Below the pieces are notes generated by a model. The model did not search any database and had not been told where the DNA came from. It saw nothing but the letters and a program-made list of their open reading frames with translations. A stretch of 64,000 nt of DNA. It comes from Eledone cirrhosa. Its lineage: Eukaryota. Below are positions 1 to 64,000 of this stretch, piece by piece (within the stretch, counting starts at the first letter, position 1; every line of letters starts with the position of its first letter). Location of the stretch: assembly GCA_964016885.1 (NCBI GenBank), contig OZ024757.1, forward strand, positions 8,184,001 to 8,248,000, read 5' to 3'. Position numbers and translations under genes: made by a program.

Positions 1-89
1 AGGAAGAAGGTTTAAAAAGAAAAAGGTGAAGGAATCAAATGATTTATCGTCAGGTTTCATATATTAACTAAATTTCTTAATTAATTATA

Positions 90-401
90 CTACATTTTAA
101 ATTTATATTTATATTTAAACGTTGAGTTCAATCTATGTCTGCAGCAACTGAATAAATTGCTCCTTAAATTAAGGAAATTTTTGGACTTTAATATAAAGAA
201 TACCTCCTCCACACAGAGATCACATGTCTCTGATGAGGAATTAAAAGGAATCCCTTTTGAGACAATATTCCAAAACATCGAATACTTAACATTATCTCGT
301 TTAAGTTGCCAGAGTAGGCTTGATAGCGAAGTTGAGGATTTTTTGTAATAAACTACTCTAAAATGTATATGCTCCCAATGTATTAAATACATTTTACGCA
401 A
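90..401 (-). mobile_element. Penelope-like element remnant, C-terminal part of GIY-YIG endonuclease ORF
   Basis: Translation STSLSSLLWQLKRDNVKYSMFWNIVSKGIPFNSSSETCDLCVEEVFFILKSKNFLNLRSNLFSCCRH matches the typical PLE C-terminus pattern (LS..IW.LK...Y...W.I......C.LC..E...I....LN.R.EL...CRH). Confidence 0.8.
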
Positions 402-1319
402 GATAAATTTCTATACTAAATATAAGGGCATCCGTAGAATCACTGGGTCTTCTAAATCTTTTTAATAATTTTTGTTAAATAATTTTTGTTTTTTATTTGT
501 TTTTTACTCTAATAGCTTCTAACTAACTTTGCAATATATTGTTTGAAATATAGGAAGGATAGATTTCTGTAGTAAATATATGAAGCATATTGTTTTTGGC
601 CTGAGATACTCTATAGTGTGTTGAAAGTATTTTAATGTTTTGATGTTTCTGTGCTGATATATTGATATTTGATTATCTCTATACAAAGGCCATATGTGTA
701 TTAACATGCATATAGAAAGTTTATAGAGTTTATTTTATGTGTTCATGTGTCTGTATATGTGCGTAAAGATGCTGGAAAACTCACGCAGATATTTTATATA
801 TACATATATATATATATTTAGGTATGGTTCTGTATATGTTACAGATATGCATAATATTAAATACATGAACGGTAATCATATATGTGAGGACATGAATATT
901 AATCGTATATTTTATGTATATATACAGTGAAATTTTTATAACACAAGACATTTTTTTATGACACAAGAAATTATAGAGTTGATCAAGTGAAGTCATATGT
1001 ATGTCTATATTATTGACTAGAGTTAGACATAATTTTCTCTTTTTTCTTTTTTCAGGAAGTACATATACGTGTATATATATATACATATATATTTCCGTAT
1101 TTTTATAAATAGGGTAATTTTTTGAAGGTTTTATCTCAGTTTTTGGTATATTAACCTCAGAGTTTTAAACTAAACATATGGTCATTATTGAACAATGTTA
1201 TTTTCTCATATTATATATATCTATGTCTCATTCATGAATATTGATATTTGCATTTTTATTATCCTTTTCATATGAATTGATAATTCAAATTGATATGACA
1301 TGACGTAAAGATGTAACTG

Positions 1320-1792
1320 TATCCTTCTCTCTATATATAGCACTTTCTCTTCTCTCTTGAGTTTATCTTTATGTATGATGAATTATTATGTATCTGTCGT
1401 TTTCGTTTGCCTCTCTTATTTCTCTCTTGTTTCTTTTTCACTTCCTCTTATCTATTTATATTCTCTCTCTCTCTGTTTTTTTCTCCTCCCCCCTCTCTCT
1501 CTCCGTTTTTTCTTTTTTCTTTATCTACGTTTTTTCTTTCTCTCCGTCTTTTTTCTATCTGTGCTTAACACTATAACTAAATAATTATTATCCTTCTCTC
1601 TATATATAGGACTCCCTCTCTCTTGAGTTTCTCGATATGTATGGGGAATTATTTATCTGTTGCTTTCGTTTGCCTCTCTTATTTCTTTCTCCTATCTATT
1701 TATATATTTTTTCTCTCTCTCCTTTTCTTTCTCTCCGTTTCTTTCTCTCCGTCTTTCTTCTAACTGTGCTTAACACTATAACTAAATAATTA
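1320..1792. repeat. Diverged tandem duplication of a CT-rich unit (~270 bp + ~200 bp)
   Basis: Both units start tatccttctctctatatatag and end ctgtgcttaacactataactaaataattat. Confidence 0.8.
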
Positions 1793-1882
1793 TAAACAAT
1801 TCATTATCCAGACAGCTTCCTAATATAATGGTCGCTTATAATATGGTACGTCAAAATTATTTATAAAACTGTTTATATATTG

Positions 1883-1948
1883 TATTTTATCTGACGAAGA
1901 CATGCCATATTTTTAATATGGTATCCCTGAAATATGTATAATGAAATA
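1883..1948 (+). ncRNA. Minimal type I hammerhead ribozyme motif (PLE-type)
   Basis: Stem I tattttat/atgaaata; CUGACGA 1891-1897; stem II ag..atgccatatt-ttt-aatatggtat..ct; GAAA 1929-1932; quasi-palindromic stem III tatgta; UA cleavage site after 1940. Confidence 0.75.
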
Positions 1949-1988
1949 AATATGGTTTTATAAATATAGTTTCCATTTGTTTAATATC

Positions 1989-2029
<41 letters not shown>

Positions 2030-2317
2030 TGTTAGTTGTAAATCACACAGGCATTAGCAAAGCAATATTACATCCATACACTTAATAATGTTAAGTTAAA
2101 CGTTTTTTAAAAAAATTATTTGAATGTCATTAATATTAACTGCATAACACATTCATTTTCCTTACGTAACTGAGAAAAGGGACCAATATTGGGGATTAAA
2201 ATGGTACCAAGAGATTGTGCAACATGTATTTCTTCAACATTTCTCATTTGTGATTCCATTAATTTTTTTTCATTTTGTTTTATTTTATAATCTCAAACAT
2301 ATTATTGTTACTGTTAA

Positions 2318-2421
<104 letters not shown>

Positions 2422-2578
2422 TACTGCTACTTACCATATTTCCTGGTATTGAAGATGCTCTGACTTTCAAGATTCTACAAGCTCGAAGACGCATCCCAAT
2501 TTTGACTTAACACCCCCCCCCCAACCGCCACATAAGGTCTCAGCATTTTCATAGATTTTACAAATACATATAGATAAT

Positions 2579-2945
2579 TGTTTCTACTTTAGGCACAAGG
2601 CCAACAATTACCCAGTGCATTACTGGTACTTTATTTTATCGACCCCGTAAGGATGAAAGGCAAATCAACCTTGGCGGGATTTGAACTCAGATCGTAAAGG
2701 GACGTAACTATGCTGGAAAGCATGGCGTCCGACCCTCTACCGATACTGCCAATCCACATATAGATAATTGTTTCTACTTTAGGCACAAGGCCAGCAATTA
2801 CCCAGTGCATTACTGGTACTTTATTTTATCGACCCCGTAAGGATGAAAGGCAAATCAACCTCGGCGGGATTTGAACTCAGATCGTAAAGGGACGTAACTA
2901 TGCTGGAAAGCATGGCGTCCGACTCTCTACCGATACTGCCAATCC
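2579..2945 (-). mobile_element. Tandem pair of tRNA-derived SINEs (190-bp period)
   Basis: Each unit has A-box (tggcagtatcgg) and B-box (gagttcaaatcc) on the minus strand; acatatagataat occurs at 2566, 2756 and 2946. Confidence 0.9.
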
Positions 2946-2984
2946 ACATATAGATAATGACTTTGATTTATAGTTTCTGTTCTA

Positions 2985-3226
2985 GTTAGTGACTTAGTAA
3001 TATATTATTGTTGATCCCTTATAGTTAGTGATTTAGTGATATATAGTTACTGTTGGTACCTTATACTTAGAGATTTAGTGATATATAGTTACTGTTGGTA
3101 CCTATTGGTTAGTGATTTAGTGATATATAGTTACTGTTGGTACCTATTGGTTAGTGATTTAGTGATATATAGTTACTGTTGGTACCTTATAGTTAGTGAC
3201 TTATAGAACCTGTTGGTACCTTATAG
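2985..3226. repeat. ~37-38 bp minisatellite (ttagtgatttagtgatatatagttactgttggtacct)
   Basis: About 5-6 tandem copies visible. Confidence 0.9.
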
Positions 3227-3454
3227 TCTGCTTTTGTACTTTTACTTTTACCTCTTCCTTTGTTACTTGATAACGCTGTTAAAATTAATATTTTTATAAA
3301 TTACCTTTAGTTTGAGTTATCTCCCAATAAAGGAATGAGGTTTTGTAATGAGGTATTTTTTTTTTCTTGTTTTATAAATTTTTTAATACGTTTTGATAAT
3401 TTATTTAAAATAAATGAAGAAAAATTATCATTAAAATATAGTATGAAGTTGTAG

Positions 3455-3615
3455 TGGCCTATATTCCGCGGGCTCACATACATTCTCTGTGCGTGATGTG
3501 GCTCAGCTCAGCCAATCAGCGCCAGTAGAAGAGGATGTATCCCTACGCTTTCTGAGGGAGAAATAGCCCGCAAAGATTTGAGGACGCTATCACTCGCAGC
3601 TTCGACCGTGCTAAG
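3455..3615 (+). promoter_or_regulatory. Candidate Pol II promoter and non-coding first exon
   Basis: Locally CpG-rich non-repeat island in AT-rich DNA; NF-Y-type agCCAATcag (CCAAT at 3512-3516); donor AAG|GTAAAC at 3615/3616; only a 6-codon ATG ORF (3536) inside. Confidence 0.55.
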
Positions 3616-3952
3616 GTAAACAACCATTTTTCTTGCGCCGTGAAAGCACAAACAATATGTAACGACAAAACATTACCTACGAGACTGGTCAAAAACCCCT
3701 TCAGCCAGTCGCCCGTATTTTCTCTTGTAATCTTAATTGAATTATTTCATTTCTCTTGGCATGCCAGCTTAATTCACTTCTTAACCGTTGTTAATAAATA
3801 ATGTAAAACCAAGCTAAAGTCGTTGTCGATATTTCCTATCATATCTTTCTACCTAACCTGGTTCCTCGTGGCGACATTACAACTCTCTAAATACTTCTCC
3901 GCTAAATTGGTGACTTATATTCAACAAAGAGAAACATTCATTTCCTTTAAAG

Positions 3953-4250
3953 TCATGGATTAATGGTTAGTGTGTTGGGCTCATCACTATCGTAAGATTG
4001 TGATGAGAAGTGTGTTGTCCTTGAGCAAGACACTTTATTTCATGTTACTCCAGTCCACATGGGTGGTAAAGATGAGTTATGATGACACTGGTGCCAAGCT
4101 GAATCAATCTTTGCCTTTCTCTTAGATAACATCAGTGATGTGTAGAGAAGATTAGCATGCATGGGTGACTTCTTGTCTTCTACAAAAACACCATGACCTG
4201 GCTTGCACCTTGGAGTGGAACTTTTCATGTACAAACCTGTGGTCAGGATC
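3953..4250 (+). mobile_element. Second tRNA-SINE family with CORE-like central motif (related copies ~8350-8455, ~12253-12545)
   Basis: tRNA-like head (taatggttag) followed by tgtccttgagcaagacactttatttcatgtt, recurring in the other copies. Confidence 0.6.
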
Positions 4251-5609
4251 ATATATTTTATTATACTATCTTCTCTTCTACTTTATTATTAAATTCCTTT
4301 CTATAGGGGAACATTCCCCATTGGTTAAAATTGATTTAGAAAAATGCAACCTTCGTCTTCTCGGATGCATGGTAAATTTTCAAGACTCATTTTAAGAAAA
4401 AAAACAGCATCTTTCACACTTGTAAATATGTTAATTGTATAGTAGTTTTTTCTTTTTCTTTTTTTATTTATTTTTTATTTTATTTACAATTGCATATGTT
4501 AATGTGAAAATTCATTTTGTGAGATATTATTCCAAACCAAAGCCCGAAAGTCTTAAAAGATGAAAGTTCATGTTACACAAACAGAAAGTAGAAATGTCTT
4601 GCAAATATTTTAATTTATGTAAACTAAATAGATAGTTTAATTAGATAAACTTTTTTTTTTGTTTTTGGTTTAAATCATTCATATTAAGCATGGCATTATG
4701 TTTTCTTTATATTAATCCCCCCACCTACATATAAAAATAAAATAAAACAAATTATATCATACAAAATATTGATTTTGTAGTTTACAGTATTTTGAAAAAA
4801 GAAAAAAAAATCTCTTACTAACACATAATATTGTTTTACTGGAAAATCATGGAAACATTTTTATATCAATTGTTAAAATAATACAGTCTGTCTGTTAGTA
4901 GACTAGACATCAACTCCTGATTATATTTAATAAAAGAAACCTTTTATACAGCTAATACCATATATACACACACACACACACATGCATAGCCCCCCAATTG
5001 CTCAGTCTAATTGTAGTTGTTTTGTAACTTCCTTTCTGTGTTCCCCTCCCCCCTTTCTTATGATAATCATTGCTAATGTGCTTTGCATATTAAAATTTTT
5101 TTTTAATATTTTTTTTAAATATTTTTTTTAAAAGAAATAAAAATATATATATTGGAAACTTTTTTTAAATAAAGAATAAAATAAATAAAATCCCAACAAA
5201 TTCTTTTTTGAAATAATCAAAAATAAATTACAATTAAAAAGGTTTTAACTCTTGTTTCCTTATATCTCTAGTCATCCTCCAAATGTGCTATCACCATGCT
5301 CAGCAATTTGAAATGTTACTAACTCACATTAAATCTTTATTATTAGTCAAGCCATAACAGATTAGAAATTATTACATAAGCAAGTAATTCTCTCTATTCA
5401 GACACTAAAATATTTGGGATGTATTACACTATTAGCTAAAAAGGTATAATATGCCCATAAGGCAAAAAAAAAAAAAATAAAAATAAAAACGCCACAAAAC
5501 ACATGATGCCTAACTTATTGTAAAGTTAAGGAAATGTAGTATTGATATATATTGGAACCATATATATATATATATATAATATATATATATATAGACACAC
5601 ACACTCATG

Positions 5610-5650
<41 letters not shown>

Positions 5651-5680
5651 AGATCAAAAGATGGTTAAAAGAGTTCCGAG

Positions 5681-5746
5681 TATTATGCACATTTCAAAAA
5701 CTAATATCATCATAGGATGATATCTGCGTTCTCATCAGATAAAATA
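5681..5746 (-). ncRNA. Degenerate minimal hammerhead ribozyme motif
   Basis: Minus strand: tattttat-CUGAUGA(5738-5732)-stem II gatatcatc/gatgatatt-GAAA(5695-5692)-tgtgca-UA; stem I only ~3 bp; same tattttat context as the 1883 motif. Confidence 0.6.
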
Positions 5747-5839
5747 GGGATACATGATATGAAGCTTAAAAAACACTTGTGAATAGTGAAGTTTTAAATC
5801 AACATAAGATCTTTTGATCTTATATTATTTATACTCCAG

Positions 5840-6025
5840 GGCGGAGGATTGGCAGTATCGGTAGAGGGTTGGACGCCATGCTTTGACGCATAGAGTTACG
5901 GTCCTTGCCATTCTGAGTTCAAATCGCGCCGAGGTTAACTTTGCCTTTCATCCTTTCGGGGTCGATAAAATAAAGTACCAGTAATACACTGGGTAATTGC
6001 TGGCCTTGTGCCAAATGTAGAAACA
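5840..6025 (+). mobile_element. Full-length tRNA-derived SINE with 16-bp TSD
   Basis: A/B boxes; TSD attatttatactccag at 5824-5839 and 6026-6041. Confidence 0.93.
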
Positions 6026-6141
6026 ATTATTTATACTCCAGTCCTACAAACTGTAGAGTGCTACTTATCCGATATTTGCATTGCTTTATTGTGCTACAAT
6101 AAAACTCACCTCCTACATATATATATACACACACACACGCA

Positions 6142-6176
<35 letters not shown>

Positions 6177-6384
6177 ACACACACACGCATACGTATGTGT
6201 CTATAATTTTTTTGGGGGAAAAGACCAATACATTCAGTTTGAATAAAATGGTGTTTGCACCCCCCCCCCCTCTTTCCTTGATGCCATAAAGTATGTGCTT
6301 ATTTTGATATTTTGCTTAATATTTAATCCTATCCTGAATGGAAGATATGAGCAAGATGAAGTAGGTCTGACCCATCTGATCTCA

Positions 6385-6460
6385 GACTCTGACAACCCGT
6401 CCAATCCATGCCAAGATGGAAAGTAGATGTAAAATGATGATGATGATGATGATGATGATG
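6385..6460 (+). mobile_element. Probable 3' terminus of an RTE-type LINE/SINE ending in (GAT)n
   Basis: ccgtccaatccatgccaagatggaaagtagatgtaaaa followed by a (TGA)n tail. Confidence 0.45.
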
Positions 6461-6951
6461 TCTACTTTAGAGCAGCATTATTTTTTTTGTTTGTTTACCT
6501 GTGTATATTGTATATCAGATACAGAAGTTACACTACACCTATATGTGTATTGTGCTGCAACACTGTTTCCTTTACATATATATACACACACACACATATG
6601 GATAATACCATACTCCATATATACATATATAAAGGAAACTGTTTCCTGTTTGATATCATCTTAGTTAATTCCTATGTCCTTCAGATTGGCCCCTTAAATA
6701 TTCTTTGCCAGGTGTGCCTTGCTTGTCCTCACTTTTACTTATCACCTATTGGTAGCCAACTTATAGCAGTTCTTAAAGGTCACTGTTCTGACCAATGTAA
6801 AACATTCTGGGCTAATCAGTATTGGAATTCTGTATTGTAGCATATTTACGTTTAAAGTTAAAGAAAAACTCCTGTAATATTTGCTAATTTTAGAGAGATT
6901 ATACTCACATACATACATACGTATGTATGTATGTGTGTATATATATATATA

Positions 6952-7080
6952 TATATTTGAAAAAAAGGAAAATGACTTCACTTGTAGTGTTTAAAAAATT
7001 TTTTATTTAATTTTATATTATATTATCAAAAAAATTTTAACACTACAAGTGAAGTCATTTTTTCCTTTTTTTCAAATATA
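6952..7080. repeat. ~50-bp inverted repeat (hairpin) next to (TA)n
   Basis: tatatttgaaaaaaaggaaaatgacttcacttgtagtgtt ... aacactacaagtgaagtcattttttccttttttcaaatata. Confidence 0.9.
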
Positions 7081-7179
7081 CCTAACTGTACCAAGGATCT
7101 CACACATTTTCCAATATATATATAATACACTGTGTGTGTGTGTATATATATTGTGTGTATATATGTATACACACACATA

Positions 7180-7275
7180 CAGGGTGTCCATAAAAATGTA
7201 TACACTTCAACAGCGTTCTAATGAATAATGCCTGTATAAGTGATCAGTGTGTATACATTTTTGGGGGACACCGTG
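7180..7275. mobile_element. Tc1/mariner-like MITE (related copy ~18660-18738 in opposite orientation)
   Basis: TA|cagggtgtcc...tgtatacac terminus paired with gtgtatacatttttgggggacaccgtg. Confidence 0.7.
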
Positions 7276-7356
7276 CGTGCATGTGTGTGTGTGTATGTAT
7301 ATATATATATATATATACTTGTAGACAATTGCATTTTTTCTTTTTTTTTCTACTAG

Positions 7357-7450
7357 ATAATTTTGATAGGGTGCAAACAAATCTATACACAACTTCAGTT
7401 ACGGAATCTTTCTCTGAATGTAGATTATTAAACAGTGAAACCAAAATATG
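7357..7450 (+). other. Candidate internal exon (94 nt) of an unidentified host transcript
   Basis: Long polypyrimidine tract ending ctactAG (7356); donor ATG|GTAAGC at 7450/7451; one open frame (NFDRVQTNLYTTSVTESFSECRLLNSETKI), or a 5'UTR exon ending in the start ATG. Confidence 0.5.
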
Positions 7451-7710
7451 GTAAGCAGGCTGTGACTTACATACAAGTGTATGTGTTTGTGTGTACAATA
7501 CATAGATCACTCTTCTTTCCTCTACTTTTTCTATGGAAATACTTAACACACACACACAAACACACAAACACTCAATACAATGCAATGTTGAGGATATTGT
7601 TAAACATAATTGCTGAAAGAAGCATTTCAAGATATTCTTAGCATTGTTAGGATGAGAATTATGGTGAGATTAATAATCAAAAATATTTGTGACAGTGATA
7701 ATACTTTAAC

Positions 7711-7900
7711 CCTTTAATGTTCAAACCGGCCAAAACCAGCCAAAATTCTCTACCTCTTTCTGTTGAAACTGGCTGTAACTGGTCGCTCAAACTGATGTTA
7801 AGGTATTGTTCTCAAAATAAATACTTTCAAAATCTCATAGATTCAATATTATGTGAGGTAAAGCCTTTACCATGAAAATATAATAGTATATATAAAATAA
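7711..7900. mobile_element. piggyBac-like MITE fragment
   Basis: TTAA|ccctttaatgttcaaaccggcc; homologous to the 12063-12248 copy; flanked by tgtgacagtgataa(t/a)acttt direct repeats. Confidence 0.6.
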
Positions 7901-8664
7901 TGTGACAGTGATAAAACTTTTATTGTACAACGACAACCAAGCATTTTAAGGCCTTTCCCCTTCTAAGGCCAGTTGGTTAGCCTTATGAGTCCCATGATAT
8001 TCTCTTCATATTCACCACGGAGTTCTGTCTGTCTGATATCAACCCCTTATAGTTGCTTCCTATGACATTCAAGGATTTGATGTAACTACTCTAAATTGGA
8101 CTGATCCCCCCCCCCCTCCACATACACACATGGGCACTTTGAGTTCGTTTGTTGAGTAAACCCAAGGAATAACCATCTGAGATCCCTGACCAGCTTCATA
8201 CTCATCATGTGGTCCACTTGAAGATGACATTATTTCTTGGTTGGATGCCCTTCATAGTGCCAACTTACTTAGTCACTGTCTAATGACACAGGGATATGGC
8301 ATACCTATTCTACACTGGATACATACAGAAATAACATTGTTGATAGTATATATTATCTGTGAAGGCAATTCACAATTGTGAGGTTGCAAATTCAATTCTC
8401 AAACCAGGTGATGTGTTATGTCCTTGCACGACACTTTATTTCATGTTGCTCTTTCTGCCAAGATTTGCAACCAATAGATAATATTAGCAATGGAAACATT
8501 GTTTCCTTGGTCTGATTTGACAACTTCCACCCCACTTGCTAAATGAGTGAGGTCTGGGATTTATTTGATCGATCAATATATTACCAACTGATGGAGATAA
8601 TATATTTCTATAAAGTTGTTACAAATATTTTTCACTTCACACTTTTTTAGTGAGAGTATGTTAT

Positions 8665-9165
8665 TATTGGATTGGCAGAATCAGCACAGTTGCGCCTCTT
8701 TATGGTTTGAGTTCAAATCCCGCTGAGGTTAATTTTAACTTTCATCCTTACGGGGTCGATAAAATAAAGTACCAGTAATGTACTGAGATAATTCCTGGCC
8801 TTGTGCCAACAGTAGAAACAATTATTATTATTATTATTCTTTCATCTGTATGGGCTCGATAAAATAAAGTACCAGTAATGCACTGGGGTGATTTAATTGA
8901 CTTTCCCCTCCCCCTAAAATGTTGGCCTTGTGCCTAAATCAAAAACCACTATTATTATTTAGGGCAGTGGATTGGCAGTATGAGTAGAACATTGGACAGC
9001 ATGTTTTGTGGCATATAGTTATGTCCCTTCACATTCTGAGTTCAAATCCTGTTGAGGAGTTGATAAAATAAAGTTCCTGTACTGGGGTCGATTTAATCAA
9101 CTTTCCCTTCACCCCGAAATTGTTAGCCTTGTGCCTATATAAGAAACTATTATTATTATTATTTT
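8665..9165 (+). mobile_element. Cluster of three tRNA-SINE copies separated by (ATT)n
   Basis: Repeated gagttcaaatcc, gataaaataaagt and ggccttgtgcc...aaac motifs with (ATT)n tails. Confidence 0.85.
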
Positions 9166-9612
9166 ATTTTATTTCTTGTATTTTTTTCTTGCTTTCTATG
9201 AGTGAATTTAAACTTCTGGGCTGATGATCTTTCCCTGAGGAATTCAAACTTTTCTCAGTATGATCTCTGTTTTTTCCCTTGGTAAAACACATACTACTAC
9301 TATAACGACTGTTGCTGATACTACTACTATTTCTACTATAACTACTGCTGCTACTGTTACTTCTATTACTACTGCTACCACAACTATTATTATTGCTGCT
9401 GCTACTACTCTGATTACTACAACTGCTACTGCTACTATTACTACTACTACTACTTGCCTTAGTGTGTGTTGGATACAAAACTTTCTACTCTCACTTTGTT
9501 TTTTCTTTCATTTGTTTTTTTTTAATGTAACCTTGTAATCTTAGGAGGTCATTCCTGATTAGACAGATAGACCTATTCACTTCATGGTTGAGTGATTAAC
9601 TATGATAATAAT

Positions 9613-9794
9613 TGTTTCTACTTTTGACACAAGGCCAGCAATTACCCAGTGCATTACTGGTACTTTATTTTATCGACCCCGTAAGGATGAAAGGCAAAGT
9701 CAACCTCGGCGGGATTTGAACTCAGATCGAAAAGGGACGTAACTATGCTGGAAAGCATGGCGTCCGACCCTCTACCGATACTGCCAATCCACCC
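9613..9794 (-). mobile_element. tRNA-derived SINE with TSD
   Basis: Same family as 2579; TSD ctatgataataat at ~9600 and ~9795. Confidence 0.9.
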
Positions 9795-10093
9795 CTATGA
9801 TAATAATATCCTCTACCACAGTAAAAACAAATTCCTTGCTTCAACAGAGGAAATTGGATTTTTTAAAAACAAACACCTCATTGGTTTCTCCCCTTTTTAT
9901 TTATTTTTTTATTTCTGTTTCATTTTCTGGGTTTTTTTTCTTCTTGATTACAATCTACACCACAACTCACATTTTCCACATAAGTGGCTCATTGGCAGAG
10001 TCCTTAGAGCATTGAATTTGTCCCAGCATTTGTTCTGACATATTATATTCTGAGTTCAAACTCTGCCGAGGTCAACTTTGTCCTTTAGAAGTC

Positions 10094-10339
10094 TTCTTCT
10101 TCACCCACTCATATCTGAGAGGGTCTTGGAGGCAGAGTCTGCAAACACACCTTCCAGTGGGTCCTGTCAGAAGCAACCATCTCCACCTAATTCGGCAGGA
10201 TCCCCAAGTGAGACCAACCAATCTCATGGATGTTATCCAACCATCTTGCTTGTGGGATCTACCTCTGGGTCTCCTGCTGGTTGGTTTTGCTTGTAATATC
10301 TGTCTAATGATTCTTTCCTGAGATATTCTAACCACATGC
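10094..10339 (-). mobile_element. 5'-truncated RTE-clade LINE inserted into a + strand SINE (~9983-10375)
   Basis: GHVVRISQERIIRQILQAKPTSRRPRGRS is the RTE RT C-terminal motif; (GAA)n tail; TSD cctttagaagtc/ccttttgaagtc splits the SINE. Confidence 0.8.
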
Positions 10340-10648
10340 CCTTTTGAAGTCAATAAAAATAAAGTACCAGTCCAGTGGGCAGGGATTCGGTAGAATTTGT
10401 TAAATAATCAGATAGAATATTTTGCAGCATGTGACCTAGCTCTGTTGCAGTCTTGAGTTGAAATCCTACTTCCTCCTGCCAGGAATTGTAACGTTCAGAT
10501 AGTTTCATCAATGGAAACATTGATTTGTTGGTTTGGTCTGACAATTGGCTATTTTCCTTTTTTTTTCTTTTTTTTTTCATATTTAAAAAAAGTACAATTT
10601 ATAAAAGAAGTATTCACTTATTGTGTTAATGTCAGTTATTAGTTTATA

Positions 10649-10989
10649 CTAGCTAGCCACAGGCCGTCAAAAATGACAGCTAATTGTAATATCTATACAT
10701 AATATAAAAAAGAGGTGTTTGTTGGTTGCTTGGTTGTTTGGTTGCTTGCTTGCTTCCTTCGCACTCACACAAGTGATACAAACATACAAACACAGCTGTG
10801 ACGAATCTTAGAATACTGGACTTCTATTGTTTCTCACCCCATCTTCCTTCATCAGTCATTATATAGATGTATGTGTATTAGACACCCTTTCCTTCCCCAG
10901 TCGACATAATCACTACTTCCTTCCTCAATCGACATCAGCCATCTCTATTGTGTGACAGACGAATACACAAGGCTATTATATTACTAAGA
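10649..10989 (-). mobile_element. Non-autonomous Helitron-like element
   Basis: Minus strand begins TCttagtaatataatag and ends with hairpin gctgtcatttttgacggc followed by CTAG|T. Confidence 0.6.
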
Positions 10990-11394
10990 AAATATACAAA
11001 TGCTATAATTATTTTTATTATTGGTGGCATAAAACAAGATAAAAATAAAAGCTGTTAAAATTTATTCTACAAAAAGAATCTTTCAATATTATATATACAT
11101 ATATACATGATGTAAGTTGGTCAGGGTTAGGAAACTACAGTCATAGAAGCCATACTAATGTGGAAAGCAGACTTAAAAATGATGGTGTTATATATATACA
11201 TACACAACACACACACACACACTTATATGGGTATGTGTGTGTATATATATATATATGTGTGTGCATATATATATATTCATATATACACATAAATAGACAC
11301 ACTCTGATATTCACTCTGTTCCTGAATCTGCATCCACTACTATATTGATCTGGTTTGTCCTGGTCTTCGAATTGCAAACACTTCATATCTGTAT

Positions 11395-11405
11395 ATTTGT
11401 GTGTG

Positions 11406-11438
<33 letters not shown>

Positions 11439-11630
11439 GTGTGTGTGTGTATGTGTGTGTTTATATATGTATATATGTGTATATAAATGTTTATATATAT
11501 ATATATGTGTGTATATATATGTTTATATATATATGTGTGCATATATATGTATATACATATGTGTGTGTATATATATGTGTGTGTATATATATATACGTGT
11601 GCGTGTATGTATGTATATATATATATATAT
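11395..11630. repeat. (TA/TG)n low-complexity tract
   Basis: Direct reading. Confidence 0.95.
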
Positions 11631-12062
11631 CTGAGTAAGGGTTAGTAGACATTCTACAATAGTTGAAACAGGAATTACAACTGACATAGTATCAACATTG
11701 AAAAGACCAATGAAGACAGTTTCCTTGGTCAGTCAGATCTGGCAATTGGTTCCTTTCCTTTTTTTTATTCTTCTTTACATCATTTTTCTTTAAAACAAAA
11801 CACTAAAAATATGGTGGACCAACTAAGAAAACACAACACAAAACATGTTTATACATATTTTTTTTTATATTTTGTTTCCATTGTTCATTCATGTTCCAGT
11901 AAAACACAAAGCACTCTTTTAGTCATTTTTTTTTCTAAATAATTGTGCAATTGCTTTAATAAAGCTGGATTATTATAATGTAAATTATTTTGGGTTTTTA
12001 ATTATGTCTCTGTATTTGTGTGTGTGTGTGTGTGTGTGTGTGTATGAAGATGCATAACTTAA

Positions 12063-12248
12063 CCCTTTAGCATTTAAATCGGCCAGAATTCTCCCACTTT
12101 CTGTTCATATCAGTGGCCACCCATACTAACGTTAAGGTATTGTTCTCAAAATAAATAATATCAAATCTCATAGATTCAATATGTAAAATAAAGATTTTAC
12201 TGTGAAAATACAATAGTATATAGAGTAATTAATGTAAATGCTAAAGGA
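12063..12248. mobile_element. piggyBac-like MITE
   Basis: TTAA at 12059-12062 and 12249-12252; TIRs ccctttagcattt / aaatgctaaagga. Confidence 0.8.
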
Positions 12249-13610
12249 TTAATAATTAAGGTTTTGGACTCATGGTTGTAAAATAAGGAGTTTTGATTCT
12301 TGAACCTGGCCACACATTGACTTGAGCAAGATATTTCATTTTATGTTGTTCCAGTCCACTCAGCTTAAATAAAAATGTGCTTGTATGTCAAAGGGCCAAC
12401 CATGTTACACAGAATCTCCCTAAAGACTATGTTAAGGATGCATATGTCTGAGGAATGCTCAGCCACTTGTTAATTTCATTATTAAGCTGTTCCATTCTTC
12501 AAACAACTGGAACACTCATTGTCGAAACTGAAAGAGGTCCAACAGCAATGCATGTGTGTGTGTATGTATGCATACATGTATGTATGTCTTCTATTTAGAA
12601 AAATTATATGAATTCTTCCAGTAAAGAAGGAGCTAGTTTCTACCAAAGGACCAAATTCTCTTGATAGAATTTAAATAACAAAAATGGTGAGTGTCATTTG
12701 TTGAACTTTAGAAAAGTCTTGCATATCTTTACTGCTACATTCAGATTGTTTTTGTAAAGTATCACTTAGATTTTTACTAACATGTATGTATGAATAATCA
12801 GATGAAGAAAGAAGCTGGTCTCTAAGAAACAAAGGCTCCATTGTTAGAATTTAAACAACACCAGACTAAAGAAACAATTGTTAATACGTTGAATAAACCC
12901 TATTGTACAGCCGACCACGTTATTCTTCACTCATTTACTATTATTATTCAAAGAACCGCTTACTGAGGAACTGTCTTGAATTGGCCACCCAACTAAGGAA
13001 ACTTCTTGTTGAGTCAAACAACGCCGAATGTTAAAACTATCCTCGATACAGAGTAATCATAACCTCTACTAGGATTACCTTAAATGATATCTCGTTAACT
13101 TATATATTTAGAATGTTAGGAAGTGACACTCTAGTTGATATATATAATAATAATAATAAAAAGTAGAAAATGCTAATGCGATTTTTTTATAGAATAACAG
13201 CAAAACATTTATTTACAAAAAAGAAATTTATCATACCGGTTTTAGCCACGTGGGCTTCTTCATACTACGGAAGTAATAACATTTATAATGGAGTTGAGTT
13301 GGATAATAATAAGAATATGGTATAAAATAACATGCTTTACATACATATATATAAAAGTTGGTGGTGTTGACTATAACTGCAGCAGTGGTAGTGAAAGTAA
13401 CAGAGGAGAACTAACTTGTTCTATGTTCTTGGTGTTGACCTCGACAGTTGAGGTCAACACCATATATATATAGGTATTAGAGGTGCAAATTAATTGCTTA
13501 CGTAGCCTGTATGCCAAGATGAGCACTTGATGTTCGTGGGGAGCAGAGTATCAATAATAACAACAAATAGGGAACAAAGAATCAGTATTACATCATATAC
13601 ATATTTAATT

Positions 13611-13702
13611 ACATATTACATATGTTTCACTGTCGATCAGCTCGAGGAACGATCGATTAATGATCGATGCTGACTCTGGAATCGGAAGCTCCTCAGATAT
13701 GT
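13611..13702 (-). ncRNA. Minimal type I hammerhead ribozyme, intact core, extended stem II
   Basis: Stem I acatat/atatgt; CUGAGGA (13696-13690); stem II gct..agt with inner tcagc/gctga; GAAA (13628-13625); palindromic stem III catatg; GUA triplet. Confidence 0.8.
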
Positions 13703-13823
13703 GTTCACATATCTAACTTAATAGCACCGCCTGGCGAAGTCTTTCAAATTAGGATTTGGACACCATGGCCCTCTCAAGTAGAGAGTTATTGTTTACTGTA
13801 GAGTAATGAGTCTACACATGAAC

Positions 13824-13915
13824 ATATATCAGAGGAGCTTCCAATTCCAGAGTCAGGATCGATCATTATTTGCTCGTTCCTCGAGCTGATCAACAGTGAA
13901 ACATATGTAATATGT
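13824..13915 (+). ncRNA. Mirror hammerhead copy with core mutation (CUGA to CAGA)
   Basis: CAGAGGA 13830-13836; GAAA 13898-13901; catatg; UA; atatg. Confidence 0.65.
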
Positions 13916-13994
13916 AATTAAATATGTATATGATACAATACTGATTCTTTGTTCCCATATATTGTTATTATTATTATCATTATATATATATACA

Positions 13995-14202
13995 CATTAC
14001 CCACTCTACTACCCGATTGGGAGAGGGGAAAGTCGATTAGATCGACACCAGTGCATGATTGGTACTTTATTTTATCGACCATGGAAGGATGAAAGGCAAA
14101 GTTAACCTCGGCAGGATTTGAACTCAGATAATAAAGGGCCGTAACTCTTTGCTGCAAAGCATGGCGTCCTTCCCTCTACCGATACTGCCAATCCACCACC
14201 CT
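13995..14202 (-). mobile_element. tRNA-derived SINE
   Basis: Reverse complement of the SINE consensus with A/B boxes. Confidence 0.88.
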
Positions 14203-14232
14203 AGAGTGTAATATAATTATAACAATAATAAT

Positions 14233-15932
14233 GTATTCTTTATTGGCCACAAGGGCTAACATGAAGAAAAACATTACAGACGACACAGAACAGTACAGGA
14301 TGATACAAAGTGGGTTTTGGTCGTGTAAACAGGTTATAACAGGCTAGAAATCAAAAAAATTCAAACAACAAAAATTACCCAAAAAGGGGGGAAGCTTCCG
14401 AGGGTCACTCGTGGCGAAAACTCCCCAAAAGGCCACGGCCACCCTGACAACCAGGGCAAGTGCCCTCTCAGTTTTCCACTCCTCAGTCTACAGGCGCATA
14501 CTTTGAGCAGCCCCGTTCACTCGGCCAGACACGCCACTTTCTCCCACCTTTCAACAAAATTACTAGAAGACAGCACTTGCCTCTCTATCCCGATTTTCCA
14601 AATTCAAGTGAAATTTGAAAAAGTTAATCAGGGATTGGCCGAGGAGGAAAGTCTCCGTCTTCAATCCTTTCAACCATGTCCACCATACAATCTCTTTCAC
14701 CATGGCCACCAGGCGATGAAAACTGCCTGCCCTTCCTCCTCTTTAAAGGAAGACGCCGGGGCTATCTGCACAAGCTGATAACCGGATCCGTCTTACACGT
14801 GACAGCAAATGTTCGACATAGCTCCACGAGTCAGCAATGCTCGGACACTGAACGAGTGCGTGCACAACGGTTTCGTCGCCATGTGCGCATCTCGGACAGA
14901 TTCGGCTGACGGCACTTCCGTGCCTGTAGAGCTTATCTTGAACCGTAAAACGCTTCCCGGTAGCACTGCCAGGCCAGGGATTTCTGGAAGTTGTCCATAG
15001 GCCCCGGGCTGAAAGTTCTCTTGAATAGAGCGAACAGCTGATCGTCGCTTCCATAAAAAGCGGAAGAGGAGGCGCTCCATTTTTGTCAGAGTTGGGGCTG
15101 GGGCGGTAGCTGATGACGGATGCCATGAACGTGTTCGCCACCTCTGCTCGACCTTTCAGGGACAGCTTTCTCCCGGCCCATTTCTGGGTGAGACAGGCCA
15201 CCCTGCTCGTCACCTCGCTCCAGGTTTTCTCCATCTGGAGCAATTTAACCGGTCCTTCCGTCCAGCGCCCTACGACGCTGTCGGGCGGCATGAACTTGCC
15301 TTTCCAGGTGCCGAGCTGCAAGCCCACCGACTATTCCTGGTTTAACTTTGCTCCTATCGCTTTCATATTCCTTGAGAGCAGTGCCGAGCATCTGGACATG
15401 ACTGGTGCTTGATACCACCACGGTGACGTCGTCGGCGTAAGCCGATACGGATCTCCTACATCCCAGTTCACGTGGACGCCTGTCATCGCCTCCAATTTGT
15501 GCAGTAACGGCTCTAGGGCCAATACGTACAAGAGCGACGAGAGTGGACAACCCTGGCGGACCGAGCGCATGATTCTGAACGGCTGTGACAGATGACCTTT
15601 CACCTTCATAACTGAGAAGACGTCGCTGTGCATCGCAGCGATCCAACCCCTGAAAATGGACTCGAAACCGGCCGCCTTGAGGACCGCAGCAAGGTACCGA
15701 TGGTCGACCCTAGAAAATGCCTTAGATTGATCCAAGTTGATCAGGGCCCACCCGTGCCAGGTTCGTTAACCACCCTCTCTATGATGTATCGCATGAGGTG
15801 GAGGTTGTCGTGGACGGATCTGTCTGGAATGGCGCATGTCTGCGGCTCTCCCACCAGATAACCGACAACAAGCGCCAATCTCGTTGCTAACACATTGGCC
15901 AAAATCTTGAAATCTGCGTTTAACAGAGTGGT
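14233..15932 (-). mobile_element. 5'-truncated, frameshifted Tx1-clade LINE (RT, CCHC, 3'UTR)
   Basis: DQSKAFSRVDHRYL, SVRQGCPLSSLLY, SAYADDVT, CPRCAHGDETVVHALVQCP; 3' end cccttgtggccaataaagaatac followed by (ATT)n. Confidence 0.92.
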
Positions 15933-17436
15933 TCCTTCTTTGGTAAGAGTCGGCCTCGAGGCCAGCCCGTCCAAGTCGGAGGTGTCAACCACTATTCAGA
16001 GAGCTTTACAATCTTCGTCTCGGACGCGCGATCTATACTCCTCCAGGTACAAGAGTCCCCTAAAGAGGATGTCCTAAACCTCGGATCACCGATCCACCTG
16101 CCGGCCATCAGGTCTAGGCTCCAGCAGCTCAAGATCCTCACGAGCTGACTGAGCATGATTGACGTCCACCCAGCCCTCTTCCTGTTGAGGAACTGCTTCA
16201 CCATGCAGAAGCTCCTCTATATTCTTCGTAGCGATCCTTGCAACAGCCACACATCTGTACTTGCTGACCCCGACACTTGTATCCGAGCAGCAGCTAAGGA
16301 GATATGCAACGTCAACAGGCCATCTTACCTATTCGATACGGTGGCCTTGGCCTCCGGCCCCCGATCTCGCTGGCTTTGCCGGTGTTTCTTTCGTCGGTAA
16401 CCTTATGCCGCATCCTCATCAAAAAGGTTCTCCTAAACACAATGGAACCCACTGAGATCGAGGAATGTGAGGCCGCCTGCGAGACGTGGAACCGGCTCGG
16501 ACTCAGCCCAGTAGACGATTTTATGCTTTCCCCCTATCGAAGTCATGTCCCCCCAGAGTATTTGGGATGCCATCCAGTGCAACATGGCCTCGGACAGGCT
16601 AGCGCGCCAGTTCGACCAGCACCGCCTCGCATTTTTTCGCTCGGCATTGCAATCTCACAGCACTTCCTGGCTCCATGCCTTACTCTCCCTTTCTACTGGA
16701 ACGCAGCTGGACAATGATAGCCTGCGCATCACGGTTTCACTGAGGCTTGGCCTCCATATGTGCAATCCACACAAATGTCGCTGCAGATCCACCGTAGACT
16801 CTTTTAGCCTCCACCTGCTGTCCTGTCACTACATTGCTGGCCGCCTTCCACACCATGCTGTTCTCAACGAGGTTATAAAGCATGGCTTGGATGCTGCAGG
16901 CTTTCCCTCCTAGCTTCAGCCGGTGGGGCTGGACAGAGGTGAAGGAAAAAGGCCAGACGGCATGACCATCTTCCAGTTACGTGGTGGTAAACCCCTAGCC
17001 TGGGATGCCACATGCAGCGACACATTCTCCAGCGGCAACCTGGTGCAGTCTGCAACTAACCCAGATTCTTCTGCACTTCGGGCTGAGGAGGGTCTACTCT
17101 CCAAATATCGATTGCTCTCCAACAGGTTTGCAGTCAAGCCCCTAGCAGTGGAAACCTCCGGTGTCTTTGGCCCTAGGGCTATCTCCTCAACTACCACCAT
17201 AGGCGCTGAGCTGGGGTGCCGCAGGTGTGAGCCTCACGAGAGGGAATGACTTTTCCAGCGCATCTCCTTTACCATCCTCCGGGGAAACGCCTTCTCCATT
17301 CTGTCCGCCGGAGCCATGGGCGGCCAGCGCATGGGGTCCCATTTGCTCATGATAGTGAGAGTTGGGGAGGGCGAGAGAGATGGAGGCGATGACAGTGGGA
17401 GTTCAGACTTGGATCTACGTGCATATGTATGTTTAC
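15933..17436 (+). mobile_element. 5'-truncated CRE-clade RLE non-LTR retrotransposon (degenerate)
   Basis: GLEASPSKSE, KLLYILRS, LPIRYGGLGLR, VSLRLG..CRC..HLLSC, KRPDGMT..LAWDATCSDT, AVETSGVFGP, FQRISFTILRGNA; followed by (ATT)n. Confidence 0.85.
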
Positions 17437-17453
17437 CATTATTATTATTATTA

Positions 17454-17617
17454 TCGAGGGTCGGACGCCATGCTTTGCAGCAAAGAGTTACGGCCCTTTA
17501 TGGTCTGAGTTCAAATCTCTCCGAGGTTAACTTTGCCTTTCATCCTTACGGGGTCGATAAAATAAAGTACCAGCAATACACTGGGTAATTGCTGGCCTTG
17601 TGCCAAAGTAGAAACAA
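17454..17617 (+). mobile_element. tRNA-derived SINE (5'-truncated)
   Basis: B-box and 3' ggccttgtgccaaagtagaaac followed by attattatt. Confidence 0.88.
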
Positions 17618-17625
17618 TTATTATT

Positions 17626-18075
17626 GATTTCTTTATTGGCCACAAGGGCTGACATCAAGAAATAAGTATGTCTCCAGGCCCTCACTGCCCTCTGCCAGCT
17701 AGGCACCAGTATCAGTGGAACATCCACCTCGGCGTTCTATAGAGGACTAGTGGAGGGGAAGAGCGACGACGTTCTCGGAGAGATCCTGGGCGTCGAAAAA
17801 GATCAGCTGTTTGCTCTCTTCCGGAGAACTTTCAGCCCAGGGCCTATGGATAACTTCCAAAAATCCCTGGCCTAGCAGTGGTGGGTGAATGTATTGAGAA
17901 TGGTCCGAGTGAACGCTCTCAATATACGCCTGTAGTTTGAGAAATGGAAAAACTTGAGAGAGGGCGCTGGCCCTGGTGGTCAAGGTGGCCGTGGTCTTTT
18001 GTGTGGTTTTCGCCACGTGTAACCCTCGGAGGTTTCCCCCCTATTGGGGAATTTTTCATTGTTTCAATTTGATTT
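17626..18075. mobile_element. Inverted Tx1 fragment: 3' tip on the minus strand (17626-17663) joined to an upstream segment on the plus strand (17665-18075)
   Basis: Both parts match Tx1 copy 51135-54142 (about 54105-54142 and 53200-54030, the latter with an internal deletion). Confidence 0.8.
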
Positions 18076-19510
18076 TTATTGTTTACATATGTTTATATAT
18101 ATATATCTGTTAGAACACGAAAAGTGTGATACAACAGAATGTTCACTTTTCGTGTTCTTAACATATATGCCTAGCTTCTTAAAAAATTTTTCGGGGATAG
18201 CCGTGGTGGTGGTGATCGTATGTCATTGGCTAATTTTCAACCAATCAGAGTACCTCTCTCTATATCTCTTCCACTGTTACTTACGCCTGTTTCTCTCTAT
18301 CTGTTCCGTCTCTATATATATCTCTTACTCTTTCGCTTTGCACTCCTCCCCTTCAATACCATCTCTCCCCCTCTCTATATATTTGTTACTCTATCGCTGC
18401 ACGCTCCTCTCCTTCAATATATCAATTACACACGCTTTACACTCCTTTATCCCCAGCGCCCCTATATATACACCCCCCCTCTCCCGCATCTATATTTTAA
18501 TGTACCGTTGCACCGTGAATATATGTGTCTATATATATATACATATATATTGTATATACACATTCATGTATGTGTATACACACTCATGTATGTATATACA
18601 CTGGTTTTATGTGTGTATTGTAAATTTGTACTGTTAAAACACGAAACTAACATTCGATTGACACTTTGATTACCTGTACAGGCAATAGTTATTAGAATGC
18701 TGTTGAAGTGTGTATATATTTTTGGGGGACATCCTGTATATACACACATTATATATAATACAATAAACAGATAAATACACACATATATATATGAGCTTAT
18801 TTAATTATAAATATTGTGAATTTTTAACTCAGTTCAATTATATATATAAATGGCTTCTACAGGACTAGAACTGTTTCATTCGAAAGAAATCATCATAATA
18901 TTGAGAGGGGGGACTAGATAAAATATTTCAAATCAAATGTGTATAAGTTATAAGTTAAAATGTATAAATAGAGACGATAGTGGAGGTATATCTGTTTAGT
19001 GGAACAGTAGACGATAGAATTAAATACAGACGATAATCTCCCTTTAATGAAACAGCAGACGATAGAATTAAGGCAATTTAAATTTTAAGCATTTGCATTT
19101 TTGCCTTTCATCGTTACGGGGTCGATAAAATAAAGTACCAGTAATACACTGTCACTAGACGACTTTCAAATTGAATTGTTGGTTCCATTTCTTTAGTATT
19201 TTCAATTGTAGTTATCTACTTAAAAAGCGTTACACGGTTAGAGACATAATTCGTAAGTTATATCTTCCCTATTAAACCATTGCATTATTTCGCCTACAAT
19301 AGAACAAAAATGAAATGTTCTTTAAAGAAACAGGAATATAACTTTATAAAAAAAAAAGTTGCATCCGCTTCTTTTATCATTGATAATTTTTTCGTTTTAA
19401 TATTAATCGTTTTTTGTAGTTGTTTATATTAAAAATCTTACTGTAATATTTACTTAAACGAAGGCAAACATCTAAACTTATAGATTAATCTTGAGCGAAG
19501 GACTAGATAA

Positions 19511-19610
<100 letters not shown>

Positions 19611-19994
19611 GAAGAATGATAAAATTTCAAGCAAAGAGTTTAATTAGGTATATTTTGTAATATTATTAACTAATTATTATAATTAACGCGCATATTTTGC
19701 TATCCTCAAACACGTTTACACATGGCATGAAATATAACTAATCCGAGATGGCTAGGTTTCATCTTCTAACTGGATATACGAAATCCATTATGTCTTGACA
19801 ACAACATGAGGTAACATTATGTTATTCACAGACACACTTTGTACACTGTTCCATATCAGAATGTATTTCCTTCGTCACATTCACAAACAGTATTGAAAAT
19901 ATGTTCTTCGGCAAATAAAAATGTTTTGTTTATAATATTTCAACTAGCGATTGCTCTACTCCACGCACGACCACCATAAATTAATGACCAGCTC

Positions 19995-20172
19995 AACACA
20001 AGTATTGGTAGAGCGTCAGACACCATGCTTTGCAGTATTGTTATGGTCCTTTGCATTCTAAGTTCAAATCCTGCCGAGGTTAACTTCGACTTTCATACTT
20101 ACTAATTCGATAAAATAAAGTACCAGTAATGGACTGCCGTAATGGATTTGTGCCGAAAAATAGAAACACTAT
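19995..20172 (+). mobile_element. Diverged tRNA-derived SINE
   Basis: ggtagagcgtcagac, aagttcaaatcc, gataaaataaagtaccag. Confidence 0.8.
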
Positions 20173-20725
20173 TAATGTGCAATAAGAGCAAAATATAACG
20201 ACATTGCTCAATTATTTTATCTAATGTTGTAATAACACAAGGAAATGTTGTTTGTGTATTTTTTTTTATATTTGCTCATAGGCTTTTACAATTTCGCTCA
20301 GCCAACAACTATTAAAAAGTGAGTTGCTTAAGATAACAATTTAATCACAAATTGTTGCTATCTTTTAATACACTCCAACAAGTCATCAAATTATGTACAA
20401 TAAAAACAAATCTTATTAATGTGCTCAGGGAATATAAAGAAAATGTATATACACTGATAATTGCAATTGTATGTAAATATTTTGTTTTTGTATTGTATAT
20501 TTTATGTTTTCTATTATGTATAATATATTGATTTAATATTGATTGTTTTTTGTAGTTGTTTATATTAAAAGTCTGAAAATATTTTTATACATCTTACACT
20601 AATATTTATAAGATAATTTATAATAACAATTACATAATATAATTACATTACAACGATAATTTATTATTAATATATATCCTGTTTAACTAGAGTTATTACA
20701 AGCGTTGCCTTAAAAAAATATTAAA

Positions 20726-21680
20726 CTAGACATGAAAAATGCGCAAGCTCAAAAGTGCCACAGAATGTTATAATAAACCTTCAAAAGTGTGGGACTAGAG
20801 TTGTTGCTAAAAAATATTGTAATCATTATATATCGTACATTCTGTGGCATCCTTTATAAAAATAGCTTAAACCAACGAAGCCTTTATTTTTACGCTATTT
20901 CACTTAGTTAATTCTTAGAGTGTAATATATAAAAATAAATACATCTATGTTTAATGTAATAACAGCTATAAATAATTACGTAATATTATTATCATATACT
21001 CATAGTAACAAAATAATTGTGTTGAAACTTAATATGATGCTTATATGAACGATCAAATCTATAATGATAATTTCTTAAATATACTAATAGTAAAATAATT
21101 TAGTTATCTATTGTTACATTTTCATAGAACTATAATATTAACAATCGTATTGCATTATCAAATTTTTATCACTACAAACTTTCATATTGGAATTACCTTA
21201 AGCCACTTATTATTACTTCGCTTTCGTACTTTTACAGCTGTAGATATTGCGCTGTATCTTATATCTAATATCAATATCTCGTGGTAATTTGCATGAAGTG
21301 TAAAATAGGTTTATTAATAACTTTAATATGAAATGTATTATACAGGGCTGCGGAGTCGGCCAAAAATTGACTGGCTCCAACTCAGGATCCGATACTCCAT
21401 TATTTCCTAAATTTCAGCTCCGGAGCTCTGTTATTATATTAATTAATTTATTTTATAGTTGTAAATGATATTTTTATATGTTACACTCTAAGAATTAACT
21501 AAGTGAAATAACGTAAAAATAAAGGCTTCGTTGGTTTAAGCTATTTTTATAAAGGATGCCACAGAATGTACGATATATAATGATTACAATATTTTTTAGC
21601 AACAACTCTAGTCCCACACTTTTGAAGGTTTATTATAACATTCTGTGGCACTTTTGAGCTTGCGCATTTTTCATGTCTAG
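20726..21680. mobile_element. Foldback/MITE-like element with ~210-bp TIRs
   Basis: 20726-20937 is the near-perfect reverse complement of 21470-21680 (ends ctagacatg / catgtctag). Confidence 0.8.
21343..21430. mobile_element. Miniature hAT-like element
   Basis: TIRs cagggctgcggag / ctccggagctctg; 8-bp TSD gtattata / ttattata. Confidence 0.7.
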
Positions 21681-21701
21681 TATATATATACATATATATA
21701 T

Positions 21702-21752
21702 ACCACCCTCACCAAGCCCTCTCTGGATTTTGGGGTCTTTTGTATTTACTAT

Positions 21753-21820
<68 letters not shown>

Positions 21821-21871
21821 CACCCTAACCAAGTCCTCTCTGGATTTGGGGTCTTTGTATTTATTATTACT

Positions 21872-21925
<54 letters not shown>

Positions 21926-21972
21926 ACCCTAACCAAGTTCTCTCTGGATTTGGGGGTCTTTGTATTTATTAT

Positions 21973-22012
<40 letters not shown>

Positions 22013-22283
22013 ATTTTGGGGTCTTTGTATTTATTATTACTATATATATATATATATATACCACCCTAACCAAGTCCTCTCTGGATTTTGGGGTCTTTGT
22101 ATTTATTATTACTATATATATATATATATATATATATGGATTTTGGTGTCTTTGTATTTATTATTACTATATATATATATATATATATACCACCATAACC
22201 AAGTCCTCTATGGATTTTGGTGTCTTTGTATTTATTATTACTATATATATATATACCACCCTAACCAAGTCCTCTCTGGATTT
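21702..22283. repeat. Minisatellite: ~52-bp unit separated by variable (TA)n
   Basis: ccaccctaaccaagtcctctctggattttggggtctttgtatttattattac(ta)n, about 8 full or partial units. Confidence 0.93.
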
Positions 22284-22286
22284 TTG

Positions 22287-22604
22287 AAAATTGACTGGCT
22301 CCAACTCAGGATCCGATACTCCATTATTTCCTAAATTTCAGCTCCGCAGCTCTGTTATTATATTAATTAATTTATTTTATAGTTGTAAATCATATTTTTA
22401 TATGTTACACTCTAAGAATTAACTAAGTGAAATAGCGTAAAAATAAAGGCTTCGTTGGTTTAAGCTATTTTTATAAAGGATGCCACAGAATGTACGATAT
22501 ATAATGATTACAATATTCTTTAGCAACAACTCTAGTCCCACACTTTTGAAGGTTTATTATAACATTCTGTGGAATTTTTGAGCTTGCGCATTTTTCATGT
22601 CTAG
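22287..22604. repeat. Direct duplicate of 21363-21680
   Basis: Near-identical ~320-bp block. Confidence 0.93.
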
Positions 22605-22654
22605 TATATATATGTTTCTATGTCTTTTTTTCTTCTTTTCTTATATAAATAATA

Positions 22655-22760
22655 AAAATCTTTACACGCACAAAACCCAGATCGTACCGTCCTGTACCGT
22701 CCTATGCCGTCGTCTGTAATGTTTTTCTTGATGTCAGCCCTTGTGGCCAACAAAGAAATC
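22655..22760 (+). mobile_element. Tx1 3' terminus
   Basis: gtaccgtcctgt...cccttgtggccaacaaagaaatc followed by (ATT)n; matches the 3' end of 51135-54142. Confidence 0.85.
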
Positions 22761-22782
22761 ATTATTATTATTATTATTATTA

Positions 22783-22832
22783 CAGTTGCATTTATCTTGC
22801 TTTATGTTCATACGAGTTATCACCAAGTCACA
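22783..22832 (-). mobile_element. Dong-B 3' tip only (50 nt) between (ATT)n tracts
   Basis: Identical to the 3' end at 27957. Confidence 0.9.
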
Positions 22833-22863
22833 ATTATTATTATTATTATTATTTTTTTTTTTT

Positions 22864-25800
22864 TTGAGTCTCAGTCATTGATGTTAGTTAACTGGAAAGT
22901 TTGTTGAAATGAATATCAAGCCACTACCTGCAGCCTCAGATATTCAGGACGTATCGGAGGGTTCTTGCTGTTCCCAGCAAGCATGCCTTTTGAAGCGTTC
23001 CAAAAAGCGTGAAGGGGCCGATTTTCTTTAACCATCCCTGGAAACTTTTGGAGATAGTCCCTAGTGCGCCTATGACAATCGGGATCACTTTGACTTCATG
23101 GCAGTTCCAAATCCTTTTTACCTCCCACTTTAGGTCCTGGTATCGGTTAATTTTCTCCCTCTCCTTCTCTTGCACTCTCGTGTCGAATGGGCAGGCCACA
23201 TCCACAATCAGACACGATCTTTTTTCTTTGTCCACAACCACCAGGTCAGGTCTATTGTGTTCCAGTTTCTTGTCCGTCTGTATCCTAAAATCCCACAGCA
23301 CCTTCACCTGATCGTTTTCTATCACCGACTCTGGCTTATGCTCATACCACTTCCCAGAATGTGGTAAGTTGTTTACTTTGCATAGGTGCCAGTGGATCAC
23401 CCTGCCCATCACATCATGTCTCCAGCCCTTATAGTGAGTCTGGGCTAGGTGTTTACATTCGGATACAATGTGAGCCACAGTCTCCTCTCTCTCTCCACAG
23501 ATCCTGCACAGTGGGCTAGCCTCCTCCTTGTAAATGTGGTGTTTCAACCACTTCGTTTTGAGGGCCTGCTCCTGCGCAGCCATTAACATTCCTTCTTTAG
23601 CCTTTTTAAGGTCTTCTCTTTTCAACCAGTTCCATGTCTGTGGATCTCTAAATTCAGTTTTCTCAAAGAAGGTACTATGAAGGGATTTTTCCTGAAGGCT
23701 GCTCTTTCTCCTTGATGTTATTTCCTCCTTGGACATACCCTGGCCTATTGTCCTCTCCTTCAGTACAGTTCTGAGCATTGGCTCCTTACTATCAGTCACG
23801 TATTTGTGTAGGTTGTTTTTCTCCATCTGAACACAGTCCTCTATGCTGACAAGACCTCTTCCACCCTCAGATCTCCTTAAGTAGAGTCTATCGACATCAC
23901 TCCTCTTGTGGAACATGTTGTAGATAGTCAATAGCTTCCTAGTCTTCCTATCCATTTCTTTTTGTTCAGCAACATTCCATCTCAGAATTCCCGCACTGTA
24001 CCTAATAATAGACACAGCTCGGGTATTTACTGCACTTATGGCATTCCTACTGTTCAGATGTGACTTTAATACGCTCCTTACTCTCCGAAGGTATTCACTT
24101 CTTATCAATTCCTTCATTTTTTTTGTTCTTGATGTCATCAGCCTCCAGAACGCCCAAATACTTGTATCCTTCCTCAGAGTCAATTTCCTTTATCAACTCA
24201 CCTGTTGGTATCTGGATTCCGTTACTTCTGCTCAACTTACTCCTCCTCATCACAATGACTCCACACTTACTAATACCAAATTGCATACATATGTCATTGC
24301 TGAAAATACGGACAGTGTCAACAAGCACATCCAACTCCTTCTCACTCTTCCCGAAGAGCTTAAGATCGTCCATGAAGAGGAGGTGATTGATGGTAAGCCC
24401 TCCCTTTTCCAACCTGTATCCTGCTCACACTTTTCGCAGTACACTGGTCAGGGGCATCAGGGCAAGGACAAACAACAGAGGGGAGAGACTATCTCCCTGG
24501 AAGATACCTCTCTTGATCTTCACGCTTCCCAAGGATTCTCCAGTTGATGTTAACTCTGTTTCCCAGGACTTCATACTTTTGCCCAACAACTGTCTGATGT
24601 TATCTGCCACCTTGAAGATCTCCAGGCTTTTGGTGATCCAAGAATGAGGCACCATGTCAAATGCCTTTTTGTAGTCTATCCATCCTATGGCAAGACCAGT
24701 GTGTCTTCTCTTGCAATTCCTCATTACCATCTTATCAATAAGTAACTGGTCCTTTGTACCACGTGACTTCTTTCGGCATCCTTTCTGTTCGTCCGGTAAC
24801 AAGTTGTTTGTGTGGACGTGATGGTAGATTTCCTCAGACATAATGCTTGTCAACAGTTTCCACATTACGGACAGACATGTGATAGATCTATAGTTGGTAA
24901 CATCATTACCCTTGATTCGGTCTTTCATTATCAGAACTGTGGTACCTTTTGTCAACCACTCTGGTATCTCACCTGACATCAAGCAGTCATTGAACATGGT
25001 TATCAGTTTCGGGTGGAGGGATGTTATGTTTTTAATCCAATACCCCTGCACACCTTCTGGGCCAGGTGATGTCCAGTTGGTTAGTTTTTTGGCCTGCCCC
25101 TTAATAGTTTCAACTGTGATACTCAAATCAGTTTGTTGGTGTGCCTGTTCACTGATCTCCTTCTGTACTGTCTCAATCCACACTGCCTGGTCATTATGTT
25201 TAACATCCTGCTCCCATATTCCTCTCCAGAATGTTTTAGTTTGTTCCGCCTCAGGGATCAAGTCGTTGCCTCTTTCTTTCCCTTCAAGCTGTCCAAACAG
25301 CATCTTCTGGTTGTTGTCGAACATGCGGTTCTCTCTATACTGGCTGACTCTTTTCTCGTATCGCCTGATTTTTGTACTCTTTGCTACAATGCGTTACTTC
25401 AGTTCTTCTATGATAATATTTAGCTTTTTCCTCCGAGTTTTTTACTTTATTTCCAGTCTATTTTTAGTATCTATGTTTTTTAGTGTCCCATTCAGTAGGG
25501 ACTCAAGCTTTTCAATGTCATTTCTCATTTCCCTGATTTGACCACTCAGTCGTTTCTTCCACCAAGGCTCTGCTCTTTCTTGTCTGTTGTTTCCTCTCGC
25601 TTTTATACCAAGTAGTTTCCTCACCGTATTTGCTGTTGCTTTGAGGATATTGTTGCACTGATGAAGGCTCCTCGCCTCAAGGTATGGGATGACTTTGTTT
25701 ACCTTAGCTGTTGTTTCTTTTAACTTTTTCCTGTCTACAAATCTTAGGTTCATAGGTCTCCCACTATCATTGTTCAATTCATCTACCACTAAGTTTAGGA

Positions 25801-27936
25801 TATCTACCAAATCTTGTCCTAGCCCGTCAGCATTCATCTCCTCAGTGGCCGTATCTCTGTTCCAGGTATTATTTATCTCAGCATTCAGATCATTGTCTGT
25901 TTCGGATGGTTCCTCCGTTCTCTCGACCTCCCCACCTTCATTTCCCACTGGCTCGCTTGCCTGGCATACTCCACCCTCCATCTCCAAGCTAATCTCTCTG
26001 CTCAGTTCTTCCAGTTCCAGCTCGCTTATCCACCCATTAGTTCTTATTACCCGAGCCTGCCCGGCCAGTTTTTGTTCATCTAATTTAAATGGACCAATCT
26101 CGTTCCAGATGTTATGCATCCTTTTCCTATAGCCTTTCTCCTTGGGGTTACTCTTCAGGTAACATTGCATAACAGTTCTATTCAATTCTTTCGTCCAGTT
26201 GGTTCTGGTCTCTTTCCTTCTTCTTCTTCCTCCGACACCAGCAGTATTTGGTTGACAGCCAGGTCCCTGCTGCTGAGCCAGGGAGCACCTGTTGGGTGAG
26301 AGTCTGTCACATGACATTCTAGTCTCCATTTCACCGTTATTCGAACTGTTTAGGTTCGACATTTAAACACTCTTATCGAGGATTGGCGAATGTATGCTTA
26401 CATAACCACCGGTGAATTACTTGTCTCCGGTGGTTTCGTCACTCCACGTGACTTTTGTGTGGCATTATCACGCTGTAGACGAACCCAAATAAACAAAGAA
26501 ACAGGCAGAAAAAAACCCCAAAATGAATAAGCATAAGTTTCATTGTAATGTAGTGTTTGAATGTCTGACTTAGTTTTTCCCTTCCCTTCTCTGTCCGTCC
26601 GTTTGTTTTTCTCTTCATTTTTATTTCCTTTACGTTTTTTGTTGTTGCTGTGCTGCTTTGATTTTGATTTTTTTTTTTTGATTTTGACCGGGTCATCAAT
26701 TCAGTCTATTTATATATTTTGATGCCTTCCTCTTTTAGTGAGAATTCTACAATGTAGCCGGGGCTATCGGGAGAGAATAGCGGCGGTAGTGACAATGAGG
26801 CAGCGGTAGCGGCGATTGCGGTGCTGTGCCAGCAGCAACCAGCAGGAGGTAGTGGGAGAGAATAGCGGCGGTAGCGCTAATGAGGCAGCGGCGGTGGCGA
26901 TGTGGTCGTATTATTGTAGCGATGGTGTTGAAGATGGAGTAGAAATTTGAGTCGACTTGACCAGGGTTTTCATCGTGGCAGTGGTGGTAGCACTGGTGGG
27001 GAAATTATCTTTAGTGAAATTATCATTAGTCGCGTATATGTGTTGACATAAATACCTTAATATTGGAATTAAACATTTTGTGAAAACTAAAACTTGATTT
27101 TGATTATTGTTTTTTTTTTTTTTGACCGGGTCATCAATTCAATCTATTTATATATTTTGGTGTTTTCCCCTTTTAGTGAGAATTCTACAATGTAGCAGGG
27201 GGTAGCGGGAGAGAATAGCGGCGGTAGTGATATTGAGGCAGCGGCGGCGGTGGTGGTGGCGGTGCTGTGCCAGCAGCAACTAGTAGAAGGTAGTGGGAGA
27301 GAGTAGCGGCGGTAGCGATAATGAGGCAGTGGTGGTGGTGATGATGTGGTCATATTACTGTAGTGATGGTGTTGAAGTTGGAGTAGAAATTTGAGTCGAC
27401 TTGACCAGAGTTGTCATCGTGGTAGTGGTGGTGGTATTGGTGGTGAAATTATCTTTAGTGAAATTATCGTTAGTTGCGTATATGTGTTGACATAAATACC
27501 TTAATATTGGAATTAAACATTTTGTTAAAACTAAAACTTGAGGCAATAGAAATAGTAATTATTATTATTATGCTGAGATTAGTGGTGGTGGTGGTAAAAT
27601 TGCCGTTATCTGGCTGTTGTGTTTAGTGTACACAGAGGGGTAATGGGGTAGGTGGTGTATCTAGTTTCTGATGTTGGTGAAATTGCTGGTATTTGGCTGT
27701 TCTATATAGTGTAGACAGAGGGGGTTTTCTTCCATTTGTAACCATTTTCTCTTTTGAATATAAAATGTATAATACAAAATTGAATATTTGAGCGATATAA
27801 CAATATATTGTGGATCCGAATTTTTTGGGACTCAAGCTGGATGTTTTATGCAACATTTGTACTAAGAATTGTTATTTCACAATTGATTTAAATATGTTAA
27901 AAAATCAAAACTTACGGGAGCGATTTCTCGACCTTC
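22864..27936 (-). mobile_element. R4/Dong-clade family A, full-length degenerate copy (ORF 22936-26362 broken by frameshifts/stops; ~430-bp duplication in leader)
   Basis: N-terminal WTKELN..MQCY..GYRKRM..EQKL; RT QGDSLSP/FMDDLKL; CCHC CRICGEREETVAHIVSEC; RHD, PDLVVVD, EK..RYQDL RLE motifs. Confidence 0.95.
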
Positions 27937-27956
27937 TATTATTATTATTATTATTA

Positions 27957-29896
27957 CAGTTGCATTTATCTTGCTTTATGTTCATACGAGTTATCACCAA
28001 GTCACAACCAGTGACCTCAAGAGACAACAAGCTCCGCCATGTTCAAGAAAGAACATACATACTCACACATGCATCTTTGGTGTTTAGACTTGTGATGTAC
28101 TTATATTGACAGAATCTTCCTTAGTATATGGGCAGTTCCCATTAGTACTCTCTTTTGTATTTCTCCTATACGCGGGTTTCCTGGGATTTGCGATAAGTAA
28201 TCATTAGACCCCTTAGGTATCATTCCCAGAGCGCCTACAACCACTGGTATTGTTTTAGTACTCAATTTCCACATTTTTCCAATTTCTATCTCCAGGTCCT
28301 TATACTTGCTAAATTTTTCAAATGTTTTTATAGATACATTCTTGTCTATTGGAACAGACATATCAATTAGCAGTCATACCCTCTTTTGAAAGTCCTTCAA
28401 TATTATATCAGGTCTATTTGCATCTATTTTTCGGTCTGTTTGGATGCTAAAGTTCCACAAGATTGAGATGTGATCTTTTTCAAGTATGGGAGGTGGTTGA
28501 TGCTCCCACCAATTCTTTTGATGGGGCAGGTCAAAATGCTTACACATTATCCAATGTATGTATTGTGCAGCTCTGTCATGCCTGTTTAGGTATTCGGTTG
28601 GAGCTATAGGACTGCACATTGAAATTATATGGTCAATGCTCTCTGGTTGTTTTTTGCATACAGGGCATAATGGGCTGCACCCATTTTTTATTATGTTGGC
28701 TTGGTAATTTTTTGTTGGCAGACACTGATCTTGTGCTGATATAATCAGTCCTTCAGTCTCCGATTTCAGTCCAGAGGATGCCAACCACTGATGGGTTAAA
28801 GTTTTGTCAACATCAGGATTGTTAGCTCGCTCTGGGTATTTTCCATATAGAGGCTTTTCTTGCCATTTCTTAGCCAGTTTCTGTAGCAGTTCTTTCTTTG
28901 CAGTTACTTTTACCTGTTTTGCTTTTTCTGTGTTTTCCATTTCAGCAGTAAATGGGACTTCTGAAATTTGTAGTCCATTACTGTATCTTTGTGCATCTTT
29001 TGTAATGGAATATGATCTTTTGATGCTTTCGTGTTTCAAAACGAGTTTGATCATCCAATCATGTGATTCCCTTAGATATGTAGATAATCCAATTGTTGCA
29101 GTTTTCAACGCAATGTCTAACTGGATTAACCCACGTCCTCCTTCTTTCCTAGGGAGATATATTCTATCTATATCTGCCTTAGGGTGATGCATTCTGTGCA
29201 TGGTTAAGAATTTTCGAATTTTTGTATCGAGCCTACGGATCTCTGTGCTTGACCAGTTGATGACATTGTAACTGTAGGTTTCTACTGGTATGGCAAGCGT
29301 GTTTATGGCATCGATCCTATTCCTTGCATTCAATTCCGTTCTTAAGATTGCTCTGACTCTGCGGTAACATTCCTTCCTTATCCTTTCCCTCATTGTAGAG
29401 TGCTTGATTCCGTCTCCTTCACAAACACCTAGATATTTGTAAGTTTTTTCTTGATCAAGTTCTCTTATCACGTTCCCCCGATCAAGATTAATGTCTGAAC
29501 TCTTCAGCAGCTTTCCTCTGGTGAACGTTGCTTTGGCGCATTTATCTAGTCCAAACTCCATTTTAATGTCATCACTGAACTGCTCCACAGTGGATAATAG
29601 ACCTTGCAATTGTTCATCATTTATTGCAAATAGTTTCAGGTCATCCATGTAGAACAGGTAATTAATGGTTTTGTCATAGACTTTATATCCATGTTTTGTT
29701 TCATTGAGCATTTTACTTAATGGTATATGTGCGATGCAGAATAAAAGCGGTGATAAAGAGTCACCCTGAAAAATTCCACAATTAATATTAACCTCTCCAG
29801 CTTCCAGTGATTTTGTTTCACTATTCAAAAGGAGTGTCGTTTTCCATGTTTTCATACTGAATGACAAAAACCTCCTGACAACGGGGGATATTTTGA

Positions 29897-29897
<1 letters not shown>
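27957..29897 (-). mobile_element. R4/Dong-clade family B, 5'-truncated
   Basis: QGDSLSP, YMDDLKL, CPVC..HIISMC, RHD, PDIILKD. Confidence 0.95.
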
Positions 29898-29941
<44 letters not shown>

Positions 29942-29950
29942 GTTGTTGTT

Positions 29951-31312
29951 ATTCCTTGAATCTCAGTCATTGATGTTGGTTAACTGGAAAGTCCGTTGGA
30001 ATGAATATCAAGCCACTACCTGCAGCCTCAGATATTCAGGACGTATCGGAGGGTTCTTGCTGTTCCCAGCAAGCATGCCTTTTGAAGCGTTCCAAAAAGC
30101 GTGAAGGGGCCGATTTTCTTTAACCATCCCTGGAAACTTTTGGAGATAGTCCCTAGTGCGCCTATGACAATCGGGATCACTTTGACTTCATGGCAGTTCC
30201 AAATCCTTTTTACCTCCCACTTTAGGTCCTGGTATCGGTTAATTTTCTCCCTCTCCTTCTCTTGCACTCTCGTGTCGAATGGGCAGGCCACATCCACAAT
30301 CAGACACGATCTTTTTTCTTTGTCCACAACCACCAGGTCAGGTCTATTGTGTTCCAGTTTCTTGTCCGTCTGTATCCTAAAATCCCACAGCACCTTCACC
30401 TGATCGTTCTCCGTCACCGCCTCTGGCCTATGCTCATACCATTTCTCAGAATGTGGTAAATTGTTTACTTTGCACAGGTGCCAGTGGATCACCCTGCCCA
30501 TCACATCATGTCTCCAGCCCTTATAGTGGGTCTGGGCTAGGTGTTTACACTCGGATACAATGTGAGCCACAGTCTCCTCTCTCTCTCCATAGATCCTGCA
30601 GAGTGTGCTAGCCTCCTCCTTGTAAACATGGTGCTTCAACCACTTCGTTTTGAGGGCCTGCTCCTGCGCAGCCATTAGCATTCATTCTGTAGCCTTTTTG
30701 AGGTCTCCTCTTCTCAACCAGTTCCATGTCTGTGGATCTGTAAATTCAGTTTTCTCAAAGGAAGGTACTATGAAGGGATTTTCCCTGAAGGCTGCTTTTT
30801 CTCCTTGATGTTATTTCCTCCTTGGACATCCCCTGGCCTACTGTCCCCTCCTTCAGTACAGTTCTGAGCATTGGCTCCTTACTATCAGTCACGTATTTGT
30901 ATAGGTTGTTTTTCTCCATCTGAACACTGTCCTCTATGCTGATAAGACCTCTTCCACCCTCAGATCTCCTTAGGTAGAGTCTATCGACATCACTCCTCTT
31001 GTGGAACATGTTGTAGATAGTCAATAGCTTCCTAGTCTTCCTATCCATTTCTTTTTGTTCAGCAACATTCCATCTCAGAATTCCCGCACTGTACCTAATA
31101 ATAGACACAGCTCGGGAATTTACTGCGCTTATGGCATTTCTGCTGTTCAGATGTGACTTCAATACGCTCCTTATTCTCCGAATGTATTCAGTTCTTAACA
31201 ATTCCTTCATTTTTTTGTTCTTTATGCCATCAGCCTCCAGAACTCCCAAATACTTGTATCCTTCCTCAGAGTCAATTTCCTTTATCATTTCACCTGTTGG
31301 TATCTGGATTCC
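29951..31312 (-). mobile_element. Dong-A, 5'-truncated
   Basis: ORFs 30028-30681 and 30755-31288 (thumb, CCHC, RLE). Confidence 0.95.
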
Positions 31313-31342
31313 ATTATTATTATTATTATTATTATTATTGTT

Positions 31343-34300
31343 ATTCCTTGAATCTCAGTCATTGATGTTGGTGAACTGGAAAGTCCGTTGGATTGAATAT
31401 CAAGCCACTACCTGCAGCCTCAGATATTCAGGACGTATCGGAGGGTTCTTGCCGTTCCAAGCAAGCATGCCTTTTGAAGCGTTCCAAAAAGCGTGAAGGG
31501 GCCGATTTTCTTTAACCATCCCTGGAAACCTTTGGAGATAGTCCCCAATGCGCCTATGACAATCGGGATCACTTTGACTTCATGGCAGTTCCAAATCCTT
31601 TTCACCTCCCACTTTAGGTCCTGGTATCGGTTAATTTTCTCCCTCTCCTTCTCTTGCACTCTCGTGTCGAACGGGCAGGCCACATCCACAATCAGGCACG
31701 ATCTTTTTTCTTTGTCCACAACCACCAGGTCAGGCCTATTGTGTTCCAGTTTTTTGTCCGTCTGTATCCTAAAATCCCACAGCACCTTCACCTGACTGTT
31801 CTCCATCACCGCCTCTGGCCTATGCTCATACCATTTCTCAGAATGTGGTAGATTGTTTACTTTGCACAGGTGCCAGTGGATCACCCTGCCCATCACATCG
31901 TGTCTCCAGCCCTTATAGTGGGTCTGGGCTAGGTGTTTACACTCGGACACAATGTGAGCCACAGTCTCCTCTCTCTCTCCACAGATCCTGCACAGTGGGC
32001 TAGCCTCCTCCTTGTAGATATGGTGCTTCAACCACTTCGCTTTGAGGGCCTGCTCCTGCGCAGCCATTAGCATTCCTTCTGTAGCCTTTTTGAGGTCTCC
32101 TCTTCTCAACCAGTTCCATGTCTGTGGATCTCTAAATTCAGTTTTCTCAAAGAAGGTACTATGAAGGGATTTTCCCTTAAGGCTGCTCTTCCTCCTTGAT
32201 GTTATTTCCTCCTTGGATATCCCCTGGCCTACTGTCCCCTCCTTCAGTACAGCTCTGAGCATTGGCTCCTTACTATAGGTCACGTATTTGTATAGGTTGT
32301 TTTTCTCCATCTGAACACAGTCCTCTATGCTGATAAGACCTCTTCCACCCTCAGATCTCCTTAGGTAGAGTCTATCGACATCACTCCTCTTGTGGAACAT
32401 GTTGTAGATAGTCAATAGCTTCCTAGTCTTCCTATCCATTTCTTTTTGTTCAGCAACATTCCATCTCAGAATTCCCGCACTGTACCTAATAATAGACACA
32501 GCTCGGGAATTTACTGCGCTTATGGCATTTCTGCTGTTCAGATGTGACTTCAATACGCTCCTTACTCTCCGAATGTATTCAGTTCTTAACAATTCCTTCA
32601 TTTTTTTGTTCTTTATGCCATCAGCCTCCAGAACGCCCAAATACTTGTATCCCTCCTCAGAGTCAATTTCCTTTATCATCTCACCTGTTGGTATCTGGAT
32701 CCCGTTACTTCTGCTCAACCTACCCCTCCTCATCACAATGACTCCACATTTACCAATACCAAACTGCATACATATATCACTGCTGAAAATACGGACAGTG
32801 TCAACAAGCACATCCAACTCCTTCTCACTTTTCCCGAAGAGCTTAAGATCGTCCATGAAGAGGAGGTGATTGATGGTAAGCTCTCCCCTTCCCAACTTGT
32901 ATCCTGCTCTCACTTTTCGCAGCATAATGGTCAAGGGCATCAGGGCAAGGACAAACAACAGAGGGGACAGGCTATCTCCCTGGAAGATACCTCTCTTGAT
33001 CTTCACGCTTCCCAAGGATACTCCAGTTGATGTCAACTCTGTCTCCCAGGACCCCATACTCCTGCCCAGCAACTGTCTGATGTTATCTGCCACCCTGAAG
33101 ATCTCCAGGCTTTTGGTGATCCAGGAATGAGGCACCATGTCAAATGCCTTTCTGTAGTCTATCCATCCCATGGCAAGATCAGTGTGTCTCCTCCTGCAAT
33201 TCCCCATTACCATCTTATCAATAAGCAACTGGTCCTTTGTACCACGTGACTTCTTTCGGCATCCTTTCTGTTCGTCCGGCAACAAGTTGTTTGTGTGGAG
33301 GTGATGGTAGATTTCCTCAGACACAATGCTCGTCAACAGTTTCCACATTACGGGCAGACATGTGATAGGTCTATAGTTGGTAACATCATTACCCTTGATT
33401 CGGTCTTTCATTATCAGAACTGTGGTACCTTTTGTCAACCACTCTGGCACCTCACCCGACACCAAGCAGTCATTGAACATGGCCGTCAGCTTCGGGTGGA
33501 GGGATGTTAAATGTTTAATCCAATACCCCTGCACACCATCTGGGCCTGGTGATTTCCAGTTGGTTAGTTTTTTGGCTTGCCCCTTAAGAGTTTCAACTGT
33601 GATACTCAAATCAGTCTGTTGCTGTGTCTGTTCACCGATCTCCCTCTGTACTGTCTCAATCCACCCTGCCTGGGCATTGTGTCTAACATCCTGCTCCCAT
33701 ATTCCTCTCCAGAATGTTTTAGCTTGTTCCGCCCCAGGGATCAAGTCGTTGCCTCTTTCTTTCCCCTCAAGCTGTCCAAACAGCATCTTCTGGTTGTTGT
33801 CGAACATGCGGTTCTGTTTATACTGACTGACTCTGTTCTCGTATCGCCTGATTTTGGCACTCTTTGCTACAATGCGTTGCTTCAATTCCTCTATGATAAT
33901 ATTTAGCTTTTTACTCCTAGTTTTGTATTTTATTTCCAGTCTATTTTTAGTGCCTATGTTTTTTAGTGTCCCATTCAGTAGTGACTCAAGCTTTCCTATG
34001 TCATTTCTCATTTCCTCGATTTGCCCACTCAGTCGCTTCTTCCACCACGGCTCTGCTCTTTCTTGTCTGTTGTTTCCTCTCGCTTTTATACCAAGTAGTT
34101 TCCTCACCGTATTTGCTGTTGCTTTGAGGATATTGTTGCACTGGTGAAGACTCCTCGCCTCAAGGTATGGGATGACTTTGTTTACCTTAGCTGTTGTTTC
34201 TTTTAACTTTTTCCTGTCTACAAATCTTAGGTTCATAGGTCTCCCACTATCATTGTTCAACTCATCTACCACTAAATTTAGGATGTCAACCGAATCTTGT

Positions 34301-35870
34301 CCTAGCCCGTCAGCATTCATCTCCTCAGTGGCCGTATCTCTGTTCCAGGTATTATTTATCTCAGTATTCAGATCATTGTCTGCTTCGGGTGGTTCCTCCG
34401 TTCTCAGGACCTCCTCACCTTCATTTCCCGCCGGCTCGCTTGTCTGGCATACTACACCCGCCATCTCCAAGCCATTCTCTCTGCTCAGTTCCTCCAGTTA
34501 CAGCTCGCTTATCCACCCATTAGTTCTTATTACCCGAGCCTGCCCGGCCAATTTTTGTTCATCTAATTTAAATAAACCAATCTCGTTCCAGATGTTATGC
34601 ATCCGTCTCCTGTAGCCCCTCTCCTTGGGGTTACTTTTCAGGTAGCATTGCATAACAGTTCTATTCAATTCTTTCGTCCAGTTGGTTCTGGCCCCTTTCC
34701 TTCTTCTTCTTCCTCCAACATCAGCAGTATTTGGTTGACAGTCAGGTTCCTGCTGCTGAGCCAGGGGGCACCTGTTGGGTGAGAGTCTGTCACATGACGT
34801 TCTAGTCTCCATTTCACCGTTATTCGAACTGTTTATGTTCGATATTTAAACACTCTTATCGAGGATTGGCGAATGTATGTTTACATAGCCATCTGTGGAT
34901 CCGCCATCCCACTTGGCCCTTGTGTGGCATTATCACCACGCTGTATACGGACACACATAAACAAACAAACACACGGGCAGAAAGGGCCCCAAAAATGAAT
35001 AAGCATAAGTTTCATTGTAATGTAGTATTCGAATGTCTGACTTAGTTTTTGTTTTTTAAGTTTTACTTTTCCCCCCCTCTTCTCTGTCCGTCCGCCTGCT
35101 TCTCTCTTCATTCTTATTTTCTTTACGTTTTTGGGGTGTCTTTTTTTGTTTTTGTTTTTCTCTGTTTGTTTTTCTTGTTTTTTGCTGTTGTTGCTGTGCT
35201 GCTTTTGTTGTTTGTTTTTTCTTTTTTCTTTTGAGTCTATCTATATATTTTGATGCCTTCCTCTTTGTTAGTAGTAGGAATTCTATAATGTGGAAGTGGC
35301 AGCCAGCAGAGACTGGCGGCGTTGGCGATACTGAGACAGTGGTGGTGGTGGTGTCGATACCGAGGCAGTGGTGGCGGTGATGCGACCGTATTACTGTAGT
35401 GATGGTGCTGTAGCGGTGGCAGCAGCAGTGAAGGAGTCAAGGGGTGGTGGCGGCGGTGATGGGATAGTGGTGGTAATGATGGCCGTAGTGAGCGGTGGCG
35501 GTGAAGGTGAAAATGCTGTTGTGTTTAGTGTACACAGATGATGGGGTGGGTGGTGTATCTAGTTTCTGGTGTTGGTGAGTTTAGCTGTCCTATATAGTGT
35601 ATCCAGAGGAGAGGAGGGGGGGGGGTTCTTCTTCTTCCATTTATAGCCATTTTTTTTGGATATACAGTGTACAATACAAAGTTGAATATTTGAATATTTG
35701 AGCCTTATAACAATATATTTTGGGTCCGAATTTTTTTGGGGCTCAAGCCGGGTGCTTTACGTAGCATTTGTACTAAGAGTTGTTATTTCACAAATGATTT
35801 AAATATGTTAAAAATTCAAAACTTACGGGAGCGATTTCATGACCTCCGTCACCTCGTGCGTCTTCTTCGT
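31343..35870 (-). mobile_element. Dong-A, full-length young copy (~4.5 kb)
   Basis: Complete leader, ORF and 3'UTR bounded by (ATT)n. Confidence 0.96.
31420..34812 (-). CDS. R4/Dong RT-CCHC-RLE polyprotein (~1130 codons) with a single in-frame stop at 34498-34500
   Basis: ORFs 34498-34812 and 31420-34470 are in the same frame; other copies have Glu (ELELEEL) at the stop position. Confidence 0.92.
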
Positions 35871-35877
35871 CTTATTC

Positions 35878-35919
<42 letters not shown>

Positions 35920-35920
<1 letters not shown>

Positions 35921-38900
35921 AGTTGCATTTATCTTGCTTTATGTTCATACGAGTTATCACCAAGTCACAACCAGTGCCCTCAAGAGACAACAAGGTACGC
36001 CATGTTCAAGAAAGAACATACATACTCACACATGCATCTTTAGTGTTTAGACTTGTGATGTACTTATATTGACAGAATCTTCCTTAGTATATGGGCAGTT
36101 CCCATTAGTACTCTCTTTTGTATTTCTCCTATACGCGGGTTTCCTGGGATTTGCGATAAGTAATCATTAGACCCCTTAGGTATCATTCCGAGAGCGCCTA
36201 CAACTACTGGTATTCTTTTAGTTCTCAATTTCCACATTTTTCCAATTTCTATCTCCAGGTCCTTATACTTGCTCAATTTTTAAAATGTTTTTATAGATAC
36301 ATTCTTGTCTATTGGAACAGACATATCAATTAGCAGGCATACCCTCTTTTTAAAGTCCTTCAATATTATATCAGGTCTATTTGCATCTATTTTTCGGTCT
36401 GTATGGATGCTAAAGTTCCACAAGATTGAGATGTGATCTTTTTCAAGTATGGGAGGTGGTTGATGCTCCCACCAATTCTTTTGATGGGGCAGGTCAAAAT
36501 GCTTACACATTATCCAATGTATGTATTGTGCAGCTCTGTCATGCCTGTTTAGGTATTTGGTTGGAGCTATAGGACTGCACATTGAAATTACATGGTCAAT
36601 GCTCTCTGGTTGTTTTTTGCATACACGGCATAATGGGCTGCACCCATTTTTTTATTATGTTGGCTTGGTAATTTTTTGTTGGCAGACACTGATCTTGTGC
36701 TGATATAATCAGTCCTTCAGTCTCCGATTTCAGTCCAGAGGATGCCAACCACTGATGGGTTAAAGTTTTGTCAACATCAGGATTGTTAGCTCGCTCTGCG
36801 TATTTTCCATATAGAGGCTTTTCTTGCCATTTCTTAGCCAGTTTCTGTAGCAGTTCTTTCTTTGCAGTTACTTTTACCTGCTTTGCTTTTTCTGTGTTTT
36901 CCATTTCACCAGTAAATGGGACTTCTGAAATTTGTAGTCCATTACTGTATCTTTGTGCATCTTTTGTAATGGAATATGATCTTTTAATGCTTTCGTGTTT
37001 CAAAACGAGTTTGATCATCCAATCATGTGATTCCCTTAGATATGTAGATAATCCAATTGTTGCAGTTTTCAACGCAATGTCTAGCTGGATTGACCCACGT
37101 CCTCCTTCTTTCCTAGGGAGGTATATTCTATCTATATCTGCCTTATGGTGATGATTCTGTGCATGGTTAAGAATTTTCGAATTTTTGTATCGAGCCTACG
37201 GATCTCTGTGCTTGACCAGTTGATGACATTGTAACTGTAGGTTACTACTGGTATGGCAAGCGTGTTTATGGCATCGATCCTATTCCTTGCATTCAATTCC
37301 GTTCTTAAGATTGTTCTTACTCTGCGGTAACATTCCTTCCTTATCCTTTCCCACATTGTCGAGTGCTTGATTCCGTCACCTTCACAAACACCTAGATATT
37401 TGTAAGTTTTTTCTTGATCAAGTTCTCTTATCACGTTCCCCCGATCAAGATTAATGTCTGAACTCTTCAGCAGCTTTCCTCTGGTGAACGTTGCTTTGGC
37501 GCATTTATCTAGTCCAAACTCCATTTTAATGTCATCACTGAACTGCTTCACAGTGGATAATAGCCCTTGCAATTGTTCATCATTTTTTGCAAATAGTTTC
37601 AGGTCATCCATGTAGAACAGGTGATTAATGGTTTTGTCATAGACTTTATATCCATGTTTTGTCTCATTGGGCATTTTACTTAATGGTATAAGTGCCATGC
37701 AGAATAAAAGCGGTGATAAAGAGTCACCCTGAAAAATTCCACAATTAATATTAACTTCTCCAGCTTCCAGTGATTTTGTTTCACTATTCAAACGGAGTGG
37801 CGTTTTCCATGTCTTCATACTGAATGACAAAAACCTCCTGACAACGGGTGATATTTTGAAAATCTCTAAACATTTTTCAATCCAACTGTGTGGCAAACTA
37901 TCGAATGCTTTTTTATAATCTATCCAAGCAATCGATAGATTTTTGTGTCTATTATGACAATCTTCCAGTATCATTTTGTTAACCAGAAGCTGATCCTTAC
38001 CGCCATATGAGCCTCGTTTACACCCTTTCTGCTCAATGGGAAATAGGTCATTTATTATCAGGTGGTCATATGTGTATTCAGTTAGGACTGATGTTAAAAT
38101 TGTATACATTGTGGTCAAGCAAGTTATCGGTCTGTAATTTTGGGGATTGTTTGTTTCATCATTCTTCGGAAGGAGGAATGTAATGCCGTTAACTAGCCAT
38201 GATGGTATCTTTTCTGGCTCCTTAACTATTTCATTGTAAAGTTGGGCTAACAGCTCATTAGACTCAGTGAGGGTATTTATCCGAAAGTTTTTTATTTTGT
38301 CTTTTCCTGGGGATTTCCATTTGCTGGTTTTTCTTAGAGCCAAGCGCAACTGTTCAACTGTTATATTTTCCCATATTTGTTCCTCAAGGTGAGCTGTATC
38401 TTTCATTTGTCTGTCTATCCATGGGGCATGTATGTTATGAACTTTTTCTTCGGCCCAGAACTTTTCCCAGAATTCTTGCACTTCCTCCATGGGTGGTATT
38501 GATTTAGCAGTTATTGTTGACTTACCAATTTTTCAGTAGAAGTTTCTTTGGTTGTTTTTGAACATATTATTGTCCTTATAGAATCTAGATCGTTTTTCAA
38601 GGCGCCTGATACGAGCAGCTTTGGCCGACACTTTTTGCTTGATTATTTCTATCAGCATGTCTATGTCACATGTTGATTTTATACTGTACTTTTTTTTCAA
38701 TTTTCTAAGTTTAGTTTGTTTAACATGTTCACCTACTTTATAGTTTGTTAAAATTTCTATGTCAGATCGGAGAAGGTTTATTTGGCGATTGATGTTCTCT
38801 TGCCAAGTATATTTCTTGTGGGAATTCCTTTGTTTTTTCATTTTCACTCCACATAAGTGAGTGGTGACTTTAGCCGATGCATAATAGAGATGATTTAAAT

Positions 38901-39875
38901 CAGTAATGTTTAGTTTGTTTGTGATGATAATGTTTTTGAGAATTATGTTAGTCTTGTGTATTATCTTTTGGTTCTGTTTGGAGTTCTGGATCTTAGGGAG
39001 GGTGTCTCGTTGCCCCATGTCAGATTCTTTCATTTTCATCCATTCGATCATAATTTCATCCTTCAAGTTGGCAAGTTCATTCTCATTCATCTCTTTATCT
39101 TTTACGATCTTATTATTTTCATTTGGAGTATCATCCTGAGCATGCACTCCCTCCACTTTTCGCTCCTTTCTTTAATTTGTTCTGTTGCCAGTGATTCCGC
39201 CCCAACCCTGGGATTCGAAGTGTTACAGTTTACCTCGTTTTCACTGACATATGCTTCATTTTCCCTTCGCTGACTTTGTGCTACTAGCTTGATCTGATCA
39301 ATTTCTATATCAGTTAGTAACTTTTTTCTTACAATATTTCTTCGTATATTGGCTAGTTTGTTACTGTCAATATAGCCTCTGTTTTCGGGATGTTTCTTTT
39401 TTCAGTTGATATATGTTTGTTCTGTATTCGATGTATTTGATGGGTAGTACATGGCAGTGTAGAAAGCCTCAAGGACTTCTTTATTATCTTCCCTTGACCA
39501 TTTTTCTCTCTTTTTCTTTGGATTTCTTGGTGGTGAGCATGGAGGGCCAACAGTAGGAGTATTCCGGTTATGGGAGGTCTCCAGCTCCGAAGTGATGGGA
39601 AGGTTTGAACCATTAGCTGATTTTTCGAACCCAGTCTGGTTCCTCTCTGAGGGACGCGGCCCTTTTTTACCCGGGTGACGGCCGATGCGGTATGAGATTT
39701 TATCATTAGACATTTTCTTTATTTTGTCGCGTTTTATCCTTATCCGCCAAGGGGTAATCATTTCGTGTTACCACTTCTAGAACGAGTGTCAACCAAGACT
39801 AGAGGGGTCGTTCTCCCCTAGAGACATGGCTATTCCCCGCCGGCCGCCATCCCGGTATTTCTTGGTCACGGGGTT

Positions 39876-39909
<34 letters not shown>

Positions 39910-40745
39910 AAATTGTTATTATCATGAGTGGTTCCTTAATGTGAGCATTGCGTGGCTTAAGAATGAAATTATTAATAATTGTCTCCACTCCAGGCACAAG
40001 GCCAGCAATCACCCAGTGCATTACAATAATATAATATACTTTTTGTTGTAGTTGGCTGTTATTGTTGTTGGCTATGCCGGTGGTGGTGCCGGGGCTTTTT
40101 ATATTGTTGGTGAGGAAGGGGTGAGCCAGCAGTCCCATAATTGTTGATGTAGACGTTTGGCCGTGGCAAGGTCACCAAGTCAGTCTATTTATATCTTTTG
40201 CTAGCCTCTCTCTTGTCTAGTGCTACCGTCACCTTCCCTTTTCTCTCTCAAGTTAACAGGGGAATAGTGTCAGTAGCATTGAATGAGTGGTGGCGGCGAT
40301 GATGGATGTGGTGGGGTGGTGGCAGCGGTGGTGTTGTGGTTACTGATATAGTATCTATGAGTTTGTGTTCGTATGTTTAATATATATTTTCATTATATTT
40401 TGTGTTGACATATTCCCGTAAAATTTGAATTAAACATTTTTTAAAATTTGAGACAATAATACTAGTAATTATTATTATGATGCTGGTGAAATTATATTTA
40501 GTGTGATGGGATAGGTAGTGTATCAAGTGTATCAAGTTCCTGGTGTAGGTGAAATTGAAATTGCCGCTGTTCTATATAGTGTAGACAGGGTGTTTTGTTC
40601 CATTTATAACCATTTTCTTTTTTTAATACAAAATATATAATACAAAATTGAATATTTGAGCGATACAACAATATAATATGGATTCGAAACTTTATGGGAC
40701 CTCATTCCGTGCCTTTATGCAACATTTGTGCTAAGAATAGTTCTT
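35920..40745 (-). mobile_element. Dong-B, near full-length degenerate copy (ORF pieces 36064-39761) plus upstream leader
   Basis: N-terminal REKWSREDNKEVLEAFY through RT and RLE with frameshifts; whether 39880-40745 belongs to the same element is inferred. Confidence 0.88.
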
Positions 40746-40765
40746 TCTTATTGTTCTTTCTTCTT

Positions 40766-40825
<60 letters not shown>

Positions 40826-40834
40826 GTTATTGTT

Positions 40835-42549
40835 ATTCCTTGAATCTCAGTCATTGATGTTGGTTAACTGGAAAGTCCGTTGGATTGAATATCAAGCCAC
40901 TACCTGCAGCCTCAGATATTCAGGACGTATCGGAGGGTTCTTGCCGTTCCAAGCAAGCATGCCTTTTGAAGCGTTCCAAAAAGCGTGAAGGGGCCGATTT
41001 TCTTTAACCATCCCTGGAAACCTTTGGAGATAGTCCCCAGTGCGCCTATGACAATCGGGATCACTTTGACTTCATGGCAGTTCCAAATCCTTTTCACCTC
41101 CCACTTTAGGTCCTGGTATCGGTTAATTTTCTCCCTCTCCTTCTCTTGCACTCTCGTGTCGAACGGGCAGGCCACATCCACAATCAGGCACGATCTTTTT
41201 TCTTTGTCCACAACCACCAGGTCAGGTCTATTGTGTTCCAGTTTTTTGTCCGTCTGTATCCTAAAATCCCACAGCACCTTCACCTGACTGTTCTCCATCA
41301 CCGCCTCTGGCCTATGCTCATACCATTTCTCAGAATGTGGTAGATTGTTTACTTTGCACAGGTGCCAGTGGATCACCCTGCCCATCACATCGTGTCTCCA
41401 GCCCTTATAGTGGGTCTGGGCTAGGTGTTTACACTCGGACACAATGTGAGCCACAGTCTCCTCTCTCTCTCCACAGATCCTGCACAGTGGGCTAGCCTCC
41501 TCCTTGTAGATATGGTGCTTCAACCACTTCGTTTTGAGGGCCTGCTCCTGCGCAGCCATTAGCATTCCTTCTGTAGCCTTTTTGAGGTCTCCTCTTCTCA
41601 ACCAGTTCCATGTCTGTGGATCTCTAAATTCAGTTTTCTCAAAGAAGGTACTATGAAGGGATTTTCCCTTAAGGCTGCTCTTCCTCCTTGATGTTATTTC
41701 CTCCTTGGGTATCCCCTGGCCTACTGTCCCCTCCTTCAGTACAGCTCTGAGCATTGGCTCCTTACTATAGGTCACGTATTTGTATAGGTTGTTTTTCTCC
41801 ATCTGAACACTGTCCTCTATGCTGATAAGACCTCTTCCACCCTCAGATCTCCTTAGGTAGAGTCTATCGACATCACTCCTCTTGTGGAACATGTTGTAGA
41901 TAGTCAATAGCTTCCTAGTCTTCCTATCCATTTCTTTTTGTTCAGCAACATTCCATCTCAGAATTCCCGCACTGTACCTAATAATAGACACAGCTCGGGA
42001 ATTTACTGCGCTTATGGCATTTCTGCTGTTCAGATGTGACTTCAATACGCTCCTTACTCTCCGAATGTATTCAGTTCTTAACAATTCCTTCATTTTTTTG
42101 TTCTTTATGCCATCAGCCTCCAGAACGCCCAAATACTTGTATCCTTCCTCAGAGTCAATTTCCTTTATCATCTCACCTGTTGGTATCTGGATCCCGTTAC
42201 TTCTGCTCAACCTACCCCTCCTCATCACAATGACTCCACATTTACCAATACCAAACTGCATACATATATCACTGCTGAAAATACGGACAGTGTCAACAAG
42301 CACATCCAACTCCTTCTCACTTTTCCCGAAGAGCTTAAGATCGTCCATGAAGAGGAGGTGATTGATGGTAAGCTCTCCCCTTCCCAACTTGTATCCTGCT
42401 CTCACTTTTCGCAGCATAATGGTCAAGGGCATCAGGGCAAGGACAAACAACAGAGGGGACAGGCTATCTCCCTGGAAGATACCTCTCTTGATCTTCACGC
42501 TTCCCAAGGATACTCCAGTTGATGTCAACTCTGTCTCCCAGACAGAGTT
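40835..42549 (-). mobile_element. Dong-A, 5'-truncated, intact frame (40912-42528)
   Basis: Nearly identical to copy 31343. Confidence 0.96.
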
Positions 42550-42573
42550 ATTATTATTATTATTGTTATTGTT

Positions 42574-45130
42574 ATTCCTTGAATCTCAGTCATTGATGTT
42601 GGTTAACTGGAAAGTCCGTTGGATTGAATATCAAGCCACTACCTGCAGCCTCAGATATTCAGGACGTATCGGAGGGTTCTTGCCGTTCCAAGCAAGCATG
42701 CCTTTTGAAGCGTTCCGAAAAGCGTGAAGGGGCCGATTTTCTTTAACCATCCCTGGAAACCTTTGGAGATAGTCCCCAGTGCGCCTATGACAATCGGGAT
42801 CACTTTGACTTCATGGCAGTTCCAAATCCTTTTCACCTCCCACTTTAGGTCCTGGTATCGGTTAATTTTCTCCCTCTCCTTCTCTTGCACTCTCGTGTCG
42901 AACGGGCAGGCCACATCCACAATCAGGCACGATCTTTTTTCTTTGTCCACAACCACCAGGTCAGGTCTATTGTGTTCCAGTTTTTTGTCCGTCTGTATCC
43001 TAAAATCCCACAGCACCTTCACCTGATTGTTCTCCATCACCGCCTCTGGCCTATGCTCATACCATTTCTCAGAATGTGGTAGATTGTTTACTTTGCACAG
43101 GTGCCAGTGGATCACCCTGCCCATCACATCGTGTCTCCAGCCCTTATAGTGGGTCTGGGCTAGGTGTTTACACTCGGACACAATGTGAGCCACAGTCTCC
43201 TCTCTCTCTCCACAGATCCTGCACAGTGGGCTAGCCTCCTCCTTGTAGATATGGTGCTTCAACCACTTCGTTTTGAGGGCCTGCTCCTGCGCAGCCATTA
43301 GCATTCCTTCTGTAGCCTTTTTGAGGTCTCCTCTTCTCAACCAGTTCCATGTCTGTGGATCTCTAAATTCAGTTTTCTCAAAGAAGGTACTATGAAGGGA
43401 TTTTCCCTTAAGGCTGCTCTTCCTCCTTGATGTTATTTCCTCCTTGGGTATCCCCTGGCCTACTCTCCCCTCCTTCAGTACAGCTCTGAGCATTGGCTCC
43501 TTACTATAGGTCACGTATTTGTATAGGTTGTTTTTCTCCATCTGAACACAGTCCTCTATGCTGATAAGACCTCTTCCACCCTCAGATCTCCTTAGGTAGA
43601 GTCTATCGACATCACTCCTCTTGTGGAACATGTTGTAGATAGTCAATAGCTTCCTAGTCTTCCTATCCATTTCTTTTTGTTCAGCAACATTCCATCTCAG
43701 AATTCCCGCACTGTACCTAATAATAGACACAGCTCGGGAATTTACTGCGCTTATGGCATTTCTGCTGTTCAGATGTGACTTCAATACGCTCCTTACTCTC
43801 CGAATGTATTCAGTTCTTAACAATTCCTTCATTTTTTTGTTCTTTATGCCATCAGCCTCCAGAACGCCCAAATACTTGTATCCTTCCTCAGAGTCAATTT
43901 CCTTTATCATCTCACCTGTTGGTATCTGGATCCCGTTACTTCTGCTCAACCTACCCCTCCTCATCACAATGACTCCACATTTACCAATACCAAACTGCAT
44001 ACATATATCACTGCTGAAAATACGGACAGTGTCAACAAGCACATCCAACTCCTTCTCACTTTTCCCGAAGAGCTTAAGATCGTCCATGAAGAGGAGGTGA
44101 TTGATGGTAAGCTCTCCCCTTCCCAACTTGTATCCTGCTCTCACTTTTCGCAGCATAATGGTCAAGGGCATCAGGGCAAGGACAAACAACAGAGGGGACA
44201 GGCTATCTCCCTGGAAGATACCTCTCTTGATCTTCACGCTTCCCAAGGATACTCCAGTTGATGTCAACTCTGTCTCCCAGGACCCCATACTCCTGCCCAG
44301 CAACTCTCTGATGTTATCTGCCACCCTGAAGATCTCCAGGCTTTTGGTGATCCAGGAATGAGGCACCATGTCAAATGCCTTTCTGTAGTCTATCCATCCC
44401 ATGGCAAGATCAGTGTGTCTCCTCCTGCAATTCCCCATTACCATCTTATCAATAAGCAACTGGTCCTTTGTACCACGTGACTTCTTTCGGCATCCTTTCT
44501 GTTCGTCCGGCAACAAGTTGTTTGTGTGGAGGTGATGGTAGATTTCCTCAGACACAATGCTCGTCAACAGTTTCCACATTACGGGCAGACATGTGATAGG
44601 TCTATAGTTGGTAACATCATTACCCTTGATTCGGTCTTTCATTATCAGAACTGTGGTACCTTTTGTCAACCACTCTGGCACCTCACCCGACACCAAGCAG
44701 TCATTGAACATGGCCGTCAGCTTCGGGTGGAGGGATGTTAAATGTTTAATCCAATACCCCTGCACACCATCTGGGCCTGGTGATTTCCAGTTGGTTAGTT
44801 TTTTGGCTTGCCCCTTAAGAGTTTCAACTGTGATACTCAAATCAGTCTGTTGCTGTGCCTGCTCACCGATCTCCCTCTGTACTGTCTCAATCCACCCTGC
44901 CTGGGCATTGTGTCTAACATCCTGCTCCCATATTCCTCTCCAGAATGTTTTAGCTTGTTCCGCCCCAGGGATCAAGTCGGTGCCTCTTTCTTTCCCCTCA
45001 AGCTGTCCAAACAGCATCTTCTGGTTGTTGTCGAACATGCGGTTCTGTTTATACTGACTGACTCTGTTCTCGTATCGCCTGATTTTGGCACTCTTTGCTA
45101 CAATGCGTTGCTTCAATTCCTCTATGATAA

Positions 45131-45134
<4 letters not shown>
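42574..45134 (-). mobile_element. Dong-A, 5'-truncated, intact 821-aa frame (42651-45116)
   Basis: Complete RT+CCHC+RLE without disruption. Confidence 0.96.
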
Positions 45135-45191
<57 letters not shown>

Positions 45192-45399
45192 GGCGACCTA
45201 CGTAGTAAATCGTATCATCGTGAGCTCCGCAAAGGTTTGTTATTTCCGTTTGTTAAAAATTGTCATTTATGGAAATTTTTCATTGTTAACTGTTTATAAG
45301 CGCACATACATTGTTTTCCGAAAAGGACACCCAAAAAGATTGGGGCCTTGTGCCCAAAATTTAAACTTTTATTATTATCAAAAAATTTCTTTGAAAAAA

Positions 45400-47390
45400 A
45401 TGGCTAATTCACCTCTGCACCAAGCAGCTGAAAGCCTTCCTCACAAAATAACACCTCACACCGACACCACCATTGTAAATGTTACTACGTTTGCCAACAC
45501 AAAAAAAAATATAAGCACTAGCAATATTTTAAATTTGTCTCAGGCAGACATACATTTCCCGCCATTACCAATGACTGCAGGTGTTAAAGCCTCCACCACC
45601 ACCACCACCACCACCACCACCACCACCACCACCACCGCGACAACCACCACTACCACCACCACCGCGACAACAGAAACAAAAGAAGAAAAAAATAAATTAA
45701 CTCGTGATGTCGAAATGAAATCAAGCAAAATGGACTCTTCCCCACCAAAGACGACTGACGTTACCACCACCACAACTGAAACTAAAATTAATATTAACGA
45801 TAGCAACACCAACAACAATGACATTATAAACCCCCCCCCTCAGTTTCGCCAGAGTAGCAAAACAATTCGAAGCATTTACGGTAACTCAGGAGGATTTAGA
45901 AAATGCATAACAAATGGTAAAGAAAGATGGGTACAGGGTCAACCTCATCCCCCACCTAATAAAATGGAGCATCGGCGCCTATGCACCGTGTCGTATAGAA
46001 CAATAAATGTAAAATCGCGCCGAGTTGAACGGGCATCCGAGTCCCAAATCCAAAAAGCTTTGGGACATGTGTGGGCAAGAAAAACCCACATCAGACGTGG
46101 GCAAAAGTATGGAACAGTGGACGTGTTCTTTGAAACACCAGAGGAGGCTAGAGAACACTCCATGGCCCCATTAAGAAGTGACGACTTCACACTCGTCCCA
46201 AGCTATTGTGGCCAGAGACTCGTAAAGATCAGGGTGACCCACGTTCCACCGGCCATCGAAATTCCCTGGCTAATAGAAGCCAACACAAAGATAATAGCAA
46301 TAGCAAAAGAAAAGCAGGAGAACTGGTGCGGATCTGGGATGGAGCTCCTGATCCAAGCGGACCAAAAAAGCATTGAGGAGATCCCAGAGGTAATAGACCT
46401 CACTGACGGCAGCCACCTCACGGTAATTGGCGAGGGCAGAAGACCTAGGTGTGTCGTTTGTGGTGAAGGAACCCACCTAAGGGCTTTCTGCCCTCAGGCT
46501 AAAAGGTTGAGGCCACCTCTCCAACCCACCCCAGTGACACAACCATCAACACCACCAGTAGCAGAGATGGCAGCAACAACTGTAGCAGCAACAACAGAAG
46601 CAACTATAACAGCAACAACCCCAGCAACAGTAGAAAAACCAACACCACCACCACCACCAGCAAAACCAACACCACCACCACCCAACGCTTCAGAACTAGC
46701 ACCAGCGCCTACACCATCCACCACGCCACAACCAAAACTAACGGCTGTGGAGGATTTTCCACTCCCCGGCCTATCACAACTGGAGACAGATTGTGACGAC
46801 GAGGAGTGGGAAACGTATCCGGAAAAAAAAAAGAAACCAAAAAAGAAAAAATTCTCTTCCTTCCCCCCTCCAAAAACAAAATACAGAGGGAAACAAATAA
46901 ATTAAGAAACAAAAAAGTTAGGACAGATATGCCACCATCCACACCAGCATCACCAACCCCATCAACCCAAACACCAACACCATCACCATCATTAACCCCA
47001 ACACCACCATCACCTACACCACAAAAGTCATCAAAATGCGAAACAGAAACAAACGCACAACAAACGCAAACAAAACAGAACAACCAAAACGATACACACT
47101 ACACAGCATTAAATTTGAACAACAAGCAATTATTACACTACATCTAACACAACACCAGCATCACAGAAAAAGACAACAAAACAACCCCAAAATTCACACC
47201 ACCTCCACACATACAAATCACTCGCATCACACAGAAAACGTACATGACACTAAAACAAAAATTCCCCAAAGACATCGGAGACTTCCGACAAGCACTCTCC
47301 AGGAGGATTTATAAGGACATCCTTCCTGAGGAGGCCACAAGCAGTGAAAAGGATGGAAAAACCGTCCTTCCCCTACGAGAAGTAAGGTAA
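45400..47390 (+). CDS. Tx1 ORF1 (gag-like, CCHC zinc knuckle); frameshifted after ~46830
   Basis: MANSPLHQ start; RCVVCGEGTHLRAFCP knuckle; Thr/Pro-rich linkers; likely true end PLREVR* (Tx1 copy at 51135 has PLRKVR*). Confidence 0.8.
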
Positions 47391-47424
47391 GTGGTCTTTC
47401 CCATCTTTTCCACTCCTTTTCAAC

Positions 47425-49822
47425 ATGACCTCACTCAGAATAGGCAGCATAAATGCGCGTGGCTTGGGGTCGTCATGGAATCAGGGCCACCTGCTCAACG
47501 ACCTCTGGTCACTAAACATAGATGTAGTGGCCATCAGCGAGACCAGAATCTCAGAAGCACAGGCTTTCGCACCGATCTTCGGCGGCTACGATGTGTACGC
47601 ATCTCCAGCCGTCCGGGATCGGGGGGAGGAGTTGCTGTGCTTTTTCGGAGAGGTTTGGATCTTGCCATACGGGCCATCTTCCTGGACACAGAAGGTAAGT
47701 TGGTGGTGCTGGACGTGACCAGCGGAGACGGCCAAGCTTTCAGGTTAGTGGCCGTCTATGCCCCGACAGGAGCAGGGCGGCGTGATTTCTTCCGGCGTCT
47801 GGAGACCTTTCTTGGAACGTCCCGCTCTTTAGTGTTAGTGGGCGACTGGAACGGGATCTTAGATGCACGCTGGGATTGTGTGGGATTAGTGGATAGGGAA
47901 GGAGGGTGCAAGTGTCTCACCAACCTGCTCAGACGTTTTGAACTGTCTGACAGGTACCGAATGGATTTCCCGAATGTACCAATGTGGACTTGCACAAATC
48001 GCATAGGGTCATCCAGATCATATCTAGATAGAGTATTTTGTAGGGAAATAGATAGGTCTAGCATAGGCTGTCCACAATTCAAAATAGTCAGCTACACGGA
48101 CCACGAATTCGTGATCTGTGTGCTTGACTTAGATAGGCTTCATAGGCGAGGACCCGGCTACTGGAAGCTAAACGCGTCCTTACCATCGCGCAAGGCCTAC
48201 AGAGACCGGATTAGCGAACTAGTTAAGCGGGCGTTGACGGAGGCCATCGTCAACATCAAGTGGTGGTTTGCTCTGAAAAGAGCAATTAGAATAGAGTCCA
48301 TTAGGTTTAGTAAGACTTTAGCAATAGAGAAAAATAGAGCAGAGGGAGAATTAGTTAGAAAATTAGATGAGGCGCTTAGCAAAGGCATCGCGACCGACGT
48401 ACTTGCGGCGAAATTGGCCCTTGACCAATTCTTCAATGCAAAGCACGAAGGCTGCGTTGTCAGAGCTAGGGTGCGTGCTCTCAGACACGAGGGGACGAAA
48501 GCCGTTCAATGGGCCCGAGTGGCGGAGGCACGACGTGGCAACAAAGCCACGATCCGGTCTTTGGTGGACCACGACGGGCGCATGCTACTCGATCCCGGGC
48601 AAATGTGTGAAGCTTTTCAGCGACACTTCGCTCAACTGTTCGGGGGCAGTGGCGGGCCGGATCGAGGGATGGACTTTAGTGTCTACCTCGACGGACTGCC
48701 GCGGCTTTCGTCCACTGAGGCGATAACAACCACTGAAGTACGGGATGCAATGACTAGTTGCACAAGGGGTAAATCGCCTGGTTTGGATGGTCTGCCCTAT
48801 GAACTTTACGTACAAATGTCAAACTTGTTCGGAGGCCTTTTGGCGGACGTCTACTGCAACTGGCAACAGAACGGGAGAATTCCCTGCTCTGTGAGCCGAG
48901 GAGCGGTGGCGCTGCTGAGAAAGGATCCGAACAAGGGGGATAACAAAGATATTTTTAGGCCCATAACTCTGCTAAACACAGAGTTCAAGATTTTGGCCAA
49001 GGTGCTAGCAAAGAGGTTGGCGCTTGTCGTTGGTGGTCTGGTGGAAGAGGCACAGACATGCGCCATTCCCGACAGATCCATCCACGACAACCTCCACCTC
49101 ATGCAATACATCGTAGAGAGGGTAGCTAGGGAACCTGGCACGGGTGGGTCTTTGATCAATTTAGATCAGTCGAAAGCCTTCGATAGGGTCGACCATCGTT
49201 ACCTAGAGGCAGTCTTGAGGGCGGCTGGTTTTGGGCCCGTCTTCAGAGGCTGGATCGCTGCCATGCACAACAACATCTGCTCTGTGGTGAGAGTGAACGG
49301 TCACCTTTCGGAACCGTTCAACATCATGCGCTCGGTCCGCCAAGGATGTCCCCTCTCGTCCCTCTTGTACGTATTGACTCTCGAGCCATTACTGCACAAA
49401 CTGGAGACGTTGAGGGGGATCCCGCGCGAACTAGGATGCGGAAGATCCGTGTCAGCATATGCCGACGATGTCACCGTAGGGGTGTCGAACGCCAAACACA
49501 TCGAGGCGATCGGCACTACACTAAGAGAATACGAAGCGGTGACAGGAGCAATGATCAACCAGGAAAAGTCAGTGGGCCTGCAGCTCGGCACCTGGAGAGG
49601 CAGGTCCATGCCGTCCAACAGCGTCGTCGGGCGCTGGACAGACGGACCGGTTAAATTGCTAGGGGTCTGGTTCGGTCCAGACCTCCAGACGGACAAAAAC
49701 TGGGACGAGGTGACGAGCAGGGTGGCTTCTCTCACCCAGAAATGGGCCGAGAGGAAGCTATGCCTGAAAGGTCGAGCGGTGGTGGCTAACGCGTACATCG
49801 CGTCCGTCATCTACTACCGCCT
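47425..49822 (+). CDS. Tx1 ORF2, APE endonuclease + reverse transcriptase (frameshift ~47600-47630; truncated)
   Basis: SINARGL, ISETR, GDWN, YLDRVF, TDH; GKSPGLDGLP, RPITLLN, DQSKAFD, QGCPLS, YADD. Confidence 0.92.
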
Positions 49823-49824
49823 AC

Positions 49825-50820
49825 TAGTGTTTAGACTTGTGATGTACTTATATTGACAGAATCTTCCTTAGTATATGGGCAGTTCCCATTAGTACTATCT
49901 TTTGTATTTCTCCTATACGCGGGTTTCCTGGGATTTGCGATAATTAATCATTAGTCCCCTTTGGTATCATTCCCAGAGCGCCTACAACCACTGGTATTGT
50001 TTTAGTTCTCAATTTCCACATTTTTCCAATTTCTATCTCCATGTCCTTATACTTGCTCAATTTTTCAAATGTTTTTATAGATACATTCTTGTCTATTGGA
50101 ACAGACATATCAATTAACAGGCATACCCTCTTTTTAAAGTCCTTCAATATTATATCAGGTCTATTTGCATCTATTTTTCAGTCTGTTTGGATGCTAAAGT
50201 TCCACAAGATTGAGATGTGATCTTTTTCAAGTATGGGAGGTGGTTGATGCTCCCACCAATTCTTTTGATTGGGCAGGTCAAAATGCTTACACATTATACA
50301 ATGTATGTATTGTGCAGCTCTGTCATGCCTGTTTAGGTATTCGGTTGGAGCTATAGGACTGCACATTGAAATTATATGGTCAATGGTCTCTGGTTGTTTT
50401 TTGCATACAGGGCATAATGGGCTGCACCCATTTTTTATTATGTTGGCTTGGTAATTTTTTGTTGGCAGTCACTGATCTTGTGCTGATATAATCAGTCCTT
50501 CAGTCTCCGATTTCAGTCCAGAGGATGCCAACCACTGATGGGTTAAAGTGTTGTCAACATCAGGATTGTTAGCTCGCTCTGCGTATTTTCCATACAGAGG
50601 CTTTTCTTGCCATTTCTTAGCCAGTTTCTGTAGCAGTTCTTTCTTTGCAGTTACTTTTACCTGCTTTGCTTTTTCTGTGTTTTCCATTTCAGCAGTAAAT
50701 GGGACTTCTGAAATTTGTAGTCCATTACTGTATCTTTGTGCATCTTTTGTAATGGAATATGATCTTTTGATGCTTTCGTGTTTCAAAACGAGTTTGATCA
50801 TCCAATCATGTGATTCCCTT
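49825..50820 (-). mobile_element. Dong-B fragment lacking the extreme 3' end
   Basis: RLE region match; no (ATT)n at left junction. Confidence 0.93.
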
Positions 50821-50837
50821 ATTATTATTATTATTAT

Positions 50838-51077
50838 TTGCATTTATCTTGCTTTATGTTTATACGAGTTATCACCAAGTCACAACCAGTGACCTCAAGA
50901 GACAACAAGGTCCGCCATGTTCAAGAAAGAACATACATATTCACACATGCATCCTTAGTGTTTAGACTTGTGATGTACTTATATTGACAGGATCTTCCTT
51001 AATATATGGGCAGTTCCCATTAGTACTATCTTTTGTATTTCTCCTATACGCGGGTTTCCTGGGATTTGCGATAAGTA

Positions 51078-51079
<2 letters not shown>
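50838..51079 (-). mobile_element. Dong-B short 3' fragment
   Basis: 3'UTR and ORF end between (ATT)n tracts. Confidence 0.93.
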
Positions 51080-51112
<33 letters not shown>

Positions 51113-51134
51113 CATTATTATTATTATTATTATT

Positions 51135-54100
51135 GAATGCTATAGTTGACGGAGGCTCGGCTCTGTAAGGTATTGCAAATTTTGAACGCTATAACAATTG
51201 TAAATTGTTAAAATTTTACCAACTTGTAGACAAAAACACCCTCCTCCTCGTGAGACGGGTCTTTCTGCCTGTTATTTGGCCCTTCGGGGTTAAATAACTG
51301 CTTATTAGGGTTTTGTGCCCAATATTTAATTTAAACAAAAAAAAACAACATGGCTACGAAAAAGAAATTTCATAGGTCACTCCCACTCATTCCGACTTCT
51401 TCTTGCTCAATCGTCACTACAGCAGAGAGAAGATTGTCTCTCTCCCTCCCTTCTTTAAATGTGTCTCTCTCCCTCCCTTCTCTTTCGCAAGCGGCGACAG
51501 AAAAGAAAAGTCTCGTGCAAAGCGTGCAAGATTTCTCCACGACAACAACGACGACGAAACAGGTGTGCGGGAAATAAGAAAACCCATTTCATTCGTCTGA
51601 CGTCAGGAATAATAGCAGTAGCAGCCGTAATAACAACAGCAACAGTGACAATGAAAACAACAGCAGCAGCCGCAACAGCATCAGCAGCAGCATAAACAAC
51701 AACAGCATTAGCAGCAGCAACAACAACAACAACCACAGCAACAGCGGCGGCGGCAGTAGTCGTAGTACCTGCAGCAACAACAAAAGTAACAGCAGCTCAA
51801 AACTCAAAACGCCAACTAACATAAGACTGCTAAAAATAGCACAGAAACAATACACAAACACTAAAACGAAATTCCCCAACGCAGTTGGTGATTTCAGAGA
51901 CCTAGGAGGTACTATCAACCGAAGAGTATATTCGGACATACTCATAGAAGAGCCGATGACCAGTAGAAGGGACGATTCAACGGTCCCTTCACCAGACGAT
52001 CAAGTGAAAAGGGATGTAAAATCCATCCCTCCTCTACGAAAAGTACGGTAAGAGGTCTTTCTCATCTTTTCCACTCTATTTTAAACATGACCTCACTCAG
52101 AATAGGCAGCATAAATGCGCGTGGCCTGGGGTCGTCATGGAAGCAGGTTCACCTGCTCAACGACCTCAGGTTACTAAACATAGATGTAGTAGCTAGGGAA
52201 CCTGGCACGGTTGTGTCCTTGATCAATTTAGATCACTCGAAAGCTTTCGATAGGGTCGACCATCGTTACCTAGCGGCAGTCCTGATGGCGGCTGGCTTTG
52301 GGCCCGTCTTCAGAGGCTGGATCACTGCCATGCACAGCGACATCTGCTCTGTGGTGAGAGTGAACGGTCACCTGTCGGAACCGTTCAACATCATGCGCTC
52401 GGTCCGCCAAGGATGTCCCCTCTCGTCCCTCTTGTACGTAGTGACTCTCGAGTCATTACTGCACAAACTGGAGACGTTGAGGGGCATCCCGCGCGAACTA
52501 GGATGCGGAAGATCCGTGTCAGCATATGCGAACGATGTCACCGTAGTGGTGTCGAACGCCAAACACATCGAGGCGATCGGCACTACACTAAGAGAATACG
52601 AAGCGGTGACAGGAGCAATGATCAACCAGGAAAAGTCAGTGGGCCTGCAGCTCGGCACCTGGAGAGGCAGGTCCATGCCGTCCAACAGCGTCATCGGACG
52701 TTGGACGGACGGACCGGTTCAATTGATAGGGGTCTGGTTCGGTCCGGACCTCCAGACGGACAAAAACTGGGACGAGGTGACGATCAGGGTGGCTTCTCTC
52801 ACACAGAAATGGGCGGAGAGGAAGGTATCCCTTAAAGGTCGAGCGGAGGTGGCTAACGCGTACATCGCGTCTGTCATCTGCTACCGCCTGACCGTCGTAC
52901 CTTGTCCTAAGCCTCGCCTGACTGCGCTGGAGCGTTTGCTCTTTCGCTTTTTGTGGAAGGGACGCGCTCCGATGGTCAGGCGGTCCATCTGTTGTCAACA
53001 CCCGCTACGTGGAGGGCTGGGCATGCCGTGGCTGATGATGCGCAGGCACGCGCTCAGGCTACGACATCTCCACCTCCTCCTCGACGGTGATCAGGTGTGG
53101 TCGCCGTTTGCTAGACACGTTTTTCCCCAGCTCCTTTCCTTGACGGAGCTGCAATCCTGGGTCAAACGAATACCGAGAGGGAGCGCCTGGAGACTGGAAT
53201 CTCTTCAGGCGCTCACACCCCTCGACCAATCGGGCAATGTGATCGGTGGAAACTCCACCTCGGCGTTCTATAGAGGATTAGTGGAGGGGAAGAGCGACGA
53301 CGTACTTGGGGAACCTCTAGGCGTCGACGAAAATTAACTAGCCAATCTCTTCGGAAGAACTTTCGGGCCAGGGCCTATGGACAACTTCCAGAAATCTCTG
53401 GCCAGGCAGTGCTACCGAGGAGCCTTGCCAGTTTGGGATAAACTCTACAGGCATGGAGGTGCCGTCAGCCGGGCATGTCCAAGATGCGCGCAGGGCGACG
53501 AAACCGTCCTGCATGCACTCGTCCAATGTCCGAAAATTGCTGACTTGTGGGTTTATGTCGAACACCTGCTGTCGCGTTTAGGACGGATCCGGCTATCATC
53601 TGAGTCCATCGTAAGGATTGCCCCGCTCTCCTATTTTAGCCGGGAAGGGCAGACAGTTTTTATCTGTCTGGTGGCCATGGCGAAAGAGGAAGTATGGTGG
53701 ACACGTTTGAAAGGGCTGAAGACGAGCACTTACCTCTTCGGTGATGCTCTGATTGACTTTTTCAAATTTCATTTGAAAAGGAAAATCAGAGTAGAGAGGG
53801 AAGTGCTCTCTTCCCAGCATTTTGTTGAAAGATGGGTGAGAGAAGCAAGAATGGCCCGAGTGAATGGGCCTACTCTGAGTATATATCTGTAAATTAAAGG
53901 TGGAAAACTGGGAGACGGCACTTGCCTTGGTGGTCAGGGTCACTGTGGCTTTTTATTGGGATTTCTCCACAAATGTCCCTCCGAAGTCTCCCCCCTATTG
54001 GGGAATTTTTCATTGTTATTTTTTGTTACATCCTCTGTTTTTGTTTTTTACACGCAGAAATGCCCATTTGTACCGTCCTGTATTGTCCTGCACTGTCCTT

Positions 54101-54142
54101 AATGTCTACTTTATGTAAAACCTTGTGGTTAATAAAGAAATC
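51135..54142 (+). mobile_element. Tx1-clade LINE with both ends but internal deletions (non-autonomous)
   Basis: Short degenerate ORF1 (51350-52051); ORF2 jumps from NIDVVA to REPG; C-terminal CPRCAQGDETVLHALVQCP; 3' end aataaagaaatc. Confidence 0.93.
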
Positions 54143-54168
54143 ATTAGTATTATTATTATTATTGTTTT

Positions 54169-57100
54169 TATTCCTTGAATCTCAGTTGGTTAACTGGAAA
54201 GTCCGTTGGAATGAATATCAAGCCACTACCTGCAGCCTCAGATATTCAGGACGTATCGGAGGGTTCTTGCTGTTCCCAGCAAGCATGCCTCTTGAAGCGT
54301 TCCAAAAAGCGTGAAGGGGCCGATTTTCTTTAACCATCCCTGGAAACTTTTGGAGATAGTCCCTAGTGCGCCTATGACAATCGGGATCACTTTGACTTCA
54401 TGGCAGTTCCAAATCCTTTTCACCTCCCACTTTAGGTCCTGGTATCGGTTAATTTTCTCCTTCTCCTTCTCTTGCACTCTCGTGTCGAATGGGCAGGCCA
54501 CATCCACAATCAGACACGATCTTTTTTCTTTGTCCACAACCACCAGGTCAGGTCTATTGTGTTCCAGTTTCTTGTCCGTCTGTATCCTAAAATCCCACAG
54601 CACCTTCACCTGATCGTTCTCCGTCACCGCCTCTGGCCTATGCTCATACCATTTCTCAGAATGTGGTAAATTGTTCACTTTGCACATGTGCCAGTGGATC
54701 ACCCTGCCCATCACATCGTGTCTCCAGCCCTTATAGTGTGTCTGGGATAGGTGTTTACACTCGGATACAATGTGAGCCACAGTCTCCTCTCTCTCTCCAC
54801 AGATCCTGCACAGTGGGCTAGCCTCCTCCTTCTAAATGTGGTGTTTCAACCACTTCGTTTTGTGGGCCTGCTCCTGCGCAGCCATTAACATTCCTTCTAT
54901 AGCCTTTTTAAGGTCTCCTCTTTTCAACCAGTTCCACGTCTGTGGATCTCTAAATTCATTTTTCTCAAAGAAGGTATTATGAAGGATTTTTCCTGAAAGC
55001 TGCTCTTTCTCCTTGATGTTTTTTCCTCCTTGGACATCCCCTGGCCTATTGTCCCCTCCTTCAGTACAGTTCTGAGCATTGGCTCCTTACTATCAGTCAC
55101 GTATTTGTGTAGGTTGTTTTTCTCCATCTGAACACAGTCCTCTATGCTGATAAGACCTCTTCCACCCTCAGATCTCCTTAAGTAGAGTCTATCGACATCA
55201 CTCCTCTTGTGGAACATGTTGTAGATAGTCAATAGCTTCCTAGTCTTCCTATCCATTTCTTTTTGTTCAGCAACATTCCATCTCAGAATTCCCGCACTGT
55301 ACCTAATAATAGACACAGCTCGGGAATTTACTGCGCTTATGGCATTTCTGCTGTTCAGATGTGACTTCAATACGCTCCTTACTCTCCGAATGTATTCAGT
55401 TCTTAACAATTCCTTCATTTTTTTGTTCTTTATGCCATCAGCCTCCAGAACTCCCAAATACTTGTATCCTTCCTCAGAGTCAATTTCCTTTATCATCTCA
55501 CCTGTTGGTATCTGGATTCCGTTACTTCTGCTCAACCTACCCCTCCTCATCACAATGACTCCACATTTACCAACACTAAACTGCATACATATATCACTGC
55601 TGAAAATACGGACAGTGTCAACAAGCACATCCAACTCCTTCTCACTCTTCCCGAAGAGCTTAAGATCGTCCATGAAGAGGAGGTGATTGATGGTAAGCTC
55701 TCCCTTTCCCAACTTGTATCCTGCTCTCACTTTTCGCAGCACAATGGTCAAGGGCATCAGGGCAAGGACACACAACAGAGGGGACAGGCTATCTCCCTGG
55801 AAGATACCTCTCTTGATCTTCACGCTTCCCAAGGATTCTCCAGTTGATGTCAACTCTGTCTCCCAGGACCCCATACTCCTGCCCAGCAACTGTCTGATGT
55901 TATCTGCCACCTTGAAGATCTCCAGGCTTTTGGTGATCCAAGAATGAGACACCATGTCAAATGCCCTTCTGTAGTCTATCCATCCCATGGCAAGATCAGT
56001 GTGTCTCCTGCAATTCCCCATTACCATCTTATCAATAAGTAACTGGTCCTTTGTACCACGTGACTTCTTTTGGCATCCTTTCTGTTCGTCCGGTAACAAG
56101 TTGTTTGTGTGGAGGTGATGGTAGATTTCCTCAGACACAATGCTCGTCAACAGTTTCCACACTACGGACAGACATGTGATAGGTCTATAGTTGGTAACAT
56201 CATTACCCTTGATTCGGTCTTTCATTATCAAAACTGTGGTACCTTTTGTCAACCACTCTGGCACCTCACCCGACACCAAGCAGTCATTGAACATGGCCGT
56301 CAGCTTCGGGTGGAGGGATGTTAAATGTTTAATCCAATACCCCTGCACACCATCTGGGCCTGGTGATTTCCAGTTGGTTAGTTTTTTGGCCTGCCCCTTA
56401 AGAGTTTCAACTGTGATACTCAAATCAGTTTGTTGGTGTGCCTGTTCACCGATCTCCCTCTGTACTGTCTCAATCCACCCTGCCTGGTCATTATGTCTAA
56501 CATCCTGCTCCCATATTCCTCTCCAGAATGTTTTAGTTTGTTCCGCCCCAGGGATCAAGTCGTTGCCTCTTTCTTTCCCCTCAAGCTGTCCAAACAGCAT
56601 CTTCTGGTTGTTGTCGAACATGCGGTTCTGTTTATACTGACTGACTCTGTTCTCGTATCGCCTGATTTTTGCAGTCTCGGCTACAATGCGTTGCTTCAGT
56701 TCCTCTATGATAATATTTAGCTTTTTCCACCTAGATTTGTACTTTATTTCAAGTCTATTTTTAGTGCCTATGTTTTTTAGTGTCCCATTCAGTAGTGACT
56801 CAAGCTTTCCTATGTCATTCCTCATTTCCTTGATTTGACCACTCAGTCGTTTCTTCCACCAAGGCTCTGCTCTTTCTTGTCTGTTGTTTCCTCTCGCTTT
56901 TATACCAAGTAGTTTCCTCACCGTATTTGCTGTTGCTTTGAGGATATTGTTGCACTGGTGAAGGCTCCTCGCCTCAAGGTATGGGATGACTTTGTTTACC
57001 TTAGCTGTTGTTTCATTTAACTTTTTCCTGTCTACAAATCTTAGGTTCATAGGTCTCCCACTATCAATGTTCAATTCATCTACCACTAAATTTAGGATGT

Positions 57101-58585
57101 CAACCGAATCTTGTCTTAGCCCGTCAGCATTCATCTCCTCAGTGGCCGTATCTCTGTTCCAGGTATTATTTATCTCAGCATTCAGATCATTGTCTGCTTC
57201 GGGTGGTTCCTCCGTTCCCTCAACCTCTTCACCTTCATTTCCCTCTGGCTCGTTTGTCTGGCATATTACACCCTCCATCTCCAAGCTAATCTCTCTGCTC
57301 AGTTCCTCCAGTTCCAGCTCGCTTATCCACCCATTAGTTCTTATTACCCGAGCCTGCCCGGCCAATTTTTGTTCATCTAATGTAAATAGACCAATCTCGT
57401 TCCAGATGTTATGCATCCGTCTCCTATAGCCCCTCTCCTTGGGGTTACTTTTCAGGTAACATTGCATAACAGTTCTATTCAATTATTTCGTCAAGTTGGT
57501 TCTGGCCCCTTTCCTTCTTCGTCTTCCTCCACCGTCAGCAGTATCTGGTTGACAGTCAGGTTCCTGCTGCTGAGCCAGGGGGCACCTGTTGGGTGAGAGT
57601 CTGTCACATGACGTTCTAGTCTCCATTTCACCGTTATTCGAACTGTTTAGGTTCGATATTTAAACACTCTTATCGAGGATCGGCGAATGTATGGTTACTT
57701 AGCCATCTGTGGATTCACCGCCGCCGGTGTTTGCGCCGCTCCAATTGGCGCTTGTGTGGCATTATCACCACGCTGTAGACGAACACAAATAAACAAACAA
57801 ACACACAGGCAGAAAAGACCCCAAAAATGAATAAGCATAAGTTTCATTGTAATGTAGTGTTCGAATGTCTGACTTAGTTTCCCCCCCCCCCCCTCTTCTC
57901 TGTCCGTCCGCTTGTTCCTCTCTTCATTCTTATTTTCTTTACGTTTTTTTTTTTTTTTTTTCTCTGTTTGCTTTTGCTGTGCTGCTTTGGTTTTGTTGTT
58001 TGTTTTTTCTTTTTTCTTTTGAGTCTATTTATATATTTTGATGCCTTCCTCTTTTTTAGTAGTAGGGATTCTATAATGTGGTGGCAGCAGCCAGCTGAGA
58101 GATGTGGTTGACAGTAGCGGCGGTAGCGATACTGAGACAGTGGTGGTGGTGATGTCGATACCGAGGCAGTGTTGGTGGTGATGTGATCGTATTACTGTAG
58201 TGATGGTGTTGTAGCGGTGGCAGCAATGAAGGAGTGGTGGCGGCGGTGATGGGATAGTTGTGGTAATGATGGCAGCAGTGAGTGATGGTGGTGAAATTGA
58301 AATGGCTGTTCTATATAGTGTAGACAGAGGAGGGGGGGGGGTCTTCTTCCATTTATAGCCATTTTCTTTTTTGGATATACAATGTACAATACAAAGTTGA
58401 ATATTTGAATATTTGAGCCTTATAACAATATATTTTGGGTCCGAATTTTTGGGGGCTCAAGCCGGATGCTTTACGTAGCATTTGTACTAAGAGTTGTTAT
58501 TTCACAAATGATTTAAATATGTTAAAAATTCAAAACTTACGGGAGCGATTTCATGACCTTCCACCACCTCGTGCGTCTTCTTCCC
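54169..58585 (-). mobile_element. Dong-A, full-length copy with frameshift/stops
   Basis: ORFs 54924-57482 and 54238-54780; leader matches copy 31343. Confidence 0.95.
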
Positions 58586-58601
58586 TTATTATTATTATTA
58601 T

Positions 58602-61252
58602 TTGCATTTATCTTGCTTTATGTTTATACGAGTTATCACCAAGTCACAACCAGTGACCTCAAGAGACAACAAGGTCCGCCATGTTCAAGAAAGAACACAC
58701 ATATTCACACATGCATCCTTAGTGTTTAGACTTGTGATGTACTTATATTGACAGGATCTTCCTTAGTATATGGGCAGTTCCCATTAGTACTATCTTTTGT
58801 ATTTCTCCTATACGCGGGTTTCCTGGGATTTGCGATAAGTAGTCGTTAGACCCCTTAGGTATCATTCCCAGAGCGCCTACAACCACTGGTATTGTTTTAG
58901 TTCTCAATTTCCACATTTTTCCAATTTCTATCTCCAGGTCCTTATACTTGCTCAATTTTTCAAATGTTTTTATAGATACATTCTTGTCTATTGGAACAGA
59001 CATATCAATTAGCAGGCATACCCTCCTTTGAAAGTCCTTCAATATTATATCAGGTCTATTTGCATCTATTTTTCGGTCTGTTTGGATGCTAAAGTTCCAC
59101 AAGATTGAGATGTGATCTTTTTCAAGTATGGGAGGTGGTTGATGCTCCCACCAATTCTTTTGATGGGGCAGGTCAAAATGCTTACACATTATCCAATGTA
59201 TGTATTGTGCAGCTCTGTCATGCCTGTTTAGGTATTCGGTTGGAGCTATAGGACTGCACATTGAAATTATATGGTCAATGGTCTCTGGTTGTTTTTTGCA
59301 TACACGGCATAATGGGCTGCACCCATTTTTTATTATGTTGGCTTGGTAATTTTTTGTTGGCAGACACTGATCTTGTGCGGAGATAATCAGTCCTTCAGTC
59401 TCCGATTTCAGTCCAGAGGATGCCAACCACTGATGGGTTAAAGTTTTGTCAACATCAGGATTGTTAGCTCGCTCTGGGTATTTTCCATACAGAGGCTTTT
59501 CTTGCCATTTCTTAGCCAGTTTCTGTAGCAGTTCTTTCTTTGCAGTTACTTTTACCTGCTTTGCTTTTTCTGTGTTTTCCATTTCAGCAGTAAATGGGAC
59601 TTCTGAAATTTGTAGTCCATTTCTGTATCTTTGTGCATCTTTTGTAATGGAATATGATCTTTTGGTGCTTTCGTGTTTCAAAACGAGTTTGATCATCCAA
59701 TCATGTGATTCCCTTAGATATGTGGATAATCCAATTGTTGCAGTTTTCAACGCAATGTCTAACTGGATTAACCCACGTCCTCCTTCTTTCCTAGGGAGAT
59801 ATATTCTATCTATGTCTGCCTTAGGGTGATGCATTCTGTGCATGGTTTAGAATTTTCGGATTTTTGTATCGAGCCTACGGATGTCTGTGCTTGACCAGTT
59901 GATGACATTGTAACTGTAGGTTACTACTGGTATGGCAAGCGTGTTTATGGCATCGATCCTATTCCTTGCATTCAATTCCGTTCTTAAGATTGCTCTGACT
60001 CTGCGGTAACATTCCTTCCTTATCCTTTCCCTCATTGTCGAGTGCTTGATTCCGTCTCCTTCACAAACACCTAGATATTTGTAAGTTTGTTCTTGATCAA
60101 GCTCTCTTATCACGTTCCCCCGATCAAGATTAATGTCTGAACTCTTCAGCAGCTTTCCTCTGGTGAACGTTGCTTTGGCGCATTTATCCAGTCCAAACTC
60201 CATTTTAATGTCATCACTGAACTGCTTCACAGTGGATAATAGCCCTTGCAATTGTTCATCATTTTTTGCGAATAGTTTCAGGTCATCCATGTAGAACAGG
60301 TGATTAATGGTTTTGTCATAGACTCTATATCCATGTTTTGTTTCATTGAGCATTTTACTTAATGGTATAAGTGCGATGCAGAATAAAAGCGGTGATAAAG
60401 AGTCACCCTGAAAAATTCCACAATTAATGTTAACTTCTCCAGCTTCCAGTGATTTTGTTTCACTATTCAAAAGGAGTGTCGTTCTCCATGTCCTCATACT
60501 GAATGACAAAAACCTCCTGACAACGGGGGATATTTTGAAAATCTCTAAACATTTTTCAATCCAACTGTGTGGCAAACTATCAAATGCTTTTTTATAATCT
60601 ATCCAAGCAATCGATAGATTTTTGTGTCTATTATGACAATCTTCCAGTATCATTTTGTTAACCAGAAGCTGATCCTTACAGCCATATGAGCCTCGTTTAC
60701 ACCCTTTCTGCTCAATGGGAAATAGGTCATTTGTTATCAGGTGGTCATATGTGTATTCAGTTAGGACTGATGTTAAAATTTTATACATTGTGGTCAAGCA
60801 GGTTATCGGTCTGTAATTTTTGGGATTGTTTGTCTCATCATTCTTCGGTAGCAGGAATGTAATGCCGTTAACTAGCCATGATGGTATCTTTTCTGGCTCC
60901 TTAACTATTTCATTGTAAAGTTGGGCCAACAGCTCATGAGACTCTGTGAAGGCATTTATCCAAAAGTTTTGTATTTTGTCTTTTCCTGGGGATTTCCATT
61001 TGCTGGTTTTTCTTAGAGCCAAGCGCAGCTGTTCAACTGTTATATTTTCCCATGTTTGTTCTTCAAGGTGAGCTGTTTCTTTCATTTGTCTGTCTATCCA
61101 TGGGGCATGTATGTTATGAACTTTTTCTTCGGCCCAGATCTTTTCCCAGAATTCTTGCACTTCCTCCTTGGGTGGTATTGATTTAGCAGTTATTGTTGAC
61201 TTACCAATTTTTCTGTAGAAGTTTCTTTGGTTGTTTTTGAACATATTATTGT
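58602..61252 (-). mobile_element. Dong-B, 5'-truncated; ORF 58743-61244 with one in-frame stop (59847-59849)
   Basis: RT YMDD, CCHC CRVC..HIISMC, RLE. Confidence 0.95.
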
Positions 61253-61260
61253 TATTAACA

Positions 61261-61293
<33 letters not shown>

Positions 61294-61574
61294 GGCGGTG
61301 GATTGGCATTATCGGTAGAGGGTCGGACGCTATGCTTTGAGGTATAGAGTTACGGCCATTGCCATTCTGAGTTCCAATCCCGCCGAGGTTAACTTTGCCT
61401 TTCATCCTTACGGGGTCGATAAAATAAAGTACCAGTAATACACTGGGTAATTTTTGGCCTTGTGCCTAATTTATCCCGCCGAGGTTAACTTTGCCTTTCA
61501 ACCTTCCAGGGTCGATAGAATAAAGTACCAGTAATGCATTGATAGTTGCTGGCCTTGTGCCAAAAGTAGAAACC
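61294..61574 (+). mobile_element. tRNA-SINE plus second partial SINE within an (ATT)n linker
   Basis: ggcggtggattggcattatcggtagag, gagttccaatcc; 3' half repeated. Confidence 0.92.
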
Positions 61575-61593
61575 ATTATTATTATTATTATTA

Positions 61594-64000
61594 CAGTTGC
61601 ATTTATCTTGCTTTATGTTCATACGAGTTATCACCAAGTCACAACCAGTGACCTCAAGAGACAACAAGGTCCGCCATGTTCAAGAAAGAACATACATATT
61701 CACACATGCATCTTTAGTGTTTAGACTTGTGATGTACTTATATTGACAGAATCTTCCTTAGTATATGGGCAGTTTCCATTAGTACAATCTTTTGTATTTC
61801 TCCTATACGCGGGTTTCCTGGGATTTGCGATAAGTAATCATTAGACCCCTTAGGTATCATTCCCAGAGCGCCAACAACCACAGGTATTGGTTTAGTTCTC
61901 AATTTCCACATTTTTCCAATTTCTATCTCCAGGTCCTTATACTTGCTCAATTTTTCAAATGTTTTTATAGAAACATTCTTGTCTATTGGAACAGACATAT
62001 CAATTAGCAGGCATACCCTCCTTTGAAATTCCTTCAATATTATATCAGGTCTATTTGCATCTATTTTTCGGTCTGTTTGGATGCTAAAGTTCCACAAGAT
62101 TGAGATGTGATCTTTTTCAAGTATGGGAGGTGGTTGATGCTCCCACCAATTCTTTTGATGGGGCAGGTCAAAATGCTTACACATTATCCAATGTATGTAT
62201 TGTGCAGCTCTGTCATGCCTCATTAGGTATTCGGTTGGAGCTATAGGACTGCACATTGAAATTATATGGTCAATGGTCTCTGGTTGTTTTTTGCATACAC
62301 GGCATAATGGGCTGCATCCATTTTTTATTATGTTGGCTTGGTAATTTTTTGTTGGCATACACTGATCTTGTGCTGATATAATTAGTCTCCGATTTCAGTC
62401 CAGAGGATGCCAACCACTGATGAGTTAAAATTTTGTCAACATCAGGATTGTTAGCTCGCTCTGGGTATTTTCCAAACAGAGGCTTTTCTTGCCATTTCTT
62501 AGCCAGTTTCTGTAGCAGTTCTTTCTTTGCAGTTACTTTTACCTGCTTTGCTTTTTCTGTGTTTTCCATTTCAGCAGTAAATGGGACTTCTGAAATTTGT
62601 AGTTCATTATTGTATCTTTGTGCATCTTTTGTAATGAGAATATGATCTTGTGATGCTTTCGTGTTTCAAAACGAGTTTGATCATCCAATCATGTGATTCC
62701 CTTAGATATGTAGATAATCCAATTGTTGCAGTTTTCAACGCACTGTCTAACTGGATTAACCCACGTCCTCCTTTCCTGGGGAGATATATTCTATCTATAT
62801 CTGCCTTAGGGTGATGCATCCTGTGCATGGTTAAGAATTTTCGAATTTTTGTATCGAGCCTACGGATCTCTGTGTTTGACCAGTTGATGACATTGTAACT
62901 GTAGGTTACTACTGGTATGGCAAGCGTGCTTATGGCATCGATCCTATTCCTTGCATTCAATTCCGTTCTTAAGATTGCTCTTACTCTGAGGTAACATTCC
63001 TTCCTTATCCTTTCCCTCATTGTCGAGTGCTTGATTCCGTCTCCTTCACAAACACCTAGATATTTGTAAGTTTTTTCTTGATCAAGTTCTCTTATCACGT
63101 TCCCCCGATCAAGATTAATGTCTGAACTCTTCAGCAGCTTTCCTCTGGTGAACGTTGCATTGGCGCATTTATCTAGTCCAAAGTCCATTTTAATGTCATC
63201 ACTGAACTGCCCCACAGTGGATAATAGCCCTTGCAATTGTTCATCATTTTTTGCAAATAGTTTCAGGTCATCCATGTAGAACAAGTGATTAATGGTTTTG
63301 TCATAGACTTTATATCCATGTTTTGTTTCATTGAGCATTTTACTTAATGGTATAAGTGCGATGCAGAATAAAAGCGGTGATAAAGAGTCACCCTGAAAAA
63401 TTCCACAATTAATATTAACTTCTCCAGCTTCCAGTGATTTTGTTTCACTATTCAAAAAGAGTGTCGTTTTCCATGTCTTCATACTGAATGACAAAAACCT
63501 CCTGACAACGGGAAATATTTTGAAAAGCTCTAAACATTTTTCAATCCAACTGTGTGGCAAACTATCGAATGCTTTTTTATAATCTATCCAAGCAATCGAT
63601 AGATTTTTTTGTCTATTAGGACAATCTTCCAGTATCATTTTGTTAACCAGAAGCTGATCCTTACAGCCATATGAGCCTCGTTTACACCCTTTCTGCTCAA
63701 TGGGAAATAGGTCATTTGTTATCAGGTGGTCATATGTGTATTCAGTTAGGACTGATTTTAAAATTTTATACATTGTGGTCAAGCAAGTTATCGGTCTGTA
63801 ATTTTGGGGATTGTTTGTCTCATCATTCTTCGGAAGCAGGAATGTAATGCCGTTAACTAGCCATCATGGTATCTTTTCTGGCTCCTTAACTATTTTGTTG
63901 TAAAGTTGGGCTAACAGCTCATGAGACTCTGTGAAGGCATTTATCCAAAAGTTTTGTATTTTGTCTTTTCCTGGGGATTTCCATTTGCTGGTTTTTCTTA
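61594..64000 (-). mobile_element. Dong-B copy running off the window end
   Basis: ORFs 61738-62358 and 62607-63782. Confidence 0.95.

Follow-up and report, generated by a model that had tools for sequence, protein, structure and literature searches.

Positions 22655 to 64000 of the window, the stretch of 64,000 nucleotides of Eledone cirrhosa DNA analysed here, belong to a train of retroelements joined by (ATT)n tracts. We consider it very likely that this train is a long example of a type of chain found throughout the genome. In such chains, Dong-like and Tx1-like elements occupy one microsatellite in opposite orientations; the chains probably grow by TPRT that leaves tracts on both flanks and are probably also enlarged and cut back by recombination. 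The 5' ends of both element classes lie on (ATT)n, their polarity is fixed, tracts occur in filled and in empty states, and the elements cluster throughout the genome.

Composition of the train

The part of the train in the window has 17 units, i.e. six of RLE family A, seven of RLE family B, three Tx1-like and one SINE dimer. The 15 (ATT)n linkers (15-60 bp pure, plus strand) are at 22761, 22833, 27937, 29897, 31313, 35878, 40794, 42548, 45131, 50819, 51079, 54148, 58586, 61261 and 61575, so that 15 of 16 internal junctions carry a tract. Every A and B is on the minus strand, every Tx1-like element and SINE on the plus strand, and in no case is a LINE interrupted by another LINE and then resumed. 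These counts by family, the junctions and the opposite polarity agree with the first-pass annotation.

The left edge is without a tract and consists of a 3' fragment of an older Tx1-like subfamily (22655..22760, 78-83% to other Tx1 3' ends), with (ATT)7 behind it. Next come the 3' 51 bp of a B element (22783..22832), the full-length A1 (22864..27934), which is the oldest A copy (92%) and has a 444-bp duplication in its 5' UTR, and two 5'-truncated copies, B2886 (27957..29897) and A3171 (29954..31313). The young full-length A2 (31346..35877) is followed by the full-length Bf1 (35920..40745), the start of whose 5' UTR is 67% like that of A, and by the 5'-truncated young insertions A2829 (40838..42547) and A1975 (42577..45131), the latter with 4 nt of microhomology to the tract. 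A Tx1a-type APE LINE (45192..49822) has its complete 5' end on (ATT)20 and its 3' end deleted. It meets a B fragment (49825..50819) at the only tract-free internal junction, 49822/49825, where Tx1a lacks its 3' ~1.17 kb and B its 3' ~120 bp, and which looks like a deletion. The 3' 245 bp of another B (50838..51079) precede a Tx1b-type APE LINE (51135..54143), which differs in its 5' UTR/ORF1 region and retains both ends in spite of two internal deletions. The full-length A3 (54173..58585), the 5'-truncated B2173 (58602..61260), the SINE dimer of one full copy and a 3' half (61294..61574) and the full-length Bf2 (61594..64000 in the window, ending at extended position 66429) complete the series. 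Past the window follow Tx1a, Tx1b, A and a deleted A-type copy, up to extended position 83714 (C18:8,267,714), 19.7 kb beyond the window. The whole train has 21 units in 61,060 bp, of which families and tracts cover 59,903 bp. In a background sample of 600 kb from 15 arbitrary places, A accounted for only 130 bp and B for 56 bp, which confirms that the element density at the train is far above chance.

Two descriptions in the first-pass annotation were too strong. Its term intact-frame does not fit, as none of the ten long units checked has a full-length frame and the longest open stretch in an A copy has 1025 aa against 1100-1220 aa in 72 full-length relatives. Nor is a mutually non-destructive arrangement supported: the present train has two units with internal deletions and a junction formed by deletion, and in related trains three SINEs have inserted within LINEs. 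The setting is interstitial, 8.2 Mb into a 43.9-Mb contig. ARAGORN detected no tRNA, and a Pfam scan, run on the Tx1 ORF1 and on 20 open frames to the left of the train, gave no host gene; its matches were an RT fragment from an old Tx1 copy and a single one below threshold.

Assignment of the element families

The 1025-aa stretch of A2 contains an RT and an endonuclease module with CCHC at 836, RHD at 865 and PD..D at 922. B, about 40% identical to A in protein, has an RT and C-terminal CCHC and RHD, its frame stopping ahead of the second D. This combination of RT, CCHC, RHD and PD..D without APE is the architecture of R4/Dong. In the PDB, A matches R2 proteins best, and the alignment includes the PD..D region. 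All 72 full-length relatives of A have the CCHC, RHD and PD..D motifs and none has an N-terminal C2H2 zinc finger, the lack of which separates R4 from R2, NeSL and Utopia. Among the 120 relatives listed there is no named R4/Dong reference (118 unnamed, two "hypothetical protein"). Bombyx Dong carries a 5' HDV-like ribozyme, which is not known to be universal in R4/Dong. For the present elements, an Rfam scan of 34400-40900 gave no ribozyme and three matches at chance level, and our own HDV-like descriptor, run without a positive control, gave no match.

The Tx1-like elements have a CCHC knuckle in ORF1, and an ORF2 with APE, RT and C-terminal zf-RVT and with the motifs GDWN, SYLD, TDH and YADD, which is the Tx1 architecture. 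The best PDB match of ORF2 is human L1 ORF2, indicating an affinity to the L1 group. No named Tx1 element occurs among the 58 protein matches, and the label, taken from the first-pass annotation and from the architecture, is a putative one. The names Dong and Tx1, set from architecture and target rather than from a tree against named references, appear to fit.

Target sequence and polarity in the genome

The genome contains at least 25,000 3' ends of LINE copies, including at least 10,424 of A and at least 4,709 of B. Sense-strand (TAA)n was found at the 3' ends of B in 21/21 and of A in 28/29 copies, and 104 of 142 alignment ends of 5'-truncated A/B adjoin a tract (38 are without one). For the Tx1-like elements, (ATT)n was present at all complete 5' ends outside the duplication (Tx1a 26/26, Tx1b 25/25; 51/51 together), a count which refers to full-length young copies. 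It could be supposed that only the Dong-like elements are target-specific and that the (ATT)n of Tx1-like elements is no more than a terminal tail which Dong later uses, as is the behaviour of the SINE with its tail and relaxed site, and (ATT)n is indeed present at 25/25 sampled Tx1 3' ends. However, a tail cannot account for a 5' tract, and the Tx1 5' tracts thus speak for target specificity. Some of these 5' ends have no Dong-like neighbour, while many others are head-to-head with A or B. The tail as origin of the tracts is therefore rejected for full-length young Tx1a and Tx1b, and we give this explanation practically no credence. The preference for a target sequence is as in the Tx1 clade, and a target shared as (ATT)n/(TAA)n by two endonuclease classes of opposite polarity, as first annotated, is supported.

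A family member lay within 160 bp of 96 of the 126 sampled element ends, and the polarity was the expected one in 91 of these 96. The five exceptions are a 5' inversion inside an A (L074), a true head-on junction (L194), one weak 32-bp match and two SINEs 85-133 bp away. On C1 (1-43.7 Mb), 168 of 228 element ends were less than 7 kb from another, against a chance mean of 16 and maximum of 40 in 5000 draws; 40 of 62 clusters mixed both classes. Two further trains on C1, of 12 and 10 LINE units (43 and 40 kb), have the same grammar, which is also found at unrelated loci on many chromosomes.

Regional bias, in the form of chromatin, local re-insertion or survival in low-cost regions, could be the main cause of the clustering, with target regeneration secondary. 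In line with this, the two young A insertions of the window diverge by 0.4-0.5% from the neighbouring A2, with which they form a group, and the two large C1 trains are only 27 kb apart and of the same polarity. The window train also exceeds the geometric expectation, as the fit predicts 0.006 to 1 train of at least 20 units genome-wide, where clusters and fit use coordinates of exact-match 3' ends and units are undercounted. The train being in the far tail of this fit, recombination, older age or local bias is needed in addition. Against regional bias, other chromosomes carry A 3' ends that are almost identical (L172 and L173, 99-100%), cluster sizes on C1 are near geometric at 12.5 kb linkage, and the train flanks are free of young LINEs. 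Moreover, regional bias alone would lead us to expect neither end-to-end contact nor the same polarity in 101 of 106 neighbours on C1. As the main cause we regard it as improbable, and prefer insertion into a target that is regenerated.

In the tract search, which used anchored patterns, 35 of the long tracts (n=60) were occupied and 20 empty, while 3/44 short tracts were occupied; this does not tell attraction of insertions by length from length made by insertion. The empty (ATT)16 of the window (2318..2365, plus strand), which merges into (ACT)n outside the train, had been taken as a hint that context beyond sequence matters. Since empty long tracts are common (20/60), this one is unremarkable; special context is not needed to explain it and was rejected.

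Segmental duplication and filled and empty sites

The entire train is inside a segmental duplication, of which seven copies were found with a flank divergence of 0.2-1.2%. The tract region 58586-61293 is empty in R1, R2 and R5, while it holds B2173 in the window, another A in R4 and another B in R6, and all three insertions have tract on both sides. The same tract being empty in three copies and filled with three different LINEs in three others supports target regeneration, and with it the earlier claim that target is left on both sides and is entered repeatedly and independently. In single cases, what looks like an empty site could also result from the precise loss of a unit through recombination between tracts. 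A2829 and A1975 are missing in R1 and R2. At a dispersed repeat elsewhere, the (ATT)10 is empty in five copies and filled in the sixth, where an A is flanked on either side by tract.

The first-pass annotation preferred serial insertion to segmental duplication, which is not supported as stated. Apart from the sevenfold duplication of the locus, the B2886 and A3171 pair is present twice in R1 and R2, the B of the extra pair being a crossover hybrid, and R1, R2 and R3 contain mosaic B and A copies, which point to unequal crossing-over and to deletions within the train. Repeated junctions are also found at L021/L022 and on C1. All this would favour the view that most of the train came from a few units duplicated in tandem or segmentally; as for an assembly artefact, the public contigs of four runs are too fragmented in repeats to bridge the junctions and are uninformative. 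Yet truncation point, subfamily and divergence (92-100%) vary from unit to unit, the units show no periodicity, and duplication can neither yield three different elements in one tract nor account for the same grammar at unrelated loci. Pure duplication as main cause is largely refuted, and duplication or artefact as the principal origin seems to us very improbable.

The SINE

The SINE and Tx1 3' ends share a stem of 3-4 bp and a CUUGU loop followed by ATT repeats. Stem pairs 1-3 are kept in 93-100% of 109 Tx1 and 94-98% of 176 SINE ends with differing letters, these ends having been chosen on the loop and including repeats of one locus. Such a 3' tail in common with a partner LINE is as expected of a Tx1-dependent SINE, and the element is likely mobilised by a Tx1-type protein via this hairpin. 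Contrary to the proposal, the SINE appears not to be confined to tracts: judged by eye, only one of 24 unrelated copies has a pure tract at its 5' end, and 14 of the 24 show a direct repeat of 10-20 nt, 12 of them beginning ATTA. A tract-specific SINE is rejected on this count; the SINE also interrupts LINEs. By taking a shorter ATTA site, the SINE may seed trains as well as interrupt LINEs.

Proposed mechanism

According to the standard TPRT model, the RLE protein would nick the T-rich strand and prime on RNA ending in (UAA)n, while the APE protein would nick the A-rich strand and prime on RNA ending in (AUU)n. We infer this strand choice from the orientation of the elements; in the model, opposite nicked strands and RNA ends fix the polarity. 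The 5' end would be joined via short microhomology to the tract, and microhomology of at least 3 nt was present at 12 of 33 junctions, where 7.7% would be expected (P = 3e-6). Each insertion would turn one target into two, so that growth would be about proportional to the number of tracts, as in a birth process. That no LINE is nested in another would follow from the near absence of target in LINE bodies. Recombination between similar copies would both enlarge and trim the chains.

A more far-reaching reading, which we regard as rather unlikely, is that of a community feeding itself genome-wide, where RLE, APE and SINE elements would generate most of the long (ATT)n tracts and afterwards use them up. 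As the clades face opposite ways, read-through from one is antisense to the other, and the trains may on this basis act as small-RNA traps that assemble themselves and let either clade silence the other, as well as substrates that drive rearrangement of the local segmental duplication.

Comparison with known systems

Dong of the R4 clade (Bombyx Dong, DongAg, DongBg) is described as a single-ORF RLE LINE which inserts in (TAA)n so that its sense strand carries the TAA (PMC3812793, PMC3774820, PMC3636483), and Dong-R4 is reported as abundant and recently active in Octopus vulgaris (PMC13282606). A and B resemble Dong as described there in being single-ORF RLE-type elements in (TAA)n with sense-strand TAA, but are two families and mostly in mixed chains. 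Microsatellite-specific Tx1 elements include Kibi on (TC)n, Koshi on (TTC)n, crocodilian elements on (TTCC)n/(TTTC)n and Tx1-1_ACar on a telomeric repeat, as far as the cited parts go (PMC4494074, PMC10088271). As in those accounts, the present elements have two ORFs, APE and RT, L1-group affinity and a strict repeat target, whereas they use (ATT)n, in common with an RLE clade. In the papers searched, Repbase entries aside, we came across neither a Tx1-like family specific for (ATT)n nor mixed RLE/APE trains.

TRAS and SART, as the source portrays them, are two families that occupy Bombyx telomeric repeats in opposite orientations and form arrays (PMC10088271), a likeness that is shared by the trains. 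However, both are R1-clade APE elements in a telomerase-made repeat at chromosome ends, whereas RLE and L1-group APE elements here occupy interstitial tracts of a trinucleotide renewed by insertions. The train works like TRAS/SART but is not a member of that group. Keno (APE) and Utopia (RLE) likewise bring both lineages to one target, converging on U2 snRNA genes with occasional tandem insertion (PMC4640811); there the target is a gene, both have the same 3' flank (same polarity), and the passages cited describe no long mixed chains. The crocodilian SINEU-3 is, in the portion cited, likely mobilised by Tx1-Mar, with the same target preference and sequential tandem insertions (PMC4494074). It resembles the present SINE in having a putative Tx1 partner, but its target is a Mariner element, and the present SINE is far looser in site than its putative partner.

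The single ingredients, i.e. Dong on TAA, microsatellite-specific Tx1 and TRAS/SART, are known, and the surprise is moderate. Target-site regeneration on a dispersed microsatellite can nevertheless order tens of thousands of LINEs into polarised multi-clade chains away from telomeres. RLE and APE endonucleases are here given one substrate, which they are predicted to read on opposite strands, and in the seven duplicated copies growth and loss can be followed as a natural time series. Most long (ATT)n tracts of this genome are junctions between retroelements, a point of practical weight for microsatellite markers, repeat annotation and assembly.

Results

Within the window (C18:8,184,001-8,248,000) the train consists of 17 units, namely six A and seven B (two Dong-like RLE LINE families), three Tx1-like APE LINEs and one SINE dimer (61294..61574). 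The first-pass annotation had given the same number and composition, which self-comparison, tract listing and natural-copy annotation together returned, and its statement that every junction except one is (ATT)n was likewise recovered, with a plus-strand tract at 15 of 16. At the tract-less junction (49822/49825) a Tx1a copy without its 3' end meets a B copy without its 3' end, the pattern expected of a deletion that spanned a tail-to-tail junction. To the right of the window the train adds a Tx1a, a Tx1b, an A and an A-type copy with an internal deletion, up to position 83714 in extended window numbering, and the complete train comprises 21 units in 61,060 bp (98% covered). This density is not chance, since 600 kb taken from 15 arbitrary places in the 3.0 Gb assembly yielded just 130 bp from family A and 56 bp from family B. 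An old Tx1-like copy (14236-about 16000, minus strand, 75-79%), whose degenerate tail carries a SINE, lies outside the train and has the opposite polarity.

Both A and B encode RT and C-terminal CCHC and RHD motifs, with about 40% protein identity; A additionally has PD..D, and its best structure matches are to the retroelement R2. The Tx1-like elements have an ORF1 with a CCHC knuckle and an ORF2 with APE and RT, for which human L1 ORF2 is the best match and an Argonauta protein (55%) the only named animal match. The Dong and Tx1 labels should be read as putative, as they are based on architecture and target rather than on a phylogeny that includes named references. A full-length frame was found in none of the ten long train units checked. 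Tx1a (45192-46905) and Tx1b (51135-52050) differ in the 5' UTR and ORF1 regions while ORF2 is about 95% alike, and a third, older Tx1 type (77-81%) also lies between tracts in copy R5 of the locus and on contig C1. The B 5' UTR (39874-40745) includes a region 67% like that of A and a piece of SINE 3' end that it has captured (39932-40022). It also contains a 32-nt run of A, at which two unrelated B copies (L079, L173) start.

Five genome-wide searches gave 150 loci, of which 126 remained after removal of 24 in duplicated copies of the locus; as best-scoring copies these are young. (ATT)n adjoins 125 of the 126 element ends. At 3' ends it may be the element's own tail; this is no explanation at 5' ends, and since a tract adjoins 51/51 Tx1 5' ends outside the duplicated copies (Tx1a 26/26, Tx1b 25/25), the Tx1-like families are specific for (ATT)n in their own right. 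For 5'-truncated A and B a tract stands beside 104 of 142 alignment ends, the other 38 being unclassified and including internal breaks. Microhomology of at least 3 nt with the tract was present at 12 of the 33 junctions resolvable without extra bases, against 7.7% expected; 11 more carry additional or altered bases. At 96 of the 126 ends the next 160 bp contain a family member (52 A/B, 19 Tx1, 25 SINE), with the expected polarity in 91. Of the five departures, one is a 5' inversion, one a head-on junction and one a weak match of 32 bp, and two are SINEs set some way off.

L074 is an A copy whose 5' part is inverted, and L194 is a rare head-on junction at which, with an A copy on either side, (AAT)n runs up against (ATT)n. 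At A/B 5' ends (TTC)n runs often merge into the (ATT)n tract (window 40745-40793; L087, L089, L090, L182, L186), and these may arise by expansion of the bases with which the element begins. Identical or near-identical 5' truncation points recur at unrelated loci (L005/L028, L059 and window 51079, L100/L345, L178/L200), so that a shared truncation point alone is no proof of duplication.

The SINE is not tract-specific: by eye, outside the duplication, a pure tract stood at the 5' end of only 1 of 24 copies, and the SINE interrupts LINEs (B in copy R4, A in copy R5 with opposite polarity, Tx1a on C1). Among the copies outside the duplication, 14 of 24 are flanked by a 10-20-nt direct repeat, beginning ATTA in 12. 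SINE and Tx1 both terminate 3' in a CUUGU loop closed by a short stem, which is preserved in SINE, young Tx1 and old Tx1 although its letters differ among them; this suggests that a Tx1-type protein mobilises the SINE in a SINE-LINE partnership. Hairpins of this type, with compensatory stem changes, occur at 61440-61574, 54110-54143 and 22735-22760. The SINE is the neighbour, in expected polarity, at 23 of the 126 LINE ends, and its tails supply seeds.

Two anchored patterns, covering two of the three registers, gave 16,442 and 7,247 tracts of at least 30 bp. Among the first 30 per pattern on C1, scored by eye, 35 of the 60 adjoin a LINE of these families, 5 a SINE alone and 20 are empty, every adjoining element having the expected polarity. 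The isolated empty tract at 2318, earlier taken to mean that context beyond sequence may matter, is thus ordinary and provides no evidence of such context. Among the 44 tracts of the 15-place sample, most of them short, 3 adjoin a LINE; length may either draw insertion or stem from it. Eleven of the empty C1 tracts lie inside two dispersed repeats (copies L313, L314, L322, L323, L328, L318 and L315, L316, L320, L329). Each repeat contains a tract of (ATT)10 or more, and its dispersal thereby delivers new targets. One of the two repeats has a copy filled by A with tract on both sides (L317/L318), and at L091 the flank of that repeat precedes Tx1b.

The train and its flanks are present in seven copies on C18, in both orientations: the window, R1 (7.64 Mb), R2 (8.89), R3 (5.23), R4 (9.38), R5 (9.83) and R6 (7.09). 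This segmental duplication (about 5.2-9.9 Mb; L035-L050, L291-L310) has seven or more copies of at least 80 kb, and Pfam found no host gene in the left 22 kb of the window. Flank divergence is 0.2% for R1 and R2, 0.2-0.7% for R3 and about 1.2% for R4 and R5; R6 was matched by its units alone, and most copies were compared over part of their length. One pair may be an uncollapsed haplotype, which is impossible for all seven, as they are differently built. Between A3 (54173..58585) and the SINE dimer, R1, R2 and R5 have a bare tract. At this place the window has B2173 (58602..61260), R4 an A of 142 bp and R6 a B of 474 bp, with tract on both sides each time. R1 and R2 also have nothing in the tract ahead of Tx1a, where the window carries two young A copies. 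In these differing fillings growth by insertion is recorded directly.

Recombination acts as well. An additional B+A pair is present in R1 and R2, and its B matches Bf1 (35920..40745) over its 3' 1.6 kb and B2886 (27957..29897) over the remainder, the mark of unequal crossover. R3 is short; three window copies contribute to its mosaic B and two to its A, consistent with a deletion caused by ectopic recombination. Tract-less junctions in R5, R6 and on C1 look like deletions. No LINE resuming after another LINE was seen in eight large regions.

Exact-pattern matches gave, as lower bounds, at least 10,424 A, 4,709 B and 9,913 young Tx1 3' ends. In the first 43.7 Mb of C1, complete in all three lists, 168 of 228 ends have a further end no more than 7 kb away, whereas 5000 random draws gave a mean of 16 and a maximum of 40. 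Polarity agrees in 101 of 106 adjacent pairs, and both classes occur together in 40 of 62 clusters. Cluster sizes at 12.5 kb linkage (36, 13, 11, 15, 6, 1, 3, 2) are near geometric with q 0.62, and at 7 kb the fit is rougher (q 0.46); extrapolation gives 0.006 to 1 trains of 20 or more units, which places the window locus in the far tail. The densest C1 cluster, picked for its density, contains two trains that follow the same grammar, one of 12 LINE units (about 43 kb) and one of 10 (about 40 kb).

Discussion

Insertion of Dong into TAA and of Kibi/Koshi into TC/TTC is established (PMC3812793, PMC4494074, PMC3636483), and recent activity in Octopus vulgaris (PMC13282606) and expansion in coleoids (PMC8967140) are reported for Dong-R4 and L1-Tx1. 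Together with the Argonauta match, these reports make an octopod host likely. TRAS/SART form arrays in opposite orientations (PMC10088271), and Keno/Utopia illustrate how APE and RLE elements have converged on a common target (PMC4640811). A ribozyme is present at the 5' end of Bombyx Dong (PMC3774820), whereas none was found here with an Rfam scan and our own HDV descriptor, the latter run without positive control. A full-text literature search, extending to few subscription papers, returned no description of mixed RLE/APE microsatellite trains nor, Repbase being outside it, of an (ATT)n-specific Tx1 family, which may be listed in Repbase or in the supplements or target-list figure of PMC4494074.

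The target is shared, polarity is fixed and tract flanks new copies on both sides; one tract is used repeatedly, clustering is genome-wide and some copies are mosaic. On the established model of target-primed reverse transcription (TPRT), nicking would fall on the T-rich strand for the RLE protein and on the A-rich strand for the APE protein; one target would become two with every insertion, and LINE bodies, which lack the target, would be spared. Insertion into a shared target, target renewal and recombination together very probably account for the trains. Overall, the phenomenon is real, genome-wide and mechanistically well supported. Trains are the normal state of the A, B and Tx1-like families, and that of the window is large, not unique.

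What the first reader, a model, noticed from the sequence alone, without database searches (positions are those of the whole stretch)
35230..51352. One 5' leader module shared by two divergent Dong families and resembling Tx1 5' ends
Seen: the leader of Dong-A (27130-27936, 35230-35870, 58020-58585) is clearly homologous to 40180-40745 upstream of Dong-B, although the two ORFs are divergent. It has the layout of the Tx1 starts at 45192 and 51135: a 5'-proximal tgacggagg (35851-35843; 51147-51155) and gctc(c/t)..g(t/c)aa motif, then A-run-ATGGCT about 210-220 nt in (35650, 45400, 51350), then Thr/Pro/Ala-type triplet-rich decayed coding sequence. Inference: RLE elements captured an internal promoter plus ORF1 stump from an APE/Tx1-type element and passed it between families. 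Living in the same array would favour such exchange by read-through or template switching. The two Tx1 copies also pair near-identical ORF2 with different leaders.
Basis: partly seen in the sequence, partly recalled or inferred. Interest (0 to 1): 0.7.

Follow-up and report, generated by a model that had tools for sequence, protein, structure and literature searches.

The report
Borrowed front end on Dong retrotransposons
Three full-length copies of one jumping-gene family carry an extra front segment that likely came from an unrelated jumping-gene class and would serve as a borrowed on-switch; a related segment sits before one copy of a second family, where it may be accidental.

Summary
The shared leader is real. 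Dong-A1 and the segment before Dong-B match at 72% over 401 nt (E 7e-59), while the two ORFs are about 41% identical as protein. The leader belongs to Dong-A: 3 of 3 full-length copies carry it, with no TAA run between leader and body. Its first ~220 nt are the most Tx1-like sequence in the window (top 3 of ~6,330 windows in a joint scan), though BLAST scoring and nhmmer miss this. New here: an HDV-like ribozyme fold just before the Dong-A ORF likely marks the old 5' end, 870 nt inside the unit; two outside Dong relatives carry an A-box/B-box head instead. Best reading: Dong-A inserted inside a Tx1-type element and now travels with its 5' end; the B association arose separately. This is a new variant of known 5' capture (L1 promoter replacement, SVA_F1, R2 template jumps).

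The parts
35236..35877 (-). Leader of Dong-A2: ~228-nt Tx1-like 5' segment, A-run and ATG at 35650, then Thr/Pro/His-triplet-rich broken sequence
35007..35235 (-). A-rich linker shared by the three Dong-A copies, absent before Dong-B
34830..35006 (-). Predicted HDV-like ribozyme fold (P1 5 bp, P2 8 bp, P3, P1.1, J4/2), ending 18 nt before the ORF; likely the ancestral 5' end of Dong-A
   Evidence: 2 of 1000 shuffles reach its score; descriptor loosened after one search found nothing
31346..34812 (-). Dong-A2 ORF (1130 codons, one stop at codon 105; RT, CCHC, restriction-like endonuclease motif) and 3' UTR
27094..27936 (-). Leader of Dong-A1, starting ~30 nt later than A2; closest relative of the B1 leader
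26658..27097 (-). 444-bp tandem duplicate of the 3' half of the A1 leader (89% match)
26347..26534 (-). Same HDV-like fold in Dong-A1, with two mismatches in P2
22854..26329 (-). Dong-A1 body (3 stops, 1 frameshift)
58024..58585 (-). Leader of Dong-A3
57645..57838 (-). Same HDV-like fold in Dong-A3, with two mismatches in P2
54163..57626 (-). Dong-A3 body (2 stops, 1 frameshift)
40160..40750 (-). Leader homologue before Dong-B1, lacking the first ~85 nt; preceded by a (GAA)n run (40745-40795) and the (TAA)n tail of a Dong-A copy
39906..40159 (-). Mosaic spacer: ~120 nt of CAA/ACC-rich sequence, a SINE 3' fragment (39959-40024), and a possible Tx1 3'-end relic on the other strand (~39932-39970, marginal)
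39874..39905 (-). A-run of about 30 nt at the junction with Dong-B
35920..39873 (-). Dong-B1, the only full-length Dong-B: ~160-nt 5' UTR with no complete HDV-like fold, ATG at 39713, frameshifted ORF
45192..49822 (+). Tx1-type copy T1: 5' UTR, ORF1 from 45400 (RRM-like plus CCHC), ORF2 with APE and RT, 3' part missing
51135..54147 (+). Tx1-type copy T2: different 5' UTR, short ORF1 without the RRM/CCHC core, ORF2 with a large internal deletion, (ATT)n tail

Best explanation
Dong-A is a composite retrotransposon whose three full-length copies carry an ~870-nt or longer front segment, likely the 5' end of a Tx1-type element and predicted to act as its promoter, ahead of a predicted ribozyme that likely marks the old start. 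Mechanism, step by step. (1) Inferred: an ancestral Dong-A, which began at the ribozyme fold and relied on read-through transcription as silkmoth Dong does, inserted in the same sense into the AAT/AAC-rich ORF1 region of a decayed Tx1-type copy. (2) Inferred: RNA started at the Tx1 5' end, ran through Dong and ended at the Dong tail. (3) Inferred from staggered 5' ends and flanks of different age: the Dong enzyme copied uncleaved RNA of this kind into (TAA)n, so the leader spread with the body. (4) Shown: leader and body have since diverged together (A1 vs A2: leader core 86%, ORF 94-95%), and P2 of the fold is broken in 2 of 3 copies. The leader before Dong-B1 is likely a second, separate association with the same donor family, by insertion next to a relic or by a one-off template jump onto a polyadenylated leader RNA, rather than a module handed from A to B.
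For: Leader on 3 of 3 full-length A copies, with a shared linker and no TAA run between leader and body. 5' starts differ between copies. Not a recent block duplication: the Dong-B copies beside A1 and A2 are 98.4% identical while the leader cores are 85.6%. Joint T1+T2 scan: the three A leader starts are peaks 1-3 of ~6,330 windows (z-sum 9.0, 8.0, 7.6 vs 5.6 next), still 1-3 with the ATG block removed (8.3, 7.3, 7.2 vs 5.2), and 1-3 under strict gaps with the ATG block. With A2 as query the two Tx1 starts are the best 2 of 3,946 windows. Leader-Tx1 scores equal T1-T2 scores under block shuffles. HDV-like fold 18 nt before the ORF, best minus-strand hit of the window, 2 of 1000 shuffles; silkmoth Dong cleaves at its 5' junction (PMC3774820, passages). 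One Tx1 3' end at 17625 reads (AAT)n in sense, so same-sense nesting is possible. B1 keeps donor-like sequence beyond the point where A switches to its linker, and lacks the A linker. Two outside Dong relatives carry a different, A-box/B-box head at their TAA junction (L002, L004).
Against: The Tx1 link is faint. BLAST-type scoring is not significant (33 to 905 of 1000 shuffles reach it); nhmmer gives no Tx1 hit better than E 25; with strict gaps and no ATG block, z falls to 0.7-2.5 and the joint ranks slip to 1, 2, 4, or to 3, 4, 6 for the first 110 nt. The three A leaders count as one observation. No donor element and no protein-level ORF1 match were found. The fold is best preserved in A2, the copy closest to the young truncated copies (99.3-99.5%); if it cleaves well, new copies should lack the leader. 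The descriptor was loosened after a null result, was not checked on a known ribozyme, gave 192 candidates in the window, and scored a site inside Tx1 ORF2 higher (15 vs 13); Rfam found nothing. No transcript data.
Confidence: 0.45

Rival explanations
1. Direct module exchange: the leader moved between Dong-A and Dong-B by template jump or recombination inside shared (TAA)n arrays, and is a regular part of the Dong-B family.
For: B1 has no proper (TAA)n run between leader and body, only two TAA units before the A-run, while 4 of 4 other Dong-B copies with a visible 5' junction abut a TAA run. B1 shows no complete ribozyme fold, so it would need another route to transcription. R2 enzyme jumps onto other RNAs in vivo, and one such 5' extension became the commoner form (PMC3414825, section 8). 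Recently active Dong-R4 insertions in Octopus vulgaris average 4,192 bp (4,732,901 bp over 1,129; PMC13282606 Table 1), longer than Dong-A without leader (3,661 nt) or Dong-B without it (3,954 nt); whether the window is from that species was not tested.
Against: n = 1. B1's leader lacks the motif-bearing 5' end, is equally well read as an outgroup to all A leaders (75-83%), lacks the A linker, and is cut off from the body by a SINE fragment about 10-12% diverged from other copies, whereas the B body is 97-98% identical to other B copies.
Confidence: 0.2
2. The leader is a captured 5' segment but not from Tx1; it resembles Tx1 starts only because short internal promoters and A-rich start-codon contexts look alike in this AT-rich genome.
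For: No significant BLAST, nhmmer or protein match; much of the signal falls when the ATG block is removed and gaps are penalised; T1 alone does not place the leaders in its top 8 on the first 110 nt.
Against: The ranking holds against real genomic windows without the ATG block, for two dissimilar Tx1 queries, at the very 5' end of the unit and on the right strand; the T1-T2 pair, known relatives, score no higher. The window holds few host promoters, so this control is incomplete.
Confidence: 0.2
3. The leader is a passive passenger. Dong-A still depends on read-through and self-cleavage; the leader persists only because uncleaved RNA or DNA-level copying within arrays carries it along.
For: Intact fold in the youngest copy. 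In Drosophila ambigua an R2 with a 5' extension still cleaved only at the old R2 junction in vitro (PMC3414825, section 8). Each A leader follows a Dong-B tail (3 of 3), as repeated blocks would.
Against: 0 of 3 full-length A copies start at the fold; flanking B copies are younger than the leader split; the first 220 nt of the leader are far better kept than the rest, as expected under selection.
Confidence: 0.15

Closest known systems
Dong (Bombyx mori) and the R4 clade of restriction-like-endonuclease retrotransposons
   Same: Single ORF with RT and C-terminal CCHC plus endonuclease motif; sits in (TAA)n; HDV-like fold in the 5' region (silkmoth Dong cleaves at the TAA junction: PMC3774820, passages).
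   Different: The fold lies 870 nt or more inside the mobile unit, behind a foreign leader; 5' UTR about 1,060 nt against about 220 nt in relative L001.
R2 5' extensions by template jump and R2/R1 hybrid SIDEs (PMC3414825; abstract, sections 8 and 9 read)
   Same: Foreign sequence joined 5' of an intact ribozyme-bearing RLE element; RLE and APE clades fused within a shared tandem target.
   Different: There the extension is snRNA or tRNA, and the hybrids are short non-autonomous elements with an RLE head on an APE tail. Here a likely APE-type head sits on a coding RLE body.
SVA_F1 with the MAST2 promoter segment (as cited in PMC4494074, passage)
   Same: A subfamily carries upstream sequence picked up by 5' transduction from a foreign promoter.
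   Different: The donor here is likely another retrotransposon clade, and the recipient is autonomous.
5' UTR replacement and inter-family recombination in L1 and CR1 (PMC3600994, abstract; PMC2881922, passage)
   Same: Near-identical ORF2 behind unlike leaders, which is what T1 and T2 show; frequent recruitment of new 5' ends.
   Different: Those cases are within APE clades. The T1/T2 observation is therefore ordinary; the cross-clade step to Dong is the new part.

Membership tests
R4/Dong clade (Dong-A, Dong-B) | Single long ORF with reverse transcriptase and no APE domain | tested here: met
   A2 1130 codons with one stop; RVT_1 in both families, no Exo_endo_phos; best PDB matches are R2 proteins, E 2e-30
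R4/Dong clade (Dong-A, Dong-B) | C-terminal CCHC knuckle followed by PD-(D/E)xK restriction-like endonuclease motif | tested here: met
   Invariant C, C, H, C and PD...D columns across 22 sequences; also visible in Dong-B; the motif definition is recalled
R4/Dong clade (Dong-A, Dong-B) | Insertion in (TAA)n | tested here: met
   All 6 A copies and all 5 B copies with an intact 3' end finish in (TAA)n
R4/Dong clade (Dong-A, Dong-B) | HDV-like ribozyme at the 5' junction of the element | tested here: inconclusive
   Fold predicted in Dong-A but 870 nt or more inside the unit; none in Dong-B or at leader starts; activity untested
R4/Dong clade (Dong-A, Dong-B) | RT tree places it with named R4/Dong references | not tested
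Relatives found are unnamed; the quick tree (careful search unfinished) only shows A among 59-65% relatives and B outside them on a long branch.
Tx1 clade (T1, T2) | ORF1 with RRM-type and CCHC domains, ORF2 with APE and RT | tested here: met
   T1: Atlas hits zf-CCHC/RRM/ZCCHC3-like at 0.90-0.93, 255 relatives, Exo_endo_phos and RVT_1. T2 has lost the ORF1 core and most of the APE.
Tx1 clade (T1, T2) | RT tree places it with named Tx1 references | not tested
Tx1-type 5' end (the leader) | DNA similarity to Tx1 5' UTRs above background | tested here: met
   Top 3 of ~6,330 windows in the joint scan; weak, and not seen by BLAST scoring or nhmmer
Tx1-type 5' end (the leader) | Translation homologous to a Tx1 ORF1 N-terminus | tested here: inconclusive
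   1 marginal hit (E 0.044) from 150 ORF1 relatives; the true N-termini of T1 and T2 also got none, so the test has no power
Tx1-type 5' end (the leader) | Internal promoter activity | not testable with these tools
   No eukaryotic promoter or transcript tool
Dong-B family carrying the leader | Leader present on other full-length Dong-B copies | not testable with these tools
   One full-length copy in the window; no eukaryotic genome collection; exact leader motif absent from genome contigs
R2/R1-type hybrid SIDE | Short, non-coding, with head and tail from different clades | tested here: not met
   Dong-A keeps its full ORF

The most novel reading that the evidence does not exclude
Dong/R4 elements treat their 5' expression module as interchangeable: a self-cleaving ribozyme in silkmoth, a tRNA-type promoter head in L002/L004, and here a Tx1 promoter that was taken across the RLE/APE divide and then handed between two Dong lineages only 41% alike, with the old ribozyme decaying behind it.
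Probability: 0.25. Interest if true: 0.75.

Novelty: new variant of a known kind. Interest (0 to 1): 0.52.

Why it matters
RLE retrotransposons such as R2 are thought to lack their own promoter and to depend on host read-through plus self-cleavage (PMC2881922, PMC3774820). Elements that target microsatellites have no reliable host transcript, so how they are expressed is open. A coding Dong family with a likely Tx1 promoter in front of a still-visible ribozyme would be a natural snapshot of the switch from one mode to the other, testable with one reporter and one cleavage assay. It could also help explain high recent Dong-R4 activity reported in octopus (PMC13282606), if the window is from that group, which I recall from its SINE and did not test.

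Tried and rejected
BLAST-type local scoring and nhmmer for leader vs Tx1: not significant. tblastx of leaders vs T1 and T2 ORF1: low-complexity matches only. Word-index search with the T1 ORF1 core: 0 of 266 candidates. 150 of the 255 ORF1 relatives were returned and tested against the leaders: one hit at E 0.044, positive controls also blank. Rfam: nothing at gathering level in the window, 3 chance hits in 34700-40900, nothing at the heads of L001 and L004; ARAGORN found no tRNA in 5 of the 8 loci, the 5 that were scanned. Strict HDV descriptor: 0 hits. The idea that leader and Tx1 starts share a ribozyme: rejected, no fold at any of the 6 starts. Exact 23-nt leader motif in genome contigs: 0. 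No leader similarity in the 8 outside loci. Recent block duplication as the source of the three A leaders: rejected. The argument that opposite orientation rules out any Tx1 donor: dropped after one Tx1 end was found in TAA sense. Tx1 3' relic in the B spacer: marginal on its own (28 to 457 of 1000 shuffles). The bacterial promoter scan is not relevant to a eukaryote and was not used. Names and hosts of the protein relatives stayed unknown. Literature searches listed no paper on a Tx1-derived leader on Dong/R4; the library lacks most subscription journals and Repbase reports, so this is weak evidence of novelty.
Full report
Setting. From about 22,780 to the end, the window is a tandem array of retrotransposons joined by (TAA)n runs. 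Two minus-strand families carry a single RT ORF with a C-terminal CCHC and endonuclease motif. Dong-A has 6 copies (3' ends at 22854, 29954, 31346, 40838, 42563, 54163), of which 3 are full length. Dong-B has 7 pieces (22782, 27955, 35920, 49825, 50837, 58601, 61593), of which 1 is full length and 1 is cut by the window end. Two plus-strand elements, T1 (45192) and T2 (51135), have the ORF1 and APE-RT layout of Tx1. The array starts in the tail of another Tx1 3' end at 22760. I recall the scattered 190-bp SINE as octopus-like; this was not tested.

The A/B leader. The segment before Dong-B1 is homologous to the Dong-A leaders: 72% over 401 nt to A1, E 7e-59; core identities are 82.6% to A1, 74.9% to A2 and 77.0% to A3. 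The proteins are 41-44% identical, and Dong-A is closer to unnamed outside proteins (59-65%) than to Dong-B (quick tree only; the relatives were chosen by likeness to A, and 35 of 120 went into the tree). A non-coding stretch cannot stay 83% identical over that distance, so the sharing is recent.

The leader belongs to Dong-A. All 3 full-length copies have leader, A-rich linker, UTR and ORF in one piece with no TAA run. Their 5' starts differ. The Dong-B copies next to A1 and A2 are 98.4% identical while the leader cores are 85.6% and the ORFs 94-95%, which does not fit recent duplication of a B-leader-A block. A2 has one stop in 1130 codons and is 99.3-99.5% identical to two 5'-truncated copies, so the recently active lineage carries the leader.

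Is it Tx1-like? By standard tools, no: 33 to 905 of 1000 shuffles reach the BLAST-type score, and nhmmer gives nothing better than E 25. By gap-lenient global alignment, yes: z 3.6-5.7 for the A leaders, z 2.7-5.4 under shuffles that keep local composition, falling to 0.7-2.5 with strict gaps and the ATG block removed. The known relatives T1 and T2 score in the same range (3.9-4.8 and 1.9-2.3). Real sequence is the better control. With A2 as query the two Tx1 starts are the best 2 of 3,946 windows; with A1 and A3, 2 to 40 windows score as high. Summing T1 and T2 scores over about 6,330 windows puts the three A leader starts first in 3 of 6 settings, and at ranks 1-2-4, 1-3-4 and 3-4-6 in the others. 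The three leaders are one observation, and the window holds few host promoters. I put Tx1 origin at about 0.75-0.8. The 'ORF1 stump' is not shown: 150 of 255 ORF1 relatives were tested and gave one hit at E 0.044, but T1's and T2's own N-termini gave none either.

An older 5' end inside Dong-A. Silkmoth Dong self-cleaves at its TAA junction through an HDV-like ribozyme (PMC3774820, passages and section 16; its structure figure is an image file I could not see). A strict descriptor found nothing. A version loosened along that paper's stated ranges gave 192 candidates in the window; the best on the minus strand is 35006-34830, ending 18 nt before the Dong-A ATG, with an 8-bp perfect P2. 2 of 1000 shuffles of that region reach its score, and A1 and A3 show the same fold with two P2 mismatches. 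A higher-scoring hit lies inside Tx1 ORF2, so the score alone proves little; the position is what counts. If right, everything upstream (871 nt in A2) is an addition.

Dong-B1 is a weaker case. Its leader lacks the first ~85 nt with both motifs and is not Tx1-like by itself. After the point where Dong-A switches to its linker, B1 continues for about 120 nt of CAA/ACC-rich sequence, then a SINE 3' fragment (86-90% over 50 nt to the best other copies), a possible Tx1 tail relic, and an A-run of about 30 nt. The B body is 97-98% identical to other B copies, so it is younger than these inserts. For fusion: no real TAA run at the junction and no complete ribozyme fold. Against: n = 1. The different junctions suggest that A and B each met the same donor family, not that one passed a finished module to the other.

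Orientation. T1, T2 and the Tx1 ends at 22760 and 14235 read (ATT)n in sense, opposite to Dong, so read-through from them would give antisense Dong. One Tx1 end at 17625 reads (AAT)n, so same-sense nesting can happen. Tx1 ORF1 and the leader both contain AAT/AAC runs that resemble the Dong target. Nested insertion followed by transcription from the Tx1 start needs no template switch and is my preferred route; a template jump onto a polyadenylated RNA fits the A-run at B1 (PMC3414825, section 8).

Outside relatives. A scan of genome contigs returned 8 loci labelled as bacterial MAGs but eukaryote-like in sequence; 3 have a usable 5' end. L001 has about 220 nt between (TAA)n and its ATG. L002 and L004 begin at (TAA)n with a shared head bearing A-box and B-box matches at tRNA spacing (0 of 200 shuffles; 2 of 8 loci; the box consensus is recalled), and a second L004 copy starts inside that head. 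None resembles this leader, and none shows an HDV-like fold at its start. Foreign heads on Dong-like elements therefore seem to recur.

T1 and T2. ORF2 is 94.9% identical, the ORF1 C-termini are 44-50% alike as protein, and the 5' UTRs differ. This matches 5' replacement known in L1 and CR1 (PMC3600994 abstract; PMC2881922 passage). T2 is itself internally deleted.

The octopus repeat libraries and Repbase entries could settle the Dong-B question and may already annotate this leader; I could not see them. Metagenome and viral collections stayed unchecked.

Verdict. Observation partly confirmed, interpretation partly supported. A likely Tx1-derived head on a coding Dong family, upstream of a predicted relic ribozyme, is a new variant of known 5' capture. 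Transfer between Dong families remains open. Interest 0.52.

Noticed in passing
L004 515-621 and 5164-5240; L002 1334-1407: Dong relatives begin at (TAA)n with a shared head bearing tRNA-type A-box and B-box matches; one copy is truncated inside the head, so the head seems to move with the element.
   Followed up: partly
L001 130-348: The ~220-nt 5' UTR of this Dong relative looks SINE-like, with a stretch I recall as 5S rRNA-like; Rfam gave no hit.
   Followed up: partly
window 48649-48738 (+): Highest-scoring HDV-like descriptor hit (score 15) lies inside Tx1 ORF2 coding sequence; probably chance.
   Followed up: no
window 17625-18080: Tx1 fragment whose 3' end is on the minus strand and whose remainder is on the plus strand, as in 5'-inverted insertions; it sits tail-to-tail with a SINE.
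   Followed up: partly
window 35815-35830 and 34935-34990 (-): The leader motif contains a splice-donor-like hexamer, and a pyrimidine-rich tract ending in CAG lies before the Dong-A ORF, overlapping the ribozyme fold; splicing could remove the decayed leader. Consensus recalled.
   Followed up: no
window 40745-40795: (GAA)n run at the 5' end of the B1 leader; A2 and A3 leaders start with a short GAAGAAGA. (TTC)n is the target of the Tx1 family Koshi (PMC4494074).
   Followed up: no
window 49822-51134: T1 is cut off by a Dong-B fragment that lacks its own 3' end and any TAA run, followed by a short Dong-B; suggests deletion or recombination within the array.
   Followed up: no
window 22782, 27955, 35920, 61593 vs 50837, 58601: Two Dong-B sub-lineages with different 3' termini (95.9-96.7% between, 97.6-99.2% within).
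   Followed up: partly
window 20711-22620: Local ~225-330-bp direct and inverted duplications (96-98%) around a (TA)n-rich 129-137-bp tandem repeat.
   Followed up: no
P0001: A 1710-aa Dong-like protein that is an in-frame partial duplication of itself, possibly an assembly artefact.
   Followed up: no
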